In this document: positions 1 to 64,000 of the stretch, one piece after another
Layout of the letters: each line of letters starts with the position of its first letter
Numbering within the stretch: position 1 is the first letter of the stretch
Origin: an uncultured Desulfobacteraceae bacterium
GTDB lineage: Bacteria > Desulfobacterota > DSM-4660 > Desulfatiglandales > Desulfatiglandaceae
Direction: 5' to 3'
DNA length: 64,000 nt
NCBI GenBank assembly: GCA_964473615.1
Contig: CAYYPQ010000014.1
Coordinates: 2,229 to 66,228, forward strand
Program-made: the position numbers and the translations under genes
Notes under the pieces: generated by a model
The model's input: the letters and a program-made list of their open reading frames with translations, nothing else
The model's database searches: none
Told to the model about the DNA's origin: nothing

Positions 1-256
1 CAGGCACATACGGGAAACAGGTCGGATTATGAGCGATAGCATATTCATGTAATTCCAGGGCTGGAAAGGTCAATACAGCCACTGCGGCGCACATCATGGT
101 ATTGTTGTTTTTCAGGCCTACATCTACCCCCGCCACATAGTGTACCTGTCCGATTCTGTCTTCAACTATGACTTTCTTCGCTAAACCCTTTTGGATTTCA
201 CACCCCTCTCTTGGCGTGACATTCCAGGGATGTTGTATGGACGAAATACTATTCAT
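1..256 (-). CDS. nfi: Endonuclease V (Nfi), first 85 codons; the gene continues past the left window edge
   Basis: Own translation of the minus strand from the ATG at 254-256 gives MNSISSIQHPWNVTPREGCEIQKGLAKKVIVEDRIGQVHYVAGVDVGLKNNNTMMCAAVAVLTFPALELHEYAIAHNPTCFPYVP. The AGVDVG ... P.LEL.E ... FPY(I/V)P pattern is the endonuclease V core. It is missing from the ORF track because no stop codon lies in the window. Confidence 0.7.
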   Translation of the reverse strand, partial: MNSISSIQHPWNVTPREGCEIQKGLAKKVIVEDRIGQVHYVAGVDVGLKNNNTMMCAAVAVLTFPALELHEYAIAHNPTCFPYVP

Positions 257-386
257 TGTTAGTTGGGAAACTCCCGCCATGCGGGACTCAGAGAAATTAA
301 GCTATGCCGTACCAGGAATCAAGGTCATGAAGTGAGTTCCGCCCCGGGCGGGATTAATGTAGAGCTCCGCTCTTGTATTCAATAAT
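257..386 (+). repeat. Intergenic structured repeat, copy 1 (5' half only)
   Basis: tgttagttgggaaactcccgccatgcgggactcagagaaattaagctatgccgtaccaggaatcaaggtcatgaagtgagttccgccccgggcgggattaatgtagagctccgctcttgt aligns by eye with 1642-1770 and 39721-39850. It contains three short GC hairpins (cccgc..gcggg, cccgcc..ggcggg, agagc..gctct). Confidence 0.75.
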
Positions 387-453
387 TGCAAATCAGCGAA
401 GGACTAACTCATCTAATAGGCTTGTGGTAGATTACTCCTGAAATCAATGGTGA

Positions 454-1041
454 CTAATCAGAAAGATGGGTGTCAACATAGCGGGCCAGGATTTCAGCAG
501 TTTGCCCAGGGGGGCGGATCAATAGATAATGATCAATAACAGAATGGGCAAGTTCATGGGCCAACATACCCGCCTGCAAATCATCTACACTTACGCAGAT
601 GGTATTTTTTTCATAAGTGTACCAGGCACGAAAATGACATGTGTCGTTATAGATTCTTCTATAGGCGTGGTGCAATTGAAGGCGGTTATGGTAGAGCATC
701 ATAGTCACCTTTTCCATCCTTCTGTGCATGTCGAGAATGTCCTGTACCCTTTCGTATATAGCATCAACCTTTTTTGTGACGACCTCCATTAAGTCATCAA
801 ATTCTTTAGGAGATAATAAGTGGTCAGGCACCCACTTTGCAGGGCCATAGTCTACCTTTGCGTTGAATCTTTCCAGGTCTTCCAAGGATTGATACCGAAT
901 TATGACATGTTTGGTTTCGATGCCCTGCCAGGCGATATCTTCTAATGGTTGTCCATAGAGTCCCCTGCTCAATAGGAACAAGAAAAGGAATACCTGTATG
1001 AAAAGGGGAATGTTTTTTCTGAAAGAATATTTAGCCGGCAT
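454..1041 (-). CDS. Exported hypothetical protein with a C-terminal HExxH motif (possible zinc-metallopeptidase-like protein)
   Basis: 195-aa ORF. It has an N-terminal hydrophobic signal-like segment (IPLFIQVFLFLFLLSRGLYG) and an HELAH motif near the C terminus (MLAHELAHSVIDH). I recognise no specific family. Confidence 0.5.
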   Translation of the reverse strand: MPAKYSFRKNIPLFIQVFLFLFLLSRGLYGQPLEDIAWQGIETKHVIIRYQSLEDLERFNAKVDYGPAKWVPDHLLSPKEFDDLMEVVTKKVDAIYERVQDILDMHRRMEKVTMMLYHNRLQLHHAYRRIYNDTCHFRAWYTYEKNTICVSVDDLQAGMLAHELAHSVIDHYLLIRPPGQTAEILARYVDTHLSD

Positions 1042-1059
1042 ATGGGCACTTAAACAGGG

Positions 1060-1623
1060 TCAGATTTCGAAGTTGCTTTCAATTTTGTTATGGAGATGAT
1101 TCAAACCGTCTATCACATCTTTCGGGGTGTTTTGCTCTGAGGCAGTCTTGCGTATGTTGTCCACCTCAGTTTGAATACCCAAGAGCTTATAACGTAAACT
1201 GGAGATCATCATGTTGAGATTATCTGCAATGCCAGTTATTTGATCCTTCCTCCTGAGCCTTACACTATTGGTCAAGTCACCTTCACCGATTTGTTTCAAC
1301 TCCTTTTCAAAACGGAATAGCGGGCCTGCTATTTTGTGCGAAATAAAGAGAGTTACTATTATGGTGGCAATAATTATCAGGCCAAGGGTGATCAGGTTTG
1401 TGTATACAATAACGGGGAGGATAGCGTAACTCGTATCCTTGACAACGAGCCGCGAGTGCTGAAAAGATGCAGTTAAGGTGCTACGGGAAAGAAGGAAAAG
1501 CAGGCCGGTTGATATTATGGCACCAAATAAAAGGACTATGCAAAATTTCAAAATGAACTTGAATTGAAACTCTCTTTTCACAAAAAAATGCCTTCTCTTA
1601 TGTAATCGGTCATCTTGAGCCAT
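1060..1623 (-). CDS. Small membrane protein with a HAMP domain (two TM helices, HAMP, short coiled coil, no output domain)
   Basis: TM1 is FILKFCIVLLFGAIISTGLLFLL and TM2 is AILPVIVYTNLITLGLIIIATIIVTLFI, followed by HAMP-like HKIAGPLFRFEKELKQIGEGDLTNSV. The track ORF starts at 1641. The ATG at 1623 (MAQDD) has an upstream agaggga Shine-Dalgarno sequence and is preferred. Confidence 0.6.
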   Translation of the reverse strand: MAQDDRLHKRRHFFVKREFQFKFILKFCIVLLFGAIISTGLLFLLSRSTLTASFQHSRLVVKDTSYAILPVIVYTNLITLGLIIIATIIVTLFISHKIAGPLFRFEKELKQIGEGDLTNSVRLRRKDQITGIADNLNMMISSLRYKLLGIQTEVDNIRKTASEQNTPKDVIDGLNHLHNKIESNFEI

Positions 1624-1641
1624 TTTTATTCCCTCTTTCAT

Positions 1642-1905
1642 TGTTTGTTGGGAAACCCCCGCTATGCGGGAGGCAGAGAAATTAGTCTATGCCGTACCAA
1701 AAATCAAGGGCATGAAGCGAATCCCGCCCGGCGGGACTAAAATTAATGCAGAGCTTCGCTCTTCTGTTCAGTAAAATAAAATAGAATTCCTTAACTTTAG
1801 GCACTTTGGGCATTTTAGATCACTTTAGTCACTCTGCAAATACGCGAGTAAACAAGCCCCCTCTGGGGGCAAGCCAAAGCTGGGCCATCTGGACCCGGAT
1901 TCTTT
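1642..1905 (+). repeat. Intergenic structured repeat, copy 2 (full length, about 260 bp)
   Basis: Aligns along its whole length with 39721-39980. The shared blocks are gggaaac..ccgctatgcgggaggc.gagaaatta, cccgcc..ggcggga, agagcttcgctcttc, ttccttaactttag.cacttt.ggcattttagatcactttagtcactct, atacgcgag.aaacaagcccc...ctgggggcaagccaaagc, and ctggacccggatt.ttt. It abuts the stop codon of the 1904-2470 gene. Confidence 0.85.
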
Positions 1906-2470
1906 ACTCCTTGTTAAGAAGCTCTTTGTTAATCTTTATATCTGCATCTCTTCTCAGGGCATCAACCCATTCTTTGAGCACTCTACTCTTTTTTTTGTCA
2001 AGGAGTTGTTTGCGAATCCTTTCATGCAGCTCCTCAATGGGAGGAAAGGCCTCCTTTGACCCTTTCATCATGTTATAACGTTTTTGGATCTCATTTTCGG
2101 AGATGTATGTCTTTTTGCTAATATCTTTGGCCTTCAATTCCATCAAGTTCTTTATCAATGTGGATTCCCAATACCTTTCTATGGCCCTGACAAATCTTTC
2201 TTCCCTGTCCAGTTTTAGCCTTTTTGCCTCCTGTATAAGTAGCTCCTTTCTTATAAGCCGTTCCAGAAAATCCTTTTTGGCATCGTCGGTCAATTTAAAA
2301 TCTTCATCCATTTCAAGTTCTGCAGCCATCTCACGCTGAAAAGTATCAAGGGACAGGTTATAATCATTTATCCTGGCCAGAGTTTTGCCATCTTCCGCCT
2401 TTTCCTGAGTGCACGACAAAAGACATGTGCACAAGGACAACAAGATAAAATAAAAGATATTATGTTTCAT
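1904..2470 (-). CDS. Lipoprotein with a SurA N-terminal-like chaperone domain
   Basis: 188 aa. The lipobox LLSC follows a signal sequence (MKHNIFYFILLSLCTCLLSC). The rest is a helical, charged SurA_N/PpiD-like sequence (INDYNLSLDTFQ...FLERLIRKELLIQEAKRLKLD) with no PPIase domain. It is the last gene of the giant-protein operon, 17 nt after the preceding gene. Confidence 0.6.
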   Translation of the reverse strand: MKHNIFYFILLSLCTCLLSCTQEKAEDGKTLARINDYNLSLDTFQREMAAELEMDEDFKLTDDAKKDFLERLIRKELLIQEAKRLKLDREERFVRAIERYWESTLIKNLMELKAKDISKKTYISENEIQKRYNMMKGSKEAFPPIEELHERIRKQLLDKKKSRVLKEWVDALRRDADIKINKELLNKE

Positions 2471-2487
2471 AACAAAACCTCATGCAG

Positions 2488-3240
2488 TCATTTATTTTTT
2501 TTTGAGTAAAGAAAATGGACTTTACACTTGACGCCGGCAGGAATTTGATACCGCGGGTTTGCCAATTCCAGACGTACCCCGAAATTTCCACTTGCTGCGT
2601 CGATAATCTGGTCCACGATGGTCACTGTGGCGATATGCATGCCACCAACAGGTGATTCCGGACTAACCTGCGCTCGTATTCCCTTTTTTATAGTGCCAAA
2701 CCTTTCAAGGGGAACAATTACTTCCACGTAAAGCGGATTGATACTGACAATGGTCAGGATAGAATCTGTCTCTCCCACGTATTCGCCCGGCGCATGGGAT
2801 CGCTTCAACACTATGCCCTGAATTGGACTGTGAATGGTACGCAACTCAAGGGACTCAATTGCCTCTTGAAGTTGCAACTCATTGATCTGTATTTCCGTTT
2901 CCAGTTCATCTTTATCGTGAATAGAGACCAATTGCTTTTTGTAAAGGTCTTCGTTCCTTACCGCTTTGCGCTTACCAAACTCGACACGCGCACGGGCCAG
3001 GTCTACTGCCGCTTTCTCCACTCCCGCTCTCAGTCGAGCGACTACCTGGTCCTTTTTGACTATATCACCCCTCTCAACCATGATCTCTTCCAAGATGCCA
3101 GGGACTTGACTGCTGAGTTCAACTACCTCGCTCGGCTCCAGTATGCCGTCGAGATCATTATGCTCAGCTGCTTGGACGGCTATAAGTGAGTAAAATAGGG
3201 CCAGCAAAGACAAGATAAAAACCCGTAATACCGATACCAT
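2488..3240 (-). CDS. Short HlyD/RND-type periplasmic adaptor (membrane fusion protein)
   Basis: 250 aa with an N-terminal anchor or signal (VFILSLLALFYSLIAVQA). It has lipoyl/barrel-sandwich motifs (VPGILEEIMVERGDIVKKDQVVARL ... IHSPIQGIVLKR) around a short coiled coil. Confidence 0.8.
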   Translation of the reverse strand: MVSVLRVFILSLLALFYSLIAVQAAEHNDLDGILEPSEVVELSSQVPGILEEIMVERGDIVKKDQVVARLRAGVEKAAVDLARARVEFGKRKAVRNEDLYKKQLVSIHDKDELETEIQINELQLQEAIESLELRTIHSPIQGIVLKRSHAPGEYVGETDSILTIVSINPLYVEVIVPLERFGTIKKGIRAQVSPESPVGGMHIATVTIVDQIIDAASGNFGVRLELANPRYQIPAGVKCKVHFLYSKKNK

Positions 3241-3252
3241 AAAGATTTCCTC

Positions 3253-5364
3253 CTATTCGGAACGTCCTGAAAAAGAGAGCATATCTCCTTTATGTTTATC
3301 TATTTTCACCAGTTCGCGGCGCATTCGGGCATGGATACGTTCCATCTTTTTTTGGGCACGGCGAACAGCTAATTTTCCCACTGGGTTTCCCACAGCCAAG
3401 CCAAGTCGCATCAGCCCTAGTGCAAACCATCCAAGGAGACCGGCCCTCCCGCCTTCCAACAAGGGGTCCTCAAGAGAAAGAATTGCCTGGTGAGAGCCGG
3501 GATCTCCCAGCCGGCCGCAGCGGCCGGCCAATTGACGGTCTATACGGCCCGCCTCGTGGCGCTCTGTCAATATGACATGAAGGCCGCCCTTTTCCACAAC
3601 GCCGGGGCCCAGTTTGATATCCGTGCCCCTTCCCGCCATGTTGGTTGCGATCGTAACAGATCGCTCCTCCCCGGCCCGGCCTATGACCGATGCCTCTTCC
3701 TTATCCTGCTTGGCATTCAGGACCTGGTGAGGGATCTTTATTTCGTGGAGTAGACGGCTCATATGTTCCGAGGCGGCAACTGATCGCGTGCCCACCAGCA
3801 CAGGGCGGCCCTTTTCGTTCAGGCGCTGGATTTCCCTCACCACGGCGCGCCATTTGTCATCTGTCGCTCGAAAAATCTTGTCTGAATAACCGATGCGCCT
3901 CAGGGGACGGTGCGTGGGAATCCGGACCACAGGAAGGCCATAAACCGACCAGACTTCACGCCTGACCTCTCTTGCAGTTCCTGTCATGCCAGAGAGCCTC
4001 ATGTAGCGCCTGAAAAAACGCTGGTAGCTCATCTGGGCCAGGGTCTGCATTTCGCTGGTTACCTTACATCCTTCCTTGACCTCAATCAGCTGGTGTAAGC
4101 CTCGCTCCCACGAGCGATCAGGCATCACCCTCCCGGTGAATTCATCAACAATCTGCACCTTATCATCACTGAGCAGATAATGCACGTCCATATGGAAAAG
4201 TTTCTGAGCGGACAGGGCCTTTCTGGCGATTTCTTCCCGTCTGATTGTACCTTTCCACAAGGGCCCCAATGACTTGGAAAGATCGAATATCTTTTTCTTA
4301 CCCCCATCGGTCAATTCAACGTTGCGAGAAGCCATATCAATTCTGTAATCAATCCTATCCTGAAGGCCTTTTACTAACTCCATGGCCTCTTCTAGAAAAC
4401 GCTGCTCCTGCCCGGCATCCCCTGACTTTTTGGATATAAGGAGCGGCGTGCGTGCCTCGTCAATCAATACACTATCCGCTTCGTCAACGATGGCGAAATG
4501 GAGGCCGCGTAGGAGAAGATTCCGCACACGGGCGTTCGTGCCATAAAGATATTCGCTCTGTATCCGTAAGGGGTGCTCGCGATCCTTGAGCTGGATCCTA
4601 TCTCGGAGATAATCAAAGGCGATTTCCTTATTCGTACAATAGGTGATGTCACATCCATATGCGACGCGCCTGTCTTCTGGAAGGACATCATGGGTAACGT
4701 ACCCGACTGTAAGCCCTAATGCCTTGTAGATTGGCCCCATTGACTCGGCATCGCGAGCAGTTAGGTAGTCATTAACCGTTATCACATGGACAGGCATTCC
4801 CGAAAGCGCAGCAGTTCCAGCAGCCAGGGTGGCGGCCAGTGTCTTTCCTTCCCCGGTCTCCATCTCTGCTATCATCCCTTTTAGTAGGGCCCATCCTCCC
4901 ATAACCTGGGTATCAAAATGACGCTGTCCAACGGTCCTTTCCGCTAGTTCGCGAATGAGAGCGAAGGTCTGTGCGACCAATTGCGTTCGAAGCCCTTCCC
5001 TGAGAAGTTGAATGCGCAGGCCTTCAGCCAGACCCTTAATCGCCTCATTGTTCATGTCGCCCAGGGCAGCACCGAAATGGGCTACGCGAGGAACAATGCT
5101 TCTTACCCTTGCGAGGCCGGAGAGCAATGGACGTACCATCCCCCCTGCTAAAGCCCGCACGGTATCGTCTAGTGCGCTGGAGCGAGGGGGCTTTCGCTCA
5201 GGGTGTAGCTCATGGGTAGCTGGAGGATAAATAGATAATGCGGGACGCATGGGTTTTATTCGTTTTATGGGTTTATTCAGAATTTGATATTGCTCAGCCA
5301 CTCTTCGAAGGTAAGTTACACGTTGAATCTTCTGAGCAAGACTCTCCGAATGGCCCGATACCAC
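3253..5364 (-). CDS. SecA-like ATPase paralogue (DEAD motor plus preprotein-binding domain, C-terminal wing/scaffold/tail missing)
   Basis: Near-canonical SecA motifs are present: MIAEMETGEGKTLAATLAA..VHVITVNDYLTARDAE (Walker A region), IVDEADSVLIDEARTPLLIS (DEAD box), LSGMTGTA, TIATNMAGRGTDIKLG and GGLHVILTERHEAGRIDRQLAGRCGRLGDPG. The protein ends about 85 aa after GDPG, giving 703 aa against roughly 900 for housekeeping SecA. It also has an N-terminal extension of about 60 aa. The GTG start at 5364 overlaps the upstream gene by 49 nt; an ATG at 5250 is an alternative start. Confidence 0.85.
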   Translation of the reverse strand: MVSGHSESLAQKIQRVTYLRRVAEQYQILNKPIKRIKPMRPALSIYPPATHELHPERKPPRSSALDDTVRALAGGMVRPLLSGLARVRSIVPRVAHFGAALGDMNNEAIKGLAEGLRIQLLREGLRTQLVAQTFALIRELAERTVGQRHFDTQVMGGWALLKGMIAEMETGEGKTLAATLAAGTAALSGMPVHVITVNDYLTARDAESMGPIYKALGLTVGYVTHDVLPEDRRVAYGCDITYCTNKEIAFDYLRDRIQLKDREHPLRIQSEYLYGTNARVRNLLLRGLHFAIVDEADSVLIDEARTPLLISKKSGDAGQEQRFLEEAMELVKGLQDRIDYRIDMASRNVELTDGGKKKIFDLSKSLGPLWKGTIRREEIARKALSAQKLFHMDVHYLLSDDKVQIVDEFTGRVMPDRSWERGLHQLIEVKEGCKVTSEMQTLAQMSYQRFFRRYMRLSGMTGTAREVRREVWSVYGLPVVRIPTHRPLRRIGYSDKIFRATDDKWRAVVREIQRLNEKGRPVLVGTRSVAASEHMSRLLHEIKIPHQVLNAKQDKEEASVIGRAGEERSVTIATNMAGRGTDIKLGPGVVEKGGLHVILTERHEAGRIDRQLAGRCGRLGDPGSHQAILSLEDPLLEGGRAGLLGWFALGLMRLGLAVGNPVGKLAVRRAQKKMERIHARMRRELVKIDKHKGDMLSFSGRSE

Positions 5365-7460
5365 CGGCTGGCTAGTGGCTCAGGATCATGTTGGAACCGG
5401 ACGAAAACCCTCTCCCCGATCCTGTGTAGTTTTACACCATCCAGGGCTATCTCGAAATGAAAAACCTTTTCAAAGGCCTTGGGCTCCCTTGATTCGAGAG
5501 GGTCTAGTGCAATAGTCCCTCCACCCTTAGTGCTAAGGGCCAGGCTCGGCAGGTCCTTTGATGCCTCTGGCACCTCCCTCACCACTGAGGCCCTGATGGG
5601 GTCGGCAATGTCTTCAGCAAGTCTCGCCTCGACCTTTCGCGTATTATTACGCACCCTATCCACATCCGATTGGGGGACCACAACGCGAACCTTTACCTGC
5701 GAGAAGTCCACCACATAACCCAGGGGGGTCCCACGCCGCAAAAAACGGTGGGGAAGGTTTTGTGCATCGGGCAGGATGAAAATGCCATCAAGAGGGCTCC
5801 TGATAAGTAATTCCTTCTGGCGTTCACGTGCCTGTTCTAACTCTCCTTTGATTCTCTCAATTTCGTCATTGAGTATATCGGCCTCGGTCAGGTCTGTATT
5901 CTGCTTTTCCCTGTGTCTGGCCTCATATTCTCTCAACTGCGATTCCAATACTGTCACTCTCAGGGACAGCTCACGATTTTCGGAAAGCACCAATGGCTCT
6001 CCCTCATGAACCATGCGACCGGATTGGGCCATGATTTGGGTCACAAAACCGTCAGCACCGGCATGAAGCCTGGCATCCTCAGGGGCCCACACCACACCCT
6101 CGGCAGTAGTAAAGGAGGGGACCGGCGCTCTAAAGACCACCGCTGCCAGCGCGCCCATTACCACCATAGCAGTAAAGATGACGCGGCCCCGTTTTTTTTT
6201 CATGTCCGGGTCCGAAAACAGGGTTCGAATCGCCCTGCCAAGGGGAAATACAAGCATGCTAAAAGCGGCCCAGGCCGCAAGCAACAGACCCAGGACGAAG
6301 AATTTCCCGGCAACAAAAAATGCGATTCTCACACTGATATATATGCGGTAGGCGAAGGAGGCAATGGCGAAAAAGCCAAGCCATCCTCTCTCCCCTGGCT
6401 CTGAGGCAGGAGACTCGGCATCTGACACCCCGAAAAGATAGCGCCTCAGGAGATAGCCGATATAGCGATTGCTGCGCGAGGCAAGATTGGGGATTTCCAG
6501 GTAATCTGATAAGATATAATGGCCATCATAGCGCAGGAGGGGATTTCCGTTAAACAACAGAGTGGAGATGCCTGCGATCAACATGACGTTGAAGCAGACT
6601 GTCCGTATGGCGCCTGGTTCAACGTTCACCCAGACGAGCATCGCCAGAGCGGCCAGGAAAAGTTCTACCATTATCCCGGCGGCATCCACCGTCATGCGTT
6701 TACGCTTGTCAAAAAAAGCGGATGAGGCTGACGCATCCACGTAAGGGATGGGCATCAAGACCAGCAACATGATGCCCATTTCATGCACCTCGCCTCCCCA
6801 GCGCTTTACAGAATAGGCATGACCAAATTCGTGGAAGGCCTTAACAAAAGGATAGACCAATCCCAGCACCATCAGGTTTTCAACCGCCAGAACACGATCT
6901 GCTAAATTGGATGAGAGGTCCTGCCAGTGTAAAACGGCGAGTACACAGGCCGCGATCAGCAAACTGACCCATAATAAAATTCCCATCCATCCCAGAAGGG
7001 GGCGGACCAGAAACAGGGACCTTTCCAGGAAACGATCCGGGTCCAAGAGCGGGAATCGGGCAGCCATGGGAGACAACAGGTTCCTCATCCATCGGCCTTT
7101 CCGCACCCTTGCCTCGCGCACCCTGAGTTCCTCGATATCCGGGGGGATATCCGCCTGCAGAACGCCGGTCTGATGGAGCTGGGAAAGAAGTCCGATCACC
7201 TCATCCTGGGTGGGCATATCGTCACCCAGCCTATCGCAGGCGGTCTCCCATATTTCACCCATCGACCGCCGGCCGTTCATGAGACCTATGATGAGATATG
7301 CCTCTGGGGAAAACCTGTGGAACTGTCCCGTCGAATGATCCTGTAAAACAAACCATTCCTTTTGGCGAAATACCTGGCGGTGGATTTGCGCGTGGCCCCG
7401 CAGCCGCGGCCTCATTCCTTCCACCCTGTACCAGACACGGCTGAATAAAGATTTCTCCAT
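5316..7460 (-). CDS. Fusion protein: PqqD/RRE-like N-terminal domain, M50 (site-2-protease family) polytopic metalloprotease, and HlyD-like periplasmic domain
   Basis: 714 aa. HEFGH lies at residues 210-214 (nt 6819-6833) and the second M50 motif is FNGNPLLRYDGHY, with multiple TM helices. The C-terminal half has a coiled coil (LRVTVLESQLREYEARHREKQNTDLTEADILNDEIERIKGELEQARERQK) plus a barrel-sandwich motif (IRSPLDGIFILP). N-terminal residues about 30-100 (FVLQDHSTGQFHRFSPEAYLIIGLMNGRRSMGEIWETACDRLGDDMPTQDEVIGLLSQLHQTGVL) resemble PqqD-type peptide-binding domains. Confidence 0.8.
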   Translation of the reverse strand: MEKSLFSRVWYRVEGMRPRLRGHAQIHRQVFRQKEWFVLQDHSTGQFHRFSPEAYLIIGLMNGRRSMGEIWETACDRLGDDMPTQDEVIGLLSQLHQTGVLQADIPPDIEELRVREARVRKGRWMRNLLSPMAARFPLLDPDRFLERSLFLVRPLLGWMGILLWVSLLIAACVLAVLHWQDLSSNLADRVLAVENLMVLGLVYPFVKAFHEFGHAYSVKRWGGEVHEMGIMLLVLMPIPYVDASASSAFFDKRKRMTVDAAGIMVELFLAALAMLVWVNVEPGAIRTVCFNVMLIAGISTLLFNGNPLLRYDGHYILSDYLEIPNLASRSNRYIGYLLRRYLFGVSDAESPASEPGERGWLGFFAIASFAYRIYISVRIAFFVAGKFFVLGLLLAAWAAFSMLVFPLGRAIRTLFSDPDMKKKRGRVIFTAMVVMGALAAVVFRAPVPSFTTAEGVVWAPEDARLHAGADGFVTQIMAQSGRMVHEGEPLVLSENRELSLRVTVLESQLREYEARHREKQNTDLTEADILNDEIERIKGELEQARERQKELLIRSPLDGIFILPDAQNLPHRFLRRGTPLGYVVDFSQVKVRVVVPQSDVDRVRNNTRKVEARLAEDIADPIRASVVREVPEASKDLPSLALSTKGGGTIALDPLESREPKAFEKVFHFEIALDGVKLHRIGERVFVRFQHDPEPLASRWYRAIRRVLLRRFNV

Positions 7461-7471
7461 CCAAAATTACC

Positions 7472-9358
7472 TTAAGGCCACCAGGACCATGCCTTTAGTC
7501 TGAGCCATTCGGTCAGATTTCTGGTCCAGATGAAGATGAGTTTGCGGCGGTCTACATAAATTTTGCCGACACCTTCCATGCCAGGGCGAAGACGTTCGGA
7601 CACGGACTTCAGGTGGGCCTCAACACGGAAGTAGTTTCGGCCTTCCCGTGCGGTAGATATGGGAGTGATCTTTTCGACCAAGAAGTCGTAGTGATCATTA
7701 GGAAGGGACGACAAGACCAGACTGCCCTGCTGGCCTGTACGTACGTCCGCAATTCGGCGCTCATCGACCTGTACTATGACGCGATATGCATCTAACGGCG
7801 CTAGCTCAAAAAGTACATCACCTTTCTCCACCAGGCCCCCGAGCATTTGGCTGAGATCACCGCTGGCCACAATACCATTAAAGGGTGCCAGGATACGTGT
7901 CCGTTTTAGCTGGCTTTCCACCAGACTGAGCTGAGCGTTGGTCTGGTCAAGCTGTGCCTTGATTATGTTGACATCAGCCCACTTGTGCTTTGCCAGTACC
8001 TCCTGATGCTGTCGACGAAGCTGTCTTCGCTGGCTCAGCCACTTAAGCCTTTGTAGCCTCAGATCACGATCGTCCAAGACACACAGGAGCATATGTTTTT
8101 TTACTAGGTCCCCGGCACGAACATGGGCCTCTTTTATGTAACCATTAAATGGCGCAACCACAACACGGCGTACCGCCGCTTCAAGAGTGGTGTCGGCAGA
8201 TAGCCAATACTTCCCTGTCGCAACGCTAAAAAAAACAATAATGCCTGCCAGGAGCAAGACGATTAACTTTCTGCCAAGGTATTGCAGGCCAAAGAGCCTT
8301 TCCACCTGTGCCTTGAGGGAATCAAGAATTTTGCCTATCAGAAGGCGATCATTTAGGCGCTTGTTCTCCAATGCGGGGGCCACCAGCCCTGCCACGCTGC
8401 GGCAGAATTCAACATCACCGTCGTCAAAAGGCTGATCCTCCGGGCGCTCTAAGGTCAAGGCGCCGTAATAGGTGTTGTTTCCATACAAAGGCAGCGTCAA
8501 GATAGAGCCGGAGCCATGTTGTTTTGCCAGAAATTCGTGGTCTCGGGTAACGATGATTTCGGCATCTGGCGGGGCAGGATGCCGGATTTCCTGTCGCTGA
8601 AACCTGGCTTCGTCCATTGCTCTTTCAATAGAGCGGATCAGATTCATGCGCTTTCCAAACTGAGCACTGTGTGAAACCGTTTTCACACGGATACGATTTC
8701 TGCGTACAAAACCCAGGCTCACGCGGTCGCAATGGAGATGTGTCGCCATTTCAGTTACAAAGGTTATGCTGGCACCCCTAAAATGATCCTCTGCCAGCAC
8801 GGCTGCCAGCATATCAACTGCAGCTTTGAGACCCCCGAGGGCCGTTTCACTCTCTTCCTTTTTACTCTTGCAGAAGAAAAGTTCCAACCATGATTCACCC
8901 CATTGCAATTTATCCATGGCAGATTTCAACTGGGCTTCCTCATCCGTGGCTACTTCAAGGGCAACTACGCCACATAATTCTTCATTGATCAGGATGGGAT
9001 ACGCTAAACCGTAACGAGGCGGGTAAGAGGTATCCATGCCAGGAGGCATGGCCAATTCCACAAGCAGACCACAACGCTCAGCCAGTACTCGTTCCGAGAT
9101 TTCCGCCAGACGCTCAACATCCACCCCTTCTTGGGGCCATTTGGCAACAGGTACGAAGGAATTTGTTTTCAGGTTACCAATTATGAGCACACCCTGAATC
9201 ACCTTGGAGACACGTGAACACTGCAAAGCAAGCCAGCTATGGAAATACTCGTCCCGGCTGCCTGCTCCAGTGAAGCGGGCCCACAACAAAGCGAGGTTTT
9301 CCTCGGAACTGTCTTTAGCCTTTATGGTCTTATTTATGCTCAAGGATCTCAGCACCAA
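7472..9358 (-). CDS. GAF-domain, TM, HlyD-family membrane fusion protein
   Basis: 628 aa. The cytoplasmic N-terminal half is GAF-like (..CGVVALEV..., ..YGALTLERPEDQPFDDGDVEF..). There is a single TM (LIVLLLAGIIVFFSVATG). The HlyD part has a lipoyl motif (APFNGYIKEAHVRAGDLVKKHMLLCVLDD), a long coiled coil and APFNGIVASGDL. The start is TTG in the ORF track, and the gene ends 11 nt before the next gene. Confidence 0.8.
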   Translation of the reverse strand: MVLRSLSINKTIKAKDSSEENLALLWARFTGAGSRDEYFHSWLALQCSRVSKVIQGVLIIGNLKTNSFVPVAKWPQEGVDVERLAEISERVLAERCGLLVELAMPPGMDTSYPPRYGLAYPILINEELCGVVALEVATDEEAQLKSAMDKLQWGESWLELFFCKSKKEESETALGGLKAAVDMLAAVLAEDHFRGASITFVTEMATHLHCDRVSLGFVRRNRIRVKTVSHSAQFGKRMNLIRSIERAMDEARFQRQEIRHPAPPDAEIIVTRDHEFLAKQHGSGSILTLPLYGNNTYYGALTLERPEDQPFDDGDVEFCRSVAGLVAPALENKRLNDRLLIGKILDSLKAQVERLFGLQYLGRKLIVLLLAGIIVFFSVATGKYWLSADTTLEAAVRRVVVAPFNGYIKEAHVRAGDLVKKHMLLCVLDDRDLRLQRLKWLSQRRQLRRQHQEVLAKHKWADVNIIKAQLDQTNAQLSLVESQLKRTRILAPFNGIVASGDLSQMLGGLVEKGDVLFELAPLDAYRVIVQVDERRIADVRTGQQGSLVLSSLPNDHYDFLVEKITPISTAREGRNYFRVEAHLKSVSERLRPGMEGVGKIYVDRRKLIFIWTRNLTEWLRLKAWSWWP

Positions 9359-9445
9359 ATGGTTGAGTTATGGCAAGTATGCGTACCGATTGCATCGTAG
9401 GCCATAGTTGGCCAGCTAGGTGGAAGGTAGTGTCAGAAAGTAATT

Positions 9446-9805
9446 CTAGGCCTTGGTCCCTGGCGGTTTTTCGCCTGACTCGATACGAAGTTCACCGAAG
9501 CGGGACTCATATTCGCGGAGGATATTGTTGAGTAATAGGGATAGGCGCTTGGCCGCATAGGGGTTCAGAATAACGCGATCGCTCAATTCAACGGTCAGCG
9601 CCTCCTGACTGGTATGCCAGCTTTGGTTGGTACCAAAAAGTAAGGTGACTTCTTCCCTAGTGCTGGATACGTTAACCACGTTGGCATAGGTGCTCTTCAT
9701 CTTGGAGCCATCCCAACGTATTACCGGCCTTGAACTTTTAGCATCCTGTTCAGCCTCATTTTTTGCCTCATTCTTTTCCTTGTTATCTCCGGGTGTCTGC
9801 GCCAT
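9446..9805 (-). CDS. DUF3467-like small protein
   Basis: YANVVNVSSTREEVTLLFG...RVILNPYAAKRLSLLLNNILREYESRFG matches my memory of the DUF3467 pattern. The ATG at 9805 is preceded by a perfect AGGAGG 7 nt upstream (ataggaggacaaactATG). It overlaps the last 23 nt of the giant ORF. The track start at 9823 is less likely. Confidence 0.65.
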   Translation of the reverse strand: MAQTPGDNKEKNEAKNEAEQDAKSSRPVIRWDGSKMKSTYANVVNVSSTREEVTLLFGTNQSWHTSQEALTVELSDRVILNPYAAKRLSLLLNNILREYESRFGELRIESGEKPPGTKA

Positions 9806-12800
9806 AGTTTGTCCTCCTATCATTAAAGTTTAAAAAGGGGAAGCCGATAAATGGCAAATCACCGGTTTGGGATCCGGATCTGCTAGAGTGTCCACCTTCC
9901 TTCAACTGGCCGTTATGCCAGCGTAGGAAGCGCCGTTTATCTTCTTCAAGGTTTAACCTCTGGAATGCCTCTCGATTCAAAATCATCTTGTCATCGCTAC
10001 GCCGCGAAGAGACCGCACTCCATCCCATAAATCCGGCAACCATGGCCCCTAATCCGAGGTCCTCACGAGGCTTGCCCTGGTCTGAAGGATCGTGTCGATG
10101 GGATTCTAATTGCCCGGCGGGTATTTTTAACACCTGATCAGGATAGATGACATCCGGATCAGTTATTTCCGGGTTGGCTTCCCAAATCTTCCGCCATAAA
10201 AGGGGATCACCAAATTTTTCTCTTGAGATGTCCCATAGGGTATCACCTTTCTCGACCTTGTATTCTTTATATTGGATCCCTTTGGTGTAGCTTTCAGGTT
10301 CAGTGTAGCCCTCAGGCTTGGCAGCGGCCTCCGTAAGATATGAACCGGGATGGGAGGGGATCTGGGGTAGGCCAGCCCCGCGTGTGCCAGCCACAAAGGG
10401 CTGTATGCCAGCGCCTTTAGCGGGCAGGATGCCGCCGATAAAGGCAAGCCCCGGCGTCTGCCACCCTGGTATAAAGGGTGATCTGTATAGGGAGAAGAGA
10501 GTATTGGCGATGGTGTCAAGGTTGTACTGTCCGAGTCGGACAACGCTTACGACCTTGCCGCCTTCAATGATAGCGCGGGCATAATCACCGATAATGAAAT
10601 CATCAGTCAGATTGCCCACAAAGACATCATTGCCGAAACCACCAAACATGATGTCGTTATTGGTTCCTCCATCAAGAAAATCGTTACCACCGATGAAGGG
10701 GTCAATAGTTTCGATTACGCTCGGTGTGCCGTTGCTCAGGGTCACCTTGCCGCCGTCGCCCAGAATGATATCGTCACCGGCGCCGCCTGCGACAGTGTCG
10801 TCCTTTGCACCGGCTATGATGATATCATTGCCGGATCCACTAGCTATAACGTCATTGCCGCCCACGTTTGCATCAACGGTAAATACTGTGCCTAGTTCGC
10901 GGATGATTCCATCGGTCTTATCGCCGGGGCCACCGCCCCCGAGGACCGTGACCTCCTGAAGATTCTCATTAAGATAATGGACTCGGCCGCGATCGCCGAA
11001 GATAATGTCGTCTCCGCTGCCTCCAGAAATGGTGTCGTTTCCTTTGCCACCAAAGATGATCAGTGGCAGGCTCGATGAGGAGGCGTCTACAGAGTCATTG
11101 TCGCTCACTGGGTCTAGGGAATCGTCAGGGCCCTGCAGGTTGAGCACAAAGAATCCATCGGTTCCGGCGTCGAGAGAGACGTTGCCACGGTCATCACCAA
11201 GACCTGTATTCAAGGTGGTGATGGTACGGACACCATCTCGCTTGTGGGTACTGGCAACCGTAAAGGTGTCTTCCCCGTAGCCGCTCCACAAGGTGATCCC
11301 TCCGGCAAAGTTACCGTTGGTCAGGTCTGTTTTATAGGTGATATCTGCCGGCGCCAATCCCTGGATCATGGCCTTCGTAATCAAAATGTCGCTATCGCCT
11401 TGGTTGCTATCAGAATCGCTAATCATCAATAGATGCCCGCCCTGGCCAGCGTCTATGTTCAATTGGCCTAAGATATCGTCAAGATTGCCTTCAAGGAAAT
11501 CGGTGGAAGTATCGAGGTCTAAATCGGCACCCGACGATACATAGATCCTTTCATTGCCATCATGTAAATCAATGTTGGTGACGGCGGCAGTTCCCTGAAC
11601 GTTGAAGACATCGTCCCCTGAACCAAGGCTGATATTCAGTTCTTCTACGTTCTTATATTGAACACCCATTGCCATGTCAAGGCCGGTGAGCCTGGTGTTG
11701 TTGAGTACTCCAACGTTGGCATCTGTATCGCCGGTATCATCAATATTTACGATATCATCATTATCACCGCCATCAATGGTCAATAGTCCAGCGATATCAT
11801 CCACCACGCCGCCACTAAGCGGTGAAAGGCTGCCCACATTGATTGTATCACTGCCGCCTGATGTGTGAAGCGAGGTCGTACCCTCATGTGTTGCCCTGAC
11901 GTTGAAGATATCGCTGCCCGAACCAAGGTCAATATTCATCTCTTCCATGTCATGATAAACAAGACCGCCGGGATAATCCTTTCCTTTGATCGTTGTCCCT
12001 GTCGACATATTGAGACCGGTCAGTGTGCTACTGCCCAGCCAACCCTCATCGTCGGTTTCGCTATTCGTGTTGTATGCATTTAGCGTGTCATGGGAAAGTG
12101 TCTCATCCAGTTGTGCAATCAATTCATCACCGCCTAGTGACGGGTCATCTTCTCCTTCCCCTGGCATGTTAACCGGATCACCTACTGGCCGTGCCCCTTC
12201 GCCATCGCCACTGCCACCTTCAATTCTGAGCGGTCCCCTAATTGAGCCAAGGGAGTTTGTTATGGTGAAATCAACATCCTCATCTGTAACGATGATATCT
12301 TTAAGGTTGACATTGTCAGGCACACCCCCGACGTGGATGGTGTCGTTGCCGTAGTTGCCTAGCAAGACAGTGTTGACAATAGGGCTTGTTGAGAGCACAA
12401 AAATCTGGTCATCGCCAATATACGTGTCGACAATAAGGGTTTCTACATATTCATAGTTTGTGGTCAGGCCGGCGCCAAAGACACCTTTGTCAGTAACAGC
12501 AATGGCATCATCAAACTCTGTGCCGATTAATATTAACCTATCCTCTCCTTCGCCGCCGTTTATGTTCACAGGTGCATTTACCACATACTTGATGGTATCT
12601 GCTCCCTTACCACCTGTGATTGTTGTACCTGCCTGTGCGAATGATCTGACATCAAATTTGTCGTCACCGTCTTGCCCGTTTAATTGAAGTTCCTCCCGAT
12701 TGCGGTAGACCGTGATATCGTCGTCACCGTCACCGGCATTGACCGTTGTGGCAGCGCTGACGCCGTTGCTGAGAAAGCCAAGTGTTGTTTCCACTGTCTC

Positions 12801-15800
12801 CACGCCGGCAGGAGCTGATTTGAACACCTGCCCTATCTGGATCCTGTCGTTCCCCGCGCCGGCATTGATGGTCGTCTTTGCAGAGTTATCGTCGAGAACA
12901 AGGTGGTCATCTCCTTCACCGCTATTGATGATCAATTGGTTATTTATGTTTTCGTCGTACCAGACCCTCTCGAAATCAGGGTGGTATTTTGGCTTGCCTT
13001 TTGCGTCACGCCCGTCTGGCCTTAGCAGGGCCACGAAGTCTTTCCGGAATAGGAAGGTGTCGGCCACAGACGTGCCGTTGATGGTCAGGGTGTCATCACC
13101 TGTGGCACCCGTATCGAGCACCTTTAACTCCGATTTGCCCGTACCGGTCAGGTTTACGAGGTACTGGTCGCTGCCACCCCGGCCGTCAATGGTCCACACC
13201 GGCGCCGGATCAGGTCCGGTATAGATAACATCTGTCAGGGTAACAATATCATCATCACTCTCTCCATAGACCGTCACAGGACCGAATGGAATGGGGCTTT
13301 CAAAATTCATTACAGAGCCGATTCCTGGGTCTGCATTTCCGTAATCACCATAAAGCACTACCCCTGTTGCTGCTCCAATTATGCCGCCGGTTTCTATAGT
13401 GATGTCGTCACCGGCCCTCAATATCACCGATCCCGTAAGACTCCATATCGCATTCGCCTTGGTCCCGCTAACGGACAGGTCGTCTCCCGCATCACCCGAC
13501 TCTGTGACAGTCATTCGGACATCGCCGGAAATTGACGTTACCTGAAAGTTGTCCCCGATAACAAGGTCGCCATCTGCCTCGGCAAGATAGATGCCCAGGT
13601 TTGCCGTAACATCGAGGGACCAAGACGGGGAATCCTTAGAATCGAAATCCACATCATTATCGAGAGTGCCGACTCCGCCGGTCTGGGCGTTGAGATAAGT
13701 TTTTCCTCCAGAAAAAAGGTTGCTTTCTTCATTATTGATACCGTCGAAGATCGATCCCTGGGCTACCAGGTTTATATCATTCCCGGCAGAAACCGTGTCC
13801 AGATAAAGGTCTGCCACGTCCCTAAGGTAGATGTCGGTGTCGGCCCTTGCGGTGAGGGTGGCCTGTCCTTTCAGGTCAATTCTTAGCTGACTATCCTGAG
13901 TCCCTATATAACCCCCGGCATTCGTTGCATTGAGAATCAAATTGCCAGATGTGCTTATAGCTGTCGTCTCATCGGTATAGACATCCGTGATGGCCCCGCC
14001 GGCCTGCAGGCGCACATAGCCTCCTGCCACAACAGAATCAATCTTGAGATCCCCTTCTGCCTGCAGTGCGACACTATCCCCTGTCGCGACTGTAACGCTT
14101 TCAGATGCTTCAACATTTATGTCATTCCATACCTGCAGAGTCAGGGTCTCGACTTCACCGTTTTGGTCATAGGTTACATCCAAAATATCGTCCACAGTCG
14201 CCACGGTCAGTATTTCCTTCTCCTGGTCGGACAGGGTTTCAAAACCGTGGGACAGATCGATGGTAACAACATCTGTAATACGGCCTACCTGGCTATTTTC
14301 ACCTCCGGTCATCATTGTTACATGACCGCCTAGGATATTGGGTGTTTCGATTATGTCGGTTCCGTGGGCCACAGCGCCGTCTGCATCTGGATAAAGGAAG
14401 CTGAAAAGAGATCTCGAAACCGGATACCTCAGGGCACTGGTGGAAAAAGTCCGGTCCGAAATCCGGTCCTGCCGTTCCTGGTCGGATATATGGTAGATAA
14501 AGTTGGGATCGTACACTCCATCCCCATAGGTATCGTGTACCTTTTGATAGCGCTCGTCCAAGGGGACGTCTTGCTGAAGGTCCCCGTAACTATAGCCGTA
14601 CTCCAGCAAACTGGTATAATTGAAATGTACGTCCCCTTCGATGGTAATATCCATGACCTTTGGGGTCTTGCTGATTGCGGCGTCATATCTGGAAAGGGCG
14701 AGTTGAATTGTTGTATCATTCTTCACAACAACATAGTAAGCAAGATTGTTTTCGAGATTTGACTGGGGCTTGCTGACACTCTCACCCTGGTAACTGTAAA
14801 GCGTACCGTCATGAGTCCTGACCAACTGGTTTGTCTCGAGCATAACGCGTGTTCCCACAGCGAGCTTATCAAGGGCATAATCAGGAGCGATCTCGGCCCA
14901 TCTGGCTGCATTTTTATAGTCCTCAGCGGCCAGATCTACATTATCAGTGTGCTCACCCAGGTAGCTGTGCAGGATACCATCGACCGTTCTGACAATCTGA
15001 TCTGTTTCAAGGCTGACCGTACCCGAAAGATTTCCAAGGTCATAATCGGGAACGATCCCGGCCCATCTGTTGGTATCGCCATAGTTCTCCTTGCTCAGGT
15101 CGATTCCCACGCTGAAGAAGACCTGGTCACCGGTCTCAAGCCCGTGAGGCTGGCTGAAGCTGATTTCATCTTTGACTGCGTCAATGTTCTTAATCGCTAT
15201 TTCACCAGCCACATAACTCGGCCTGGCGTCGCGGTACGCTTGCCAGTAACTGTGGTAGAGCTGGGTTTGGGCCCCTTCTTCAAGCTGAATAGCTTTTTCC
15301 GCTTCATCGATAGCCCCCTGTCCTGTCAGTTGCTGTTCCTTGTCGAGCTTGTCGGCTTCTTGTTGTGTGCGAGGTCTGAATTCTTCATAGAAGGCATCGA
15401 GTATTGAACCATCGTCAACTCGCAGATAAACGTCCCCCTGCTCGGAATGAATGGATGCATCAAAACCGTCAAAATCACCCCCCCAGGTCTGCGGCTGGGC
15501 GGGCTTTAAATCTCCCTCTATCTCACGTATGTATATGTCTCCATGGGCCCTGGCTGCCACACCACCGGAGCCAAGAACATCGCTATCCACCCGCAAGTAC
15601 GAATCGGCACTTCCGATTTGGCCTCCTATGGCATAGAGCTCGATCTGGTTGCCGCGGATGAAGGAGGACTGGTCAAATGCCTGAATACCGTCACCGGCAT
15701 GTAAAACAACATTGCCGCCCGTTGAGATGATCTGGCCAACAATAATCGTGCTGCTTTGATTTCCATCTGGATCAAATACAACCCGGATATCGATATCCCC

Positions 15801-18800
15801 CTCAGAAGTGATGGACAATACTTGTGGAACTTGTGGGTCTCCCTGGACACTCATGGCCGCCAAGGGGGAAAGCGGTTTAGATGTCTTCCCGCCCTCGACA
15901 TTCGCCCGCACTGAGCCACCGGCATTGATGGTCGGGCTCACACCCAATACAGCCGCCGTTTCTCCGAAGATGACATCCCCACCCGAAGTCAGGGTAATAC
16001 TTCCTTCCTTAGGACTGGTGATGGTTCCCTGGAGATGGAGATCGTTCAAGGTGTCAATGTTAATCGAAGGGGCCGCCGGGGCCTGGATAAACGAAATCCC
16101 AATGGGGTAGTCCGCCTCCAGCGTATGGGTATAATAATCCTTCTCGCCGAAGGTTTGGGTTACCACGGTATGGGCCGTCTTTGTCCTGAGCCAGCCGCCG
16201 CCCGTTGTCCAACGCTGCACATCGTAGGTATAATTTTGAAAGCTACTATCATATGTGATATCCGCATCCGTCGTTGTCGCGCTTACATCGGTCCATTTCT
16301 GCGTATCTGAGTAATCCTGGTCACGCAGCACGAGTTGCGCATTCTGACCTATATACAGGTAACGGTTCCCGACCACACCACCTTGGGCAAGTCTTACCCC
16401 GTTTTCATCAACGACCACCTTGATAATGTCAATGTTCTGGATCAGTTGCACATCCGTGTCATCTTTCATTTCGTATTGAATCGTATATGCCTTACCATCA
16501 GCATAACCCAGGACCTCAACCTGAGAGACCCATTTGCTGGAATCCGTGTAGTCCGCTGTCCCTAAATCAAAATTGTCCGCATCGGCGCCTTGATAGAGGT
16601 AAAGCGTGCCGTCCACATCCTTGACAATCTGCCCGGTATGGAGATCAACCAGAGTACCTGAAGGAAGCGTGTTTGCGTCATAATCCGGCTTTACAGTCAG
16701 GACTTCAGACTCGAGAAGCGGATATTCATCTCGGAAATTGGTCACCTGCGACTTGTAGCTCTGATCTTTTACGGCACCATCCCAATCAAAACCAATCAGA
16801 TTGAAGCTCTTCTTCTCATAGGTTGTGACCAAAACCCTCGTCTTCTCCTGCCCCTCCGTCCACAGGTATTGCAGTCCTTCACGCGGTTGGTACTCCATGG
16901 TGTCATTTTGATCGTAATAGTGGGAATCCACCTCTTCATAAACAATGCTTGAGATCACGCTATCGCTATCGCTTAGATCGCCTCCACCGGGCGTCCCCTG
17001 GTATAACGTCTCCTTGATCTGGCCCAGGTCATCATCGAACTCATACTCCACCTTTTGAAATTTGCCCGTATCGATGATCGTGATCTTCCCCTCTCTCTTT
17101 TTGGTTGTGTCTATCCTGTTGACAACCAGCTCATAGGGGCTGTCGTTCTGGATGTCGACATTGGTATAACCGTGAGCCACCCTGAGCATACCGTTTCCCG
17201 TGCTCAGGATCTCACCTGCCAAAATAATTCTGCCGCCTTGCGGAACAATCTCATTAACCACAATGGCCTGTTTCTGCGCATCAAAATAGCCGTCCACAGG
17301 CACCCTGTCAGTACCAAAGCTGATCCCTTGAAGCGGGTTCCCATCATCATCAAGAAATAAAGTAGTGCCGGAAGGGGCAAAATCCTGACCCACGTGGAGG
17401 GTTATGGTCTGAACGCCACTCTGGATCAGCCCATTGACATCCAGGTACCGGGCCGTTATGGCAACCCGGCCCTGGGCAAGGATTGAGGAGCTCCACGGGT
17501 CGATAGAGTCAATGAAGGGGTTATTGTCATAGGTTTTGGTGGTCAGGTTTCCGGCCTTATTGAAGACCTGGCCGCGATAGTTGTCGAGGCCCGGGTATTG
17601 CCGGGGGTCCATGTTGTGGAACCAATCGTCCGTGTTGAGATTGAAGTCCTTGGCGGCCCTGATTTCCACGTTTTCGGCCCTGATTTCCCCTGACACATTG
17701 ATGCTGCCCTCATTATTAATAATAGATACATCCCCGACTTCGTTGATAACGTCTCCTACAATGTAGAGGTCCTGGGGCAGGCCTTCAGGAATTGCCAGGT
17801 CAATATTGTAATCAGTCCCCTTTCGGCTTATGGAATCCTGGGTAATGGTGATGGCCTTGTCCGGAGGATCTTGAATGGAGGTTATCCCTTTGTAGTTGAA
17901 ATACACATTGCCCGGAGTAAGGACTGTATATTCTCCATCAACGACAGTGACTCGTCGTGTATCTCGAATCACCGTATCATATACTGTCAGCGAAAACGGT
18001 GTCTCATTGGCGACATTTATCTTTGCACCTGCCCTTGCAACGAGTTGGTTGTCCACCAGGGGCACAAAGGCATCACGATAGTTCGCATCTGCCTTAATAT
18101 AGATCGAACCGGGAGCGGCGTAAATATCGGGTAGCTCAACGAACAAGACATCCAATCCTTTATTGGCGACCTGGGCAGGTTGCCCGGTATCCGGGTCAAT
18201 AATGCTGTCCAGCAGTCCCAATTCCGACAGGCTTTCTTCGACCAGGGCAAGCTGGATTTCATAGCGGGCGACGGCCTCCGGGTTACTCGAGTGGTTTGCA
18301 ATCCAGTCCAGGATCTTATCACGCTGTGCAAGGAGGACGCTCCCGACATTCTGGAGCGACAGTGTGGGGGCATCAACCCTGGTAGGTTTGACGACATAAA
18401 ATTTGTTTTTAAGGGCTCCCTTCAAGGAAATGGTCACATCGCTCATGTAGATGGTGGGCGCCATCTCACCCCATGTTGCAATATCGCTAAAATCTTCGCT
18501 GTTCAAATCTATATTATTAGCGCCCTGATCCGGCAGATACTTGTATAACGTGTCTTCAGTCGTTCTCACGATCTGCCCCTTCTGAAGGGCGACCGTCGTC
18601 CCAGGAGCAAGCGTATGTAAGTCATAATCAACGGTAATTTTTTCCCACCTGCTGGTATCGCTGTAATCCTCCTTATCCAACACTATCAGGTCCGGCTTAT
18701 CGATCTCGGGCTTGTATCTATACAATGCGCCAAGCTCTCCACCCCCGGCCACAGGGTTTCCATTCCCGTCATCCGCCACCTGGATGACCGTTCCCGTGTA

Positions 18801-21800
18801 GACATTGAAGGCGATCTCATCTGCATTGAGTGCGCAGTATTCATATTTCACGTCTGTCACAAAGTCGCTGACATAAGTGACGTCTCCGTCCTTTGTTGAG
18901 GAGGTTACATCTGACCATTTCTCGGTGTCGGAGTAATCTTGCTCGGAAAGAACGAGCTGTCCGGGCTTACCTATGTATGCATACCGGTGCTCGGCGATAC
19001 CGCCTTGATTGGCCCCAGCGGCCACTCGAATGATGTCTTTGTCGCCGATGCTGACAAATGAAATGCCCTCCCTGAGTTTCTCGGCGTTGGTGAGCAGTCT
19101 GTCGGCAGGCGACATGTCCAGCCTGGACGGGTCAATGTTTTGCACACCCTTCAAGGTGACTGGCTTGATCAGCATGACCGCCTGATTGTTGATACCGGCT
19201 CCAATGTGTGCCTGATCGCCGATCACCACCTGGTTGTTGCTGGTCACATTCCCGTACCCTGGGATGGGGAATCCATAGGGGATCAGTGACAATGAAAGCG
19301 CGGTTCCCTCCGTCTCTCTCTTATCCATTCCCCTATCAGCCACCAGATTGACATCTTCCATTGCTCGAATCGATGAACCGCCGAGGACATTGACACTGTT
19401 TGTTTCCTTAATGTCGGCCGTGGGAATTGGAACAGCAATATTGGGGAACATGGACATGGCCGTGAGTTCTGTGCCGGCGACACTCATGATCACGTCGGGC
19501 ACCTCAGTGCTGTTCCTGCCCGCGTACAAGTAAATATCGCTGCCGTTTACGGTGGTGTTGTTGATATTGATCATATTGGTGGCATTGGTGTTGCCGGTGG
19601 CCTCGGCCCCCGCGCCTCCGGTCAGGGCCGTTGCAACAAGCAGGTTTGCACTGGGATTAATGCTCGAGTCGGTCTTGGCAGTCAAATAGACGTCCCCTGC
19701 CTTACTTTCCAGGACAGCCCCATCTACGTTGATGGCAGCCAGTGTGTTTGAATTCACCCTGGAGATGCCCGTGGAGACACCAAACCCGGACACGCTTTCT
19801 ATCCTGACACTGTCTACGGCAAAGATGTCATTGAGCGTCTCAATCTTGAAGATGCCCGGAGACCGATTGTCGCCATCCACCGTCAGCCGGGCCCCGGTCC
19901 CGATGTTGACGGCGGACTCAAAGGGAAGATACTGGCTGCCGATGTCGGTTTCGCTCTTGAGAACCGTGACGTTTACGCCACTTGCAGAGCCCGATCTCAG
20001 GTTGCTGCTGTCCTTAAAATCATCCTTGGTCAATTGATTCTTGGCGTTGATGACAATGTTTTTGGCAGTGACACTGGCACCGTTGCCTATATCCACATTC
20101 GCTTTGCTGGTGATGCTGTTATCCACGCCCGCACCGCTTCCGGCCGCCGCCGCAAAGGCATAACTGTCGGCAGATGCATCGATGTCCTGTACGTGCGTGG
20201 AATTTATAGAAAGTCCATCGACTTGAATTTGTGCGCCCGCCCCGATTCGTGCCAGGGTTGCATTATTGCTGGTGACTTTCGACTCGGCACCGGCCGCGGC
20301 AACGGCCCCGCCACCGCCGGCCGTGCTCTCGGAAAGGAGATCATCCGTGCTGCTGGCAGTAATCCTGAGGGTCCTGGCCTGAATACTTGTCCCAGTGCCC
20401 ACCGCCGCCTCAACCTCATACACATCATAGCCCCTGCCGAGGTTTACGTCCGAGACCATGGCCCCCACGGCAATGGCACCGAAGGCACCCCCTTTTGCAT
20501 TTGTGTTTGCAATGTTGTTTGCCGTTGCCTTGATAGTGATATCCCCGCTTGAAATCAGTGTCGCGTTCACAGCAGACGCCTTCACCAGGGTCTTGATGTC
20601 TGCGTTGGCTTCATTTCCCTGCGCTCCTAGTATGGCCGAGCCTGACACCCCTGCGGATATGGTCTTGGCCACATTCGCGACAGAATCGGCGTGGATCAGC
20701 GTATTGTTTGAGGTAACAGTCGCCTCATTGATCCAGGCCTCAATATTGCTTCCAATCTCGTTATTGACAAGGGCAACACCTAGGCCCGCCCCCAGGCTCG
20801 CGCTGATCGAGACAGCAGTGGCGTCCCCTATTATGTAAGCATCTTCACTGGCCAGGACATTGACGTCCCCGTCTGCGGTCAGGTCTATGGGGCCATCCAC
20901 GTGAGCGGCCACATTGTTCATGATCGTGTTGTCGATATCAATGCCACCACCACTCAGGCCCACGACGCCTACCGTCACGGAGGCCGTGGTGGCGCTGACA
21001 TCACTCATGCTGGCACGAGCCACATCCGCCAGAATCGAGATGTTACCCCCGGCGTCAAGGCTCGTTTTGATTTGTTTCCACAGGTTTGTATCGGAGTAGT
21101 CCTGCGTGGTCAGGTCAACGGGGCCCGACAGGGCGGTTGCCCCAACATATTCATAGATGTCTCCATTATCCCGCTTGACCCTCTCGCCTTGGGAAACAGC
21201 GTTCGGCTGTTCTATCATCGTGTAATCATAGGGGCTGCTGACATACGCCTCAACATCATTGCTGATTGTGTTATCCACCGTGGATACTGCAACAGATGCG
21301 GCCCCAAGGCTTCCCGCCACGGCAACGCCGATGGCCTGGGATTTTGCCACGTGACTGTCTGAGACCGCGCTTATTTCTATTTCATCCACTGCCGTGGCCT
21401 CGGCATCCACCATGTAGGCATAGACGCCGCTTGCCAGGCTATTGGTCACATCGGCACCGCAGCCCGCAAGCGCGCCGCCGGGACCGGCCGCAATGGCGAC
21501 GGAGCCCGAAAAGGAGACCGCGTCCACGGTGTCTGTGGCCATGGCGAGCATCCGGATATCATCTGCTGAGGAAAGGGTTGCATCCTCCGCATAGGCCACG
21601 ACCTGGTTGAGGACCGTGTTTTTGAGGATAGCGACCCCGATGGCCCCTGAGGCGGCCACACTCCCTCCGCTCACCGCCGCGGCCACCCCGCCGACCAAGG
21701 CGTCGATGGTGGACGAGCTAAGAGCATCGATCGTTATATCGTCGGCAATCCGTTTCCAACGGGTAGTATCCGTAAAATCCTCTGTGCTCAGGTCAACCGG

Positions 21801-24800
21801 ACCAGGAAGTCCTGCCTCATTAACATATTCATATATATCGCCATCATCTAGCTTGATCCTTTCTCCTTGAAGGATCTGATCAGGCTGCTGGCTCGTGGTA
21901 TAGTCAAAGGAACTCTCACTCGTGGTGACGGTGCTGTCTTCAATATATGCCTTGACCGTGTTTCCGATCGTGTTCGTCACTTTGGCACCGGCCCCGCTCA
22001 GCGCCACGCCCACCGATCCAAAAGACGCCGCAAGAGCTGCGGCCACCGACGTGCCACCAATGCTTGCCTGCTCCAGGGCCTTGAGCGTCACCGCCCCGTC
22101 AGCCGCCGCCATGTTGTCGGCGTGAATGATGTAAGCCTCCACCTGGTTGGCGATAGTGTTTTCGGCAAGGGACACCCCGATGGCAATGGAAACAGCCGCA
22201 CTGCCCGCAAATGAGGCGGCCAGGGACCCAGCCCCCACATCCGCAGTGATTTTCGAGGTGTCCTGGGCCGTCAGTATCAGGCTGTCTGCAACGATCCCCG
22301 TGGAACCATCGCCGTCTATGAATGCCTTGACATTAGTAGAGATCTTGTTCTTGGCATCTGCCCCAGAACCGCTGAGACTGACACCTGCCGTGCCGGCAGC
22401 CGAGATCGCGACCGAACCGGCTACCACGACTGCATCGATGGTTTCATTGGCAAGAGCGCTCTGGATGAGATCTCCCTGCGTGGCTATGCTGGAATTCTTG
22501 AGGTAAGCCTGCACCTGAGCCGGCATGTAGTTGCCGTCCTTATCCCAGCCTATCATGTTGCGTGCCAGCGAAGCACCGATCGAGGCCCCGACACCGGCCG
22601 TGCCTCCAGCACCTACAGCAACGGATCCGGTGATCACCTTTGCTGTAATGCTGGAGGTATTTGTCGCGTCAAGAACCACATCACCCGTACTGACGAGATC
22701 GGTACCCAACACGTAGGCATTTGTCTTGGTCAGAATCACGTTCGTGGATTCAGACCCGCCGCCACTGAGGGCTATTCCGGTTTCACTGCTTGCGCCTACC
22801 CCTATAGAGGCAGCTATCGAAAGTGCTTTGATGGTGTCCAAGGATGTGGCGCGGAGCGCAACAGCCCCGGAGGTCAAAACGATGGTGTTGTTGGGGGCCT
22901 GCAATGCCGAGTTGTCGATGTAGGCCAGGGCGCTGTTGCCAATCGTATTTTGCGCAATGGAAACGCCAACGGAAATCGCCCCCCCAATCGACGTCCCACT
23001 CGCGCCAACCGCAATCGACCCGCCGACAGCATTCGCGATGATGCTGGCGTTGTCTGAGGCTGTGAGCGTCACGTCACCGGCCGTGCTCGTGATGGAGCCA
23101 ACCCCCTTGATGAAGGACTCTATGGTGTTAGCAATGTCATTGTAAGACGCAGCCCCGGTACCCGCGCCGGCAAAACCGGAACCTCCACCGGAGGCACCCA
23201 CCGCGACGGCCCCGCCGATCGTCAGGGCATCGATCTCTGCCATGGAGGTGGCGCTGAGCGTCACATTGCCGGCGGCCGAGACGGACGTGGTGCCGGGATT
23301 TGGAACATCGGAGTTGTCGATGAAGGCCCTGACCTTATTCTTAATAGAGTTATCCGCACGCGAGACGCCAATGGAAAGCGCCCCGCTTGTCGATTTTCCG
23401 CTCGCGCCTACCCCAATAGCGACACCGCCGCCGTCCGCGGTGATGACGGTGGGTTTGAGCACCCTGTAGGTGTTCTGCTCTTTTTTAATCAGGTACGTCT
23501 CGCCGTTCCCGTTATCCTTTACAAGCCACTCTCTGCCCTCGGCCCTGACAATCACGGTCACGTCATTCGATAGGGTGATCCCCTTGGCTGCAAAGGCGGC
23601 CCGCCAGGCAGCCGGAAGTTGCCCGTCGTTCTGGTAGTCGGTGGCCTGCAGGGCCGGCGCATCGAACAGTGCAAGTCCGTCAATCGCCGTCAGCTTCAGG
23701 CTCCCGCCCGTGCTCGTGACAGAGCTAACCCCTTTGATATAGGCCTCAACGGTGTTTTTTATGTCATTGTAAGACGAAGCACCCGCGCCTGCCGCCGCTA
23801 ATCCAGATTTGGTACCTGAAGCACCCACCGCAACCGCGCCACTGATGGTCAGGGCATCGATCTTGGCCGCGGATATGGCCGACAGTTCAATATTACCTGC
23901 GGATGTCACCGAAGAACCGTCGATGAAAGACCTGGTCTTATTTTCAATGAGATTATCGGCAATGGAAACACCCACCGAAATAGCTCCGCCCGTGCCCTGC
24001 CCACTTGCGCCCACTGCAATTCCGACGCCGCCCGCATCTGCTGTGATGTTGGAGCCGTCAGTGGCAGTCAGGTTCACGGCCCCGGTACCCGTGGTAGTGA
24101 CTAGGCTCCCGTTCTTGATGGCCGCTTCTATCGTGTTTTTAACGGTGTTGCCTGAACCGGCGCCGGCACCCGAAAATGCCAGACCGGACCCCTTCCCCGA
24201 AGCCCCTACGGCGAGGGCGCCGCCGATGGTCAGTGCATCGATGGTGGACGTGGACGTGGCGGTCAGTCCCACATTGCCGCCGGAAAGGATTGTAGAATTA
24301 TCTATGGTGGCGTATATGTCATTGCTAATCTCATTTATGGCCATGGACATACCGATGGAAATGGCGGTCCCGCTCCCTTTACCGCCCGCACCGATCGCAA
24401 TTCCTGCTCCTCCCGCATCGGCGGTGATGGTAGAGGCGTCCGTAGCAGTCAGGTTCACGGCCCCGGTAGCCGTGGTCGTGACCGCGCTGCCGTTCTTGAT
24501 TGTCGCTTCTGTAGTATTATCGATTGTGTTGCCCGAACCCGCGCCGGCGCCGGAAAAGGCAAACCCGCCTTTCTTCCCTACGGCTGCAGACACGCTGCCC
24601 GCAATGGTGAGGGCGTCGATAGTAGACGTCGAGGTGGCCAGCAGGTCCACATTGCCGGTCGAGGTAACCAGAGAATCATCAATGGCGGTGCATACGTCAT
24701 TGTCAATATTGTTGATGGCAATGGAGACACCAAGCGTGAAGGCCTTGCTTTTTTTCCTGTCCTTCTTGCTATCTCCAGAGTCTTTTCCAAGGGCAATCGC

Positions 24801-27800
24801 GACCCCACCCGCAATGACGTCGATGTGGGAGGTGTCCGTAGCTGTAATCAATATGTCACCGTCAGCATCTATGCCACTGGCGGTCTTCTCTCCACTAATG
24901 AATGCATAGGCATCATCTGAGATCACGTTGACCGAGACGGAAATGGCTGCTGCCATGGTCCCTTTGCTGGCACCGATTGCCGCGGCAATGGCCAGGATAT
25001 CTGAATCGTTTTCCGCATCCAGGATAATGGGGCCACTCGTGGTGATATCAGAATCTGCCACGTATGCCTTGCTCGAAGTATCAATGTAGTTCACGGCCAC
25101 ACCGGCACCCACACCGGCCTTGCCACCGTAAGCGAGGGCGCCGGAGACGGCAATAATCGATGAGGTATCATCGGCTGTTAGGGATGCACTCGTGGTATTA
25201 CTGATGACGGACCCGGAGTCCACATAGGCGTCGGTATCGCTGGAAATGAGGTTGACGCCCACAGAGCCCGCAATGCCCGTACCCCTCGTGGCCCCGGATA
25301 GGCCCGCGGCGACCCCAATAATCCGGCCGGTCGCCTCGCTGTGGAGAGTGAAGTCTCCGACGTTGTCGAGGACAGAGTCGTGGACGTATGCCCGTGTCTC
25401 ATTCGCGATGTTATTGACCGTGACCGCACCGGCAAGCCCGAAGTTACCCTTTTGGTTGGTCGACAGGGCCCCGGCGCCTGAAACCGCAACGATCAGCGTG
25501 GATTCAGTGGAAGTTAGTTCGAGGCCGTTGGACTGGGTAACAACAGAATCTGCTATGAAGGCCTCGGTGTTATCCAATACCATGTTGACCGAAACGCTAC
25601 CCGATACCGCAATTCCGTATTTTCCTCCGCCGCTTGGCGATTCTTTGGCCTTTCCCTGATCTTTGGGTGAAGGGCCGTCGCCGGTCTTGGAAGCAGCCAG
25701 TGTCACCGTGACAATCAGACCCTCGTTCGTGGCACTGAGGGTGGTCTTTCCGCCCGCACTAAGGGAGCCGTTCACGTCATTGGGTTCAAAAAACCTGTGG
25801 GCCGTGCCGGTAGCAACCGATGGATCCAGTGCAAGGCGTAGGCTATGGGATTGTCCTGACCCGAACAGTGTGTCCAGAACAAGTGGGGTTCCGCCGATAG
25901 TATCCGATAGTTTGATTTCAGTATCACTCTCCCGAATGACATAATAGGTCTGACCATCGTTCAGGTTACCAATGCTCTCATCTCCACCGTTTTGGTAAAC
26001 CACGGCATCACCGGTCTTAAAACCGTGGGCATATCCCAAATCAATTGTGGTCCCTGAGCCACCTGTATTATCGAGGTCTTGAAGGCCAAAGAAGGTTAGG
26101 GGGTCTTCTTGGGACTCGAGGACGGATCGGGCCAGTTTGATGGTGTTTGTGTCGATGGTGTTTACGTAATACGTATCGCCGCTGGTAAGCCCCCCGATAG
26201 GGGTGCCGTCGCCACTGTCATATACGATGGCCTGTCCTTCCCTAAAACCAGGCGTGCCTTCAAAGTGAATGGTATTGGTATTTCCATTAACGACGGGTAT
26301 CGGTTTAAACTCTGCGCCAATAGTATGGGAAGTCCCCTCCGCTGGGGATGCATCAAGGGGGACGTAAGTACCTTCAAGGGCCTTCCATGGGGATTCTGCA
26401 AGGCGGATGGTGGTTGGACTTTCCACGATCACATAATACGTACCCTTGTTCTCCAGGCCGCCAATGCTCTTGCCGCCACCGTTGCTGTAGACCACCTTCT
26501 GGCCGTCGATGAAGCGATGATTATAACCGAGGTTGATGATACCGTCGTCATTGTTTACGGCACTCGACGGATCGAACCCCATTCCGAGGCTGTGTGTCGA
26601 ACCGCTCCCAAATGAGGGATCCAGATCCAGTCGCAGGGAGTGCATTGCACCCGTACCGCCCTGACCCAGATCAAGGTCAAGCGGTTTTGGGGTATCGGAC
26701 AGGGCATCGTCGGGTAACTCTGCCAGTTGGACTTGGGTGTCACTAACCCGGATGACATAATATGTTTGACCGTCCGTGAGTCCGCCGATGCTCTCATCCC
26801 CACCGTTATGGTAAACGACTGCATCGCCGGTCTGAAAGCCATGGTCATAACCCAGGTCAATAGTCTCCACACCCTGCGCGTCATCCACATCGGCAGGAGA
26901 GAAGAGGGTAATCGGATCTTCATTTGCCTCCTCAACGGACCTCGCCAGTTTAACGGTCCTGGAATTGGTGACGCGAACGTAGTAAGGGTCCGCATCAATC
27001 AGACCGCCGATACTGCTACCGCCGCCGTTGCTGTAAACGACCGTATCACCCGTCTTAAGGCCGTGGTCGTACCCGAGGTCAATGGTATTCTCCTGATCGT
27101 TGACGCCCGTGCCTGGGGCAAAATCGCCATGTCCCAGGACCGATTCCTGATTGCCCATGATTGCCTTGGTATTGCGGTCGACCAGGTTTGTTCCTGAAGT
27201 GATTCCGAATCCCAGGCTCTTGCCCTGAATGATGCCGCCGACAAAATTTACGTTGAGCGCGTCATCCCTTGCGGTAACATCAACATTTCCATCTGTCGTT
27301 ACAACAGAGCCATCGTCGATCTTGGCAAGGGTATTGTTGCTCATGTCCACCAGGGTGGCGGTCCCGCTGGCGGAGAATGTGCCCGAAGTGCTGCCGGCAA
27401 GGCCGAGTGCCATGTTCTTGGTGATCGTCTGGGCATCTACCGCTAGGTTATCGGCGTTCACACGGGAACCGGACTCGATTGCGGCGGTGGTGGTGTTGGT
27501 ATAGAAAAATCCCCCGAAAGAACCACCGATAGCCGCGCTGTTGCCCTGATTGTTCGCTTCCTTATCGGCAAGTGTTACTTTCTTGAGGACCCTCGGGTAG
27601 TGACCGACCAGGTTGATGGCCTCTATATCGTTTTGGGCCTTGACGGTCACATCCTGGCCGGGTACGTCCATGTTTTGATTAATAAGTGCCCCTTCTCCGA
27701 TCAGGGCGGTGGCGGAGTTGTCGAGAAAGAGAAGGTTGGCGGATCCGGCAATTCCCCCCTTATTTGCCTCAGCCATACTAAAGGCCCAGCTTGTCACAAA

Positions 27801-30800
27801 ACTGTTGGGGCCTATATCTGTGGTGCTGACCGCTGATATCAGGTTTTTGTAATCGGCACCAATTTGCTTCATGGTGCCCCAGATGGTCTGATAGGGGATA
27901 AGGGTCTCCGACTGTACGAGGATCGCCCCCCGTGCATCCACTGTGGCCCCCGAGTCGATCAGGGCAGTAGACTCGTTTTTGTAGTCGCCGACCAACAATG
28001 CGATGCTGCCGGTGTATTCTTTCTGGACTTGTTTCTTGTTATCCTTTGCCTTGTAATCCTTGTCCGTCCCTGAGCCCACGACACTTGCGGCCGTGATATC
28101 CGGCCGGGCGATGGCGTCGGCCTTGACTGTAACATTCCTGCCTGCGTTCACAACGGCCGTGGAGCCTATCCTGGCCGTGGCCGAGTTCTTGTGGTCACCC
28201 CAGGCAACGGCCAAAGACCCCCCGAACTTGCTTAGCTTCTCTGAGAAGCGCTTGGGTTCTTCGGTCACGGCGTTTGATCTCGATCTCGTCTTTATATCTT
28301 CTACCTTTTCCGGAGGTTTATTGAATTTTTCTTTCAACATGCTGGTAGCCTTGCCGACACCAGGCTTAAAGAGATCCATGCTGAGCTTTATGGGAGTGGC
28401 GCTGTTTAGGTAATTGGTTGTTGTCGCAAACCAGGAATCTCCGATCTTGGATTGGGCCTTCGTAATGTTCTTGGCACTGATCGCCTGGGAGATGACCGAG
28501 ACGTCCCCGTTTGTGGCTGTTACTGTCCCGTTGAGGGTGGCATCCGCTGTCGCCTCCGAGAAGGCCACCAGGATGCCAGCGCCGATAAAATCAAAGGTCC
28601 CACCGCCGCTGGCGCTGCTGCTCAGGTTTTTGGTGTTGATTGCCATTATGTCGACGTTATCGCCTGCCGTAATAGTAGCGCCGCTTGCAACAGTCGTTGT
28701 GGCATGCGAATAGGCCTCAGTCCATGCGAACGTAATATGGCTCGGAATTGCCTTGTCCCCGAGCGTATCGCCCAACTTTTGTGGGGTAGTACCCATAACA
28801 TTCAAGGCCGTAACGCTCATGGTGTTCTTGGTGTCCGATTGAATTTTCACATTGCCTGCCGCATTAATGGATGTGCCCCCTTGCACGGTGACTGTCGCAT
28901 CCGACTCGGACAGGCCATAGGCCACGCTTGCCCCGATTCCAAGGCTGGTAACCTTGGCCTCGGAATTGGAATGGGCTTTCACGTTGACGTCGGCGTCGGA
29001 CTGGATTACGGTGCCGGAACCGATAAGGATATCGGCGGTAGACTTGGCCTTGCTTACACCCACAAATGGCCTGATGTTGCCGAAGAAATCAAGCGCCGAC
29101 TCTCCGACCTCCTGGGCCTTGCTCTTTTCACCGTCAAAGATGTTGTCATTGTCGGCATCCGCCCGGATAGTGATATCGCGACCCCTCAGGGTGGCGCCAT
29201 TGATCTCTATCCTGGCGTTCGTACTGCTGTCTACGTATGCCCATGTCTGAGAGTGATCAATGGTTGTTAATGTGATATCACCCCCGGCACGTAACAGGCC
29301 ATTGACCTGCGCAGTAATGGAACCGCCAATACTATCTGGATCTTGAACAGTAATGGTCTCATCGTCTACGTAACCGGTCCCGCGTGAGTGAATATACAGG
29401 GTAGGGTTGCCCCCGGTATCGGTGACAATATCGACCGTCAATCCTGTCCCGGAGCCTGAGGAAGTAGTCTGTAACTCGGTATACGACTTTCCAGTCGTCC
29501 AAGGCATTTGCTGTGTTAGCCATGACTGATTATATAACCCGGCTGGAATCCCTAGGGGATCAGTTGCAGATGGGCGGTCGTCAAAGGTCAGGAGCTTGGC
29601 CCCGGTGCCAATGATGATCGTCTCACCCGCAAAACCCAGGTTGCCGGAATCGCCTGTCGACAGGGACGTCTCCGGGTCACCCACCACATCCCGCGTGGAA
29701 ACAACGACCCCTGAGGCAACGCTAATACTCTCCGCATCGATCGAAATATCCCCCCCGCCGCTCGACGCACTTCCACTGAAGATGACACCGTCATTGCCGC
29801 GCCCGCCCAGGATGCTCAGTGCGGCGCCCTTGGTATCGACATTGCTGATGTTAATAGTGTCATCGCCACCGCCCAGATCGATGGTCAATGATGCGGATGG
29901 GATATCAAATACCTGGATTGCATTGAAAGTGCCTATATTCATCGTAAGCCGGAGCTGGGTGTCCAGTATTCCGCGATCCAGGGTCACTTGTCCGGACAAA
30001 AAGGAGGTCCTGATAGTCGTGTTAATTGGGTCAGAGCTATCCAAATAGAAGATTGGCTCAATCCCCGTATAGGCGATGGCACGCGTGTCACCGACAAAGA
30101 TTGTGCCTACGTTCAAGATGCCTGCACCACTGACGTCTGGTTGAACAGGGGTCAAGCTACCCGGGTTGGAAGGATCCTCGACGGCAAAACCGTCAAAGCC
30201 GCCGGCACCGCCATGAATGGCACCACTGATGCTGCCGCCACTGTAAAAGATAAAGCCATCCTCGTTGTTCGTGGCGCCGGTCAGGTTTTCGAAGCCGGCG
30301 AAGCCGACGCCTGCCACGTCGCCAGAATTAGCGCCGGTGATGTTCCAGGTGCTGTCGGCATCCGGACCAGAGAGGGAATCGTTGTTCCCGGCGCCCCCGA
30401 TGATGTTCTGGATATCGCTGACGCTCGATGCGCCCGGTTGCCCGCCACCGCTGCCCAGGTTGACGGTCACGCTGGTTGTGCTGTATAGATGATAATCCAG
30501 GGTGTTGCTACCACCGCCACCGTCGATGGTTCCACTTACACCCATCGCATTTGCAAAGACGAATGTATCGTCTCCGAGGCGGCCCGCGAGGTTCTCAAAG
30601 TCGCTGAAGGTTACGTTCCCAATGACGCTGCCTCCCGAGTCGGTGGTGATGAGTTGTCCGCCCCCCATGCTCGTGATATTCCAGGTGGAGTCATCCGGTA
30701 GGCCGAATAGGGTATCGGACCCCGAGCCTCCTATAATGACATCGATGTTGTCGACAACAATGCCCAGAGAGACGGTAATCCCGGTGCTCGTGGCGCTATA

Positions 30801-33236
30801 GTCCAGCGTGTTGGGCCCGCCGCTTCCTCCATCGATTACCCCGTCGACATTGCTCCCTTCGACAAAGACAAAGTCGTCCTGGCCGCTTCCGCCGGTCAGG
30901 TCCTCAATGCCGTTGAAGCTTATCTGCGTATTCAGCGTACCGGCATTGTCCCCGGTGATATCCCAGGTATTCGTCCCATTCGAACCTATGAGGGTGTCCA
31001 GTCCATCCCCGCCCTCGATGGTAATTGCTGCGCTGAAACCGGGATCCAGGGTGCCTATGTTCATCGTATCATCGGCGGCGCCCAGGTTGATAGCCAGTAT
31101 TGAGGCGGGATTGACAAAGCTCAATGTGCTGATAAAACTGTCCGTGGCCCTGTCAAAGAAATCGCTCGATGCGCTGCGAATCTGCATTTCGCCGGGTGTA
31201 GCCGCGTCCTTATCTTCCAGCACCAGGTCGTCATTATAGGCGCTCCCGTGTATCACAACGGTATCAGCCACACTGGCGTCAATGATTGGCTCCATGTCCT
31301 CATAGGTGATCGTCTTATTATAGAGGCTGACAGACTCAAGGCCATTTCCGGCAGGGTTGATCACAGTAAACGGACCATCCTCTGCAGGATCTTCGGCGAT
31401 CAGGCTGTCAAATCCCCCTGTGCCGCCACGCACGACCCCGCTCATGCTGCCATTTGCGAAAAAGACAAAGTCATCGTGGTTTCCTGCGCTGCCGCTTAAA
31501 TTTTCAATGTCTAGGAACTCTGTCTGTTCATTGAGCAGACCCTCGTTGGGACCGTTTATTTCCCATACACAGTCGGTCCCGGGGCCTAAGATCGTGTCAA
31601 TACCTTCGCCGCCCGAAAGGATGTCATCACCATCAGTGCCTTTCAATGTGTCGTCGCCCAAACCGCCGGAGAGGATGTTGTTCCCGTCATTGCCGGTCAA
31701 GACGTCGTTACCCGAACCGCCTATGATATTGTGGATATGGCTTACACCAGCTGTTCCCGTTGCTGACCCGGTCGTACCAAGAGAATCAGGCGTTGAAAGA
31801 TCTACCATTATAGGGTTCAGACTCGAAAAGGCAGAGTAGTCAAGAGTATTATTGCCGCCGTTTCCACCGTCAATAGTCCCGGCAAGGTTTGCACCATCCT
31901 CGAAGACATAGGTATTATCGCCCTGACCGCCTATAATGTTTTCAATATTCCTTGAGTTTATGGTATGGTTCCCGCCTGCGATGGAGACCGTGCCATCATC
32001 ATTTACGGTATATTCCCCGTCAGTAACGGTAACATCACCATTTGTGCGGATGACAAAAATCAAATTGTCTTGGATCTGGGAGAAGTCCAAGGCATCGGTA
32101 TCTTCACCTCCATCGATGCTTGTGCCGGAGGTGTCAGGAAATGCCGAAAAGATGAAGGTGTCATCGCCCACTAACCCATTGACTGTAAGATCGTCTCCCG
32201 GATTTAATGTCTGAGGAGATGTGGCTCCACCCGTCACTTCTGCTGTATCCAGGGTAATGGTTTCATCGGCCGCAGTTCCATCAACCGTTATTGCGTCCAA
32301 AAGGAAGGCATAGTCAAATGGGTTGGAGGTCCCAAAGACAGGAAGTGCCTCTATTACGCCGGTGCTGTATTCCAGCACCCAGTCACCGCCCATATTAGGG
32401 CTGCCGGTGGCATCTATTGAAGCGGCCACATCAGCATCTGTCCATTCACTCAGGTCTTCAACAAAATCAACCCCGGTTTTTCCCTGTCCAACGCTGCAGC
32501 CATAAAGCAGAATGTCGCCACCAGGAGCCATGGACCTTTTCCATGTATTTAGCTCCGAGGTACGCTCCGCCAGGTCAGAGCTGTCTATCTGGCTACTGCC
32601 CAGCCGCAGACTACCCGCGGCGCCGTGAGATAGGATGTGAATGGCATCGATTCCTTCATATTTCGCCAACGTCTCGCTGATCTGGTCAATACCGTCACTA
32701 TCGCGGTCAAGGACCACGACCTTGACAGGGGAATTGCCGTCAGTCTCTTGTGGACTAGTTGCTTCATCGTCTGGTACATTTGTTGTGTGGTTGAGTTCTT
32801 CAAGCAGAAACGAGTAATCAGGGACAGAGGGATCGACAAAAACGATTTCCTGTATGGGCTGCCGGGAAATTACCTGGGTAGCCTTTGCCGGGTCGGAAGA
32901 GGGCGTCTCAGGGGCGACCTCAGGGGAATCAGGGTCCGGGATGTGGGGCTGTTGATCCGCCTGCGCCAGCCCTACATCGATTTTCGGGCTATCTCCTGCA
33001 ATTATTTCAGACTTCGTTAAGTCGCCTTCGTATTGCGCCTGAATAGGGACCAGATCAGGCAATAAATCGGCCCCCTCATGAAAATCATGAGGGGGGATCA
33101 CGAGATCCGCAGACAGGAGTATTCGACTTTCCAACGCCTCAAATATAATCTTGCGTCGATTAGCGCCCTCCCTTGACCCAAATCTGCCCGACAAGGGTTT
33201 GAGTCTTCGGGCAATCTTTTTCATTCTATTCAACAT
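9783..33236 (-). CDS. Giant (7,817 aa) repetitive surface/adhesin-like protein: LEPR-XLL-like N-terminal motif, DUF4347, RTX Ca-binding repeats, several repeat families, beta-helix region, C-terminal RTX block, LysM and a TM-like segment
   Basis: A single uninterrupted 23.4-kb ORF. Domain calls are listed as separate features below. It has no classical Sec signal peptide; the N terminus is strongly basic ([29 protein letters not shown]). Confidence 0.9.
   Translation of the reverse strand: [7817 protein letters not shown]
10011..10058 (-). other. Only TM-like hydrophobic segment I noticed in the giant protein, about 76-91 residues from the C terminus
   Basis: [28 protein letters not shown] is followed by a basic 75-aa tail ([35 protein letters not shown]...). 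The positive-inside rule suggests the tail is cytoplasmic and LysM is periplasmic. Confidence 0.45.
10113..10262 (-). other. LysM (peptidoglycan-binding) domain near the C terminus of the giant protein
   Basis: [50 protein letters not shown] is a textbook LysM pattern (V..GDTLW.IS......LW..I...N.....P..I.PGQ.L.IP), verified against the DNA at 10201-10260. Confidence 0.85.
10580..11065 (-). other. C-proximal RTX-like Ca-binding repeat block
   Basis: [52 protein letters not shown] and [36 protein letters not shown], verified against the DNA at 10561-10620 and 10981-11040. Confidence 0.8.
22510..24700 (-). repeat. Gly/Ala/Ser/Thr-rich beta-helix-type coding repeats of about 125 aa (at least 5 units)
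   Basis: The recurrent unit is ..IDNS.V.S.GNV.L.ATS...IDALTI.GA.AVGASG.GSG.A.SGAGAGS.N.I.NT.EA.IK....VT.T....L.A.[13 protein letters not shown]...G.AIS.G.S.A.N.I.N... Confidence 0.75.
25900..27100 (-). repeat. Several (at least five read) tandem coding modules of about 65 aa (LGYxHGFxTGDxVVYxNGGxxSIGGLxDGxTYYVI...I.LA)
   Basis: [201 protein letters not shown]. Confidence 0.8.
31587..31724 (-). other. N-proximal RTX nonapeptide (GGxGxDxxx) Ca-binding repeat block
   Basis: [46 protein letters not shown] was verified against the DNA at 31621-31680. Confidence 0.85.
32361..32849 (-). other. DUF4347-like domain of the giant protein (residues about 130-292)
   Basis: [15 protein letters not shown]...[45 protein letters not shown]...[50 protein letters not shown] is the typical DUF4347 pattern that commonly follows LEPR-XLL motifs. 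Confidence 0.65.
33102..33134 (-). other. LEPR-XLL-like N-terminal motif of the giant protein ([11 protein letters not shown], residues 35-45)
   Basis: [14 protein letters not shown] matches the LE(P/S)RxLLSA signature found at the N termini of very large repetitive proteins (the NCBIfam LEPR-XLL domain, as I recall it). Confidence 0.6.
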
Positions 33237-33329
33237 TACTTGCTCACTCTCTTAAAGGGTTAGTTCGGGTGAGGTCCTAATAATTTTTGCATGCCTCTGG
33301 TATGTTGCTATACGATTGTATAGCTGTGA

Positions 33330-34715
33330 TTATTTCAACCACTGATTGACCATGACAAGATCCTCCCTATTCAAGGTCCCCACTGCCTGTCTTAGACGTA
33401 TGCTGTTAAGGATGTAGTCATATCGCGCCTGTGCGTAGTCCTGCTTTGCCAGGTAGAGGTCTCTCTCCGCATCCAGGACAGCAAGACTGGTATACAGTCC
33501 CGATTTGAAGCCATATTGCTTGGCCTTTAACGCAAGCTCCTGGGACACAACGGACTGCTCCAAGGCCTCCACTCTACTTATCGCACTTTTTACACCAAGA
33601 TACGCCGCACGGGCCTGACGTTTGGCCGCACGGACCTGCCGTTCCATATCTTGCAACGTCGCTTGATAGCGATGACGAGCTTCCCTTGTTCGAGAACTCA
33701 CATACCCGCCTTGGTAAATGGGTAAATTTAGTTGCAAAAGGGCCTCGCTCGTCTCTACTTCACTACCACCCCCGAAAAGTGTGCCATTCGTGTCCCGATT
33801 ATTAAATCGTCCCACCAGGTCAAGGGTAGGGAAATGCCCTGATCTCTGGCGTTTCACTTCCCTCTGGGCCACCTCCACCGCATGACGCTGGACCTCAATT
33901 GCGAGGTTTTGCCTTAACGCCGCCTTGATCCACAGCTCAACATCGGCGGGATCGGGACTCACCAATGGCAGTTTGTCTTTAAGGTTGGAGAGCGTGCCCC
34001 CGAATTCTCCGCAGACCTCCCACAATGCCTGAAGGGAATCGTCCAGGTCGTTTTCCGCCTCAATCCTATGGGCCTTCACTGAGGCAAGGCGTGCCTTTGC
34101 GTCGTGAAGGTCAGTGATCGGGGCCAGGCCCATACCGTATCGGCCCTTGGCAAGCTCAAAATGAAGTTCTACCGCGGCCTGTTCCGCTTGAGCAAAGGCA
34201 AGCTTGTCCTGGGCGGACAGGGCCTCCAGATACAACTGCAAGGTCCTCAGCATCAGGTCCTGTCTGGCCATCTCAAACTCTACGTCGGAACGTTTGATCT
34301 CCTCCTTTGCCTGTCCCACACGCACTATGGATGAATAGTTGAAGACCGGCTGTGTTAACGTCAGTGTATAAGTCTTGGTGGAAAAATTCGTTTTTCCAGT
34401 GGCAAAGACACTATTGTCGCTGCTGACAATATCCTGTCTGGTTTCGATATATTCGCCTTGAGCGGCAAGAGTTGGGAGCAGGCCAGAATATGCCTGGGTA
34501 AGGGACTCGCGAGAGGCCTCATGTTCGTACTTGGCCCTTTGAAACGGTGGGTCATGCCTCTGGGCAAGTCCATATAGCTCCATGAGATTTTCCGCCAGCG
34601 CGAATCGGCTTGGAAATACAAGGCAAAATAACAGGGCTAACCATGCCGAATGTTTAATAAAAGGACTTATGGCCCTGCTTGATCTGGTAGTAGGTAAAAT
34701 ATAGCACTGTTTCAT
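33330..34715 (-). CDS. TolC-family outer-membrane channel protein
   Basis: 461 aa with a signal peptide (WLALLFCLVFPSRFALAENL). It has two OEP-type repeats with characteristic motifs (LMELYGLAQRHDPPFQRAKYEHEAS..., ..YQATLQDMERQVRAAKRQARAAYLGV..). It is the first gene of the operon, 93 nt upstream of the giant ORF. Confidence 0.85.
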   Translation of the reverse strand: MKQCYILPTTRSSRAISPFIKHSAWLALLFCLVFPSRFALAENLMELYGLAQRHDPPFQRAKYEHEASRESLTQAYSGLLPTLAAQGEYIETRQDIVSSDNSVFATGKTNFSTKTYTLTLTQPVFNYSSIVRVGQAKEEIKRSDVEFEMARQDLMLRTLQLYLEALSAQDKLAFAQAEQAAVELHFELAKGRYGMGLAPITDLHDAKARLASVKAHRIEAENDLDDSLQALWEVCGEFGGTLSNLKDKLPLVSPDPADVELWIKAALRQNLAIEVQRHAVEVAQREVKRQRSGHFPTLDLVGRFNNRDTNGTLFGGGSEVETSEALLQLNLPIYQGGYVSSRTREARHRYQATLQDMERQVRAAKRQARAAYLGVKSAISRVEALEQSVVSQELALKAKQYGFKSGLYTSLAVLDAERDLYLAKQDYAQARYDYILNSIRLRQAVGTLNREDLVMVNQWLK

Positions 34716-34813
34716 TGCAAAATCCTTTCTTTGCCAGTTTTTGAATAATTAATGATTTGGATGGTGGTAAGGTGCACAAGAAAACCTTTGCTTTATTTTT
34801 AGAGTGACCCCTA

Positions 34814-34843
34814 ATTATATCATATTTTGTATGTTTTTGTCTA
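34814..34843 (-). promoter_or_regulatory. Candidate sigma70-type promoter for the tolC/giant-protein operon
   Basis: On the minus strand this reads TAGACA, an 18-nt spacer, then TATAAT (the -10 box is the complement of 34814-34819 and the -35 box is the complement of 34838-34843). It lies about 100 nt upstream of the tolC-like ATG in an AT-rich divergent intergenic region. Confidence 0.25.
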
Positions 34844-35362
34844 TGTAAAAATGCCTGTAGGTATAATGTGCATCATCAATAAAAGGGGCAGCGGATTGCG
34901 GGCAAAGCAATTCTTGACTTTGAGATGCATAATATGTTTTTGTAACTACTCAGGTAGATAGGCTGAAGGCATTTAGGCTGTAGTATCGCAGAGTGAACCG
35001 TGCGTGATCACACAAAAGTCGGGCCGAGTATTTCCATTTTCCGAAATCCCGTTTGGTTCGTTCAGGGAATCATTTTACGAGGTGGGTCTGTCAAGACGGT
35101 TTAGGTATTCCGTCGAACATGACATTTCCGGATGCGAATTAAAAATTCTGGAGGCCGAGAAGATTTTATACGCCCTGAGGAGAACAATGCGCAAGAACTA
35201 ATAGCCTTCAGGCTACGGCCTAAGCAACCTGAACAGTTACATGTTTTTTTAACCGATTAGGTTTAAAGTCTGGTTGATGTAGCCCTTTGAGGGGTTCGGG
35301 TTGGTTTTAAGTTTCGGCATCTAAAAATCTGCCATAGGCCATCAAGGCTGGAGGATTTTTGC

Positions 35363-36463
35363 ATGAATGGAAAGGAAAGGATAAAGACGGCACTGGAGAT
35401 AAAGCAACCAGATGTGGTTCCTATTTGGGAGATGGCCTACAATGAGCCCTCAATCATCGGCATTGCCAGGAATTTTGTTGAGGAAGACAGGCTTCCGGAG
35501 CCCAAGCTGGCTATGGACATGAACGATGAGGAGCGCTTTCAGCTCTTGGATGGGCTGATCACCTTTGTGCGCGAACTCGACCTGGACGGGGTAACAGCAA
35601 TATCTCTTGCGCCTCGGGAGCGAGTGGACAAGGATCATATACGTGACTCGATTGGTGTGGTCTACCACCTGAGCGATTTTGGTGAGCCCTATCCGGTAGA
35701 CGGCCCTATAAAAGAGAAGTCGGACTTGAAGGGCTTTGAGATGCGTCCCCCGGATGATGCCGACTTTCTTATGCTGGATTTGCTTCGTTCTACCTTCCCG
35801 GAGAGGGCGGTCGCATATCATATGCCCGCCACATTCAAACTCTCCTGGACCCTTAGGGGTACCATGGAGCGTCTATTGATGGACTATATCCTTGACCCGG
35901 GGTTGGCCCACGACATGGCACGCCTTGTTACCGACCACTGCTTTAGAGTGATTGATATGGCCTTTGACAAGGGCGCGGATTTTATTGCCTGTGAGGGTGA
36001 TCTCGCGCATAACCCCGGTCCTATTATGAGCCCAAGTCACTATGATGAGTTCATCGGTCCATACCACAAGGAGATCTGTGACCGTGTCCACAAGAATGAG
36101 GGCAAGATAGTAAAGCACTCAGACGGCAAGCTTACGCCGCTTCTTCCATCGTTGATAGAAGCCGGGTTTGACGGCATCCATCCCATCCAGCCCCAGTGCA
36201 TGGACATTGAGGAAATAAAGCGCGATTTTGGCAAAAAGGCCTGTCTGCTCGGTAATATTGACTGCACCTTTCTGCTGGTCTCTGGAAGTGCCGATGAGGT
36301 GAGGCAGAGCGTCAAGGAGACTATCGCAAAGGCCGGGCCCGGAGGGGGCTATATCATATCCTCTTCCAATTCAATACACCCGGGGTGTAAACCCGAAAAT
36401 TACCTGGCAATGGTAGAGGCTGCGCGAGAATATGGACGCTACCCAGAGCTTGCAGGGGTGTGA
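35363..36463 (+). CDS. Uroporphyrinogen-decarboxylase (URO-D) family protein, MtaA/MtbA-like methylcobamide methyltransferase
   Basis: 366 aa. The overall pattern is typical of URO-D-fold corrinoid-dependent methyltransferases (..VPIWEMAY.., ..HSDGKLTPLLPSLIEAGFDGIHPIQP..). It lies directly upstream of a corrinoid protein gene. Confidence 0.6.
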   Translation: MNGKERIKTALEIKQPDVVPIWEMAYNEPSIIGIARNFVEEDRLPEPKLAMDMNDEERFQLLDGLITFVRELDLDGVTAISLAPRERVDKDHIRDSIGVVYHLSDFGEPYPVDGPIKEKSDLKGFEMRPPDDADFLMLDLLRSTFPERAVAYHMPATFKLSWTLRGTMERLLMDYILDPGLAHDMARLVTDHCFRVIDMAFDKGADFIACEGDLAHNPGPIMSPSHYDEFIGPYHKEICDRVHKNEGKIVKHSDGKLTPLLPSLIEAGFDGIHPIQPQCMDIEEIKRDFGKKACLLGNIDCTFLLVSGSADEVRQSVKETIAKAGPGGGYIISSSNSIHPGCKPENYLAMVEAAREYGRYPELAGV

Positions 36464-36657
36464 TAGGAAAACAAAATCTCCCAGTTTTCTTTGCGCCTGA
36501 GTGAGCGGAGTGAACGGGCGGTGAATAAAGATGACAACCTGATTTTTGGAAAGATATATGTGATAAGAAACTTCAGATAGTTAGCCAAGCAAATATGGCG
36601 ATTTCAATTTATTTGGACAGCAATGGATTTGGGAAGTAGTTAACAAGGAGGAAACCA

Positions 36658-37284
36658 ATGGAACAACTCAAGGAGATGGTAAAGACAGGTAAGGTAGATG
36701 ATACGGTCAGGCGGGTAAGAGAATTCCTGGATAGAGGTACAAGTCCCGAGGTCCTGATGAGGGAGGCCATGATTCCTGCCATGGATGAGGTAGGAGATCT
36801 GTTCCAGAGTGGTGAGTTTTTCCTGCCCGAGATGTTGGTGGCCGGTGAGGCCATGCAACAGGGGCTTAAGGTGTTAAAACCGGCCCTGGTTAATAGCGGT
36901 GTAGCGCCCCTGGGCAAGGTAGTCATGGGTACGGTCAGAGGTGATCTCCATGACATCGGCAAGAACATCGTAGCAATGGCCCTTGAAGGGGCCGGTTTTG
37001 AAGTCATAGATCTGGGGAACGACGTATCGCCTGAAAGATTTGTTTCAGCTATTGAGGAGCACAAGCCACAGGTCATTGGGCTTTCTGCCCTGCTCAGCAC
37101 AACCATGATCACCATGAAGGATATCATAGATGCAATCAAGGACGCGGGTCTACGCGAGCAGATAAAAATTATGATCGGCGGGGCCCCCGTCCGACAGGAG
37201 TTTGCCGACGATATAGGGGCAGATTACTACGGGCCTGACTCGACCTCTGGGATGAAATACGCCAGAGAGGTTGTGGCGGGTTAG
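36658..37284 (+). CDS. Corrinoid (cobalamin-binding) protein, MtaC/MtbC-like
   Basis: 208 aa. It has an N-terminal helical B12-binding cap and a Rossmann B12-binding domain with the DxHxxG motif (VMGTVRGDLHDIGKNIV) and a downstream SALLSTT motif. Confidence 0.85.
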   Translation: MEQLKEMVKTGKVDDTVRRVREFLDRGTSPEVLMREAMIPAMDEVGDLFQSGEFFLPEMLVAGEAMQQGLKVLKPALVNSGVAPLGKVVMGTVRGDLHDIGKNIVAMALEGAGFEVIDLGNDVSPERFVSAIEEHKPQVIGLSALLSTTMITMKDIIDAIKDAGLREQIKIMIGGAPVRQEFADDIGADYYGPDSTSGMKYAREVVAG

Positions 37285-37306
37285 GTCAGGGGACGGGACT
37301 TTACGC

Positions 37307-37335
37307 TTGACAGATCAAAATCATTTAACTATAGA
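37307..37335 (+). promoter_or_regulatory. Candidate sigma70 promoter of the Fo (atpZ-I-B-c4) cluster
   Basis: TTGACA (37307-37312), a 17-nt spacer, then TATAGA (37330-37335), about 140 nt upstream of atpZ. Confidence 0.4.
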
Positions 37336-37473
37336 TTAGCGCCGAAAATAGAGGTAAGCCTCAGATATTTTGCCATAATCCTTTGAAATATTTGAGAGTC
37401 CAATATTTTTAATTTTAAGAAGCATGAGAAATGGATTGAGGATATAGCCCTGGTCACCCAGCTCGGCCTGACC

Positions 37474-37662
37474 ATGGCAGGCTCGATCCTGTTTTGTTTT
37501 GCCATAGGGTATTATCTGGATAAATGGCTTAATACCAGGGGGCTTTTCATCTCCATTTTTATCCTGTTGGGGATTGCTGGAGGCGGTTATACGGCATACC
37601 GGCAGATTATCGAAGCTACCAAGGCGGATGGAAATGACGAAGAAGATAGAGAAAAAAGATAG
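37474..37662 (+). CDS. atpZ: AtpZ-like small membrane protein of the ATP synthase operon
   Basis: 62 aa with two hydrophobic helices (GSILFCFAIGYYLDKWL, GLFISIFILLGIAGGGYTAY), in the typical position ahead of atpI/atpB. The frame is open upstream to 37396, so a non-ATG start is possible. Confidence 0.6.
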   Translation: MAGSILFCFAIGYYLDKWLNTRGLFISIFILLGIAGGGYTAYRQIIEATKADGNDEEDREKR

Positions 37663-38035
37663 CGATCTTAATCGACTCCAGAGGGGGACCTGTTCCTGGG
37701 CCATGAAGGCCACCCTCATGCTCGCCATTTTTTTTATAATCATTCACGAGACGGCTATTGCCAAGGGCCTCATACTGGGCACGTGCTTCAGTATTATTAA
37801 CTTTATCCTGTTGGGGAAATCCATCCCCATGACTCTGGGACGGTCACGTGCCAGGGCCAGTATGGTAGGGCTGGCCTCCATTTTGTCCAGGTACGTTGTC
37901 CTCGCGATTCCCATGATTGTCGCTATCAAATCTGTTTCCTTTAATTTTGTCGCCGTGGTGGTGGGCATTTTTGCAGTGCAGATAGTGACATTGATTGATT
38001 ACATAATAATCAGACCCATTTTGGAGGGGAGATAG
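37628..38035 (+). CDS. atpI: ATP synthase protein I (AtpI-like)
   Basis: A hydrophobic protein of about 135 aa immediately upstream of atpB. The track ORF starts at 37574, but the MEMTKK start at 37628 reduces the overlap with atpZ. Confidence 0.55.
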   Translation: MEMTKKIEKKDSDLNRLQRGTCSWAMKATLMLAIFFIIIHETAIAKGLILGTCFSIINFILLGKSIPMTLGRSRARASMVGLASILSRYVVLAIPMIVAIKSVSFNFVAVVVGIFAVQIVTLIDYIIIRPILEGR

Positions 38036-38063
38036 GGCATTTCAGCAGGATGGACTAAAAGAT

Positions 38064-39714
<1,651 letters not shown>

Positions 39715-39720
39715 AAATAA

Positions 39721-40280
<560 letters not shown>

Positions 40281-40303
40281 TAAGGCAAAGTTGGTAACAA
40301 GCC

Positions 40304-40735
40304 ATGATAAGTATCAATGCAACAATAGTTGTTCAGGTGATACATTTCCTGATATTGGTCTTTATTTTGAACCGTCTCATGTTCAGGCCTATTTTGAGGC
40401 TGATTGTCGAAAGGACACAGTACTTTGAGGAAACAAGGAACGAAATAGAGAGTATTGAATCGGAGACAGAGAGGGCAAAAAATGAATACCTCTTGAGGGA
40501 AATTAATGCCAGGAGAGATGCTGCAAAGGAGAGGTCTCGAATCAAGGATATCGGCATCACAAAGGCCGAGGAGTTTCTTGACAAGTCCAGACAGGAAGTA
40601 TCATCAATCAGGACCCAAGTGGATAAAAGGGCTGAGGAACAATTAGAAAAGGCCCGTCCGGTAGTCCCCGGTGAGGCCGGGGCCCTGGCAGAAGAGATAC
40701 TGGAGAGGGTGATTGGAAGGAGGAATGTGGGTTGA
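40304..40735 (+). CDS. Fo stator subunit b' (copy 1)
   Basis: 143 aa with a single N-terminal TM (IVVQVIHFLILVFILNRLMFRPI) followed by a long charged helix. It follows atpE. Confidence 0.8.
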   Translation: MISINATIVVQVIHFLILVFILNRLMFRPILRLIVERTQYFEETRNEIESIESETERAKNEYLLREINARRDAAKERSRIKDIGITKAEEFLDKSRQEVSSIRTQVDKRAEEQLEKARPVVPGEAGALAEEILERVIGRRNVG

Positions 40736-41337
40736 AGGTGAAGGGTAGAAGATATGTCTTGGTTGTTCTTTTGTCTTTGGGCGTTGTAGGTTCCACCTTT
40801 CTTTTTATCCCTCCTGCCTTTGCCGCGGAAAAGGCGAGCAGTTTCAGAAGGATATGGGACAATGTCATGCTGGTAGCCAATTTTCTGGTGTTGGTCTTCA
40901 TCTTTATGAAATATGCAAGGCGGCCCCTGATGGATTATCTGCGCGGCGTACGAGAAAAAGTGGAGGAAGACCTTAATGGCATCAACGGCCGGCTTAGGGA
41001 TGTAAAATCTGCTAGTGAGAAAGAGGCCGATAAACTGAGGGGTATTGATCAACGGATAAAGGAAATCCACGAAAGTGTCATAGAGTTGGGTAGACGTGAG
41101 AAAGAGAAGATTATTGAGCAGGCTCGGAAGGCCGCGGAAAAGATGATCCAGGATGCCAAGGCATATTCGAAATATAAAATGGGCATGGCCAAAAAGGCCC
41201 TATCAGACGAGATTGTGGAGAGTGCGATTGCCTTGGCCAAGGAAAGGCTGGTGAAGGGGATATCAGAAAAAGAGAATGAAAAATTGACTGACCAGTTCAT
41301 AGCAAATCTGGAAACCTCAAAACAACATTTTGATTAA
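40732..41337 (+). CDS. atpF: Fo stator subunit b (copy 1)
   Basis: 201 aa with an N-terminal signal-like segment plus a TM (VMLVANFLVLVFIFMKYARRPL) and a long coiled coil. The TTG start overlaps the b' stop. Confidence 0.8.
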   Translation: MKVKGRRYVLVVLLSLGVVGSTFLFIPPAFAAEKASSFRRIWDNVMLVANFLVLVFIFMKYARRPLMDYLRGVREKVEEDLNGINGRLRDVKSASEKEADKLRGIDQRIKEIHESVIELGRREKEKIIEQARKAAEKMIQDAKAYSKYKMGMAKKALSDEIVESAIALAKERLVKGISEKENEKLTDQFIANLETSKQHFD

Positions 41338-41387
41338 GAGGCAGACCTTAATCTTCCTATCCCGTGTCATCACACGGGCATTCCATT

Positions 41388-41459
41388 AGGCCCTTTATCT
41401 CACTTCAGTCACGCTGGATATGCGCGAATAGGCATGTCATTCCGGATCCGGATTCTTTA
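41388..41459 (+). repeat. Intergenic structured repeat, copy 4 (3' part only, with an internal deletion)
   Basis: tctcacttcagtcacgctggatatgcgcgaata...ccggatccggattcttta aligns with gatcactttagtcactctgcaaatacgcgagta...ctggacccggattcttta of copy 2. Confidence 0.6.
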
Positions 41460-41908
41460 CCTATAAAGTTACGAGGAATGTAATAGCTTAATAATTGAGG
41501 GTAACTATGGTAGTAGAATGCCAAGGCCAGCAGTGGGGCCTTTTTGCGACCTTCTATTCTGCCTGAGGCATTAAGGAGGGCGGCGTCAGAGATTGTAGGT
41601 TGAGGCTCGTAACATGGTTCCAATATAGACTTTGTTGTGAGAGAATTCTAAGCGCATATCGCCGCGCGATGATAGTGATGACAGGGGGCAGTAATGACAC
41701 GTCTGTCTTGTTTTTTGGCCTCAAAAAGGTCCCACTGCAGGCCCTGTCCTATTCACCCTCTGGTGATTAACCCCTATTTATTGAGCTATTAGCGAGGAAT
41801 CAAATAAGATATGGTTTCTTTTGTTTGGATTGGTCATTTTGTGATTTTTCTTGCAAAAGAAAATGGGGCATGTTATGGAGCCTTGACCGAATGACGGAGG
41901 GCGCATCG

Positions 41909-42307
41909 ATGAAGAAAGTAAAGGATGAGATCAAGGCCTTCTTGGGTACTGGCACGGAATTCGATGGAAAGCTTTCTTTTTCCGGTGCCGTTCGGCTTGA
42001 CGGTCGATTCAAGGGGGAGATCTTTAGCGAGGGCACCCTGATCCTGGGTGAGACCGCCCTTGTGGAGTCCGATATCCGTGCCTCTCATATTATTATCAGT
42101 GGAGAGGTTCATGGTAATATAATCGCGGAGAGGAAGCTGGAGCTACGAGCACCAGGAAAGGTCATAGGCAATGTGCAGGCCCCCACTCTGACTATAGAGG
42201 AGGGGGTCATTTTTGAGGGAAACTGCCGGATGGAGAGGCAGGGCAAGGATGCCGATAAAAAGGTGGCGGTTCTCCGCAATGAGAAAGGCCTTGATAATAA
42301 AAATTGA
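41909..42307 (+). CDS. Bactofilin-family polymer-forming cytoskeletal protein
   Basis: The DUF583/bactofilin beta-helix pattern is present: GTEFDGKLSFSGAVRLDGRFKGEIFSEGTLILGETALVESDIRASHIIISGEVHGNIIAERKLELRAPGKVIGNVQAPTLTIEEGVIFEGNCRM. The ATG at 41909 has a GGAGGG RBS 7 nt upstream. The track start at 41825 is unlikely. Confidence 0.85.
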   Translation: MKKVKDEIKAFLGTGTEFDGKLSFSGAVRLDGRFKGEIFSEGTLILGETALVESDIRASHIIISGEVHGNIIAERKLELRAPGKVIGNVQAPTLTIEEGVIFEGNCRMERQGKDADKKVAVLRNEKGLDNKN

Positions 42308-42321
42308 TCCATAAAAAGGCT

Positions 42322-42350
42322 TTGACAATAAAATTATTTTTTTGTAAAAG
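42322..42350 (+). promoter_or_regulatory. Candidate promoter of the b'-b-delta-alpha-gamma-beta-epsilon operon
   Basis: TTGACA (42322-42327), a 17-nt spacer, then TAAAAG (42345-42350). A near-duplicate of the surrounding 20-mer (aaaggccttgataataaaaatt versus aaaggctttgacaataaaatt) overlaps the bactofilin stop codon. Confidence 0.3.
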
Positions 42351-42404
42351 GCGTTACCTTTCTGGCGGATATCCAATGTAATCCAAGAGAAGGATGAAAT
42401 CTTT

Positions 42405-42830
42405 ATGTTAGAAATAAACTCTACCCTATTTATTCAGATTGGCAATTTCTTGTTGCTTGTCTTTTTATTGAATATCTTTCTTTACAGGCCTATTCGCAGG
42501 GTTTTGTCCCAGAGAAATCAAGAAACGAATTCCCTAGAGAAGACGATTGCTGATTACCAGGAGCGGAGTGAGGAAGACGAGAAAAACATTGCAGATAGAA
42601 TGGTCCTCGCACGAAAGGAGGGATATTCGGAAAAAGAAGGCTTCAAAGGGCGGGGCAGGGAGGAGGAAAAGGGCATTTTGCAGGAGACCAATTCCTCGGT
42701 AGAAGAAAAGATTGGTAGTGCAAGAAAAGAGATGGAAATCAGACTTGCAGAGGCCAGGGAAAGGTTGGAGGATGAGTTGGGTTCTTTTTCCAGAGAACTG
42801 GCCCAAAAGATACTGGGGAGGGATATTTAA
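42405..42830 (+). CDS. Fo stator subunit b' (copy 2)
   Basis: 141 aa with an N-terminal TM (LFIQIGNFLLLVFLLNIFLYRPI) and a charged helix. It is strongly diverged from copy 1. Confidence 0.8.
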   Translation: MLEINSTLFIQIGNFLLLVFLLNIFLYRPIRRVLSQRNQETNSLEKTIADYQERSEEDEKNIADRMVLARKEGYSEKEGFKGRGREEEKGILQETNSSVEEKIGSARKEMEIRLAEARERLEDELGSFSRELAQKILGRDI

Positions 42831-43432
42831 TGACAGGCTTGGGGCGTAGGAAGACCTTGGTGCTGTCGTGTATGATTGCCCTGCTCAATGTGCTTCTCCT
42901 GTGCGGTCTTTGTTGGGCCTCCGGAGAGCAGGAAGGAGCACACGATAACGGGCAGATGTTAGACCTGCTTTATCGCGTTATTAATTTTTCGCTCCTTGTG
43001 ATTATCCTTTTTTTGGTGATAAGAAAGACAACAATCAAGGATTTCTTCAAGAATCGAAGAGAAGAAATCAAGATGAAATTTGAAGACCTGAAAACGGAGA
43101 GACAGGCCGCGGAAGGCCGATACAGAGAGCTGGAGAGAAAGTTAAAGGAGTTTGAGATAAAGAAGAGAGAAATCATAGAACAATTCAGGGCGGAGGGGAC
43201 CGCTGAAAGGGATAAGATTATCGCCGAGGCCAAGAAAAGGGCGGAGCAGATTGTGGCCCAGGCCGATTTGACCATAGAGCGAGAAATCCAGGGGGCACAA
43301 GACCGACTGAGACAAGAACTGGTGGACATCGCAGCCCAAAGGGCCGAGGAGATTATTGCAAATGAGATAAGGGGGAGCGATCAGGACCAGTTGGTTAATG
43401 AATTTATAGAAAGGGTGGAGAAGTTACATTGA
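42830..43432 (+). CDS. atpF: Fo stator subunit b (copy 2)
   Basis: 200 aa with a TM (VINFSLLVIILFLVIRKTTI) and a long coiled coil. Its start overlaps the b' stop, and atpH overlaps its own stop. Confidence 0.8.
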   Translation: MTGLGRRKTLVLSCMIALLNVLLLCGLCWASGEQEGAHDNGQMLDLLYRVINFSLLVIILFLVIRKTTIKDFFKNRREEIKMKFEDLKTERQAAEGRYRELERKLKEFEIKKREIIEQFRAEGTAERDKIIAEAKKRAEQIVAQADLTIEREIQGAQDRLRQELVDIAAQRAEEIIANEIRGSDQDQLVNEFIERVEKLH

Positions 43433-43980
43433 CTGGTTCAAGGATTTCAAGGAGATATGCCAAGGCACTGCTCAGCCTGGGCAAGGAAGACGGGCATTAT
43501 GGGGATTATGGGCAAGACCTGCAAGAGTTTGGCAGTTTTTGCTCGGCCAACAGGGAATTCTTTCAGGTTATTTCCAACCAGATATTCTCTGTTGAAGACC
43601 GGAAGGGGGTGTTGGAGTTTGTCTTAGAGAAGAGCACCTTTTCCGATGAGGTCAAAAACTTTTTAAGGCTCCTTCTTGATAAGAATAGGATCGGAGTTAT
43701 CCAGGAAATTAAAGAGTATTATGCAAGACTTACCGACGAGATTTCGAATATTACCCGCGCAGACGTGATCACGGCCAAACCTTTAAAGAAGGAAGTCCTG
43801 GACAAGCTGGATATGACTTTGACGAAACTTACCTCCAAGGAGGTCAAGATGGGGGTGAGAGAAGATGAATCCCTTATTGGAGGGCTTATCGTTAGGATTG
43901 GAGATTTGCTTTTGGATGGAAGTATTAGGGCCCAGCTTGAGGGGCTAAAAGAATCATTGAAAAGGGGTGGGTATAACTGA
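43429..43980 (+). CDS. atpH: F1 subunit delta (OSCP)
   Basis: 183 aa with the OSCP pattern (RYAKALLSL ... [21 protein letters not shown]) and a TTG start. Confidence 0.9.
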
Positions 43981-45494
43981 TGGAGATTAGAGCAGAAGAA
44001 ATCAGCCAGGTAATCCGTGAGCAGATCAGGGATTACGAAAAAAAGGTGGAGGTGAGCGAGACCGGAACCGTGTTGTCCGTCGGCGATGGGATCGCTCGTG
44101 TGTACGGAGTTGAAAAGGCGATGGCCATGGAGATGGTGGAATTTCCCGGTAGCATATATGGGCTCTGTCTCAATCTGGAAGAGGATAATGTGGGCGTTGC
44201 CATCATGGGGGATCACTCCAAGATCAAGGAAGGTGACACTGTCAAGAGAACGGGCAGGATCGTACAGATCCCCGTGGGTGATGCCGTACTTGGCCGGGTC
44301 ATTGACTCTGTGGGTAATCCGGTTGATGGAAAGGGTCCTCTGAATGCCACCGATTTTCGCCGTATTGAGATGGTTGCGCCCGGCGTTATCGCCCGGCAGC
44401 CGGTGAATGAGCCCATGTATACAGGGATCAAGGCGATCGACGCCATGACACCCATTGGGAGAGGTCAACGGGAACTGATTATTGGGGACCGACAGATAGG
44501 CAAGACTGCCATATGTGTCGATGCAATTATTAACCAGAAGGGCACCGACATCTATTGCATCTATGTTGCGATCGGGCAGAAGAAATCTACCGTGGCACAG
44601 GTAGTTGACATACTCGATCGGAATGGGGCAATGGAATATACTACTATTGTTGCCGCCTGTGCCAGTGATCCCGCAACCCAGCAGTTTATCGCCCCTTATG
44701 CAGGTTGTGCCATTGGCGAGTACTACAGGGACAGCGGCAGGCATGCCCTGATAATATATGACGATCTGTCCAAGCAGGCCGTTGCATACAGGCAGGTTTC
44801 CCTTTTGCTCAGGCGGCCCCCAGGACGTGAGGCCTTTCCGGGAGATATTTTCTATAATCACTCGCGTTTGCTTGAACGTGCAGCAAAGCTCAATGACGAG
44901 TTGGGTGCCGGGTCCCTAACGGCGCTCCCCATCATTGAGACCCAGGCAGGAGATGTGTCTGCGTATATCCCTACCAATGTGATCTCGATTACCGATGGCC
45001 AGGTCTATATTGAGCCAGGTCTATTTTTCGCCGGTGTTCGACCGGCAATTAATGTGGGCCTTTCGGTCTCGCGGGTCGGGGGCGCGGCACAGACCAAGGC
45101 AATGAAAAGGGTGGCCGGGACGTTGCGTCTTGATATGGCCCAGTTCAGAGAGCTGGAGGCCTTCGCACAATTCGGCAGTGATCTGGATAAGGCTACCCAA
45201 CAGCAACTCAATAGAGGCCGCAGGCTGGTTGAAGTACTTAAGCAGCCTCAGTATAAGCCCATGACTGCTGAAAAACAGGTGAGCATTCTGTTTGCGGGTG
45301 CAAATGGCTATTTGGATGAATGGCCTGCAGATGCGGTGAGCGATTATGAAAAACAGATGCTGGAATTCTTGGAAAACAAGCACCCTGAAATATTGAGTGA
45401 AATCAAAGAAAAAGAGGATATTAGCGACGATTTGGATGAAAAGATAAGAAAGGCCCTTGACGAGTTTAAGGGCATTTTCCATCCAGCAGACTAA
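43980..45494 (+). CDS. atpA: F1 subunit alpha
   Basis: 504 aa with the P-loop GDRQIGKT and canonical alpha motifs ([15 protein letters not shown]). Confidence 0.97.
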
Positions 45495-45712
45495 GTGCTT
45501 CGATTCGCAAATACGGTCGCGTATTTTAGCAAATCAGAATAGATAGAATGCTCACTCAGCACTAAGTCCTGAGTAAATGAATTCGTTACCGAATTTATGA
45601 ATCGATGGACTAAGCTTTTGACCCTCCTCTTCCAGACCTTTGTCGGCATAGATGCCTAAAGGGGTGTGGGGCGCGTTATTGAGAGGTAAGGGCCTGGGGC
45701 GGAGAAAAGTAA

Positions 45713-46597
45713 ATGGCAACCCTAAAAGACATTCTCAGAAAAATTGGAGCCGTAAAAAAGACTAGGCAGATTACCAAGGCCATGAATATGGTGGCGGCCG
45801 CCAAGCTGCGCGGCGCCCAGATGAAGATGGAGGCCTTTGAGCCTTATGCCAGAAAATATTCAGAGGTGCTGATGAACCTGGCGAGCCGAATAGAACCCGA
45901 TATTCACCCATTACTCGGGAGGAAAGATCAGGCATCAAGGCTTGAACTGCTTCTGTTTACGGCTGACAGGGGCCTTTGCGGTAGTTTCAACACGAACCTT
46001 GTCAACGAGGCCGAGAAATGGCTTGAAGGAATGAGGGCCAACGGGAAAGACTGTAGCCTGACCGCTGTGGGTAAAAAGGGAAGGGCTTATTTCGGCAAGA
46101 GGGATTATACCCTAACGGCCTCCCATACCTATCTATATGGGAATATAGATATATCGTTTGTAAACCAGATGACCAAGGGTTTTATTGACCGATATATGGT
46201 GGATGAGCTTGACGAGGTCTATATGCTCTATAGTCGGTTTATCAACATGGGTAGGCAGGAGCCCACGGTTGTCAAACTCATTCCTATTGAGCCTCGAAAA
46301 AGAGAGGAGGGCCAGGAAGAAGGTACGGGTGGTGCGGAATATTTATGTGAGCCCAATCCAGAGGAACTCTTGATTGAGCTTCTGCCAAAGCATATTAGTG
46401 TGCAGATATTTAATGCCTTTTTGCAAAATGAGACAAGTGAACACGCCGCCCGTATGGCCGCAATGGACAATGCTTCCAAGAACTGTAATGAGCTGATTGA
46501 TGATCTTACTTTGGTTTATAATAAGGCTCGCCAGGCGGCTATTACTGCAGAGCTGATGGATATTGTAGGCGGCGCCGAGGCTCTAAAAAGTGCATAG
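45713..46597 (+). CDS. atpG: F1 subunit gamma
   Basis: 294 aa. N terminus MATLKDILRKIGAVKKTRQITKAMNMVAAAKLR; C terminus ITAELMDIVGGAEAL. Confidence 0.95.
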   Translation: MATLKDILRKIGAVKKTRQITKAMNMVAAAKLRGAQMKMEAFEPYARKYSEVLMNLASRIEPDIHPLLGRKDQASRLELLLFTADRGLCGSFNTNLVNEAEKWLEGMRANGKDCSLTAVGKKGRAYFGKRDYTLTASHTYLYGNIDISFVNQMTKGFIDRYMVDELDEVYMLYSRFINMGRQEPTVVKLIPIEPRKREEGQEEGTGGAEYLCEPNPEELLIELLPKHISVQIFNAFLQNETSEHAARMAAMDNASKNCNELIDDLTLVYNKARQAAITAELMDIVGGAEALKSA

Positions 46598-46627
46598 GGG
46601 TTTTGACAAAAGGAGGTCTTGATCTAA

Positions 46628-48043
<1,416 letters not shown>

Positions 48044-48056
48044 GGGTGATTGATTT

Positions 48057-48467
48057 ATGGGAAATGTTCATCTTGAGGTTGTGACGCCCGATAAGGTGGT
48101 TGTAAGTCAGGATGTAGAAATTGTTGTTGCGCCTGGTTCTTTGGGTGAATTCGGGGTACTTGAGGATCACGTCCATTTTCTTACTGGGATTGCACCGGGC
48201 GAGCTTCACTATACTTTTGAGGGGGGAACAGAATATCTGGTTGTCTCCACGGGTTTCGCGGAGGTCTCCAATAACGTGGTATCAATCTTGGTGGATTCGG
48301 CAGAGAGTGCCAGGGAGATCGATGTCGAACGGGCACGTCAGGCGGCTGAGAGGGCAGAGGCAAGGTTAGAAAAAGATCGAGGCACGGAAGATATTGATTT
48401 CCAAAGGGCGGAGGCGGCCTTAAAAAGGGCGATGGCGCGGATTAGAGTTGCGAAAAAGGCTATATAA
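48057..48467 (+). CDS. atpC: F1 subunit epsilon
   Basis: 136 aa. An N-terminal beta-sandwich (LEVVTPDKVVVSQDVEIVVAPGSLGEFGVL) is followed by a C-terminal helical hairpin. Confidence 0.9.
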   Translation: MGNVHLEVVTPDKVVVSQDVEIVVAPGSLGEFGVLEDHVHFLTGIAPGELHYTFEGGTEYLVVSTGFAEVSNNVVSILVDSAESAREIDVERARQAAERAEARLEKDRGTEDIDFQRAEAALKRAMARIRVAKKAI

Positions 48468-48499
48468 CCTCATAAATTCCCAAGAGATATAGAAAAAAA

Positions 48500-48527
48500 G
48501 GCAAGCACAAAATGCTTGCCTTTTTTA
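48500..48527 (+). terminator. Rho-independent terminator after atpC (bidirectional architecture)
   Basis: aaaaaaa-GGCAAGCA-caaaa-TGCTTGCC-ttttttatt is a perfect 8-bp stem flanked by A and T runs. Confidence 0.85.
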
Positions 48528-48620
48528 TTGACCTTTACTTGTCTAGGGGATAATATTAAAATAAATAGGTCTTATATGTTGGTATGCGAACGGTAGAGAA
48601 TGTAACAGGAGCGGAGACCG

Positions 48621-48860
48621 ATGAATAGAGGAGAGGATATCGATCAATTTCAATTACTTGAAGAGAAAATTGACAATCTCGTTGAGTTTATGAAGGCCCT
48701 AAAAAGGGAAAAGGAGTCTTTTGCTGAGAAGTTCCAAATTCAGGAAGAGAAACTGGCCAATTTGACCGAGCAGGTGCAAAACTTAAGGGCGGCCAGGGAT
48801 AATGCCAAACAACGGGTTATCTCCCTTTTAGAAAAGATTGAACAAATTGATATTACATAG
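48621..48860 (+). CDS. zapB: ZapB-like coiled-coil cell-division protein
   Basis: 79 aa, all coiled coil (FQLLEEKIDNLVEFMKALKREKESFAEKFQIQEEKLANLTEQVQNLRAARDNAKQRV), directly upstream of zapA. AGGAG RBS. Confidence 0.6.
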   Translation: MNRGEDIDQFQLLEEKIDNLVEFMKALKREKESFAEKFQIQEEKLANLTEQVQNLRAARDNAKQRVISLLEKIEQIDIT

Positions 48861-48888
48861 AGATTGTCTAGATCCCGGGGGATGACAA

Positions 48889-49170
48889 TTGCAAAAGCCA
48901 GTAAGAGTCAGAATTCTTGACCAAGAGTACCTCATCAAAAGCGATGAAGATGAAGAAGCTGTCCAAGAGATAGCAGAATTTGTAAACGTTAAATTGAGGG
49001 AGATTAAGGAAAACACAAAAAGGCTTTCAGAGGGGAAGGTTGCCATACTTGCCGCGTTTCATATCGCCAGCGACTATTTTCAGTTGTTAAAGAATCGAGA
49101 CATTTTGCTAAAGGACATTCAGAGGCGGGCAGAGGCGCTGAATTACCAAATTGATTCCATCGTACAGTAA
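48889..49170 (+). CDS. zapA: Cell-division protein ZapA
   Basis: 93 aa. VRVRILDQEYLIKSDEDEEAVQEIAEFVNVKLREIKE...KVAILAAFHIASDYFQL fits the ZapA pattern. TTG start with a ggggga RBS. Confidence 0.8.
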   Translation: MQKPVRVRILDQEYLIKSDEDEEAVQEIAEFVNVKLREIKENTKRLSEGKVAILAAFHIASDYFQLLKNRDILLKDIQRRAEALNYQIDSIVQ

Positions 49171-49776
49171 GGGACTTTAATGCCTTTTACCGCCAGGCCT
49201 TGAAACAAGATTAGGCAGGTGGGGAAAACCTTGTCTTTATGTTAGACAGCAATGAAATAAGACAAAATTAACGATAATCTCTAAAAATAACGAAAGATAA
49301 AATCAAAAGGACTAATTTTACTAAGGGTTCACGATATAATATGGAGTACTCAGGGGCCTTTCTTCGGTTGCCTCTGTGTTATGACCCAGATACCCATCTT
49401 AGAGGTGGATTTCTGGTGTTGGGAAATTGGAAGAATGGAATAGCTGTCCGGGGCGCCAGCCCTTTGGATATGAGAGAATGGTGGATGATTTTGTCATAGG
49501 TATTAAGGATACTGAGAAAATACACGAGCCAGCCTGGTTCAGGCCTGGGCCTTAATAGGGTGGTTCCTTTCTCTCCATCATTTCGGCTTTCCACAGGTCT
49601 TCCCCTCTTCCCGTCTCCTCTCTTAGTCAGGATTAGCCCGCCTTTAATACCCTTTTTTCGTTATCGGCCTTGAGATTTTAGATAACACGTAACATTTATA
49701 CCATACCCGCCCTTCCGTGTAATGGTGGCGTATGTACTTTAATGCGGAAAGGCGGAGTTAGGAGCCTCGAAATATT

Positions 49777-51339
49777 ATGATCTCGATTCATTTAATCGGA
49801 ATCATTCTGCTGGGTGTGGTTGTGGGCGTGGCCATCGGCCTCTTGGTCCACAAGAAGGTCGTTGAGAGCAGGGTTGATTCTATCGAAAAGTACTCAAGGA
49901 AGGTATTGGCCGACGCCCAAAAAGAGGCCAAGACGATAAAAAAAGAGGCTGCACTACAGGCCAAAGATACACTCTATCAGATGAAGGTAGAGTTCGAGAA
50001 GGAGGCCAAAGAAAGGAAAGATCAGCTTCTTATCCAGGAGAAACGTCTAATTCACAAAGAGGAGAGTCTAGATAAAAGAATTGATCAGCTCGAAAACAGG
50101 GAAGGCAGAATCGTTGAGAAAGAGCTGGCCATTGGAGAGACTGAAAAGGAAATCAAGCGAAAGGAAAGTGATTTTGACCGCCTAATCGCTGAACAGAGAA
50201 ATAGACTGGAAAGGCTCGCCGGGATATCCGGAGAGGAGGCAAAACAGTTGCTGATCAACGCTATGGAATCGGAGGCAAAGCACGAGGCCTCAAAAATGAT
50301 TCGAAGGATTGAAAATGATGCAAAGGCCCAGGCTGACCGGAAGGCCCAGGACGTCCTTGCCCTGGCCATCAAAAGATATGCGGGCGATTATGTTGCTGAA
50401 AAGACTGTGTCCGTGGTTAGTCTGCCCAACGAAGAGATGAAGGGCAGGATTATCGGAAGAGAGGGAAGGAATATCCGTGCCATTGAGGCTGCCACGGGTA
50501 TAGATCTTATTATCGATGACACCCCTGAGGCCGTAATCCTGTCTGGGTTTAACCCGGTGAGGAGAGAGGTGGCAAAGATTGCCTTAAAGAGGCTGATTGA
50601 TGACGGAAGGATTCATCCTGCCAGGATAGAAGAGATAGTTGCGAAGGTCAGCAAGGAGATAGAGGCCTCTATCAAAGAGGCAGGGGAACAGGCAACATTT
50701 GATGTTGGTGTGCACGGGATCAATAATGAGCTTGTAAAGCTTATCGGTCGACTAAAATATCGTTCTAGCTATGCACAAAATGTACTTCAACACTCAAGGG
50801 AGGTCAGCTTCATCTGCGGGGTGATGGCTGCCGAACTCGGCCTAAATGTCAAACAGGCCAAGAGAGCCGGCCTGCTCCACGACATTGGTAAGGCGGTTGA
50901 TCATGAAGTGGAGGGTCCCCATGCAATTATTGGGGGTGATCTTGCGAAGAGGTATGGTGAATCAAAACAAGTGATTCACGCCATTTCAGCTCATCATGAG
51001 GAAATTCAGCCAGAGTCTGTTTTGGCGGTTTTGGTTCAGGCAGCAGACACATTATCCGGCGCAAGGCCTGGTGCTCGTCAGGAAATGCTGGAATCTTATG
51101 TTAAGAGGCTGGAAGGCCTCGAGGAACTCGCCATGGCCTTTAGTGGTGTCAGTAAGACCTATGCCATTCAAGCAGGGCGAGAGCTGCGTATTGTGGTCGA
51201 AGGAAAAATAGTTGACGATGATCATGCCTTCATGCTTTGCAAGGACATTGCGAAAAAGATAGAAAAGGAGATGACTTATCCTGGACAGATCAAGGTGACA
51301 GTGATACGGGAAACCAGGGCCGTGGAGTATGCCAAATAG
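49777..51339 (+). CDS. rny: Ribonuclease Y
   Basis: 520 aa. It has an N-terminal TM, a long coiled coil, a KH domain ([26 protein letters not shown]) and an HD domain ([12 protein letters not shown]...AISAHHE). Confidence 0.95.
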
Positions 51340-51380
51340 CGCGAGGCCCAATCCGATGATCTGCAACTGATTAGTCTTTT

Positions 51381-54080
51381 TTGAGGTATTATGGACCTGT
51401 GAGTCCCGCGAAAGAAATAGCCTACCTTGTGGATGGAAGTTCCTATATCCATCGTGCCTACCATGCCATAAAGGGCCTTACCAATTCTAAAGGCTTTCCC
51501 ACAAACGCCGTTCTTGGCTTCACAAAGATGGTCCTGAAGCTTCTTGCCGACAAGAACCCCGGATATCTTGCAATAGTCTTTGACGCCAGGGGCCCGACGT
51601 TTAGACATGAGATTTACAGTAAGTACAAGGCCAATCGGCCCCCTATGCCGGAAGATATGGCCGTGCAGATACCAAGAGTTAAAGAGGTAGTGGAAGGCCT
51701 GAATATAATGATGCTCGAAAAAGAGGGATATGAGGCGGATGACATCATAGGGACCTTGACTAGGAGGTGTGAAGAGGCAGGTTTCCAGGTGGTGATGGTT
51801 ACTGGGGATAAGGATTTTAGGCAGCTTGTTACACCAAACGCGTTCATGTGGGACCCGATGAAGGACGTGGTCACCGATTATTCTTCTTTGAAGGGGACCT
51901 ATGGGTTCGGTCCGGAGAAGTTCATAGATGTTATGGGGCTGTCGGGTGATAACGCAGATAATATCCCCGGTGTACCCGGGGTGGGAGAAAAGACCGCTGT
52001 CTCCCTGGTGCGCGAGTTCGGTAGCCTGGAAAATGTGTTTGATCATGTGGAGGAGATAAAGAGAAAGACCCTGAAAGAGAACTTGGAAAAATCCAAGATG
52101 CTGGCCTTTTTGAGCAAGAAGCTTGTTACTATTGACCGGTTTGTTCCTCTTGATGCAGAAGTCGAGCTACTTAAAGTGGGCGAGCCTCATAATGATGAGC
52201 TGGCAAAGATCTTTAGAGAACTGGAATTTAGGGGATTGTTGGAACAGTTTTCTTCAAGACAAGAAGGACGCGAGGATTACAGGGTTTGTCTTTCCGTACG
52301 GTCTTTGAAGGGCCTTGTGGAGGAAATGAAACTGGTGGGCACGGTCTCAATCGATACTGAGACCACCAGCAAGAATGCTATCCAGGCCGAGCTGGTGGGT
52401 ATTTCTTTTTCCTGGGAGGACGACAAGGCATATTATCTGCCCATTGCCCATAAGTATTCAGGGGCGCCAACCCAGGTCGCCTGGCAGCAGGCGCGTGAAA
52501 TCCTAAGAGAGATATTGGAGAATAAAGAGATTGCCAAGGTAGGTCATAATATCAAGTATGACGCAGAGGTATTGAAACGACACGGTGTCAAGCTGAAGGG
52601 ATTGTATTTTGATACCATGATTGCGTCCTATGTCATCAATCCGGGCCTTAAGCAGCATAACCTGGATTATTTGGCCCAGTTTTATCTGAACCATAGAATG
52701 ATCAGTTATCACGAAGTAGTGGGCCATGGCAAAAAAGAGCTCAATTTTTCAGAAATTGAGGTAGAGAGGGCCGGTGAATATTCTTGTGAGGACGCCGATG
52801 TAACCTTGAAATTGATGCGGGTACTTGATCTGAAATTGAAGTCGGATCAAAATGAGGGGCTCTTTCATAACCTGGAGATGAAACTTGTTCCCGTCTTGAT
52901 GGACATGGAAATGACCGGCATCAGGATTGATACCCGTTTTTTTGAAGAGATGTCCGATCGTTTTGGCGGGCATATCAAGGAGATTGAAAAGGAGATCTAT
53001 GATGAAGCGGGCATGGAATTCAATATAAATTCTCCACAGCAACTTGGATATATCCTTTTTGAAAAACTTCAATTGCCGAGCCAGAAAAAAACTTCCAAGA
53101 CAAAGAGGTACTCTACGGATATGAAGGTCTTGAAGAAGCTCTCGGCCTTTTCACATAAGATGCCCAAGCTCCTCCTGCGTTACAGGTCTCTTTCAAAGCT
53201 CAAGTCGACCTATCTTGATGCCCTGGTAAAGATGGTGAATCCTATTACTGGCCGGATCCATACGTCTTATAACCAGACGGTTACAGCGACCGGGAGACTG
53301 AGCAGCAGTGATCCTAATCTTCAGAATATTCCCATTCGCGGCGAAGAAGGCCGGGAGATCAGGAAGGGATTTGTGGCGGAAGATGGCCATTATTTGGTGT
53401 CGGCAGATTATAGCCAGGTGGAATTGAGGATTTTCGCCCACTATTCTAAAGATGGGGCTTTTATGTTGGCCTTTAAACGTGGTGAAGATATCCATACGCG
53501 CACTGCCTCTGAGATCTTGGGAGTAAACACTCAGTCTGTTACTCCTGACATGAGAAGAATTGCAAAGGCGATAAACTTTGGCATCATCTATGGGATGGGT
53601 CCAAAAAAGCTCAGTGATGAGATAGGCATTGACCTGAAGACCTCCAAGGATTACATTGATACCTTCTATGAAAGGTATCAGGGTGTGGCAAGATACAGGG
53701 AGCAGGTTATTGAGGAAGCTAGAAAGAATGGGTATGTATCGACGCTTTTTAACAGGAGACGTTATCTGCCAGACATTATGCACGGCAACCGGGTCATCAG
53801 TGCTGAGGCAGAGCGTATGGCCATTAATACTCCTATCCAGGGCACCGCGGCGGACTTGATCAAGAAGGCCATGATTAGTATCCACCGGCGTTTGAAAGAT
53901 GAGGGTTTCCAGTCAAAGATGCTCCTCCAGGTCCATGATGAGCTTGTTTTTGAGGTGCCGGAAGATGAGGTAGATGCGGTTGTTCCACTAATCAGAGAGG
54001 AAATGGTAGGGGCTTATGTCCTGGAGGTACCCCTAGTAGTAGATATTAGTAAAGGTAGAAATTGGGGGGAGGCGCATTAG
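51381..54080 (+). CDS. polA: DNA polymerase I
   Basis: 899 aa. It has a 5'-3' exonuclease domain (VDGSSYIHRAYHA..., GDKDFRQL, GVPGVGEKTA), a 3'-5' exonuclease-like domain (VSIDTETTS) and polymerase motifs A/B/C (LVSADYSQVELRI, RRIAKAINFGIIYGM, LLQVHDELVFE). The start is TTG at 51381 or GTG at 51399. Confidence 0.96.
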   Translation: MRYYGPVSPAKEIAYLVDGSSYIHRAYHAIKGLTNSKGFPTNAVLGFTKMVLKLLADKNPGYLAIVFDARGPTFRHEIYSKYKANRPPMPEDMAVQIPRVKEVVEGLNIMMLEKEGYEADDIIGTLTRRCEEAGFQVVMVTGDKDFRQLVTPNAFMWDPMKDVVTDYSSLKGTYGFGPEKFIDVMGLSGDNADNIPGVPGVGEKTAVSLVREFGSLENVFDHVEEIKRKTLKENLEKSKMLAFLSKKLVTIDRFVPLDAEVELLKVGEPHNDELAKIFRELEFRGLLEQFSSRQEGREDYRVCLSVRSLKGLVEEMKLVGTVSIDTETTSKNAIQAELVGISFSWEDDKAYYLPIAHKYSGAPTQVAWQQAREILREILENKEIAKVGHNIKYDAEVLKRHGVKLKGLYFDTMIASYVINPGLKQHNLDYLAQFYLNHRMISYHEVVGHGKKELNFSEIEVERAGEYSCEDADVTLKLMRVLDLKLKSDQNEGLFHNLEMKLVPVLMDMEMTGIRIDTRFFEEMSDRFGGHIKEIEKEIYDEAGMEFNINSPQQLGYILFEKLQLPSQKKTSKTKRYSTDMKVLKKLSAFSHKMPKLLLRYRSLSKLKSTYLDALVKMVNPITGRIHTSYNQTVTATGRLSSSDPNLQNIPIRGEEGREIRKGFVAEDGHYLVSADYSQVELRIFAHYSKDGAFMLAFKRGEDIHTRTASEILGVNTQSVTPDMRRIAKAINFGIIYGMGPKKLSDEIGIDLKTSKDYIDTFYERYQGVARYREQVIEEARKNGYVSTLFNRRRYLPDIMHGNRVISAEAERMAINTPIQGTAADLIKKAMISIHRRLKDEGFQSKMLLQVHDELVFEVPEDEVDAVVPLIREEMVGAYVLEVPLVVDISKGRNWGEAH

Positions 54081-54137
54081 CTGTTATCTGGGTTCGTGGA
54101 TCAGGGGCCGGGAGGCATCGCCCCGGTAAAAAGGTCT

Positions 54138-54359
54138 GGGGTAAGGGATGTTTTTAGACACGCCAAAAAATGATGGGATCGGCAGAAACCAGGGCGCACA
54201 AAGCTCCGCAGTTATATGGCTGCCACATCTACCCAGACTTTTGTATGTCTTAATGCGGGCGTATGGCGTGCGCTTGGGTTTTGGCGACCTACGCCTTCTA
54301 AATTATAATAAGCACAGTACGCGAAGAGTTTTGGCGTGTCTAAAAAAATCCCTTACCCC
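54138..54359. repeat. MITE-like element or long hairpin: 31-bp terminal inverted repeats flanking about 160 bp
   Basis: The left arm is ggggtaagggatgtttttagacacgccaaaa (54138-54168). The right arm is ttttggcgtgtctaaaaaaatcccttacccc (54329-54359). They match as reverse complements at 30 of 31 positions. No transposase ORF and no clear target-site duplication were seen. Confidence 0.6.
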
Positions 54360-54467
54360 ATCTTAGGAATCCGTCCGTGTCAAAGGGCCAACGTATCATC
54401 TTTTTTGAAGTTTTTTTCATGTATAACCCCGAAAGCGAAGCGCCGGGGTCATTTGCCAAACTGTTAC

Positions 54468-54495
54468 CCTAATTGAGCGGATACTCAATTAGGGG
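54468..54495. promoter_or_regulatory. Perfect palindrome 1 (operator-like or REP-like) upstream of the radical SAM gene
   Basis: ccctaattgag-cggata-ctcaattaggg has 11-bp perfect arms. It shares the AATTGAG/CTCAATT core with palindrome 2. Confidence 0.4.
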
Positions 54496-54550
54496 GCTGT
54501 CAGGGGCCAGGATTCATCCTGCCAACTGACAACTGACGACCGGCAACTAT

Positions 54551-54574
54551 CAATTGAGCATTTTCGCTCAATTG
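54551..54574. promoter_or_regulatory. Perfect palindrome 2 (operator-like or REP-like), 36 nt upstream of the radical SAM start
   Basis: caattgagc-attttc-gctcaattg has 9-bp perfect arms and the same core as palindrome 1. Confidence 0.4.
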
Positions 54575-54609
54575 GGGTGTTACAGAAGTTACAATAACGG
54601 TATCTAATT

Positions 54610-55539
54610 ATGTCCTATGTTTTTGGACCTGTTCCCTCAAGAAGGCTGGGGATGTCCCTCGGAATCGATCTGATTCCGCCCAAGACATGTACATTTGATT
54701 GCCTGTACTGCCAGGTAGGGAGAACAACCCACAAGACCCTGGAGACCAGGGCCTTCGTGTCGGTGAGTGAAATCTCCAGGGAAATCCAAAAAAAACTTCT
54801 CAAAACCACACCTGACGTAATTACCCTTTCTGGTTCGGGCGAACCCACACTCCATTCTGAGATAGACCAGGTTATCTCTTCTATTAAGGAAATGACCGAT
54901 ATCAAGGTCGCTGTCCTTACCAACGGGTCCCTCTTCTGGAGAGAGGAGATCATAAGGCGTGTCCTAAAGGCCGATATAATCATGCCAACGCTGTGTAGTT
55001 CCTTTGATCGGACGTTTAAGATGATTCACCGGCCTCATGCGGGGCTAAATCTGGGCCCAATCATTGAGGGGCTGAAAGGCCTGCGCCAATATTACAATGG
55101 ACAGTTATTTATTGAAGTTATCTTTTTGGCGGGAATAAATGACACGGAGGAGGAGGTCGAGGGTCTGAAAACCGTTCTTGACCAGATATCTCCGGAAAAA
55201 ATACAATTGAACACGGTTGTACGACCACCGGCAGATTCCTCAGCAAGACCCCTTGACAGGGACAGGTTGAAAGATATAAAAGATTACTTTGGTAAAAAAG
55301 CGGAGATCATAGCAGGCAGGCCTGTGAAGGCGAGGGCCGGAGAAGATGGTCACCGTATAGATAGTCTCTTGGAAATGGTTAAGAGGAGGCCTCTGAGGAC
55401 CGAGGATATCGCAAGTTCCTTGAAGTTGTCCATGGAGGAAGTGGGTGACCTGATTAAGGGTTTGCTAATTAAAGGGTACTTACGTAGGCAAGAACATTTA
55501 GGGGAGATTTATTATTTGATCAATGAACAAGATAGCTAA
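54610..55539 (+). CDS. Radical SAM protein (function unassigned)
   Basis: 309 aa. The N terminus FGPVPSRRLGMSLGIDLIPPKTCTFDCLYCQ carries the CxxxCxxC cluster motif (CTFDCLYC). A SAM-binding GGEP-like motif (LSGSGEPTL) is present. Confidence 0.8.
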   Translation: MSYVFGPVPSRRLGMSLGIDLIPPKTCTFDCLYCQVGRTTHKTLETRAFVSVSEISREIQKKLLKTTPDVITLSGSGEPTLHSEIDQVISSIKEMTDIKVAVLTNGSLFWREEIIRRVLKADIIMPTLCSSFDRTFKMIHRPHAGLNLGPIIEGLKGLRQYYNGQLFIEVIFLAGINDTEEEVEGLKTVLDQISPEKIQLNTVVRPPADSSARPLDRDRLKDIKDYFGKKAEIIAGRPVKARAGEDGHRIDSLLEMVKRRPLRTEDIASSLKLSMEEVGDLIKGLLIKGYLRRQEHLGEIYYLINEQDS

Positions 55540-58500
55540 AATTGCAAAGAACCCCCCCCGAGGTCCTGACCGATTCCATGTGGGAATTGACGCAGGCGCT
55601 GTTAGTCTTAATTGTGTCGTTATAAACGATAACAAGGAGGTTGTTTACGATGCTCCTTATGAGCGTCACCTCGGCAGGGTGGAAGAGGGTGCCTTGTCAC
55701 TTATCCAAGATCTATACGGCAGATTGGGGGAAGACCGGATTCGATCTGTCTCATTCACCGGAAACCATGGCAAAAATCTTGCTGAAAAGCTGGGCGTGTT
55801 TTATGAGTTTGAGACAATCAGCCAGGCCCTGGGCGCGATTTTTGTGAAGCCGGATGTCAAGACAATCATCACTATGGGCGGTCAAGATACGGCCCTCTTA
55901 CAGATTCATCACTCGCAAGGTGATTGGGAACTGGAATATTTCAATACGAATGGTCCCTGTGCCTCCGGTACCGGATCTTTCATTGACCAGCAGGCACAGA
56001 GGTTGGCTACTTCGATTTATGCCAGTGAGGTAGATATTTCACAAGACCAGATCGATAAGATACTGGTAGATTTTATAAGACTCGGCCTTAGAAGCCAAAG
56101 GCCTGCGGACGTTGCGTGCCGGTGTACCGTATTTACAAAATCCGACATGATTCACCTTCAAAACAAGGGGGAGAAACTGGAGGACATTATTTATGGCCTG
56201 CACGTGGGAAACGCCAGAAATTATATAAGTACTATTGTTTCCAATCGGGTGCTTGAAGAACCCATTATCTTCATTGGCGGGCTCTCTTTAAACGAACTGC
56301 AGGTGAAGGCCTTTAAGGGCTATTTTCCTGGGTTGATTGTTCCTGCTGGGTATAACACCTCTATAGGTGCTTTAGGAGTCGCTTTGCAGGCCATTGAATC
56401 AGGCATTAGAAACGGGGCGAATCTGGAGATGCTCAGGCCGGGGAGGATTGGGGTTGAAATTTCGGTCCCTGTTGCTGCCAAACTGGAACTGAAACAGACA
56501 GTATTTCCGGAAACTAATGAGATCCGGAAAAAGTTTTTGCCAACAGGGATGAGGAGGCTATGCCTGGGCATAGACGTGGGATCCACTACCACAAAATACG
56601 CGCTCGTCAATGAAGCCCGTGAGATCATCCACAAGTGCTACGTTCCGACTCAGGGTAAACCCATAGAGGTGGCGCAGAGTCTTCTCGCGTTTATACGTGA
56701 TGACTTGGGAGAGAATATTGAGATTGCAGGCACGGCCACAACCGGTTCCGGCAGGAACGTGGTGGGGGATTTTCTGAATGTAGACCTGATCATAGACGAG
56801 ATAACCGCCCATGCAAGAGGGGCCGTAGAGATAGATCCGGAGGTAGATACCATTTTCGAGATCGGGGGGCAGGACTCCAAATATATCTACATTGCAAACA
56901 CATACCCCCTTGATTTTGATATGAACAAGGTCTGTGCGGCTGGTACAGGAAGCTTTTTGCACGAACTGGCCAATAAATACGGGATCAATATTGTGAACGA
57001 GTTCCAGCAGATTGCGCTTTCATCGGAGGCCCCCGTTAAGCTGGCTGAGAGATGTACGGTATTTATGGAGTCAGATCTCGTTTCCTATCATCAGAAAGGG
57101 GCAAACAAGAAGGACCTTATTGCGGGACTGTGCTATGCTATTGTCCATAACTATCTAAACCGTGTAGTTGGGAAGAGGAAGATAGGGCAGCGGATCATGT
57201 TCTTGGGAGGCCCCTCCTTGAATAAGGGGGTGGTGGCCGCGTTTGAGGATGTTCTTGGGCGTGGTGTCCTGGTCCCTCAACACAGAGAGGTCTTGGGCGC
57301 ATACGGGGCCGCGATTAGCGTGCATGACAAAATGGATTCAGAAAACAGGGAAAGGAGTTCTTTTAGGGGGATAGAAAGTGCCATAAACGATCAGATGAAG
57401 TATGTGGAAAAGGTCTGTCATGCTGATCCAAATTGTCATAACCAGTGCAAACTAAAAATATACGATTTTGACGGCCGACGCAGTGTGTGGGGAGGTGAGT
57501 GTGGCCGCTATGAGCTGACAAGGACAGGGATTACCAAAAAAGAGAACCTTTTTGAATTGAGACAAAAGATCTGGCAGAAGTATATGGAAGGTGTATATGA
57601 AGAATTGAAGGGGGAACCTCTCATGACGGTCGATGGCCGTGCGACAGTGGGCATGCAGAGGGCCCTTTACGGCCACCAGACTAGCGTGCTGTGGGCGCAT
57701 TTTTTTGATAAGCTCGGATTTCGGCTTGTCTTGACTCCTCCTACGAACACCCAAATATCCAGGTCTGGGATAGAGACAATGGTGGCAGAGACCTGTTATC
57801 CTGTGAAGGTATCTCATGGCCATGTTAAGGAGCTGATGGGCAAGACAAGATATCTCTTTGTTCCCAGCATGATAACCATGTCCACCCTTAAGGAACGGGA
57901 AGTGGGATTTTATTGCCCAATGGTCCAGACCAATTCTTATATGTTGCGCGTTGCCCTTGGCCTGGATATGTCATCTGCCTTGCATCCGACAATTCATCTA
58001 AAGTACGATCCAGACACCCTTGCAGTGGAGCTTTCGGAACAGATACAATCCAAGCTTGGTGTAACGAGGGCCGAAATAAAAAAGGCCCTTTACTATGCCT
58101 TGGATAGAAATGAGCAATTTTCCAAAGAGATGTGGCAGAATGGAAGGGAATTTTTTGAACGTCAGGACCAGAGTGAACCAATAGTGGTGGTAACAGGACG
58201 GCCATATAATCTCTATGATGAGAGATTGAATCTAAGGCTGGGTCAGAATTTGGCCAAAATCGGTGTAGCTGCCTTGCCAATGGATTTCATTGATGTGTCA
58301 TCAGTTGACCTCTCGGATTTTCCGTCCATGTATTGGGGCTTTGGCTCTCAGGTCTTAAGGACGGCCAGGGTTATAAAAAGATATCCCAATTACTTTGGGT
58401 TACATTTGACCAATTTTAGCTGTGGTGTGGATTCTTTTCTGGAACATTTTTATAAGCATATTATGGGGGATAAGGCCTATTTGATTCTTGAACTGGACGA

Positions 58501-58615
58501 GCATAGCGCGGTTGCCGGCATGATGACGAGGCTCGAGGCCTATAAAAACGTTATAGAGAATTCAATGCAAAAATTGAGTATAACTCAAGACCGCAATTTA
58601 AGGGCTGCGAATTAA
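55523..58615 (+). CDS. Double BadF/BadG/BcrA/BcrD-type ATPase (acyl-CoA dehydratase activase-related) with a C-terminal activase-associated domain
   Basis: 1,030 aa. There are two ASKHA ATPase modules (GIDAGAVSLNCVV...MGGQDTALL and GIDVGSTTTKYALV...IGGQDSKYI...CAAGTGSFL), followed by a domain of about 400 aa of the type fused to such activases. It overlaps the radical SAM gene by 17 nt. Confidence 0.8.
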   Translation: MNKIAKIAKNPPRGPDRFHVGIDAGAVSLNCVVINDNKEVVYDAPYERHLGRVEEGALSLIQDLYGRLGEDRIRSVSFTGNHGKNLAEKLGVFYEFETISQALGAIFVKPDVKTIITMGGQDTALLQIHHSQGDWELEYFNTNGPCASGTGSFIDQQAQRLATSIYASEVDISQDQIDKILVDFIRLGLRSQRPADVACRCTVFTKSDMIHLQNKGEKLEDIIYGLHVGNARNYISTIVSNRVLEEPIIFIGGLSLNELQVKAFKGYFPGLIVPAGYNTSIGALGVALQAIESGIRNGANLEMLRPGRIGVEISVPVAAKLELKQTVFPETNEIRKKFLPTGMRRLCLGIDVGSTTTKYALVNEAREIIHKCYVPTQGKPIEVAQSLLAFIRDDLGENIEIAGTATTGSGRNVVGDFLNVDLIIDEITAHARGAVEIDPEVDTIFEIGGQDSKYIYIANTYPLDFDMNKVCAAGTGSFLHELANKYGINIVNEFQQIALSSEAPVKLAERCTVFMESDLVSYHQKGANKKDLIAGLCYAIVHNYLNRVVGKRKIGQRIMFLGGPSLNKGVVAAFEDVLGRGVLVPQHREVLGAYGAAISVHDKMDSENRERSSFRGIESAINDQMKYVEKVCHADPNCHNQCKLKIYDFDGRRSVWGGECGRYELTRTGITKKENLFELRQKIWQKYMEGVYEELKGEPLMTVDGRATVGMQRALYGHQTSVLWAHFFDKLGFRLVLTPPTNTQISRSGIETMVAETCYPVKVSHGHVKELMGKTRYLFVPSMITMSTLKEREVGFYCPMVQTNSYMLRVALGLDMSSALHPTIHLKYDPDTLAVELSEQIQSKLGVTRAEIKKALYYALDRNEQFSKEMWQNGREFFERQDQSEPIVVVTGRPYNLYDERLNLRLGQNLAKIGVAALPMDFIDVSSVDLSDFPSMYWGFGSQVLRTARVIKRYPNYFGLHLTNFSCGVDSFLEHFYKHIMGDKAYLILELDEHSAVAGMMTRLEAYKNVIENSMQKLSITQDRNLRAAN

Positions 58616-58621
58616 GGAACA

Positions 58622-59980
58622 ATGAAATCACAGGACTTGAAGAGCTTTCAATCATTAGCTAAGGGTGTCGGGACGTTTTATGCCAGGAATAAAACCTTCC
58701 TGATCCCTCAGATGAATAGGGTTGGAGGGCATCTTATCGCCGGGGCCTTTAGGGGTTTTGGCATCCACGCACAGGTCATGGAAACCTATAAAGGGATGGA
58801 CCTGGGAAGGGAATATACCTCCGGGAAAGAGTGTTTCCCCTGTCAGATCACCACAGGAGACATCCTGTATTTTATGAGAAAAGAGCAGGAGAGGCTCGGC
58901 CGTGCCTTTAATGTGGATGACTATATATATTTTATGCCTGAGTCGGATGGGCCATGTCGTTTCGGCATGTACAACAAGTACCAGAGGATTGTCCTGGACT
59001 CTTTTCCCGAACTGCGTGGATTAAAGATTGGGTCTCTGACCACAACTAATGGGTATTCTCTGTCCGGAATGATAGAGGAGAATCGCATAGGTGATTTCAG
59101 GAAAGCGGCCTATTTTGCCGTTATAGTTGCTGATATTCTCGATAGATTGCTCTGGAGAATCAGGCCTTACGAAAAGGAAGCAGGAATGACGGATGCCTTT
59201 ATCGAGCAATCGACGCATGTTATGGCGGATATTTTTGAGGCCTATGGTCCAAAAAAGGAGTTTGATAAGATCCTTGACAGGTTGGACGATATGATACAGG
59301 AGGCGAAATCAATCATTAATCCCGGTATTTCCCCCAAACCATTGATTGGTGTAGTTGGTGAAATTTATCTCAGGAGCCACGTCCATGCCAATCAGGATCT
59401 GATCAGGGTATTGGAAAGGTTTGGGGCCGAGGTGGTGAATGCCTCTATTGCCGAATGGATGAATTACATAAGCTATGACAGATTGAGAGATGCCAAGATA
59501 GGATTTCGCCTGAACCTCAAGCAGGGCCGTCTTGGTGAGATGTGGAGGCATATAAAAGACACACTCAGCATTGGTGGAGAGCTTTTGTATCAACAAGCCA
59601 GACAAAAGCAGGCATATAAACGGGCCAGAAGTCTCATCGACTTGGCTGGAGACCATAAGGTAGGACTTCTCGAAGATATCTTGAATGAAGAAGACATGTT
59701 TTCTTTTGACGCGGGGACAGAGGCCTGTTTAAGCATTGCCGGAATCGTGGAATATGCCAGGGAAGGGTATAATGGCGTGGTCAATGTCTATCCGTTTACC
59801 TGCATGCCGAGCACGACTACTTCTGCTATTGCAAGGCCTCTAACGAACAAACTCAGAGTTCCCTATCTGGATACCCCGTACGACGGAAGCTTCCAAACGG
59901 GAAGGGAAGCGGCCATAAGGACCTTCATGTACCAGGCGCACCAACACTTCAGACGGAATGGCAGAAAAAGGCATACTTAG
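58622..59980 (+). CDS. Activase-associated (BCR/HAD-family-related) protein, partner of the preceding gene
   Basis: 452 aa, starting 6 nt after the preceding gene. It has Cys-containing motifs (SGKECFPCQITTGD, SDGPCRFG, YPFTCMPS) typical of proteins found fused or adjacent to double-ATPase activases. Confidence 0.6.
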   Translation: MKSQDLKSFQSLAKGVGTFYARNKTFLIPQMNRVGGHLIAGAFRGFGIHAQVMETYKGMDLGREYTSGKECFPCQITTGDILYFMRKEQERLGRAFNVDDYIYFMPESDGPCRFGMYNKYQRIVLDSFPELRGLKIGSLTTTNGYSLSGMIEENRIGDFRKAAYFAVIVADILDRLLWRIRPYEKEAGMTDAFIEQSTHVMADIFEAYGPKKEFDKILDRLDDMIQEAKSIINPGISPKPLIGVVGEIYLRSHVHANQDLIRVLERFGAEVVNASIAEWMNYISYDRLRDAKIGFRLNLKQGRLGEMWRHIKDTLSIGGELLYQQARQKQAYKRARSLIDLAGDHKVGLLEDILNEEDMFSFDAGTEACLSIAGIVEYAREGYNGVVNVYPFTCMPSTTTSAIARPLTNKLRVPYLDTPYDGSFQTGREAAIRTFMYQAHQHFRRNGRKRHT

Positions 59981-60163
59981 CCCCCATAGTACTTCCACAA
60001 CTTTTTTACATCGTAGATTTATCCGTGATAATTGACCAAGTGAGCTATATGTGTGGTGAGCGCAGGCCCTTTTTTTCAAAACATAGGTCTTTGGCTATGG
60101 AAGTTTATTTTGTAAAGAGGAATTGAGGCCACAATGAATACATTTGGGGAATGAGATTGAGTT

Positions 60164-61660
60164 ATGACTACAAAGATGCTCATAAATGCAGTGGAGTCAG
60201 AGGAATACAGGGTGGCCATAGTCAAGGATGGGTTGCTCGATGGCTTTTATATTGAGACCGCCACGACAGAGCAGAAGATTGGAAATATATATAAAGGTGT
60301 TGTGGACGGGATAAGGCACAGCCTGCAGGCCTGTTTTGTCAAGTTTGGGGCTGAGAGAGACGGCTTTTTGCAGGCCAGCGAGATCCATCCAGAGTATTAT
60401 GTATATGATCGCAGTCCTGGAAAGGATCATGCGCTTCCCCCAGTAGATAAGATAGTAAAAAAGGGGCAGGAGGTGCTTGTCCAGGTGACAAAAGAGATGC
60501 CAGGAAAGGGTGCCCAGCTAACAACCTACTTGTCTCTGGCCAGCCGGTATTTGGTCCTGACCCCCGGGAGCACGTCGGGTGGTGTCTCGAGAAAGATCGA
60601 AGACGAGAAGGAGCGCCTCCGTCTCAAGTCCATTATGGCCCAATTTAATTTCCCAGAGGGTATCGGATACATAGTCAGGACCGCGGCCCTGAAACAGAAC
60701 AAGAGGGATCTATCCAAGGACCTTAATAGGCTTTTAAGGATGTGGGAGGATATCAAGAAGAGGGTGAAAGATGCCCCTCCACTCACACCCATTTACAAGG
60801 AGCAGGACATTTGCCTTCGCACTCTCAGAGATTATTTCTCGAGCGATGTCACTGAGGTGCTCGTAGATGATAAGGAGACCCTCTACAAGGTAAAGGACTA
60901 CATGAAGATCATCTCTCCAAGGCATAGGGGGAGAGTAAAGCTTTACAAGGGGAAGCGGCCTATATTTGCCCACCACGAGGTTGAGAAACAGATTGAGGCT
61001 ATTTATAGCAACAGGGTGCCCTTGAAGTCGGGCGGTTCTATTGTCATAGATCCAACCGAGGCACTGATCTCGATAGACGTGAATTCAGGACGTGCAATAG
61101 CCGGGGGAGGGGTTGAGGCTACGGCCTTTAAGACCAATCTCGAGGCCGCTGTTGAAGTCGCCCGTCAACTTCGTTTGAGAGATATGGGGGGGCTTGTGGT
61201 CATTGATTTTATTGATATGAGGGACAAGAAACATATTAAGGAAGTAGAGAGGTTGCTCCGCGAAGAAACAAAAAAGGATCGAGCAAAGACCGATATATCC
61301 CATATCTCAAAATTTGGTCTTCTCGAGCTATCACGACAGAGACTAAGGCCCTCAATAGAATCCAGAAGCTACCAGATATGCCATCAATGCCATGGGAGGG
61401 GGCTAGTCCTTTCAGTTGAATCTGCCTCGGTGTCGTTCCTGCGCCAGATTTGGATGGGGGTATCAAGAAAGGGGATCAGACAGGTGAAAGGGGTCCTTCC
61501 CATGAATGTCGCCACATATCTTCAGAACAAGAAGAGAAAGGAACTGGCACAACTTGAGTCCAGGTATGGAGTTGATATCGTTTTGCAGGCTGACCCATGG
61601 CTCCCATCTGGAGGCGGAAGGCTTGAATTCGTAAAGGAAGATGGTGATTTAATAAACTGA
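60164..61660 (+). CDS. rng: Ribonuclease G (RNase E/G family)
   Basis: 498 aa. It has an S1 domain (NIYKGVVDGIRHSLQACFVKFG), DNase-I-like catalytic motifs (IVIDPTEALISIDVNSGR, GGLVVIDFIDM) and a Zn-link (CHQCHGRG). Its size fits RNase G rather than RNase E. Confidence 0.9.
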   Translation: MTTKMLINAVESEEYRVAIVKDGLLDGFYIETATTEQKIGNIYKGVVDGIRHSLQACFVKFGAERDGFLQASEIHPEYYVYDRSPGKDHALPPVDKIVKKGQEVLVQVTKEMPGKGAQLTTYLSLASRYLVLTPGSTSGGVSRKIEDEKERLRLKSIMAQFNFPEGIGYIVRTAALKQNKRDLSKDLNRLLRMWEDIKKRVKDAPPLTPIYKEQDICLRTLRDYFSSDVTEVLVDDKETLYKVKDYMKIISPRHRGRVKLYKGKRPIFAHHEVEKQIEAIYSNRVPLKSGGSIVIDPTEALISIDVNSGRAIAGGGVEATAFKTNLEAAVEVARQLRLRDMGGLVVIDFIDMRDKKHIKEVERLLREETKKDRAKTDISHISKFGLLELSRQRLRPSIESRSYQICHQCHGRGLVLSVESASVSFLRQIWMGVSRKGIRQVKGVLPMNVATYLQNKKRKELAQLESRYGVDIVLQADPWLPSGGGRLEFVKEDGDLIN

Positions 61661-61710
61661 TTGGTGTCTGGAAATGATAACCAACTGCGGACAGTGGACA
61701 ACTGAGAGCT

Positions 61711-63540
61711 ATGTTCAACAACATTATCTATTTTATTGTCGTCCTTCTAATATTTAGCATAAACTACCCCGACAACACCCCCGAAAATTCCCTTCCCTTC
61801 TCTCTTTCCATGTTTTTTGTCTGCTGGTTTATTTTTGCGGGATACTGTCGCTTTGCATTCCTTAACCTGCAGAAACGCCTTGATCACGCGAGCCGCCTTG
61901 AAAGGGCTGACAGCCTTCTCACCAGTCAATATCATAGCCTGATAGCCAAATTTTCCGTCCTGGCCGTTTTTTTATTTGGGCTGGATGTCTATCTCTTCAG
62001 CCTGAAGGCGTGGATCCAGATGATCCCGGTGGCCCAAGGCCTCACGGTGCTACAGGGAGGAATTGCCCTATCACTGTTTTTCTTTTATCTGAGCACGATC
62101 TGGTATTTCGCATATCCGGCCTACCGTTCTATAATTCAGCACGGTATTACAAGGCGATCCTACATACAGTCTAACCTAAGGCTGAATTTTCCCATCCTTT
62201 TCCCGTGGATGGTCCTCTCCTTCGTATATGACCTCATTGCCCTTAGTCCCTGGTTTGGACCTGACTCTTTTATGAATAGTATCGAGGGGCAGATAGTCTT
62301 TTTCGCAATCTTTCTCACGCTCCTCATGATCTTTATGCCGATGTTCGTGCAGTATTGGTGGGGCTGTAAACCGCTTCAGCAATCAGAAAAGGCCAACCAG
62401 TTAGTGGCATTTCTACGCGAGAAGGGCTTTAAATGCCGTCATATCGTCAAATGGCCAATTTTTGAAGGGAGGATGATGACGGCAGGAATCATGGGCATAC
62501 TGCCCAGGTATAGATACATCCTTATCACCGACTCCCTATTGGAGGTCCTTTCTGTAGAGGAATTGAAGGCAGTACTAGCGCACGAGATGGGGCATGCCAA
62601 GTACCGCCACCTCCTTTTCTATATCCTCTTTTTCGTGGGATTTATGGCGCTATCTTTTGGGCTGTATGACCTTTTCTTTTATATTTTTTCTTTGAACCCC
62701 TCTATTCTGAAGGTGATTTCCGGCAAAGGCCCACAGGCCATTAACCTCTTTTACCTGTTATTATCTGTTCCCATGCTGATGACAATATTTGTCTATTTTC
62801 GCTATATCATGGGCTTCTTTATGCGCAATTTCGAGCGTCAGGCCGACCTTTATTCCAGCGTGATCATGGGGACACCCGGGCACACCATCAGCTCCCTGGA
62901 AAAGATTGCCCTTCTTAGTGGAAAGACCAGAGACCTCCCGAGCTGGCACCATTTCAGCATCAGGGAACGGGTGGACTACCTGTGGCGGACCTTGAGAGAC
63001 CCGGGCCTTATTCGACATCATAATCGTTTCGTATTTATCTCCTTTTTGATCTATCTGGGTTGTATGGGGGGGCTGACGTATCTATTAAATTTTGGTCCAA
63101 TGAAACAGCATCTGACTTACGACCTCGTTGAAAATGTCCTTAACCAGCAGCTTTTGAAGGAACCGCAAAACATAAACCTTTACCAGAATCTTGCCATGGT
63201 CTACCAGCAGACAGGGAAATATCAAAAGGCAATTGTGACATATGAAAAGATCATTGCCCTGGATCCAAATCAGGGAGTGGCATTGAACAATCTGGCCTGG
63301 CTCCTGGTTACGGCCCCCAGTGATGAATTTAGAGATAATGCTCGCGCCCTCGATCTCGCAAAAAGGGCAGTAGCACTAAAGAAATCTCCCGTGTTTCTTG
63401 ATACATTAGCAGAGGCCTATTATGCCAACGGCTCCTTTGGTAAGGCCGTTGAGACTTGCAGAGAGGCCGTCAAGCTGGCCACAAAGGATATAGGGTATTA
63501 TAAGGGACAATTAAAAAAATTCCTGGCTGCAAGGGGCTAG
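61711..63540 (+). CDS. Membrane M48-family zinc metallopeptidase with C-terminal TPR repeats
   Basis: 609 aa. It has multiple TM helices, an HEMGH motif (LAHEMGHAKYRH), a downstream ERQADLY, and a C-terminal TPR region (YQNLAMVYQQTGKYQKAIVTYEKIIALDPNQGVALNNLAWLL). Confidence 0.85.
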   Translation: MFNNIIYFIVVLLIFSINYPDNTPENSLPFSLSMFFVCWFIFAGYCRFAFLNLQKRLDHASRLERADSLLTSQYHSLIAKFSVLAVFLFGLDVYLFSLKAWIQMIPVAQGLTVLQGGIALSLFFFYLSTIWYFAYPAYRSIIQHGITRRSYIQSNLRLNFPILFPWMVLSFVYDLIALSPWFGPDSFMNSIEGQIVFFAIFLTLLMIFMPMFVQYWWGCKPLQQSEKANQLVAFLREKGFKCRHIVKWPIFEGRMMTAGIMGILPRYRYILITDSLLEVLSVEELKAVLAHEMGHAKYRHLLFYILFFVGFMALSFGLYDLFFYIFSLNPSILKVISGKGPQAINLFYLLLSVPMLMTIFVYFRYIMGFFMRNFERQADLYSSVIMGTPGHTISSLEKIALLSGKTRDLPSWHHFSIRERVDYLWRTLRDPGLIRHHNRFVFISFLIYLGCMGGLTYLLNFGPMKQHLTYDLVENVLNQQLLKEPQNINLYQNLAMVYQQTGKYQKAIVTYEKIIALDPNQGVALNNLAWLLVTAPSDEFRDNARALDLAKRAVALKKSPVFLDTLAEAYYANGSFGKAVETCREAVKLATKDIGYYKGQLKKFLAARG

Positions 63541-63980
63541 GACCCCTTTGGTCTAAAATGTTCTTTGGCTTTTCCAAATAATATTCTTATTAAAATATAC
63601 AAGGGAATAAAGACGAAGGGATAGCTTACCCTGTCCCCAACAAGGGGCACATAAAATGGAAGGGGAAATTGTACCTTGGAAAATCTTGTTTGCAACCATG
63701 CGAGCGCAAAAGGGATAGGCCATAATGAAGATGCGGCCATGGCAAATTCCAGAAAGATGGTCCTGCCATAGGCCTCATTGGCCAGCCAATTGATTGCCCT
63801 ATAAGCCTTTTTGTTACCTACCCTGAGGGCACTCATCGACTGGTTGTGCAATTGTGCCGTTTCCCGAACCACGTCTCTCACGTGGAAACGATTGACCCTA
63901 AAGGCTATAAAGCTGGTCAACTCACCTGCAATGATAGACCATAATGCCAGGAAAATGGTGCCCACCCACCACCCTACCAC
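63537..63980 (-). CDS. Hypothetical membrane protein (N terminus may lie beyond the right window edge)
   Basis: 147-aa ORF from a GTG start with several hydrophobic helices. The reading frame stays open from 63981 to the window end, so the true start is uncertain. It overlaps the M48 gene stop by 4 nt. Confidence 0.4.
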   Translation of the reverse strand: MVGWWVGTIFLALWSIIAGELTSFIAFRVNRFHVRDVVRETAQLHNQSMSALRVGNKKAYRAINWLANEAYGRTIFLEFAMAASSLWPIPFALAWLQTRFSKVQFPLPFYVPLVGDRVSYPFVFIPLYILIRILFGKAKEHFRPKGS

Positions 63981-64000
63981 AGGGTCTTCCGGCCAGCGGT

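Follow-up and report, generated by a model that had tools for sequence, protein, structure and literature searches.

The 64-kb window, by which we mean the whole stretch of DNA analysed, carries a run of eight ORFs on the minus strand (all coordinates below refer to this strand unless stated otherwise). In order of transcription they encode a TolC-family outer-membrane factor, a giant protein, a DUF3467 protein, a GAF-HlyD adaptor, an M50-HlyD fusion, a truncated SecA paralogue, a small HlyD adaptor and a SurA_N-like lipoprotein, and each was found at the coordinates and with the domains predicted for it in an earlier note on this DNA. All eight frames are intact, including the 23.4-kb reading frame of the giant. 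The intergenic spacings of 11–93 nt given in that note are correct; the 49-nt overlap it described between the SecA and M50 genes is an artefact of choosing the longest ORF, and the ATG at 5250 yields a protein of 665 aa and a gap of about 65 nt. Both proposed boundaries were also seen. On the left lies a 93-nt repeat (1637..1729, no strand assigned) with a second, 86% identical copy at 252-344, which found no match in Rfam; on the right lies an AT-rich divergent intergenic region (33–38% GC at 34700-34900) with a candidate sigma-70-type promoter (34814..34843), proposed from an 11/12 consensus match with a TG extension. Domain annotation bore out the composition described earlier: profile-HMM searches returned SecA_DEAD and SecA_PP_bind without SecA_SW, OEP, HlyD, GAF, DUF3467, DUF4347, LysM and HemolysinCabind, while the expected Peptidase_M50 match stayed below threshold (see below). 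The claim that the window lacks an ABC transporter was likewise upheld by a motif scan of its ORFs and a Pfam scan of the flanking ORFs, and no SecY-like or Asp genes are present among its annotated ORFs. An ABC-like ORF lies within 10 kb in only 4 of 83 related loci, at no consistent position and in no conserved form; absence of an ABC partner from the locus is a conserved feature of the module.

The giant protein (7,817 aa, 9783..33236) has the layout of an RTX adhesin, with long tandem extender repeats followed by C-proximal RTX repeats, and contains only 5 cysteines. Its N-terminus bears the LEPR-XLL motif that had been suspected from the sequence (IIFEALESRILLSADL, aa 31-51, 33084..33146), which matched the LEPR-8K model NF012209 above its cut-off (27.8 bits against 17). 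The motif is preceded by a basic N-region, with a net charge of +10 over the first 30 aa, and a hydrophobic h-region is absent from the N-terminus, where the highest 15-aa hydropathy is 1.15. It is followed by a DUF4347 domain (aa 131-310, 32307..32846; PF14252, 3.9e-50) with near-invariant SHG and DILLYGC motifs, in which His204 and Cys247 are conserved in 97.5% and 98% of sequences respectively; a Pfam search of this domain gave no CHAT or caspase match. The LEPR motif was also recovered in 60 of 120 DUF4347 N-terminal fragments. The extender repeats are tandem LktA_tand_53 units (3.4e-84 and 4.6e-68). RTX repeats lie near the C-terminus in 41 of 43 related giants, as in the window protein (HemolysinCabind, aa ~7393-7491, 10764..11060), which has further RTX motifs near its N-terminus (aa 506-1144). 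The LysM domain (aa 7659-7706, 10119..10262; PF01476, 5e-11) recurs in only 3 of the 43 and is therefore not a general anchor. Downstream of the RTX repeats we noted a terminal motif, AGxxGW ... RFxRW (aa ~7734-7776, 9909..10037), conserved over 49 giant C-termini. Its hydropathy of about 1.0 is too low for a TM helix, and it could correspond to the uncleaved C-terminal signal of T1SS substrates.

The M50-HlyD fusion (5316..7460) comprises a cytoplasmic region (aa 1-155), at least five TM helices spread over aa 159-445 and a periplasmic HlyD region (aa 446-714), and belongs to a family of about 715 aa whose 4,526 representatives (E <= 1e-30) align end to end. Two motifs are invariant in the family alignment, namely the zinc-binding and catalytic HExxH (H210, E211 and H214; 6819..6833) and an NxxPxxxxD at aa 304-312 (N304...D312); their combination in a polytopic domain with at least five predicted TM helices is the signature of M50 site-2 proteases. 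The window protein misses the Pfam threshold for Peptidase_M50 (PF02163, 14.3 against 27.2 bits), which a homologue from Pseudomonas solani (locus L085) passes with 31.9 bits, and it matches the NCBIfam model daptide_HExxH at 2e-44 (152 bits, below the equivalog cut-off of 300). We base the M50 assignment on these two invariant motifs, the daptide_HExxH match and the threshold-passing homologue. The cytoplasmic N-terminus (aa ~10-100, 7161..7433) is predicted to adopt the RRE (PqqD-like) fold. Its AF2 model (aa 10-100) has three β-strands followed by three helices at pLDDT 73–88, the TM part of the M50-HlyD model being of low confidence, and in Foldseek it retrieved the TbiB1-leader complexes 5v1v and 5v1u and the lasso B1 protein 6jx3 with probability 1.00 and TMt of 0.71–0.76. 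The Pfam PqqD match is marginal in the window protein (E = 0.008), and precomputed PF05402 annotations are present on the homologue fragments P0242, P0247, P0251 and P0269; sequence search did not detect the RRE in the Pseudomonas variant. Such a fold would imply that the protein binds and cleaves an N-terminal leader, and we propose the LEPR motif as that leader from the co-occurrence of the two across loci.

The truncated SecA paralogue (3253..5250, or to 5364 with a GTG start) consists of NBD1, PPXD and NBD2 with about 30 aa of the scaffold helix. It matches SecA_DEAD (2.7e-101), PPXD (7.8e-26) and P-loop_SecA (1.9e-55), gave no SecA_SW match in Pfam, and reaches none of the SecA or SecA2 equivalog cut-offs of NCBIfam. 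Aligned with Bacillus subtilis SecA it covers residues 35-603, with every ATPase motif intact. All 120 family members compared, at 55–74% identity, retain these motifs as well. The family is about 664 aa long, with a uniform truncation point and a conserved GDMLSFSGR tail. We take this form to be comparable to the N68 fragment of Escherichia coli SecA.

The remaining envelope components are the outer-membrane factor and two further adaptors. The former (33330..34715), the first gene of the operon, has a signal peptide and strong matches to OEP (8.5e-57) and TIGR01844 (1e-99; 334 bits against a cut-off of 225); an OEP also adjoins the cargo or the module in six other loci (L041, L061, L067, L084, L085 and L089). 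The GAF-TM-HlyD adaptor (7472..9358) combines a cytoplasmic region containing the GAF domain (aa 1-363), one TM helix (aa 364-382) and a periplasmic HlyD region, and its gene holds a conserved position immediately upstream of that for M50-HlyD. The small periplasmic adaptor (250 aa, 2488..3240; HlyD_D23 5.5e-17, TIGR01730 6.8e-37) has a predicted cleavable signal peptide (AVQA/AE) and in most loci is encoded directly after the SecA-like protein.

Two genes that the earlier note counted as parts of the system are not universal. DUF3467 (9446..9823, with a likely start at 9805; PF11950 1.7e-21) is encoded in 48 of 66 loci and is truly absent in Neptuniibacter and Geomonas. In its AF2 model a long helix accompanies three strands; we considered a SecB-like chaperone, which was not among its Foldseek matches (the best were PC4/PUR, E >= 0.14), and hhalign against an approximate E. 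coli SecB sequence gave a probability of 0.3. We regard DUF3467 as a common accessory that does not resemble SecB. The SurA_N-like lipoprotein (1904..2470; lipobox LLSC, SurA_N_3 6e-07) has a counterpart in just one (L004) of 80 other loci, and although co-directional it probably lies outside the system.

A gene-neighbourhood survey showed that the module is conserved across phyla. The order giant, (DUF3467), GAF-HlyD, M50-HlyD, truncated SecA, small HlyD is found in about 80 loci from many phyla, and the M50-HlyD fusion is encoded in about 430 species genomes; cultured carriers of the module include Neptuniibacter caesariensis MED92, Marinobacterium mangrovicola, Geomonas paludis and Methylobacterium extorquens AM1. 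Among the 80 best loci the M50 gene is present in all 80, with the SecA-like gene beside it in 79, and about 15 contain a radical-SAM, methyltransferase and large-DUF3467 module. An ORF of at least 1000 aa lies directly upstream in 34 of the 48 loci with room for one; the others mostly have this optional modification module inserted or a frameshifted giant. In 47 loci the module is immediately preceded by a homologous giant C-terminus, and three SecA-like homologues on long contigs show identical gene order with adjoining giants of 10,790–17,800 aa. The proposed link to LEPR-XLL/DUF4347 giants also held in other arrangements and lineages, where such proteins, their LEPR motif retained, lie beside M50-HlyD and an OEP (L041, L070, L084, L085 and L089). 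Some of the variants lack SecA (L085), DUF3467 (L053, L054 and also L085) or GAF (L089), and each of these three is therefore dispensable in the wider family; the Pseudomonas locus keeps both the LEPR motif and M50-HlyD. The adjacent LEPR-XLL/DUF4347/RTX giant is most likely the cargo of the module.

The earlier note knew of no described system with this composition. A four-gene module of this kind, occasionally with an OEP, was in fact reported from genome comparison by Kamneva, Poudel and Ward (PLoS One 2015; PMC4452313), and the locus, whose core is the one published then, is a further and complete example of their "secondary SecA_DEAD / T1SS-related" module, a candidate secretion machine. 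The shared features are GAF/HlyD, Peptidase_M50-like/HlyD, SecA_DEAD and HlyD/Biotin_lipoyl proteins in the order of META1p2402-2399 of M. extorquens AM1, a second SecA_DEAD protein without wing or scaffold (the window alignment stops at about B. subtilis residue 603), and no ABC transporter at the locus, with an OEP sometimes adjacent, here the TolC gene. Those authors proposed that SecA_DEAD stands in for the ABC component as the ATPase and that the M50 protein might form a pore, took the patchy distribution over phyla to suggest horizontal transfer, assigned no cargo and described the biological role as completely unknown (PMC4452313); we found no experimental follow-up in the literature. 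Neither the giant with its LEPR-XLL, DUF4347 and RTX features nor the RRE domain figures in their report, which is also silent on DUF3467, on variants without SecA and on the optional radical-SAM module. The present analysis adds a likely cargo and recognition signal, the RRE domain, and the SecA-less and GAF-less variants.

Comparison with characterized systems further delimits the module. With the T1SSs of RTX adhesins (LapA/LapBCE, MpIBP and SiiE) it shares a TolC-family exit duct, HlyD-type adaptors and a giant, cysteine-poor, repetitive cargo with RTX near the C-terminus; unlike them it has no ABC energizer in the 64-kb window, employs three adaptors where they have one, combines an N-terminal leader with a proposed cognate RRE-protease, and has a SecA paralogue as the putative ATPase. 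Like the accessory Sec systems (SecA2/SecY2 of Gram-positive bacteria and mycobacterial SecA2) it has a dedicated SecA paralogue for, or beside, large surface proteins. However, it has neither SecY2 nor Asp proteins, its paralogue lacks the whole C-domain and misses the SecA2 cut-offs, and in its diderm hosts the paralogue is accompanied by MFPs, an S2P-like protease and TolC. The predicted RRE recalls RiPP leader machinery (RRE/PqqD; EpeP, TglG, the daptide protease and peptidase-containing exporters), as does the intramembrane protease, which is of the M50 type with an HExxH motif and has the daptide and YydH/LiaK models among its relatives; NHLP/bacteriocin exporters have HlyD partners similar to those of the module. 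M50 proteases act in RiPP leader removal, and EpeP is thought both to cleave and to export its peptide (PMC10885120). The module differs in presumably acting on proteins of 7,800–17,800 aa instead of peptides, in uniting RRE, protease and adaptor in a single chain, and in having a SecA motor attached. SecA_DEAD and PPXD without scaffold or wing, with a proposed role in the export of the proteins that contain them, have also been described in giants of Omnitrophota and Actinobacteria, where, unlike here, the SecA domains are embedded in the giant polypeptide itself; HlyD, TolC and M50 each have 0 occurrences in that paper (bioRxiv 10.1101/2023.11.21.568195).

We consider it probable (roughly 0.6) that the module forms a dedicated machine spanning the envelope, by which the adjacent giant is exported and processed. 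The basic LEPR-XLL N-terminus of the giant would serve as a leader that is bound by the cytoplasmic RRE and cleaved by the attached intramembrane S2P-like protease, by analogy with M50 proteins in RiPP maturation. The truncated SecA, a DEAD motor with a preprotein-binding clamp but no wing domain, two-helix finger or C-tail, may dock on the cytoplasmic parts of M50-HlyD and GAF-HlyD and, taking the role of an ABC transporter, drive the polypeptide by ATP. A periplasmic duct to TolC would be built by the three HlyD-type adaptors, one fused to M50, one fused to GAF and one soluble in the periplasm; the GAF domain might gate or regulate the system, and DUF3467, where present, could be a cargo-handling accessory. 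Threading from N- to C-terminus is tentatively favoured on account of the leader logic. Several observations count against export by the module: no recognizable protein-conducting inner-membrane channel is encoded at the locus, we know of no S2P-type protease acting as a translocon, the two-helix finger on which canonical SecA relies is missing from the SecA-like protein, SecA, DUF3467 and GAF are each absent from some variants, the C-termini of the giants look like those of T1SS substrates, and an ABC transporter may be encoded in the genome beyond the 64-kb window. In addition, three of the four module genes are barely expressed in exponential phase in M. extorquens AM1 (PMC4452313).

The appearance of the C-termini bears on a reading that we regard as unlikely but worth weighing, in which export is T1SS-like and C-terminus-first, the post-RTX motif being the signal. 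The leader held by the RRE would then be a cytoplasmic tether, and M50 cleavage, perhaps under GAF control, would free the fibre, making the LapD/LapG control of LapA a functional analogue. The RTX adhesins LapA and MpIBP have the same C-terminal layout. The near-universal C-proximal RTX with the AGxxGW..RFxRW motif after it, the lectin or LysM tip domains ahead of RTX in some giants, and the compact N-terminal DUF4347 domain, which could act as a plug, all accord with this order of export. Against it, the export signal of known leader-dependent exporters (RRE systems and peptidase-containing transporters) is the N-terminal leader, SecA normally moves chains from N to C starting at an N-terminal hairpin, RTX motifs also lie near the N-terminus of the window giant, and among the proteins of the locus there is none of the ABC or C39-like kind that could receive a C-terminal signal.

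The missing channel could instead point to a two-step route, which we judge rather improbable: the paralogue would deliver the giant to SecYEG in the manner of mycobacterial or listerial SecA2, LEPR would be an atypical signal cut by the S2P-like protease, and the adaptors and TolC would then carry the chain out. SecA2 systems can use SecYEG and the S2P-family protease RseP cleaves remnant signal peptides; the small HlyD is soluble and periplasmic, and a SurA_N-like periplasmic lipoprotein adjoins it in the window. Yet almost no other locus has the SurA-like gene, a hydrophobic core is missing from the leader, and the paralogue has lost the parts that couple SecA to SecY, namely the two-helix finger, the wing domain and all but about 30 aa of the scaffold helix.

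There is little to recommend a third reading, that the giant is not translocated by the module, which would mature or export another product (a DUF3467-type or radical-SAM-modified peptide) or merely process or quality-control a giant that leaves by an ABC-type T1SS encoded elsewhere. Such a view draws on the RiPP-like combination of RRE, M50 and HlyD and on the loci with the radical-SAM module, but the module adjoins giants in dozens of loci across phyla, in various gene orders and even where DUF3467 or the radical-SAM module is absent, LEPR and M50-HlyD stay together even in the SecA-less, DUF3467-less Pseudomonas locus, and in the window the TolC gene belongs to the same predicted operon as the giant. 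That the locus is a decaying remnant with, for example, a secA pseudogene, as the short paralogue might suggest, is contradicted by the uniform truncation, conserved tail and intact motifs of its family and by the eight intact frames, and can be set aside.

A stronger form of the export reading, which we hold only tentatively and think doubtful as a whole, is that the module constitutes a distinct, unnumbered diderm secretion system, in which a single RRE-protease-MFP fusion would recognize and remove the LEPR-XLL leader of megadalton, adhesin-like proteins and a SecYEG-independent, N68-like SecA, working without an ABC transporter, would feed the unfolded cargo N-terminus-first into a three-adaptor/TolC duct. 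Were this true, the leader logic of RiPPs would have been carried over to proteins of 8,000–18,000 residues.

For the module, known from the literature since 2015, the present analysis proposes a candidate cargo and, in the LEPR leader and the RRE, a putative pair of signal and receptor. Its catalytic residues are now open to test, and the natural SecA-less, GAF-less and DUF3467-less variants are available for comparison. If the module does export the giant, it would represent a fourth way to energize a TolC/MFP conduit, after ABC, RND and MFS, a SecA motor would for the first time be seen at work in something other than SecYEG-type translocation, and the module would account for how the widespread LEPR-XLL/DUF4347 megaproteins arrive at the cell surface.

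All eight intact, co-directional minus-strand ORFs of the locus lie exactly at the coordinates assigned to them by an earlier note made from the sequence alone, and our profile searches recovered every domain predicted there. They encode a TolC-family outer-membrane factor (OMF; TIGR01844, 1e-99, above the cut-off), a 7,817-aa giant protein (9783-33236, minus strand), a DUF3467 protein, a GAF-TM-HlyD protein, a fusion of PqqD-like, M50-like and HlyD domains, a SecA paralogue, a 250-aa HlyD adaptor and a SurA_N-like lipoprotein. The giant carries the LEPR-XLL motif NF012209 at residues 31-51 and DUF4347 at residues 131-310, in addition to many LktA_tand_53 repeats, RTX repeats and one LysM domain. 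In the SecA paralogue the SecA_DEAD, PPXD and P-loop_SecA models were matched, with the wing/scaffold unmatched. The 49-nt overlap previously described between the SecA and M50 genes is a longest-ORF artefact: members of this SecA family are about 664 aa long, and a start at ATG 5250 yields a protein of 665 aa. A six-frame scan for Walker-A and ABC signatures and Pfam searches with the ORFs on either side bore out the absence of any ABC transporter from the 64 kb, the other Walker-A ATPases being only the F1 alpha and beta subunits.

The boundaries of the locus were likewise as described: on the left lies a 93-nt repeat (copies at 252-344 and 1637-1729); on the right, an 11/12 sigma-70-like site sits in a divergent, AT-rich intergenic region. 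Rfam detected no RNA element in these boundary regions, and on this ground we rejected the idea that the promoter region contains a riboswitch or another RNA element. The copies of the direct repeat are 86% identical, contain a CCCGCnATGCGGG hairpin and have no Rfam match; between them lie two small genes, for an unknown 195-aa protein and a 193-aa HAMP protein. We also noted several peculiarities of the atp operon (38064-48467, plus strand). A single 334-aa ORF at 38710-39714 (plus strand) comprises four fused ATP-synthase c-subunit hairpins, with the ion-binding glutamate retained in hairpins 1 and 4 but exchanged for glutamine in the second and third, an arrangement that points to a c-ring with half as many ion sites as usual. 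The same operon has at least three ATP-synt_B ORFs (40304, 40732 and 42405) and encloses a bactofilin gene (41825-42307).

The SecA paralogues form a tight family (55-74% identity, median length 664 aa), and three members chosen on long contigs all displayed one gene order, namely a giant (10,790-17,800 aa), DUF3467, GAF-HlyD, the 714-aa fusion, the SecA-like gene and the small HlyD. A pattern scan built on the alignment of the 714-aa fusion, covering one genome per species, found its relatives in about 430 of 185,579 species, including Desulfobacterota, Gamma-, Alpha- and Betaproteobacteria, Acidobacteriota, Nitrospirota, Latescibacterota and Omnitrophota; cultured carriers include Neptuniibacter, Marinobacterium mangrovicola and Geomonas paludis. 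An exhaustive search with the fusion protein recovered 4,526 50%-identity representatives (E <= 1e-30), of about 715 aa and aligned end to end. Among the 80 best loci the SecA-like gene directly follows the fusion gene in 79, and wherever the contig allows GAF-HlyD precedes the fusion and the small HlyD follows the SecA-like gene. A homologous giant C-terminus was seen upstream of the module in 47 loci, and in 34 of the 48 loci with sufficient room the 2.5 kb upstream contain the end of an ORF of 1000 aa or more; most of the other loci have a frameshifted giant or a modification module inserted at this point. ABC-like ORFs were encountered in only 4 of 83 loci, distant from the module and at inconsistent positions. 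Since the same gene order and flanking giants recur across loci, the neighbourhood is conserved across genomes, which removes the main objection that the earlier note had raised against its own proposal. The SurA-like lipoprotein, which had been counted as a part of the system, recurs in just one of the 80 loci and was rejected as a component. That locus (L004, 7618-9756 and flanks) is also the only one of the 80 in which the small HlyD directly follows M50-HlyD, without a SecA-like gene.

The claim that no system of this composition had been described fails as written. Kamneva, Poudel & Ward (PLoS One 2015, PMC4452313) reported SecA_DEAD proteins in a conserved locus with Peptidase_M50-like/HlyD, GAF/HlyD and HlyD/Biotin_lipoyl proteins, sometimes with OEP and with ABC transporters absent, and proposed that SecA_DEAD has been co-opted to act as the ATPase, the pore perhaps being made by the M50 protein. 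Their example from Methylobacterium extorquens AM1, the operon META1p2402-2399 (GAF, M50, SecA_DEAD, HlyD), has the same gene order as the window. They named no substrate and called the biological role completely unknown; the terms RTX, adhesin, cargo and PqqD do not occur in their text, and the DUF terms that do are unrelated. Our literature search found neither a published follow-up on this module nor, under the giant and its domain names, a description of the system. A 2023 preprint (bioRxiv 10.1101/2023.11.21.568195) reports SecA_DEAD/PPXD regions embedded inside Omnitrophota giants, a related theme with a different architecture. The window locus is a new member of the module of Kamneva et al., which has been known in silico since 2015, and an unusually complete one. 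The locus as observed is confirmed. Its earlier interpretation finds support in part: the gene composition, the conservation of the set, the lack of an ABC component and the link to the cargo stand, whereas novelty and the N-terminus-first mechanism as stated do not.

The SecA paralogue aligns with residues 35-603 of Bacillus subtilis SecA and retains intact Walker A, DEAD, GMTGT, arginine-finger and TERHE motifs. All 120 homologues (P0001-P0120) keep Walker A and DEAD, and end about 103 residues after ERHE in a common GDMLSFSGR tail. The intact motifs and uniform end therefore mark it as a natural N68-like SecA, akin to the 'N68' fragment of Escherichia coli SecA, and not as a decayed gene. 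The tail, extended to ...GDMLSFSGR(S/P)E (3253-3300, minus strand, in the window), could be a docking motif.

In the AF2 model of the first 450 residues of the fusion, three strands and three helices make up an N-terminal domain predicted with confidence (pLDDT 73-88). The PDB entries that fit this domain best (probability 1.00, target-normalised TM 0.71-0.76) are lasso-peptide B1 proteins with bound leader peptides (5v1v, 5v1u and 6jx3) and the sactipeptide synthase CteB, which bears a RiPP-recognition element (RRE); homologue fragments have precomputed PqqD hits. After the RRE come five or more TM helices, which bear HExxH and NxxPxxxxD, and then a periplasmic HlyD domain. The M50 assignment holds by motifs and homology, through invariant HExxH and NxxPxxxxD, a match to NCBIfam daptide_HExxH (2e-44) and one homologue above the Pfam threshold, but the window protein itself falls below that threshold. 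The model of the M50 membrane domain is unreliable because its alignment was shallow, the homology query having returned only short proteins.

The giant adjoining the module is its obvious putative cargo. Its N-terminus is strongly basic (+10 in 30 residues), lacks a hydrophobic core and is followed by FEALESRILLSAD. The LEPR motif, whether of the LLSAD or the MFDGA form, stands at the head of 60 of the 120 N-terminal fragments with DUF4347, as well as of the cargos of five loci (L041, L070, L084, L085 and L089) in which the module is arranged differently, with divergent operons and TolC inside the module; in L087 and L088 the giant extends past the locus edge, making these N-terminal contexts uninformative. 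A C-terminal hydrophobic stretch of the giant was ruled out as a membrane anchor, since it belongs to a conserved soluble motif and has a hydropathy of about 1.0, and LysM, present in 3 of 43 giants, was dismissed as a general periplasmic anchor. In DUF4347 (32307-32846, minus strand) we observed a near-invariant SHG (His204, 97.5%) and DILLYGC (Cys247, 98%; n = 121 sequences), resembling the dyad of clan-CD cysteine peptidases; Cys247 is one of only five cysteines in the window giant. Membership of the CHAT/caspase family finds no Pfam hit at E <= 1 and stays a motif-level conjecture.

The best-supported reading of the locus is a dedicated export-and-processing machine; its parts, their conservation and their folds are shown, and each functional step is inferred. 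The cytoplasmic RRE would capture the LEPR leader, which would then be cut off by the S2P-like protease in the same polypeptide; M50 proteases remove leaders in RiPP pathways, and EpeP is thought both to cleave and to export (PMC10885120). The SecA-like ATPase would push the unfolded, cysteine-poor chain. The three adaptors of HlyD type would bridge to TolC; two of them are anchored in the membrane and have cytoplasmic domains, and the third is soluble with a signal peptide. The GAF domain would serve regulation. Leader logic and SecA polarity favour export N-terminus first; the window giant has RTX motifs at both ends. No part of the locus looks like a protein-conducting channel, and a two-step route via SecYEG is a possible alternative, although the paralogue lacks the elements coupling SecA to SecY. 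That the export-and-processing machine constitutes a distinct secretion system, combining RiPP-style leader recognition with a SecA motor, is a tentative proposal to which we assign a probability of roughly 0.3.

Natural variants depart from the common plan in several ways. DUF3467 is missing from Neptuniibacter and Geomonas; as a SecB-like chaperone it was rejected as unsupported, given no match in a profile search of the PDB, an hhalign probability of 0.3 to SecB, and an AF2 model of three strands and one long helix whose closest folds are PC4/PUR-type and non-significant. L089 lacks GAF. The Pseudomonas solani locus L085 (AP023081, 503466-525052) is a relative devoid of both SecA and DUF3467, with a small HlyD, a 439-aa HlyD and a 698-aa M50-HlyD, then an Asp/Arg hydroxylase, sulfotransferases and an acetyltransferase, and further on a LEPR(MMFDGA)/DUF4347 protein, a PATR-repeat protein and an OEP. 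About 15 of the 80 loci, not including the window, carry an extra module next to the secretion genes, as at L001 (12767-18772), with a large DUF3467-domain protein (380-700 aa), a radical SAM enzyme, a 290-aa unknown protein, a 204-aa P-loop/PRK-like protein and an O-methyltransferase; it also occurs at L002, L003, L018, L019, L027, L033, L038, L040, L046, L047 and L059. Its presence suggests that the cargo or a DUF3467 protein is modified after translation. The window has an unrelated radical-SAM gene (54610-55539), rejected as part of such a module by the absence of phmmer homology; it is followed, within 54610-58615 (plus strand), by a 1,030-aa BcrAD/BadFG-type activase with DUF2229. What is added to the module known since 2015 is the assignment of a cargo, the hypothesis of leader recognition by the RRE and a catalogue of natural variants.

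What the first reader, a model, noticed from the sequence alone, without database searches (positions are those of the whole stretch)
3253..5364. Truncated SecA paralogue embedded in an MFP/TolC operon
**Seen**
- All nucleotide-binding and preprotein-binding signatures of SecA are near-canonical: GEGKT, DEAD-type VDEADSVLIDEARTPL, MTGTA, NMAGRGTDI, TERHE..RID.QL.GR.GR.GDPG, and a PPXD-length insert between the DEAD and MTGTA motifs.
- The protein stops about 85 residues after GDPG. It therefore lacks most of the helical scaffold, the helical wing domain and the C-terminal Zn/SecB-binding tail.
- It carries an extra N-terminal segment of about 60 aa.

**Inference**
- It retains the motor and the polypeptide clamp but has lost the parts that dock onto SecYEG and SecB. 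That fits re-wiring to a different membrane partner, most plausibly the adjacent M50-HlyD protein with which it overlaps translationally.
- It is very unlikely to be the housekeeping SecA.
Basis: partly seen in the sequence, partly recalled or inferred. Interest (0 to 1): 0.7.

Follow-up and report, generated by a model that had tools for sequence, protein, structure and literature searches.

The report
Short SecA motor in giant-adhesin secretion operon
This gene encodes a naturally shortened second copy of the protein-export motor SecA; it sits in a conserved operon with three periplasmic adaptor proteins, an outer-membrane channel and a 7,817-residue adhesin-like protein. The gene family was described by computer analysis in 2015, but it has never been tested experimentally.

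Summary
ORF 3253..5364 (-) encodes a SecA-type motor with an intact NBD1-PPXD-NBD2 and invariant ATPase motifs. It stops 80 residues after GDPG, in the middle of the long scaffold helix, and lacks the wing domain, the two-helix finger and the Zn tail.

The truncation is native. More than 150 clusters at 50% identity have the same 650-690 aa length and conserved termini. The next gene starts 12 nt after the stop. A related contig carries both a short SecA and a canonical 952-aa SecA.

The conserved start is ATG 5250 (665 aa). The N-terminal extension is therefore about 28-36 aa, not 60, and the claimed overlap with the upstream gene disappears in this window.

The family and its cassette (GAF-HlyD, M50-HlyD, short SecA, small HlyD, sometimes OEP, no ABC transporter) were described by Kamneva et al. 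2015 (PMC4452313). They proposed the same mechanism and left the substrate unknown.

New here:
- The cassette tracks giant RTX proteins with an N-terminal LEPR-XLL motif across three phyla.
- The M50-HlyD has an invariant protease site and a PqqD/RRE-like domain.
- A DUF3467 gene travels with the giant gene.

Verdict: a new member of a known, uncharacterised kind.

The parts
3253..5250 (-). Short SecA ('secondary SecA_DEAD domain protein'), 665 aa from the conserved ATG. The open frame continues upstream to GTG 5364 (703 aa).
   Evidence: Pfam and NCBIfam; PDB alignment; family alignment A1; AF2 model with pLDDT 77; Foldseek TM 0.77 to SecY-bound SecA 6itc/5eul.
3952..5115 (-). NBD1 (SecA_DEAD) with Walker A GEGKT (4840-4854) and the DEAD box (4441-4488). 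The PPXD insert lies at 4081-4404.
   Evidence: These motifs are invariant in 40 family members.
3445..3906 (-). NBD2 (P-loop_SecA) with NMAGRGTDI, TERHE and GRCGRLGDPG.
3256..3390 (-). C-terminal helix, equal to the first half of the SecA scaffold helix, plus the family-specific tail LSFSGRSE. The wing domain, two-helix finger and Zn tail are absent.
   Evidence: AF2 helix 621-655; alignment to E. coli and canonical SecAs; conserved tail residues D651, F660, G662, E665.
5316..7460 (-). PqqD/RRE-like domain + M50 intramembrane metalloprotease (about 7 TM segments) + HlyD periplasmic adaptor, 714 aa.
   Evidence: HExxH (H210, E211, H214) and NxNPLxRxD (N304-D312) are invariant in 25 orthologues. 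Of the 25, 25 hit Peptidase_M50, 23 hit HlyD_3 and 15 hit PqqD.
7472..9358 (-). GAF + single TM + HlyD adaptor, 628 aa.
   Evidence: conserved neighbour.
2488..3240 (-). Small HlyD/RND_mfp adaptor with an N-terminal anchor or signal, 250 aa. Its Shine-Dalgarno sequence (TAGGAGG) overlaps the SecA stop codon.
   Evidence: conserved neighbour.
9446..9805 (-). DUF3467 protein (119 aa from M7). Its start overlaps the giant gene's 3' end by 23 nt.
   Evidence: It is present next to the giant gene in most Desulfobacterota loci and in D. acetoxidans.
9783..33236 (-). Giant 7,817-aa putative substrate, with DUF4347, RTX repeats and a C-terminal LysM domain.
33084..33146 (-). LEPR-XLL motif (residues 31-51, IFEALESRILLSADLVIPPHD) of the giant protein; putative N-terminal leader.
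   Evidence: NF012209 scores 30 bits against a cut-off of 17. The same motif is above cut-off in the cassette-adjacent large proteins of L028, L046 and L053.
33330..34715 (-). TolC-like outer-membrane factor (OEP), 461 aa; first gene of the operon.
   Evidence: The same OEP-then-giant order occurs in L066. An OEP gene sits directly upstream of the short SecA in Verrucomicrobia.
1904..2470 (-). SurA_N-like putative lipoprotein (188 aa); last gene before a terminator-like hairpin. It is not conserved in related loci.
1856..1870 (-). Terminator-like GC hairpin followed by a T-rich tail; probable operon end (consensus match only).
34814..34843 (-). Sigma-70-like promoter match (11 of 12, TG-extended) upstream of the OEP gene (consensus match only).

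Best explanation
**What it is**
- The gene encodes a member of the 'secondary SecA_DEAD' family.
- This is an ancient, horizontally spread SecA paralogue reduced to the motor (NBD1-PPXD-NBD2) plus half of the scaffold helix.

**Proposed function**
- It most likely serves as the cytoplasmic ATPase of a type-I-like, envelope-spanning export apparatus.
- The other parts of that apparatus are three adaptor-type proteins (GAF-HlyD, RRE-M50-HlyD and a small HlyD) and a TolC-like channel.
- The cargo is the neighbouring giant LEPR-XLL/RTX protein.

**Proposed sequence of events (all steps inferred)**
1. The N-terminal LEPR-XLL leader of the giant protein is captured by the PqqD/RRE-like cytoplasmic domain of the M50-HlyD protein, by the SecA-like clamp, or by both.
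2. The intramembrane M50 protease removes or processes the leader.
3. The SecA-like motor feeds the unfolded chain, N-terminus first, through an inner-membrane pore. That pore would be built from the polytopic M50 domains and the adaptor TM helices.
4. The chain passes into the HlyD/TolC duct.
5. Extracellular Ca2+-driven folding of the RTX repeats prevents back-sliding.
6. The GAF domain may gate the system. DUF3467 may act as a cargo-specific accessory.

**What is shown**
- Domain content.
- Conservation of the catalytic residues.
- The native truncation.
- Paralogy to the canonical SecA.
- Conserved synteny with the adaptors, the OEP gene and LEPR-XLL giant proteins.
- Absence of an ABC transporter in the operon.
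For: **Identity and truncation**
- Domain, motif and structure evidence.
- The family is large and uniform in length.

**Paralogy**
- A canonical SecA lies on the same contig as a short SecA in L057.
- Short and canonical SecAs form a 100% bootstrap bipartition.

**Synteny**
- The core GAF-HlyD / M50-HlyD / short SecA / HlyD occurs in about 40 loci of Desulfobacterota and Alpha-, Beta- and Gammaproteobacteria.
- It occurs in rearranged order in Verrucomicrobia.
- An OEP gene is in the window operon and directly upstream of the short SecA in Verrucomicrobia.
- No ABC domain is found in any operon gene.

**Cargo link**
- ORFs running off the locus end sit next to the cassette in at least 17 loci; most carry many GxGxD (RTX-like) motifs. 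RTX repeats were confirmed in 7 of 10 C-termini tested.
- Giant genes of 17,800 aa and 10,790 aa lie next to the cassette in L001 and L002.
- LEPR-XLL is above the curated cut-off in 4 of 4 loci where the neighbour's N-terminus is visible: the window, L028, L046 and L053.

**Protease and leader reader**
- HExxH and NxNPLxRxD are invariant.
- 15 of 25 orthologues hit PqqD, and the protein resembles the daptide RiPP leader protease NF041824 with E 2e-44.

**Literature**
- Kamneva et al. 2015 reached the ATPase-plus-M50-pore hypothesis independently.
Against: - There is no experimental evidence of any kind.
- M50 proteases are not known to form protein-conducting pores.
- Canonical SecA lacking the C-terminal third (the N68 fragment) hydrolyses ATP but does not translocate (established knowledge; the N68 structure 5k9t appears among the fold matches).
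- A Pseudomonas solani locus links a DUF4347 protein to M50-HlyD, two HlyD genes and an OEP gene. It has no short SecA within 10 kb either side, so the motor may be dispensable or encoded elsewhere. That protein has a LEPR-like N-terminus that scores below the NF012209 cut-off.
- Planctomycete short SecAs lack adjacent adaptor genes.
- Six loci with adequate flank (L009, L014, L017, L025, L026, L051) show no RTX-rich giant ORF beside the cassette.
- An ABC transporter elsewhere in the genome cannot be excluded.
Confidence: 0.6

Rival explanations
1. The short SecA is a cytosolic holdase, unfoldase or targeting factor. It keeps the giant nascent chain export-competent and hands it to the canonical SecYEG or to a conventional ABC-type T1SS encoded elsewhere. 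The three HlyD proteins and TolC serve only the periplasm-to-outside step or the ABC system.
For: - It retains the PPXD and the clamp, which bind preproteins and contact SecY in canonical complexes.
- The cargo carries RTX repeats typical of ABC-dependent T1SS substrates.
- A SecA-less version of the M50-HlyD/HlyD/OEP module exists in P. solani.
- Planctomycete members stand alone.
Against: - The LEPR-XLL N-terminus is not a classical Sec signal peptide: its hydrophobic stretch is interrupted by E, R, S and D (sequence).
- The two-helix finger and half of the scaffold helix are missing. In canonical SecA these are needed for SecY-coupled translocation (established knowledge).
- No ABC gene lies in any of the examined cassettes (Kamneva 2015).
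- The gene is tightly embedded between adaptor genes, with spacers of 4-12 nt in relatives.
Confidence: 0.2
2. The cassette matures and exports a small RiPP-like peptide or some other non-giant cargo. The giant adhesin gene is merely a neighbour in a cell-surface island.
For: - The M50 domain is most similar to RiPP leader peptidases: daptide NF041824 and YydH/LiaK NF058609.
- It carries a PqqD/RRE-like domain.
- Radical SAM and O-methyltransferase genes, and tandem small DUF3467 genes, sit beside the cassette in several loci.
- Six loci show no giant ORF in the available flank.
Against: - Giant LEPR-XLL/RTX genes accompany the cassette in Desulfobacterota, Gammaproteobacteria and Verrucomicrobia, despite gene-order rearrangement.
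- The window operon has no RiPP tailoring enzymes.
- DUF3467 stays with the giant gene even where the cassette is absent.
- A SecA-class motor is built to thread long polypeptides (established knowledge).
Confidence: 0.12
3. The gene is a decayed or mis-assembled housekeeping secA: a frameshift, a pseudogene or a chimeric contig.
For: - The ORF is shorter than any canonical SecA and scores below every NCBIfam SecA/SecA2 cut-off.
- Occasional family members are visibly frameshifted: L051 and P0384.
Against: - At least 150 cluster representatives share the same length, with conserved N- and C-terminal motifs.
- No trace of the missing domains exists in any frame of the window.
- The downstream gene starts 12 nt after the stop with its own Shine-Dalgarno sequence.
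- All ATPase residues are invariant.
- A canonical SecA coexists on contig L057.
Confidence: 0.02

Closest known systems
Secondary SecA_DEAD domain proteins and their T1SS-related locus (Kamneva, Poudel & Ward, PLoS One 2015, PMC4452313)
   Same: - SecA_DEAD and PPXD are present, with the wing-scaffold domain lost.
- The clade is separate from the canonical SecA.
- The gene is co-encoded, in the same order as the Methylobacterium extorquens AM1 operon META1p2402-2399, with a GAF-HlyD protein, a Peptidase_M50-HlyD protein and a HlyD/biotin-lipoyl protein.
- OEP is sometimes adjacent, and there is no ABC transporter.
- The hypothesis is the same: SecA_DEAD is the ATPase and M50 is the membrane pore.
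   Different: - The paper's main text as searched does not name Desulfobacterota or Deltaproteobacteria members.
- It leaves the cargo and biological role 'completely unknown'.
- The window operon adds the OEP gene, a LEPR-XLL giant RTX protein and DUF3467 in a single transcription unit.
- The RRE-like domain and the invariant protease site were not reported there.
Housekeeping SecA (E. coli, B. subtilis; PDB 1M6N, 3DIN, 5EUL, 6ITC)
   Same: - The NBD1-PPXD-NBD2 architecture and all ATPase motifs are shared.
- Identity is 39-43% over about 570-620 aligned residues.
- The predicted fold superposes best on SecY-bound, substrate-engaged SecA, with TM 0.77.
   Different: - The distal half of the scaffold helix, the helical wing domain, the two-helix finger (IRA1) and the C-terminal linker with Zn finger are all absent.
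- It has a conserved 28-36-aa N-terminal extension and a family-specific C-terminal tail.
- It scores below the equivalog cut-offs.
SecA-N68, the engineered C-terminal truncation of E. coli SecA (PDB 5K9T)
   Same: The domain content is nearly the same: the DEAD motor plus the PPXD, without the C-terminal regulatory third (Foldseek hit).
   Different: - N68 is a laboratory fragment that is translocation-incompetent with deregulated ATPase (established knowledge).
- The protein here is a natural, conserved gene product with its own termini and dedicated neighbours.
SecA2 of Actinobacteria and Firmicutes (PDB 4UAQ, 6SXH)
   Same: It is a second, non-housekeeping SecA paralogue dedicated to a subset of cargo. 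Mycobacterial SecA2 also lacks the wing domain (established knowledge).
   Different: - SecA2 keeps the full scaffold helix and the two-helix finger, and works with SecYEG or SecY2.
- The window protein scores far below the SecA2 cut-offs.
- It occurs in diderm bacteria, next to adaptor and OMF genes.
Classical type I secretion (HlyB-HlyD-TolC) and peptidase-containing ABC transporters (PCATs)
   Same: - The layout is MFP plus OMF with RTX-repeat cargo.
- As in PCATs, a leader-directed protease is physically fused to the export machinery.
   Different: - There is no ABC transporter.
- The ATPase is SecA-type.
- There are three distinct adaptor paralogues.
- The protease is an M50 intramembrane metalloprotease rather than a C39 cysteine protease.
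- The putative signal is N-terminal (LEPR-XLL) rather than C-terminal.
SecA_DEAD + PPXD modules fused inside giant proteins of Omnitrophota and Actinobacteria (West-Roberts et al., bioRxiv 10.1101/2023.11.21.568195)
   Same: A SecA motor without the scaffold/wing domain is associated with giant proteins. A role in exporting the giant protein itself was proposed, and canonical SecA is present in the same genomes.
   Different: - In those cases the SecA-like module is a domain of the giant protein, and the neighbours are T2SS-like.
- Here it is a free-standing 665-aa protein in an adaptor/OMF cassette.
- Relatedness between the two groups was not tested.

Membership tests
Secondary SecA_DEAD domain protein family (Kamneva et al. 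2015) | SecA_DEAD and SecA_PP_bind are present; SecA_SW is absent or only a fragment. | tested here: met
   Pfam. The alignment ends in the middle of the scaffold helix.
Secondary SecA_DEAD domain protein family (Kamneva et al. 2015) | Phylogenetically separate from the canonical SecA, which coexists in the genome. | tested here: met
   - NJ bipartition short versus canonical, 100/100 bootstraps.
- A canonical 952-aa SecA lies on the same contig as a short SecA in L057.
- Not testable for the window's own genome.
Secondary SecA_DEAD domain protein family (Kamneva et al. 2015) | Co-encoded with Peptidase_M50-HlyD, GAF-HlyD and HlyD/biotin-lipoyl proteins, with no ABC transporter and with OEP sometimes adjacent. 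| tested here: met
   Window operon; about 40 related loci.
Housekeeping SecA (NCBIfam TIGR00963 / NF009538) | Score at or above the equivalog cut-off. | tested here: not met
   626 bits against a cut-off of 814, and 604 bits against a cut-off of 800.
Housekeeping SecA (NCBIfam TIGR00963 / NF009538) | Helical scaffold and wing domains (PF07516) and the two-helix finger. | tested here: not met
   - No SecA_SW hit.
- tblastn with a canonical SecA finds nothing for residues 710-952 in the window.
- Alignment.
Housekeeping SecA (NCBIfam TIGR00963 / NF009538) | DEAD-type motor with the PPXD inserted in NBD1 and catalytic motifs intact. | tested here: met
Accessory SecA2 (TIGR03714, TIGR04221, TIGR04397, NF012136) | Score at or above the family cut-off, with SecY2/Asp genes or a Gram-positive context. 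| tested here: not met
   The protein scores 419-566 bits against cut-offs of 725-1100. The neighbours are HlyD-type adaptors and OEP.
Classical type I secretion system | An ABC transporter (HlyB-type) as the inner-membrane energiser. | tested here: not met
   No ABC domain occurs in any operon gene or in related cassettes. A copy elsewhere in the genome cannot be checked.
Classical type I secretion system | A membrane fusion protein and a TolC-family outer-membrane factor. | tested here: met
   Three HlyD-domain proteins and an OEP protein at 33330..34715.
Classical type I secretion system | Cargo with RTX repeats and an uncleaved C-terminal secretion signal. | tested here: inconclusive
   RTX repeats are present. 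The C-terminus carries LysM, and the conserved signal-like element is the N-terminal LEPR-XLL. A C-terminal signal cannot be recognised by sequence.
LEPR-XLL domain-containing giant proteins (NCBIfam NF012209), for the putative cargo | An N-terminal LEPR-XLL motif scoring above the curated cut-off in a very large protein. | tested here: met
   30 bits against a cut-off of 17, at residues 31-51 of a 7,817-aa protein.
Site-2 protease / M50 family, for the partner protein | HExxH and the NxxPxxxxDG-type third-ligand motif within TM segments. | tested here: met
   H210, E211, H214 and N304-D312 are invariant in 25 orthologues. TM segments are predicted. All 25 members hit PF02163, but below the gathering score in the window protein.

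The most novel reading that the evidence does not exclude
The cassette is a distinct envelope-spanning secretion pathway that has not been recognised experimentally.
- Giant adhesin-like proteins carry an N-terminal LEPR-XLL leader.
- That leader is read by an RRE-like domain and cut by an intramembrane M50 protease fused to a periplasmic adaptor.
- A free-standing SecA-type motor then drives the chain, N-terminus first, through an adaptor/TolC duct.
- The pathway would be independent of both SecYEG and any ABC transporter. It would be a SecA-powered counterpart of type I secretion.
Probability: 0.35. Interest if true: 0.85.

Novelty: new member of a known kind. Interest (0 to 1): 0.55.

Why it matters
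**The open question**
- All well-studied tripartite exporters are energised by ABC, RND or MFS transporters (review PMC8277102).
- All well-studied SecA proteins work on SecYEG.
- A SecA motor that has shed its SecY-coupling elements and lives among adaptor and TolC genes would be a fourth way to power a trans-envelope duct.
- It would also be a route for moving proteins of 8,000-18,000 residues.

**State of knowledge**
- The idea has existed since a single 2015 comparative-genomics paper, with no known cargo and no experiments.
- No follow-up was found in the held literature.

**What this window adds**
- Channel, candidate cargo with a recognisable leader motif, accessory protein, three adaptors and motor all lie in one compact transcription unit.
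- That turns an orphan cassette into a directly testable cargo-machine pair.
- It suggests what the unexplained LEPR-XLL motif on giant proteins, and DUF3467, might be for.

Tried and rejected
1. **DUF3467 as a SecB-like chaperone.**
   - A profile search against PDB sequences found nothing.
   - The AF2 model was poor, with pLDDT 53, and its Foldseek matches were noise.
   - hhalign against E. coli SecB gave probability 0.4%.
   - The idea is not supported; the structural test was inconclusive.
2. **C-terminal LysM as a conserved periplasmic retention module for N-to-C export.** LysM is specific to the window. Related giant proteins end in RTX, Tcp10_C-like or M10-like regions.
3. **Rosetta-stone fusions of short SecA with a partner.** P0384 (993 aa) is a frameshift read-through into the HlyD gene. 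P0322 (1240 aa) looks like a chimera with a canonical SecA C-terminus. Neither is usable evidence.
4. **Organism identification.** Exact-sequence look-ups gave no name. Close relatives are Desulfobacterales/Thermodesulfobacteriota MAGs.
5. **Reciprocal search from the giant protein's N-terminus**.
   - It returned mostly short partial proteins.
   - It confirmed the OEP-then-giant arrangement in L066.
   - It uncovered a SecA-less variant in P. solani.
6. **Literature searches on DUF3467, DUF4347, LEPR-XLL, 'SecA-like' and 'truncated SecA'** found nothing on the cassette. The sixth combination found Kamneva et al. 2015.
7. **Promoter and terminator scans** gave counts no higher than shuffled sequence. 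Only the positions of two sites are suggestive.


Full report
**1. The observation**

ORF 3253..5364 on the minus strand translates to 703 aa.
- Pfam finds SecA_DEAD (residues 84-471, E 2.7e-101), the preprotein cross-linking domain SecA_PP_bind (321-428, E 7.8e-26) and P-loop_SecA (E 1.9e-55). It finds no SecA_SW and no SEC-C.
- NCBIfam matches every SecA and SecA2 model, but only over about the first 600 of their 760-810 positions and always below the curated cut-off (for example 626 bits against 814).
- phmmer against PDB aligns residues 103-689 to B. subtilis SecA 35-603 of 841, with E 3e-133.
- The protein ends 80 residues after GDPG.

**2. The truncation is native**

- The best 120 database relatives (54-74% identical) are almost all 660-670 aa.
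- In an exhaustive search of 1.84 billion cluster representatives, the best 150 are nearly all 650-690 aa.
- In an alignment of 40 members, both ends are conserved: the N-terminal 'PPATxxLRPER' and the extreme C-terminal 'GDxLSFSGRxE'. All ATPase residues are invariant.
- tblastn with a canonical SecA finds only residues 63-709 in the window, and nothing for 710-952 in any frame.
- The SecA stop codon TAG is part of the Shine-Dalgarno sequence TAGGAGG of the next gene, which starts 12 nt later.
- Aligned to E. coli SecA, the family stops about 12 residues after the RKxLLxxD motif, roughly at residue 650-660 in the middle of the long scaffold helix.
- The proteobacterial, verrucomicrobial and planctomycete subclades are cut at the same place but carry different short tails.
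- An AlphaFold2 model has mean pLDDT 77.
  - It shows the motor, the PPXD and a terminal helix at 621-655.
  - It superposes on SecA structures, best (TM 0.77) on SecY-bound, substrate-engaged SecA.
  - It also matches the engineered SecA-N68 fragment.

**3.

- In many relatives the maximal ORF is only 664-668 aa and begins at the equivalent of M39. The likely start here is therefore ATG 5250.
- The extension over E. coli SecA is then about 28-36 aa, not about 60.
- A 65-nt spacer, not a 49-nt overlap, follows the M50-HlyD stop. In relatives the two genes often abut or overlap by 4-8 nt.
- The 628-aa neighbour is GAF-HlyD, not TolC. The TolC-like OEP gene is at 33330..34715.

**4. It is a paralogue**

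- Contig L057, from a Desulfobacteraceae MAG, carries a 664-aa short SecA (61% identical to the window protein over the trimmed alignment).
- About 6 kb away the same contig carries a 952-aa SecA with SecA_SW and SEC-C.
- Canonical SecAs of Desulfobacteraceae, E. coli and Peptacetobacter are 54-60% identical to each other.
- All short SecAs are only 37-46% identical to canonical ones.
- The short-versus-canonical bipartition has 100/100 NJ bootstrap support.
- The window's own genome could not be searched.

**5. Context in the window**

One minus-strand unit contains the following genes:

| Gene | Coordinates |
|---|---|
| OEP/TolC | 33330..34715 |
| 7,817-aa protein | 9783..33236 |
| DUF3467 | 9446..9805 |
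| GAF-TM-HlyD | 7472..9358 |
| PqqD-like-M50-HlyD | 5316..7460 |
| short SecA | 3253..5250 |
| small HlyD | 2488..3240 |
| SurA_N-like lipoprotein | 1904..2470 |

- The DUF3467 gene overlaps the end of the giant gene by 23 nt.
- A promoter-like site lies upstream of the OEP gene, and a terminator-like hairpin follows the last gene. These are consensus matches only.
- No operon gene has an ABC, RND or MFS domain.

**6. Conservation of the context**

- Fifty-four genome loci and several metagenome loci were analysed with a six-frame ORF and phmmer pipeline.
- The core GAF-HlyD / M50-HlyD / short SecA / small HlyD is present in about 40 loci from Desulfobacterota and Alpha-, Beta- and Gammaproteobacteria.
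- In Verrucomicrobia the order is rearranged to OEP - short SecA - HlyD - GAF-HlyD - M50-HlyD.
- Gemmataceae and Zavarzinella have short SecAs without these neighbours.
- In at least 17 loci an ORF running off the locus end sits directly beside the cassette, and most of these ORFs carry many GxGxD (RTX-like) motifs.
- Gene calls give 17,800 aa and 10,790 aa for two of these giants.
- Seven of ten C-termini tested carry RTX repeats.

**7. The candidate cargo and its signal**

- The window giant carries the NCBIfam LEPR-XLL motif at residues 31-51 (30 bits, cut-off 17). DUF4347, RTX repeats and a C-terminal LysM follow.
- In the three other loci where the N-terminus of the cassette-adjacent large protein is visible, LEPR-XLL is again above cut-off. 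These are L028 (Gammaproteobacteria) and L046 and L053 (Verrucomicrobia).
- The motif region is not a classical Sec signal peptide.
- Starting from the giant's N-terminus, a related contig again shows the OEP-then-DUF4347 gene order (L066).

**8. The partner proteins**

- The M50-HlyD protein has a cytoplasmic N-domain, about seven hydrophobic segments and a periplasmic HlyD part.
- HExxH and NxNPLxRxD are invariant in 25 orthologues.
- Of those 25, 25 hit Peptidase_M50, 23 hit HlyD_3 and 15 hit PqqD, with a best E of 1.6e-6.
- Its closest curated relatives are RiPP leader peptidases: daptide NF041824 (E 2e-44) and YydH/LiaK.
- This suggests leader recognition and cleavage coupled to export, analogous to peptidase-containing ABC transporters.
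- DUF3467 accompanies the giant gene even in Desulfuromonas acetoxidans, where no cassette lies within 10 kb.

**9. Prior knowledge**

- After several empty searches, one search found Kamneva, Poudel & Ward (PLoS One 2015, PMC4452313).
- They described 'secondary SecA_DEAD domain proteins' that have lost the wing-scaffold domain.
- The proteins are unrelated to the canonical SecA of the same genomes and lie in a conserved locus. That locus holds Peptidase_M50-HlyD, GAF-HlyD and HlyD/biotin-lipoyl proteins, sometimes OEP, and no ABC transporter.
- They proposed that SecA_DEAD supplies ATPase activity and that the M50 protein forms the pore. They stated that the biological role is completely unknown.
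- Neither RTX nor the DUFs found here appears in their text, and 'substrate' occurs only in a general description of T1SS.
- No follow-up was found.
- NCBIfam release 20 has no dedicated model for any cassette protein.
- West-Roberts et al. 2023 describe an analogous loss of the scaffold/wing in SecA modules fused inside giant Omnitrophota proteins.

**10. Evidence that tempers the model**

- A Pseudomonas solani locus joins a DUF4347 protein to M50-HlyD, two HlyD genes and OEP, with no short SecA within 10 kb. That protein's LEPR-like N-terminus scores below the NF012209 cut-off.
- Planctomycete members are solitary.
- Six loci show no giant gene in the available flank.
- M50 proteases are not known pores.
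- Engineered SecA lacking its C-terminal third does not translocate through SecYEG (established knowledge).
- Nothing here is experimental.

**11. Verdict**

- The family and the cassette are already in the literature as a bioinformatic prediction, so this is a new member of a known, uncharacterised kind.
- The added value is the cargo link (LEPR-XLL giant RTX proteins across three phyla), the RRE-like domain with an intact protease site in the M50-HlyD partner, and the DUF3467 association.
- Together these make the 2015 hypothesis experimentally testable.

Noticed in passing
window 9783..33236 (-), especially 33084..33146: A 7,817-aa protein with an N-terminal LEPR-XLL motif (NF012209), DUF4347, RTX repeats and a C-terminal LysM. 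LEPR-XLL large proteins also flank the cassette in Gammaproteobacteria (L028) and Verrucomicrobia (L046, L053).
   Followed up: yes
window 9446..9805 (-); L059 10001..10324: A DUF3467 gene overlaps the giant gene's stop by 23 nt. In Desulfuromonas acetoxidans a DUF3467 gene directly follows a 12,388-aa giant gene with no cassette within 10 kb. Tests for SecB-likeness were negative or inconclusive.
   Followed up: partly
L067 (Pseudomonas solani AP023081.1) 1395..18901: A SecA-less variant of the module. It holds HlyD (260 aa), a HlyD-like protein (439 aa), M50-HlyD (698 aa), tailoring-type genes (Asp/Arg hydroxylase, sulfotransferases), a DUF4347 protein with an 'ALEPRMMFDG' N-terminus, and OEP.
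   Followed up: partly
L001-L004, L009, L013, L022, L023 (flanks of the cassette): Radical SAM genes, O-methyltransferase genes and 370-690-aa proteins with an N-terminal DUF3467 domain recur beside the cassette in Syntrophaceae- and Geobacter-type loci. This hints at modification of the cargo or of an accessory protein.
   Followed up: no
L046 6114..9677; L047 2269..4986; L053 6948..9728: Verrucomicrobial loci encode unusually long (905-1187 aa) OEP-domain proteins directly upstream of the short SecA. The OEP domain occupies only part of each protein.
   Followed up: no
L051 9932..11976; proteins P0384 and P0322: - The short SecA in L051 is split into three ORFs of 422, 95 and 156 aa, by frameshifts or as a pseudogene.
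- P0384 is a frameshift read-through of short SecA into the HlyD gene.
- P0322 joins a short-SecA-like N-part to a canonical SecA C-part and is possibly chimeric.
   Followed up: partly
L037-L041, L054 (Gemmataceae, Zavarzinella formosa DSM 19928): Planctomycete short SecAs (672-709 aa) carry their own C-terminal tail (LLGDLGADPFVD). They sit among unrelated metabolic genes, without adaptor neighbours.
   Followed up: partly
window about 33,000-35,400: GC skew changes sign, cumulative skew reaches its minimum, and gene orientation switches from minus (left) to plus (right) around the OEP promoter region. This may only reflect divergent transcription; no dnaA gene or DnaA boxes were looked for.
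   Followed up: no
window 33071..33095 (-): A perfect 11-bp-stem palindrome (CCCCCTCATGA-TTT-TCATGAGGGGG) lies inside the giant gene, about 140 nt after its start codon and just past the LEPR-XLL coding part. The scan flagged it as terminator-like.
   Followed up: no
window 1060..1641 (-) and 454..1041 (-): Two small genes lie downstream of the operon terminator. One is a two-TM HAMP-domain protein (193 aa); the other is a 195-aa secreted or anchored protein with no family match. Neither is conserved in related loci.
   Followed up: partly

Follow-up and report, generated by a model that had tools for sequence, protein, structure and literature searches.

The window, a stretch of 64,000 nucleotides from an uncultured Desulfobacteraceae bacterium, carries an operon in the order TolC, LEPR-XLL giant, DUF3467 protein, GAF-MFP, RRE-S2P-MFP, truncated SecA-like ATPase and small MFP (Table 1; MFP, membrane fusion protein; S2P, site-2 protease), with gaps of 11–93 nt between the genes. 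The dedicated TolC gene at its head supplies the partner that an earlier interpretation of the DNA (the sequence-only reading) had supposed. That reading had overlooked that the RRE-S2P-MFP is one of three MFPs in the operon and is encoded together with a DUF3467 protein and a truncated SecA-like ATPase. The SecA-like ATPase aligns only to residues 35–603 of B. subtilis SecA, and its true start is probably Met39 (~5250). There is no ABC transporter gene in the operon, and profile matches revealed no gene for a RiPP-modifying enzyme or an anti-sigma factor among the neighbouring genes. The 647-nt region upstream of TolC contains no ORF longer than 65 aa (judged by length only), and a small precursor gene would not fit into the operon. 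A HAMP-domain protein, which recurs in two loci, is encoded just downstream of the export gene cluster (the cassette).

Table 1. Features of the operon and of the RRE-S2P-MFP protein, by position in the window.
Feature	Position	Strand	Basis
Small membrane fusion protein, 250 aa	2488..3240	minus	TIGR01730 E 7e-37, above cut-off
Truncated SecA-like ATPase	3253..5364	minus	SecA_DEAD, SecA_PP_bind, P-loop_SecA
RRE-S2P(M50)-MFP protein, 714 aa	5316..7460	minus	ORF and translation, homologues, AlphaFold2 model
Periplasmic MFP domain, residues 446-714	5319..6125	minus	Pfam, PDB profiles, Foldseek
S2P (M50) transmembrane core, residues ~141-444	6129..7040	minus	NF041824 E 2e-44, NF058609 E 6e-9, weak PF02163
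NGNPLLRYDG motif (S2P NxxPxxxxDG), residues 304-313	6522..6551	minus	Translation; homologue conservation
HEFGH zinc-binding/catalytic motif, residues 210-214	6819..6833	minus	Sequence; invariant in 44 homologues
Cytoplasmic RRE/PqqD-like winged-helix domain, residues 24-97	7170..7391	minus	AlphaFold2, Foldseek, Pfam PqqD, NF041824 coverage
GAF-domain membrane fusion protein, 628 aa	7472..9358	minus	Pfam GAF, HlyD_3, HlyD_D23
DUF3467 protein, 125-aa ORF, between giant and GAF-MFP	9446..9823	minus	PF11950 E 1.7e-21
Giant protein, 7,817 aa, candidate cargo	9783..33236	minus	ORF; NF012209, Pfam
LEPR-XLL motif FEALESRILLSADL, giant residues 32-45, proposed RRE ligand	33102..33143	minus	Translation
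Dedicated TolC-family outer-membrane channel, first gene of the operon	33330..34715	minus	TIGR01844 E 1e-99, above cut-off

The ORF at 5316–7460 joins an RRE, an M50 core and an MFP domain in a single protein; profiles, motif conservation and structural models show that the sequence-only reading was right in this three-domain call. More than 7,600 homologues were found, most of them about 714 aa long. They conserve residues 5–13, upstream of Met16, and the long start at 7460 is therefore correct. The full-length AlphaFold2 model has a pLDDT of 81.4.

The N-terminal domain, previously described as PqqD/RRE-like, indeed resembles RREs in its fold. In the AlphaFold2 model of residues 1–115 (pLDDT 86.9), three strands (24–31, 34–41 and 46–50) are followed by three helices (52–59, 67–81 and 85–97). 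A Foldseek search with these residues, the check suggested for the N-terminus, matched RRE and PqqD structures. The PDB list is headed by TfuB1 (6jx3), TbiB1 (5v1u/5v1v) and PqqD (5sxy), followed by LynD, CteB, ThcOx and MibB, with target-normalised TM-scores of 0.71–0.77 and a probability of 1.00 for the top five; the best matches are thus leader-bound lasso B1 proteins (RREs) and PqqD. However, this small domain gives modest E-values (2.5e-3 to 8e-3), and winged-helix proteins of generic type also match, lower in the list. The Pfam PqqD profile matches residues 38–101 of the whole protein (E 0.008, 16.9 bits) and the excised domain (E 5e-4, 20.8 bits), both under the gathering cut-off of 23.4 bits, and 23 of 24 homologous N-domains match it at E up to 0.1 (best 3.5e-6). 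The peptide-binding groove in solved RRE–leader complexes is formed by strand 3 and helix 3, and residues in both (H48, R49 and S51; Q85, E87, I89, L91, L92 and H96) are invariant or nearly so. The likeness to RRE/PqqD exceeds chance resemblance.

The transmembrane helices of the protease core span residues 141–444 in the model. Both M50 motifs are intact, as previously noted, with HEFGH encoded exactly at 6819–6833 and NGNPLLRYDG at residues 304–313. Among 44 homologues with 54–71% identity to the protein, H210, E211, H214, N304, G305, N306, P307, L308, R310 and D312 are invariant; by analogy, Asp312 would be the third zinc ligand. The Pfam Peptidase_M50 score nevertheless falls under the gathering threshold. 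NF041824, the daptide RRE-peptidase model and the nearest among curated families, matches residues 18–404 over model positions 1–365 of 379 (E 2e-44), although the score of 152 bits is far under that family's 300-bit cut-off, and NF058609 matches the core only (residues 161–327, E 6e-9). These profile matches indicate that the protein is a homologue of RiPP leader peptidases with the same RRE.

An anchor helix (residues 424–444) precedes the MFP domain. The HlyD-like character proposed for the C-terminal half is borne out by HlyD_3 and HlyD_D23, both above their gathering scores, and by the AlphaFold2 model, which contains a barrel-sandwich and a helical hairpin (496–549). PDB profile matches include MacA, EmrA and HlyD, and the top Foldseek matches are MacA, MexA and AcrA (E 1e-10 to 1e-8).

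The giant protein consists of a LEPR-XLL N-terminus (NF012209, aa 31–51), DUF4347, RTX repeats and a C-terminal LysM domain (Pfam DUF4347, HemolysinCabind, LysM). Residues E33, E36, R38, L40 and S42 of its LEPR-XLL motif are invariant in 20 homologues. The N-terminal region runs from a basic stretch through the invariant motif F-E-x-L-E-x-R-x-L-L-S-A-D and a variable linker to the first folded domain; with this order of elements it appears to be built like a leader, in agreement with the sequence-only reading. The conserved C-terminal region comprises LysM, an ‘L-x-A-G-x-x-G-W’ motif and a basic ‘RRF-x-RW’ tail.

To relate cassette and giant, 82 loci from several phyla were surveyed from the cassette side and 51 LEPR-XLL N-termini from the cargo side; the loci sets contain near-duplicates, so these counts and those below overstate the number of independent observations. 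The cluster with the RRE-S2P-MFP gene is widespread. A GAF-MFP lies directly upstream of the RRE-S2P-MFP homologue in 70/70 loci and a SecA-like gene directly downstream in 68/71, while a small MFP gene is near in 59/66 and a DUF3467 gene was found in 37/66 at the tblastn threshold used. A giant ORF adjoins the cassette in at least 35 of 63 loci, although among cassette loci flanked by 10 kb about one in three has no giant ORF nearby. LEPR-XLL is present on all nine giant N-termini visible beside cassettes, as well as on that of the window. From the cargo side, a homologous TolC is directly upstream of 42 of the 51 LEPR-XLL giants (metagenomes), and in 45 this position is taken by the window-type TolC (42), the cassette (4) or both. 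Cassette and LEPR-XLL giants are thus tightly gene-linked in both directions across phyla, which upholds the earlier choice of the giant as substrate; the cluster almost certainly serves the giant, which is the best candidate substrate of the RRE-S2P-MFP protein. Giants with a variant N-terminus (LEPR..MFDGA) adjoin a diverged, SecA-less cassette whose M50-MFP shares 27% identity and has an N-domain diverged beyond BLAST alignment, suggesting that the N-terminus of the giant and the N-domain of the cassette vary together.

We propose, with about an even chance of being right, that the RRE-S2P-MFP protein is the subunit that recognises and processes the substrate in a TolC-dependent, type-I-like exporter without an ABC transporter; the other parts of this exporter would be the remaining MFPs of the set of three, the truncated SecA-like ATPase, the DUF3467 protein and the dedicated TolC. 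The cytoplasmic RRE would capture the conserved N-terminal motif of the giant (F-E-x-L-E-P/S-R-x-L-L-S-A-D) as an added β-strand, and the S2P active site would remove the basic leader by a cut at the motif or directly behind it. In known S2Ps the active site is near the cytoplasmic face and substrates in type II orientation are preferred; the N-in/C-out orientation of the leader would be type II. The SecA-like motor may then feed the giant, N-terminus first, into the MFP-TolC conduit, with the C-terminal LysM and conserved tail remaining at the envelope.

Alternatively, the M50 domain could mainly act as a pore or scaffold in the inner membrane in place of the ABC transporter, the RRE just docking cargo and proteolysis, where present, clearing jammed substrate or leftover peptides rather than removing a leader. 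Such a role, of which the pore was put forward by Kamneva et al. 2015 (PMC4452313), fits an operon in which no ABC transporter is encoded, the RRE-S2P-MFP is the only polytopic membrane protein and the SecA-like protein is without the SecY-engaging parts; a Pseudomonas-type cassette also has three MFPs, including an M50-MFP, and no ATPase gene nearby. We regard it as fairly unlikely: the invariance of all catalytic residues argues for a real protease, and among characterised relatives the nearest are leader peptidases. To our knowledge, no known S2P structure forms a protein-conducting pore.

The conserved C-terminal motif of the giants is a possible alternative signal and counts against the N-terminal reading. 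The RRE and protease would then act on the C-terminal region, either reading a type-I-like signal there or cutting the protein loose from the envelope. Type I substrates carry their signals at the C-terminus, the RTX repeats near the C-terminus of the giant resemble such substrates, and the motif is conserved in the window and at least eight loci. We give this only a slim chance, since many giants next to the same cassette lack the motif or have a different one, whereas LEPR-XLL is on every visible N-terminus, and the leaders on which homologous RRE-S2P enzymes act are N-terminal. A C-terminal anchor would moreover be oriented as type I, which is not what S2Ps favour, and the hydrophobic stretch in this region is weak (17-residue Kyte-Doolittle mean ~0.8–1.6). 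It is most improbable that the giant is merely adjacent and the true substrate a small ribosomal peptide (daptide/YydF-like) or, in regulated intramembrane proteolysis, a membrane-bound regulator. The characterised RRE-S2P and YydH/LiaK relatives do all process small peptides, and the downstream HAMP-domain protein could be such a regulator, but the short gaps, the region upstream of TolC, the missing RiPP-modifying and anti-sigma factor genes and the two-way linkage between cassette and giant speak against both.

The proposed leader cleavage by the RRE-S2P-MFP protein has parallels in known export systems. In peptidase-containing ABC exporters, such as colicin V CvaAB-TolC, an N-terminal leader is cut during export through an MFP and TolC. 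By analogy, the exporter's own protease domain would recognise and cut the leader here as well; however, those exporters use a cytoplasmic C39 cysteine peptidase, a double-glycine leader and an ABC transporter as motor and channel, whereas the window has an RRE-bearing intramembrane metalloprotease, a SecA-like ATPase and no ABC transporter. The secretion of giant RTX adhesins by type I systems (LapA/LapBCE with LapG/LapD) shares the giant repetitive RTX cargo, export by MFP and TolC, and proteolysis in the N-terminal region that controls its fate. Lap export depends on an ABC transporter, reads a signal at the C-terminus and starts from that end, and the protease involved is a periplasmic cysteine protease; the window instead has no ABC transporter, a conserved N-terminal motif and a membrane metalloprotease. 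The epipeptide maturation metalloproteases YydH/LiaK (NF058609) and the classical S2Ps RseP and SpoIVFB share the M50 core (HExxH, NxxPxxxxDG) but not the MFP domain, and RseP and SpoIVFB have PDZ or CBS domains in place of the RRE.

The cassette itself is a member of the four-gene module, secondary SecA_DEAD and type-I-related, of Kamneva, Poudel and Ward 2015, made up of GAF-HlyD, Peptidase_M50-HlyD, secondary SecA_DEAD and HlyD/biotin-lipoyl proteins, sometimes with OEP, whose biological role they called “completely unknown” (PMC4452313). The sequence-only reading had missed this publication. That paper includes no PqqD/RRE domain, cargo or DUF3467, and proposed a pore role for the M50 protein instead of one as leader peptidase (PMC4452313). 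In the literature, we found no report of an RRE on the module or of its link to giant LEPR-XLL proteins.

The closest parallel is MpaP (NF041824, ‘daptide biosynthesis intramembrane metalloprotease’), named an “RRE-dependent intramembrane peptidase” in the daptide paper; members of the family are described as leader-removing site-2 proteases with an RRE fused to the N-terminus. MpaP and the 714-aa protein both have an RRE at the N-terminus and behind it an M50/S2P core containing HExxH, and the homology takes in RRE and protease together (E 2e-44), although the score is half the family cut-off. The locus differs in having neither a daptide precursor nor MpaB/C/D/M genes, in an extra 270-residue periplasmic MFP domain, in a Gram-negative host with TolC, and in candidate substrates of ~8,000–18,000 residues compared to ~30 for daptides. 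The domain calls of the sequence-only reading and its best candidate substrate stand, while its description of the arrangement as unusual was partly misplaced: since RRE-S2P fusions are known from daptides, what is unusual here is not the pairing of RRE and protease, but that an MFP is joined to it and that its candidate substrate is a giant.

The M50-MFP protein of the window begins with a domain that the sequence-only reading had assigned to the RRE (RiPP recognition element)/PqqD type. The fold bears out this assignment, with RREs and PqqD at the top of the structure search proposed in that reading. The Pfam PqqD model (PF05402) matches residues 38–101 at 16.9 bits in the whole protein and 20.8 bits in the excised domain, below the cut-off of 23.4; 23 of 24 homologous N-domains match it at E≤0.1, the best at 3.5e-6. 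A sequence-only profile search of the PDB with the N-domain gave only a chance NRPS/PKS match (E 2.2), and thus a fold search was needed. The model of residues 1–115 alone (pLDDT 86.9) consists of three strands (24–31, 34–41 and 46–50) followed by three helices (52–59, 67–81 and 85–97). Its top Foldseek matches in the PDB are the leader-bound lasso-peptide B1 proteins TfuB1 (6jx3) and TbiB1 (5v1u/5v1v), and PqqD (5sxy), with the recognition domains of LynD, CteB, ThcOx and MibB lower in the list. The top five have a probability of 1.00 and target-normalised TM-scores of 0.71–0.77. For a domain of 80 residues, the modest E-values (2.5e-3 to 8e-3) are in the expected range; some generic winged-helix proteins are also listed. 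In the homologue alignment, conservation within the domain is highest in strand 3 and helix 3, where the leader groove lies in solved RREs. When 1.8 billion representative proteins were searched exhaustively, the N-domain turned up in 1,252 clusters. The full-length proteins among the best 150 matches are ∼715 residues long and carry the domain N-terminally, so this RRE type appears to be specific to the RRE-M50-MFP architecture; many other matches among these 150 are shorter and probably fragments.

The rest of the protein also agrees with what had been read from the sequence. The HEFGH motif (residues 210–214, encoded at 6833..6819 on the minus strand) lies within a transmembrane helix (193–220) of the AlphaFold2 model, and the NGNPLLRYDG motif (residues 304–313) provides the second site-2 protease (S2P) motif, NxxPxxxxDG, with the predicted third zinc ligand. 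H210, E211, H214, N304, G305, N306, P307, L308, R310 and D312 are invariant in 44 homologues (54–71% identity), indicating that both motifs are intact and under selection. The Pfam peptidase model PF02163 scores 14.3 bits, under its gathering cut-off of 27.2, and many homologues carry a precomputed match to it; the core reaches significant E-values with the two protease families described below. The full-length model (pLDDT 81.4) contains an anchor helix (424–444), a helical hairpin (496–549, helices 496–519 and 524–549) and beta-rich domains, giving the barrel-sandwich, hairpin and beta-barrel of an MFP (membrane fusion protein) after a membrane anchor. Both HlyD_3 (33.5 bits) and HlyD_D23 (30.2 bits) exceed their Pfam cut-offs in this half, which matches MacA, EmrA and HlyD in a PDB profile search. 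MFPs fill the Foldseek list of the full-length model, led by MacA, MexA and AcrA (E 1e-10 to 1e-8). Residues 5–13, upstream of the internal Met16, are kept in the alignment of homologues, indicating that the long start is correct. We regard the combined RRE, M50 and MFP architecture as close to certain.

The nearest characterised relatives are proteases of small-peptide pathways. The family "daptide biosynthesis intramembrane metalloprotease" (NF041824) matches residues 18–404 over model positions 1–365 of 379 (E 2e-44), a span that takes in the N-terminal domain; the score of 152.2 bits is under the 300-bit equivalog cut-off. The core also matches the model of the YydH/LiaK epipeptide protease (NF058609, E 6e-9). 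The daptide paper attributes leader removal to the daptide member, MpaP, and terms it an "RRE-dependent intramembrane peptidase", so the pairing of an RRE with an S2P is already known. None of the daptide neighbours (precursor, DUF-RRE, decarboxylase, aminotransferase and methyltransferase) is present in the operon. By homology the protein is thus related to the RRE-S2P daptide peptidases, without being a daptide enzyme itself.

Features of the window, listed in the order of the minus-strand operon, followed by neighbouring features
Feature	Position (nt)	Strand	Remark
TolC	33330–34715	-	
Giant protein	9783–33236	-	7,817 residues
C-terminal region of giant	about 9783–10300	-	
LysM of giant	10119–10262		
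DUF3467 protein	9446–9823	-	between giant and GAF-MFP
GAF-MFP	7472–9358	-	
RRE-M50-MFP protein	5316–7460	-	714 residues; ORF call and translation
SecA-like ATPase	3253–5364	-	as listed
Small MFP	2488–3240	-	
PPIase-like protein	1904–2470	-	followed by terminator-like hairpin
Terminator-like hairpin	1870–1856	-	
HAMP-domain protein	1060–1641	-	
Unannotated protein	454–1041	-	195 aa
ATP synthase c-subunit	38710–39714	+	334 aa

The gene encoding this protein lies in an operon with gaps of 11–93 nt between genes, in which it is followed by a SecA-like gene. The SecA-like protein aligns only to residues 35–603 of B. subtilis SecA, a region with the two nucleotide-binding domains, the preprotein-binding domain and the first part of the scaffold helix, and does not have the wing domain, two-helix finger or tail. 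A similar truncation was reported by West-Roberts et al. for SecA-like domains embedded in giant proteins of Omnitrophota. As listed, this ORF has a GTG start and overlaps the M50-MFP gene by 49 nt. Alignments of homologues begin at residues ∼45–54, so the real start is probably Met39 (∼5250).

Neither the operon nor the window ORFs scanned against the family libraries, a set that covers the plus strand in part, include an ABC transporter. The operon does not have the ABC transporter that acts as both inner-membrane motor and channel in a classical type I system. The scanned plus-strand ORFs are housekeeping genes by Pfam, e.g. ATP synthase, RNase Y and DNA polymerase I. The ATP synthase c-subunit ORF contains four tandem c-subunit hairpins in one frame (four ATP-synt_C stretches in Pfam), with the ion-binding Glu kept in hairpins 1 and 4 and replaced by Gln in hairpins 2 and 3; it appears to be a fused c-subunit that retains half of the usual ion sites.

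A promoter and terminator scan gave background levels, save for the one hairpin after the PPIase-like gene. The HAMP-domain protein and the 195-aa protein that follow the hairpin recur beside the cassette in two of the loci collected from other genomes or metagenomes (L003 and L011), and may be a regulatory pair. The DUF3467 protein was considered as a SecB-like chaperone, an idea left unsupported by a PDB profile search, which gave nothing meaningful, and by hhalign against E. coli SecB (14 columns, 0.4% probability). A second DUF3467 domain occurs in locus L001, in a 688-aa protein (16951–19017) adjoining a radical SAM enzyme.

Homologues of the M50-MFP protein number more than 7,600, mostly of ∼714 residues, and are present in at least 599 species in a scan that took one genome for each species. 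The MAG or species labels of the 80 retained loci include Desulfobacterota, Omnitrophota, Nitrospira, Myxococcota, Flavobacteriales, Phycisphaeraceae and Alpha-, Beta- and Gammaproteobacteria (e.g. Neptuniibacter, Marinobacterium, Bradyrhizobium, Vibrio, Pseudomonas and Methylobacterium). Neighbours were counted over 82 loci, using only those with enough flank. GAF-MFP is directly upstream in all 70 (one apparent miss is an artefact of a 7-nt overlap) and the SecA-like gene directly downstream in 68 of 71, with a small MFP nearby in 59/66 and DUF3467 upstream in 37/66. The four proteins of the module described by Kamneva, Poudel and Ward in 2015 (PMC4452313), together with an OEP, are adjacent in the window, and the same order is found in 68–70 of ∼70 loci.

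A giant ORF adjoins the cassette in at least 35 of 63 loci, where it mostly extends past the upstream end of the locus. Several large ORFs near cassettes turned out to be HrpA-like helicases or GC-rich antisense frames; the count omits them. Every giant N-terminus visible beside a cassette carries LEPR-XLL (L010, L023, the Omnitrophota locus L029, L047, L053, L057, L073, L077 and L079). In L001 (Thermodesulfobacteriota MAG GCA_040757495.1, 1–7550) the giant is called as 17,800 residues, extending the cargo size range well beyond that of the window.

The giant of the window contains LEPR-XLL at residues 31–51 (NF012209, above cut-off), DUF4347 at 131–310, RTX repeats and, at the C-terminus, a LysM domain. 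When the N-termini of 20 giants are aligned, they show a constant order of parts, with a basic stretch, the motif F-E-x-L-E-x-R-x-L-L-S-A-D (E33, E36, R38, L40 and S42 invariant), a hypervariable linker of ∼50–150 residues, and DUF4347. There is no Sec-type hydrophobic core in these N-termini, which are laid out in sequence as a recognition motif plus spacer; RRKIIFEALESRILLSADLV is the predicted candidate for the RRE-binding peptide of the leader. At the other end, a conserved L-x-A-G-x-x-G-W stretch and then a basic RRF-x-RW..G-x-L tail come after LysM. Both recur in giants beside other cassettes (L001, L004, L006, L014, L015, L017, L021 and L059), and other giants end in a different (I/V)DW(S/N) motif. 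The conserved C-terminus may anchor the giant at the envelope or serve as a second signal for sorting.

The linkage was also examined from the side of the giants. A word-indexed homologue search with the N-terminal 330 aa returned mostly fragments, and 80 metagenome loci were fetched via the DUF4347 motif of this region. Of the LEPR-XLL loci with at least 1.6 kb of upstream DNA (n = 51), 42 have a window-type TolC directly upstream, four a window-type cassette (one of them also with TolC), none a Pseudomonas-type cassette and six neither. Among six variant N-termini with LEPR..MFDGA, two have a Pseudomonas-type cassette and four neither, with no window-type TolC or cassette; these numbers are small and include near-duplicate loci. 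The gene context of P0131, P0148, P0183 and P0195 was uninformative, with split genes or a cassette beyond range.

The Pseudomonas-type sister cassette is exemplified by P. solani (L083; AP023081.1, 503466–525052). It encodes MFPs of 260 and 439 aa and an M50-MFP of 698 aa, followed by an Asp/Arg hydroxylase, sulfotransferases and an acetyltransferase. SecA-like, GAF and DUF3467 genes are missing from it, and no ATPase gene is nearby. Further along are a DUF4347 protein beginning ALEPRMMFDGA, PATR-repeat proteins and an OEP. The M50-MFP shares 27% identity with the protein of the window; its N-domain has diverged beyond BLAST alignment, with a sequence pattern that looks RRE-like by eye. The sister cassette is also seen in L143 and L160. 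Leader variant and cassette variant therefore change together, within these small numbers.

The domain architecture, the catalytic residues, the homology to RRE-dependent leader peptidases and the linkage, seen from both sides, with LEPR-XLL giants and a dedicated TolC are established. Taken alone, the assignment of the LEPR-XLL giant as the cargo of the cassette is likely. We propose that the cytoplasmic RRE would bind the LEPR-XLL motif, as suggested by the conservation of the putative leader groove, and that the S2P site would then remove the basic leader. S2Ps prefer substrates in type II orientation, and an N-in/C-out leader entering an export conduit fits this preference. The SecA-like motor would push the chain N-terminus first, the three MFPs would bridge to TolC, and LysM and the conserved C-terminal tail would stay at the envelope. 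The whole chain, from RRE binding through S2P cleavage to SecA-like export via the MFPs and TolC, has in our judgment about an even chance of being correct.

Other roles for the same parts were considered. The M50 domain could be a pore or scaffold, in line with the 2015 proposal; next to the invariance of both catalytic motifs and the homology to leader peptidases, we consider this unlikely. Recognition or cleavage might take place instead at the conserved C-terminal motif of the giant, a reading of low probability beside the invariant motif at the N-terminus. A small-peptide or regulatory substrate is more improbable still: no gene for it was found, with no plausible short ORF upstream of TolC or in the operon gaps. 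Leader recognition and cleavage at the N-terminus of the giant remains our preferred reading. Its broadest form, held more tentatively than the chain itself, is a distinct, widespread TolC-dependent pathway for giants of 8,000 to >17,000 residues, in which, by RiPP logic, an RRE would read the LEPR-XLL leader and an adaptor-fused S2P remove it, and a truncated SecA-like motor in place of an ABC transporter would export the chain N-terminus first, possibly co-translationally; a SecA-less sister system would serve the LEPR..MFDGA giants.

For the module of GAF-HlyD, M50-HlyD, secondary SecA_DEAD and HlyD, Kamneva et al. suggested a type-I-like role in which SecA would be the ATPase and M50 possibly a pore (PMC4452313). 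PqqD, leader and cargo go unmentioned in that paper, which calls the role "completely unknown"; cargo and role have stayed unassigned since. Papers on Omnitrophota giant genes describe SecA-like domains inside giant proteins and do not mention the cassette, and literature searches on LEPR-XLL, DUF3467, DUF4347, PqqD+M50+HlyD and daptide+M50 found nothing functional. Four points appear to be new: an RRE on the secondary-SecA module, LEPR-XLL/DUF4347 giants as its assigned cargo, the regular membership of DUF3467 and a dedicated TolC, and a sister cassette that has no SecA-like gene and pairs with a leader variant of its own. The module addresses the question of how proteins of 8,000–18,000 residues are exported without a classical type I ABC transporter. 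The RRE on the protease subunit, the two-way linkage and the pairing of sister cassette and leader provide a testable model with signal, receptor, protease and motor. The daptide leader motif, ELExMEAP, and LEPR-XLL have "LE" in common, too little to count as evidence. If correct, the model would account for what the LEPR-XLL motif and DUF4347-type giant surface proteins do, in at least 599 genome-representative species. It would also carry RRE leader recognition over from small peptides of natural-product pathways to the largest proteins of bacteria, along an export route apart from the numbered secretion systems.

Follow-up and report, generated by a model that had tools for sequence, protein, structure and literature searches.

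The window, the whole 64-kb stretch of DNA, carries a single uninterrupted reading frame for a giant protein, on the minus strand at the positions initially annotated. The frame belongs to a co-directional array of genes arranged in the following order:

33330..34715, minus strand: TolC-family outer-membrane channel, gene 1 of the array (NCBIfam TIGR01844, 334 bits against a cut-off of 225; two Pfam OEP matches)
9783..33236, minus strand: giant ORF of 7,817 aa with a net charge of -576 and 5 Cys; the presumed cargo
9446..9823, minus strand: DUF3467 small protein, probable start at 9805 (Pfam PF11950, E 1.7e-21)
7472..9358, minus strand: GAF domain, one TM helix and HlyD/MFP periplasmic adaptor (GAF-MFP; Pfam GAF, HlyD_3/HlyD_D23)
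5316..7460, minus strand: PqqD-like (RRE-like) N-domain, M50/S2P-like protease and HlyD/MFP (M50-MFP), with an HExxH intramembrane metalloprotease
3253..5364, minus strand: truncated SecA-like ATPase, probable start near 5250 (SecA_DEAD, PP_bind and P-loop_SecA domains)
2488..3240, minus strand: small periplasmic MFP-type adaptor with a signal peptide (TIGR01730, 127 bits against a cut-off of 94.9)

TolC also precedes the giant gene in two other loci (L010 and L084), and the DUF3467 gene overlaps the stop codon of the giant gene, the same position that it occupies in L001 and L002. DUF3467 is a candidate cytoplasmic chaperone or adaptor; neither single-sequence nor profile searches found a sequence relative of it in the PDB. 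The GAF-MFP possesses its TM helix at aa 364-382 (KD 2.33), and the small MFP has a hydrophobic segment at its N-terminus. The M50-MFP has at least five TM helices and carries both the HExxH and the NxxPxxxxDG zinc-ligand motif of M50/site-2 proteases. Residues H210, E211, H214, N306-P307 and D312 were invariant in 24 sequences, and Pfam PF02163 is precomputed for many homologues. The PqqD match is weak in the protein of the window, and PqqD is precomputed for several of its homologues. The closest curated relatives of the M50-MFP are RiPP leader peptidases; its match to the daptide-type protease NF041824 (E 2e-44) fell below the cut-off, and its NCBIfam scores stay far under those of the families (152 bits against 300).

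The SecA-like protein retains NBD1, PPXD and NBD2, with GEGKT and DEAD motifs, and aligns to residues 35-603 only of Bacillus subtilis SecA. The remainder, about 14 residues, cannot hold the wing domain, the C-terminal tail or the two-helix finger, which in canonical SecA pushes chains. At 626 bits the protein fell short of the NCBIfam SecA cut-off of 814 and of all other SecA and SecA2 cut-offs; because of these scores and the incomplete domain set, a canonical SecA or SecA2 identity was rejected. Exact-sequence look-ups of this protein and of P0001 returned no record. A canonical T1SS was likewise rejected, since no ABC exporter (ABC_tran or ABC_membrane) was found among the annotated ORFs of the 64-kb window. 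The same absence agrees with the view in the initial annotation that the giant protein is not a LapA-type T1SS substrate, and the SecA-like motor proposed there has a counterpart in the truncated SecA-like ATPase, which shares an operon with TolC and three MFP-type adaptors.

The giant protein itself was divided into the following regions:

33084..33236, minus strand: N-terminal leader, aa 1-51, a basic stretch and a FEALESRILLSADL motif of the LEPR-XLL/Planctomycete-extracellular type
32856..33083, minus strand: Pro/Asp/Glu-rich linker, aa 52-127, predicted to be disordered (AlphaFold pLDDT 41-67)
32307..32855, minus strand: DUF4347, aa 128-310, with a caspase/legumain-like (clan CD) fold
29787..31937, minus strand: N-terminal RTX/beta-roll block, aa ~434-1150 (Pfam HemolysinCabind)
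12615..29786, minus strand: central region of ~5,700 aa, without Pfam or PDB sequence relatives
10617..12614, minus strand: C-terminal RTX block, aa ~6875-7540 (Pfam HemolysinCabind in three stretches)
10119..10262, minus strand: LysM (PF01476), aa 7659-7706 (Pfam E 2e-10, 40.7 bits against a gathering score of 20.9)
10005..10058, minus strand: Ala/Gly-rich hydrophobic patch LGLGAMVAGFMGWSAVSS, aa 7727-7744, block 1 of the C-terminal module
9918..10004, minus strand: basic helix RRSDDKMILNREAFQRLNLEEDKRRFLRW, aa 7745-7773, block 2 of the module, ending in an invariant Trp
9786..9917, minus strand: distal tail, aa 7774-7817, a partly conserved third block LPFIGFPFLNFNDRR

The N-terminus, MLNRMKKIARRLKPLSGRFGSREGANRRKIIFEALESRILLSADL, carries a net charge of +8 across 45 aa. 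Residues 31-51 score 30.8 bits with the NCBIfam model NF012209 'LEPR-XLL', whose cut-off is 17, and Pfam PF07595 'Planctomycete extracellular' is matched weakly. The motif lay at a median of 28 aa from the Met, behind a region of net +4, in 64 of 120 N-terminal homologues, and a LEPR-type motif opens giant ORFs adjoining the module in 11 other loci, including those of Omnitrophota and Beta- and Gammaproteobacteria. A Kyte-Doolittle scan of the first 50 aa found no h-region of a Sec (type I) signal peptide, as the best 19-residue window reached 1.35 and was interrupted by E, E, R, S and D. The basic N-terminus with an export motif and the lack of a hydrophobic Sec signal, both claimed in the initial annotation, were recovered, and the motif proved to be kept in giant genes beside the module in other phyla. 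A LEPR-type motif has been proposed as an export signal of giant cell-envelope proteins in Planctomycetes, and according to the same paper was put forward as a novel export signal in 2004 (PMC8567305). In the literature found, no exporter has been identified for it. A homologue search with the N-terminal 320 aa returned only fragments of at most 560 aa, so that N- and C-termini could not be linked at scale. Both ends were visible only in the window protein, P0126, P0132 and P0165; the LEPR leader and the C-terminal module occur within one protein in the window, P0126 and P0132.

Behind the leader, where the initial annotation had placed it, DUF4347 (PF14252) was matched at aa 131-310 with an E-value of 3e-50 and 170.5 bits against a gathering score of 24.6. 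Its AlphaFold model had a pLDDT of 92-98 except at aa 151-170 (59-64), and Foldseek matched the model to Tce1, legumain, caspases and Csx29; among 51 sequences Cys247 was invariant and His204 conserved in at least 90%. The RTX repeats reported near both ends were also found, with relatives in Pfam and in the PDB at either end. The 13 GGxGxD motifs of the protein, seven in the N-terminal and six in the C-terminal block, are confined to aa 506-1144 and 6875-7532. The 5,700 residues that separate the two blocks have no such motif; they contain Ala/Gly/Ser/Val-rich repeats and recurring '...IYxY...DYSDT..W' units. PDB matches of the N-terminal block were the CyaA and serralysin RTX domains (E 1e-21), and the upstream giants of 28 loci carry RTX blocks homologous to the C-terminal one.

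The LysM domain near the C-terminus, present as initially annotated, was modeled by AlphaFold in the order E-H-H-E with a pLDDT of 82-91, and its best PDB sequence relatives were TsaP, ranked first, and Kbp. TsaP is a periplasmic PG anchor. LysM adjoins the module in at least seven relatives (P0122, P0126, P0128, P0132, P0147, P0209 and P0165) and is present in a metagenomic subclade; it was absent from 14 of 14 genome-derived homologues and from all 82 syntenic loci, where other linkers take its place. Judged from this distribution, LysM is an optional, lineage-specific insert, accessory rather than core, and the earlier assignment of the domain to the anchoring logic does not extend to those loci.

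In the initial annotation, the segment at 10011-10058 (LGLGAMVAGFMGWSAV) was described as TM-like and as the only such segment noticed. The segment has an uncharged run of 18 aa and a KD19 of 1.03; the usual TM threshold is 1.6, a classical anchor has about 18-22 consecutive apolar residues, and genuine TM helices of the neighboring operon genes reach 1.8-2.7. The patch in 25 homologues gave KD19 values of 0.41-1.46 (none reached 1.6) and uncharged runs of 9-17 aa; with the window protein included, the runs span 9-18 aa with a median of ~14, and position 2 of the stretch is frequently Glu. Nor is the segment the most hydrophobic stretch of the giant protein, as seven windows in aa 2747-4157, within Ala/Gly/Ser/Val-rich repeats, score at least 1.6. 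Based on the low KD19 and the short uncharged runs, here and in the homologues, a classical C-terminal TM anchor was rejected, and the patch should not be labeled 'TM anchor' in annotation.

Conservation in this region is of a different kind. Homologue alignments gave the patch consensus L-x-x-h-h-A-G-h-x-G-W-x-h-A-S, and W7773, at the end of the basic helix, was the sole invariant column of a 13-sequence tail alignment. From these alignments, the patch and the basic helix that follows (...AGxxGW...RRFxRW) together appear as a conserved C-terminal module of ~50-90 aa, located ~230-280 aa beyond the last RTX repeats. Several homologues (P0126, P0128, P0147, L014 and L065) terminate at or beside the invariant Trp, indicating that the final 44 aa can be dispensed with; the initial annotation had assigned the whole tail to the C-terminal tether. 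The tail had also been described as a 75-aa segment rich in Arg and Lys. It is indeed basic, but is 73 aa long and only moderately charged (~15 K/R and 10 D/E, net +5). Net charge is -3.0 ahead of the patch and +2.3 behind it, a positive-inside bias that fits the cytoplasmic placement of the tail in the initial annotation; the charge after the patch exceeded that before it in 24 of 26 homologues, with a p-value that is inflated because these sequences are related. When the C-terminal 178 aa were modeled with AlphaFold, only LysM folded. The patch was given an 8-residue helix of low confidence and the whole tail a pLDDT of ~40-46, values at which the model passes no structural verdict on the patch.

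A profile search with the 13-sequence alignment returned two proteins at database-wide E-values, and a representative-library search with the last 278 aa was dominated by multi-LysM proteins, leaving ~12 matches informative for the tail. Distant cargo proteins do not possess the patch and retain only a short h-[DN]-W motif. A regular expression for this C-terminal Trp motif matched 28 of 41 distant cargoes versus a 13% background, which is a lead only, as the expression was devised post hoc and the 41 ORFs include spurious frames. An NCBIfam scan of the last 500 aa recovered only LysM and RTX families. Sortase-type tripartite signals (LPXTG, PEP-CTERM, GlyGly-CTERM and similar) were rejected on this result, and also because 73 aa lie behind the patch in place of a basic cluster of 3-8 residues.

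A genome scan placed the module at a minimum of 599 genomic places across phyla, usually adjoining a giant gene. A block of five genes, which starts with DUF3467 and ends with the small MFP, is found again and again beside giant genes in many phyla, and an identical gene order was found beside giants of 17,800 and 12,631 aa. Over 82 loci, the SecA-like gene was counted in 78, GAF-MFP in 75, the small MFP in 66 and DUF3467 in 40; TolC lay within 10 kb in only six. Where 9 kb or more was available on either side (37 loci), an ORF of at least 1,000 aa adjoined the module in 30 cases, although three of these were helicase-like and not giant cargo. The gene set is also present in culturable Proteobacteria (among them Neptuniibacter, Marinobacterium, Vibrio, Pseudomonas, Bradyrhizobium and Methylobacterium). 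At the DUF4347 locus of Pseudomonas solani, M50-MFP, a second MFP and TolC were found, with no SecA-like gene within 10 kb.

We tentatively favor, as a possibility short of an even chance, a reading in which a conserved, TolC-dependent module that spans the envelope and has no ABC exporter takes the giant protein as its cargo, exports it N-terminus first and retains it by its C-terminus. The evidence for this pathway is entirely genomic. The PqqD/RRE-like domain of the M50-MFP would bind the leader in the cytoplasm and hold it like a signal peptide, and the SecA-like ATPase would then feed the chain, which is unfolded and highly acidic, with its N-terminus leading into a conduit composed of the membrane domains, the MFP adaptors and TolC. 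Outside the cell, the N-terminal RTX block would fold with calcium and stop back-sliding, and either the M50 metalloprotease or the neighboring caspase-like DUF4347 domain would cut off the leader. The C-terminal module, handled last, would serve as a stop or retention element on the inner-membrane or periplasmic side, by means of the basic helix and a short interfacial patch rather than a classical TM helix. In this lineage, the upstream LysM might additionally pin the retained end to the cell's own peptidoglycan. Such a pathway is apparently undescribed: no description of the gene set was found in a literature search that covered few subscription journals, and such an absence is not proof.

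Threading from the N-terminus with retention at the C-terminus is plausible because of the charge asymmetry and the periplasmic-type LysM. Several observations argue against the model. The patch fails the TM criteria and the tail is poorly predicted; the patch is missing from distant cargoes, and LysM from most family members. The SecA-like protein has no two-helix finger, and the P. solani locus has no SecA-like gene nearby. Finally, T1SS signals are themselves characterized by a conserved element that follows an RTX block at the very C-terminus, and the module could equally well be a C-terminal secretion signal.

That last point is the basis of an alternative that we consider rather unlikely, in which export is T1SS-like and starts from the C-terminus, the module being the secretion signal. 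The GAF domain, DUF3467 or the SecA-like clamp would read this signal in the cytoplasm, while the leader, linker and DUF4347 would stay cell-proximal, retained or processed as in LapA; the RRE/M50 protein would hold the leader, and the M50 or clan-CD peptidase would catalyze release. The extreme C-terminal location of the module and its predicted amphipathic basic helix suit a secretion signal, as do the homologues that finish exactly at the invariant Trp and, with the reservation that applies to a post hoc expression, the Trp motif retained in distant cargoes. The MFP and TolC parts are T1SS-like, and a protease-like domain with a disordered linker of ~80 aa beside the leader would suit a cleavable tether. 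However, no ABC transporter or C39-like domain is present as receiver of a C-terminal signal, and among the cargo elements it is the N-terminal motif that is conserved more widely and documented as a putative export signal. LysM, 20 aa from the end that would leave first, would finish far from the cell's own peptidoglycan, and a basic, positive-inside-like C-flank is unusual among exported T1SS signals.

The conservation of all M50 catalytic residues implies that some substrate must exist, and by analogy with rhombosortase and GlyGly-CTERM the patch could be a cleavage site of the S2P-like protease, the basic tail being discarded and the protein fully released. We regard this as improbable. 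The targets of LysM would then lie outside the producer, in debris or in the peptidoglycan or chitin of other cells. Three further points count in favor of release: typical S2P substrates have a short stretch close to the membrane with small, helix-destabilizing residues; many LysM proteins are secreted and bind glycans of foreign origin; and the region beyond the invariant Trp is variable or absent. On the other hand, the closest curated M50 relatives cut N-terminal leaders and an RRE-like domain is present, distant cargoes have no hydrophobic patch at all, and in several relatives LysM keeps a fixed place beside the C-terminal module, which suggests that it is tied to that module rather than acting as a free-standing binding domain. 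Least probable, and in our view very unlikely, is the classical bitopic anchor of the initial annotation (a true TM helix formed by aa 7727-7742 and spanning the inner membrane, with a cytoplasmic tail and a peptidoglycan-bound LysM). Although the charge asymmetry obeys the positive-inside rule and LysM lies immediately upstream, the KD19 values, uncharged runs, frequent Glu and 8-residue low-confidence helix described above all oppose it, and sequence-specific conservation such as AGxxGW is atypical for simple anchors.

Compared with known systems, the giant protein recalls the LapA, MpIBP and SiiE adhesins, which are likewise giant, acidic, Cys-poor repeat proteins with RTX beta-roll repeats, have TolC-family and MFP genes adjoining (here TolC and three HlyD/MFP-type proteins) and are, as the window protein probably is, surface-retained through one terminal module. 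It differs from them in its N-terminal leader, RTX repeats at both ends and C-terminal module with a basic tail, and in that a SecA-like ATPase and an M50 protease-MFP fusion occur instead of an ABC exporter. Where LapA is concerned, the N-terminal part of the window protein is made up instead of the leader, the disordered linker and the caspase-like DUF4347, and no LapG/LapD-type matches appeared among the scanned ORFs of the window in general annotation. In RiPP and bacteriocin systems, an RRE/PqqD-like domain and an HExxH protease recognize and remove an N-terminal leader during export. These systems (PCAT ABC transporters, and M50-type leader peptidases such as the daptide protease and YydH/LiaK) share the RRE/PqqD-like domain and intramembrane HExxH protease with the window, but the cargo here has thousands of residues rather than tens, and the protease is fused to an MFP and accompanied by TolC and a SecA-like ATPase.

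Accessory SecA2(/SecY2) systems export large adhesins in Gram-positive bacteria, and in them, as in the window, a SecA paralogue of their own is encoded together with a surface protein of very large size. The window, in contrast, has no SecY2 or Asp genes, the partners being MFPs and the TolC of a diderm envelope, and its SecA-like protein is missing the wing domain, the two-helix finger and the C-terminal tail. As in inverse autotransporters (intimin/invasin) and TsaP, LysM lies at what is presumably the cell-proximal end of the surface structure; the window has no beta-barrel or secretin partner, and LysM is optional in the family. Proteins of the PF07595 (RRLxxExLExRxLLA) and NF012209 families have the same N-terminal motif behind a basic stretch and a bias toward the longest proteins of a genome, and those with the Planctomycete extracellular motif were assigned to the cell envelope by fractionation in Tuwongella immobilis (PMC8567305). 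In the window, by comparison, a physical link joins the motif to a SecA-like/M50-MFP/GAF-MFP/TolC module and to a C-terminal module absent from the description of those proteins. Truncated SecA domains embedded in giant proteins of Omnitrophota and Actinobacteria have been proposed as exporters (bioRxiv 10.1101/2023.11.21.568195), and these share SecA DEAD and preprotein-binding domains without scaffold and wing domains; there, the SecA domains lie inside the giant itself, which has many TM helices, whereas the SecA-like protein of the window type is separate, 665-703 aa long and in a TolC/MFP operon, and its cargo has no convincing TM helix.

A broader proposal, which we put forward as doubtful, is that these genes represent a widespread, so far undescribed Gram-negative secretion system in which a truncated SecA-like ATPase, partnered with the RRE-M50 protease-MFP fusion and the GAF-MFP, replaces the ABC transporter; LEPR-XLL would be recognized, the chain would leave N-terminus first via TolC, and retention by the AGxxGW-RRFxRW module would be reinforced, in this lineage, by LysM binding to the sacculus. 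Giant LEPR-XLL/DUF4347 proteins rank among the largest bacterial proteins, and the window locus together with ~80 syntenic loci ties the LEPR-XLL motif to a specific gene set, often with TolC, which makes the question of their exporter testable. If the proposal is true, the arrangement would be a mirror image of LapA-type adhesin retention, it would mean that a SecA paralogue can power a tripartite TolC conduit, and it would explain the surface delivery of the LEPR-XLL proteins encoded beside the module and perhaps that of the wider family.

The giant ORF claimed in the initial annotation was recovered as a single unbroken minus-strand frame (9783..33236), encoding a 7,817-aa protein with a net charge of -576 and five Cys in total. 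It lies in a co-directional array in which every gene from 34715 down to 454 is on the minus strand, with neighbors either a short gap apart or overlapping:

33330-34715 (-): TolC, first of the array, before the giant gene
9446-9823 (-): DUF3467 ORF, overlapping the stop of the giant gene
7472-9358 (-): GAF - TM - HlyD/MFP protein
5316-7460 (-): fusion of a PqqD-like domain, an M50 HExxH intramembrane protease and an HlyD-MFP
3253-5364 (-): SecA-like ATPase
2488-3240 (-): small MFP with a signal peptide

Beyond the small MFP, 454-2470 (-) encodes three more proteins: one SurA_N-like, one HAMP protein with two TM segments, and one of 195 aa whose N-terminus includes a hydrophobic segment. None of these was among the called genes of the module-bearing loci L001 and L002, so all three are probably lineage-specific accessories. 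No ABC exporter was found in the 64-kb window, the remainder of which is housekeeping (e.g., corrinoid methyltransferase genes, F-type ATP synthase, bactofilin, RNase Y, PolA, RNase G). As a side observation, a 334-aa ORF in the ATP synthase operon (38710-39714, +) contains four tandem c-subunit hairpins (Pfam ATP-synt_C x4), with the ion-binding Glu in hairpins 1 and 4 only and Gln in hairpins 2 and 3; a fusion of this kind, in which half the carboxylates are missing, would be unusual for a c-subunit.

The SecA-like protein keeps the GEGKT and DEAD motifs and aligns with B. subtilis SecA over residues 35-603 only, leaving ~14 residues, too few for the wing domain, two-helix finger and C-terminal tail. 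Its score reached no SecA or SecA2 cut-off in NCBIfam. In the M50 domain, H210, E211, H214, N306-P307 and D312 were invariant across 24 homologues, and the nearest curated relatives were RiPP leader peptidases (daptide protease and YydH/LiaK). NCBIfam (June 2026) has no dedicated model for the SecA-like or M50-MFP components.

Both its position and its conservation tie the giant protein to a module of TolC, MFPs, M50 protease and SecA-like ATPase from which an ABC component is absent. Searches with the M50-MFP fusion returned >7,600 relatives at E <1e-10 and at least 599 matches in contigs from one genome per species, spanning Desulfobacterota, Alpha-, Beta- and Gammaproteobacteria, Omnitrophota, Nitrospira, Myxococcota, Phycisphaerae and Flavobacteriales. 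Among 82 syntenic loci, the SecA-like gene was present in 78, the GAF-MFP in 75, the small MFP in 66 and the DUF3467 gene in 40, i.e., about half, where it directly follows the giant gene (L001 7567-7926, L002 6870-7205). No solved sequence relative of this small protein was found; it is a candidate for a cytoplasmic protein that would serve the SecA-like ATPase specifically, as chaperone or adaptor. Larger DUF3467-domain proteins (688 aa, L001 16951-19017, -; 378 aa, L002 17483-18619, -) are encoded immediately downstream of the module, beside a radical SAM gene, in these two Desulfobacterota-type loci. The window's gene order recurs in L001 and L002, where the module follows giants of 17,800 and 12,631 aa, respectively. 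Where both flanks covered at least 9 kb (37 loci), an ORF of at least 1,000 aa adjoined the module in 30. Most such ORFs run off the locus, and three (L039, L055, L063) are helicase-like, not giant cargo; L029 is a further locus with a large ORF that this filter missed. The large neighboring ORF opened with x-F-E-x-L-E-P-R-x-L-L-S-A-D in 11 loci. In a reverse test, three DUF4347 N-termini were used as starting points. One gene (L084) was situated behind TolC, as in the window; a second (L083, Pseudomonas solani) had TolC and a further MFP nearby together with a distant M50-MFP, and the 10 kb around it yielded no SecA-like gene; the third (L085) had a DUF3467 gene alone nearby. The L083 locus (AP023081.1, 1395-18901) has a variant order: small MFP, GAF-less HlyD-like protein, distant M50-MFP, then sulfotransferase, hydroxylase and acetyltransferase genes, followed by the DUF4347 protein, a PATR-repeat protein and the TolC-like gene.

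Conserved elements occur at both ends of the giant protein. At its N-terminus (MLNRMKKIARRLKPLSGRFGSREGANRRKIIFEALESRILLSADL), aa 31-51 matched the NCBIfam LEPR-XLL domain (NF012209; 30.8 bits, cut-off 17) and, weakly, Pfam PF07595 (Planctomycete extracellular). The best 19-residue Kyte-Doolittle window of the first 50 aa scored 1.35 and includes E, E, R, S and D; no uninterrupted hydrophobic core was found among such windows there, in agreement with the earlier reading of an N-terminal motif without a hydrophobic Sec signal. The DUF4347 domain noted behind this motif was likewise confirmed (aa 131-310, E 3e-50), and HMM matches assign the protein to the LEPR-XLL/DUF4347 family. In an AlphaFold model built from a 51-sequence alignment, aa 1-127 were disordered, with ~80 disordered residues between the leader and DUF4347, and aa 128-310 (window 32307-32855, -) had pLDDT values of 92-98, but 59-64 over aa 151-170. 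The predicted fold is caspase/legumain-like (clan CD), with Foldseek neighbors led by Tce1 (a T6SS effector; top PDB match), then legumain, caspases 3, 6, 7 and 8, and Csx29. Cys247 (YGC) was invariant and His204 (SHG) at least 90% conserved, and the domain is probably a clan-CD cysteine peptidase.

RTX repeats were found near both ends, as had been proposed: the 13 GGxGxD motifs are confined to aa 506-1144 and 6875-7532, and the N-terminal block gave CyaA/serralysin-type RTX matches. The ~5,700 residues between them (aa ~1150-6875; window 12615-29786, -) had no Pfam or PDB sequence match. Within this region, long Ala/Gly/Ser/Val-rich repeats occur at aa ~2500-4300, and a ~65-aa unit, '...G(D/T)(I/L)YxY...DL...DY(S/T)D...W', recurs.

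The C-termini of giant genes from syntenic loci and metagenomic relatives aligned as one conserved module, in which block 1 (L-x-x-h-h-A-G-h-x-G-W-x-h-A-S) is joined by a basic linker to block 2 (L-(N/D)-R-E-x-F-x-x-L ... R-R-F-x-R-W). The sole invariant column is the last Trp of block 2. Since several relatives (P0126, P0128, P0147, L014 and L065) stop at or beside this Trp, the final 44 residues of the window's giant protein, which include a third block (LPFIGFPFLNFNDRR) common to its closest relatives, are dispensable. The leader and this module occurred together in the window protein, P0126 (6,168 aa) and P0132 (1,444 aa). More distant proteobacterial cargoes are without the hydrophobic patch; an h-[DN]-W-[SGN] motif, chosen post hoc, lay 10-40 aa from the end in 28 of 41 of these vs. 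13% of background.

The basic tail described initially was evident (net charge +5 over the final 73 aa), but the TM-like segment preceding it was not. The patch at 10011-10058 (-; LGLGAMVAGFMGWSAV) has an uncharged run of 18 aa and a maximum 19-residue Kyte-Doolittle mean of 1.03, compared with a TM-helix benchmark of 1.6 and 1.8-2.7 for true TM helices of the same operon (GAF-MFP, M50 domain, HAMP protein), and the TM-anchor detail was rejected. In 25 homologues, the uncharged run was 9-17 aa (median ~14), with tail maxima of 0.41-1.46, none reaching 1.6; Glu was frequent at position 2 of the stretch. AlphaFold placed a helix of just 8 residues here (pLDDT <50), and the patch is not the most hydrophobic stretch of the protein. 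Mean net charge shifted from -3.0 in the 20 aa before the patch to +2.3 in the 20 aa after it, and was higher after it in 24 of 26 homologues.

The LysM domain, which had been assigned a peptidoglycan-binding role in anchoring, is genuine (aa 7659-7706; window 10119-10262, -; E 2e-10), with a confident AlphaFold fold (pLDDT 82-91) and the periplasmic anchor TsaP among its nearest solved relatives. A core role did not hold: LysM was found in none of the 82 syntenic loci and is an accessory outside the conserved module. In its place, L001 and L002 carry 'LPDGT' repeats and other homologues acidic linkers. The 'LPDGT(x)(V/I)' runs, of 8-10-residue units, lie just upstream of the module (L001 ~6600-7300, L002 ~6000-6600). 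In one metagenomic subclade (P0122, P0126, P0128, P0132, P0147, P0209), LysM sits directly before the module; in P0165 and P0135 LysM copies precede another kind of tail.

Synteny gives good support to the initial reading of a route that is linked to a SecA-like ATPase rather than a T1SS and uses an N-terminal signal; C-terminal retention is plausible. As a whole, the mechanism that we tentatively prefer is N-first threading with C-terminal retention. The leader would be recognized by an RRE-like domain and the chain threaded N-first by the SecA-like ATPase; the N-terminal RTX block would fold with calcium outside the cell, and M50 or DUF4347 would cut off the leader. The C-terminal module would be retained at the inner-membrane/periplasmic side by the basic helix and the short interfacial patch that it contains, and in this lineage LysM, as an accessory, would help to pin the protein to peptidoglycan. 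It is possible, if doubtful, that export is instead C-first, directed by the C-terminal module in the manner of a T1SS signal, with retention of the leader/DUF4347 end; the giant protein does resemble T1SS adhesins in its RTX repeats and adjacent TolC and MFP genes, but their defining cognate ABC exporter is missing from the window. That the patch is cleaved by an S2P protease and the protein released in full seems improbable. A literal bitopic TM anchor is very unlikely, given hydropathy below the benchmark in the patch and in all 25 homologues.

The leader equals a Planctomycete motif that has been proposed as an export signal, and whose proteins fractionate with the cell envelope (PMC8567305). 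A Vibrio genome paper mentions a ~8,000-aa LEPR-XLL/RTX protein and does not discuss its export (PMC10868602). In Omnitrophota, truncated SecA domains were reported in association with giant proteins (bioRxiv 10.1101/2023.11.21.568195), but are embedded in the giants themselves, whereas the SecA-like ATPase of the window is a separate gene. Our literature search found no paper on the window's gene set, a candidate form of one-step secretion through TolC.
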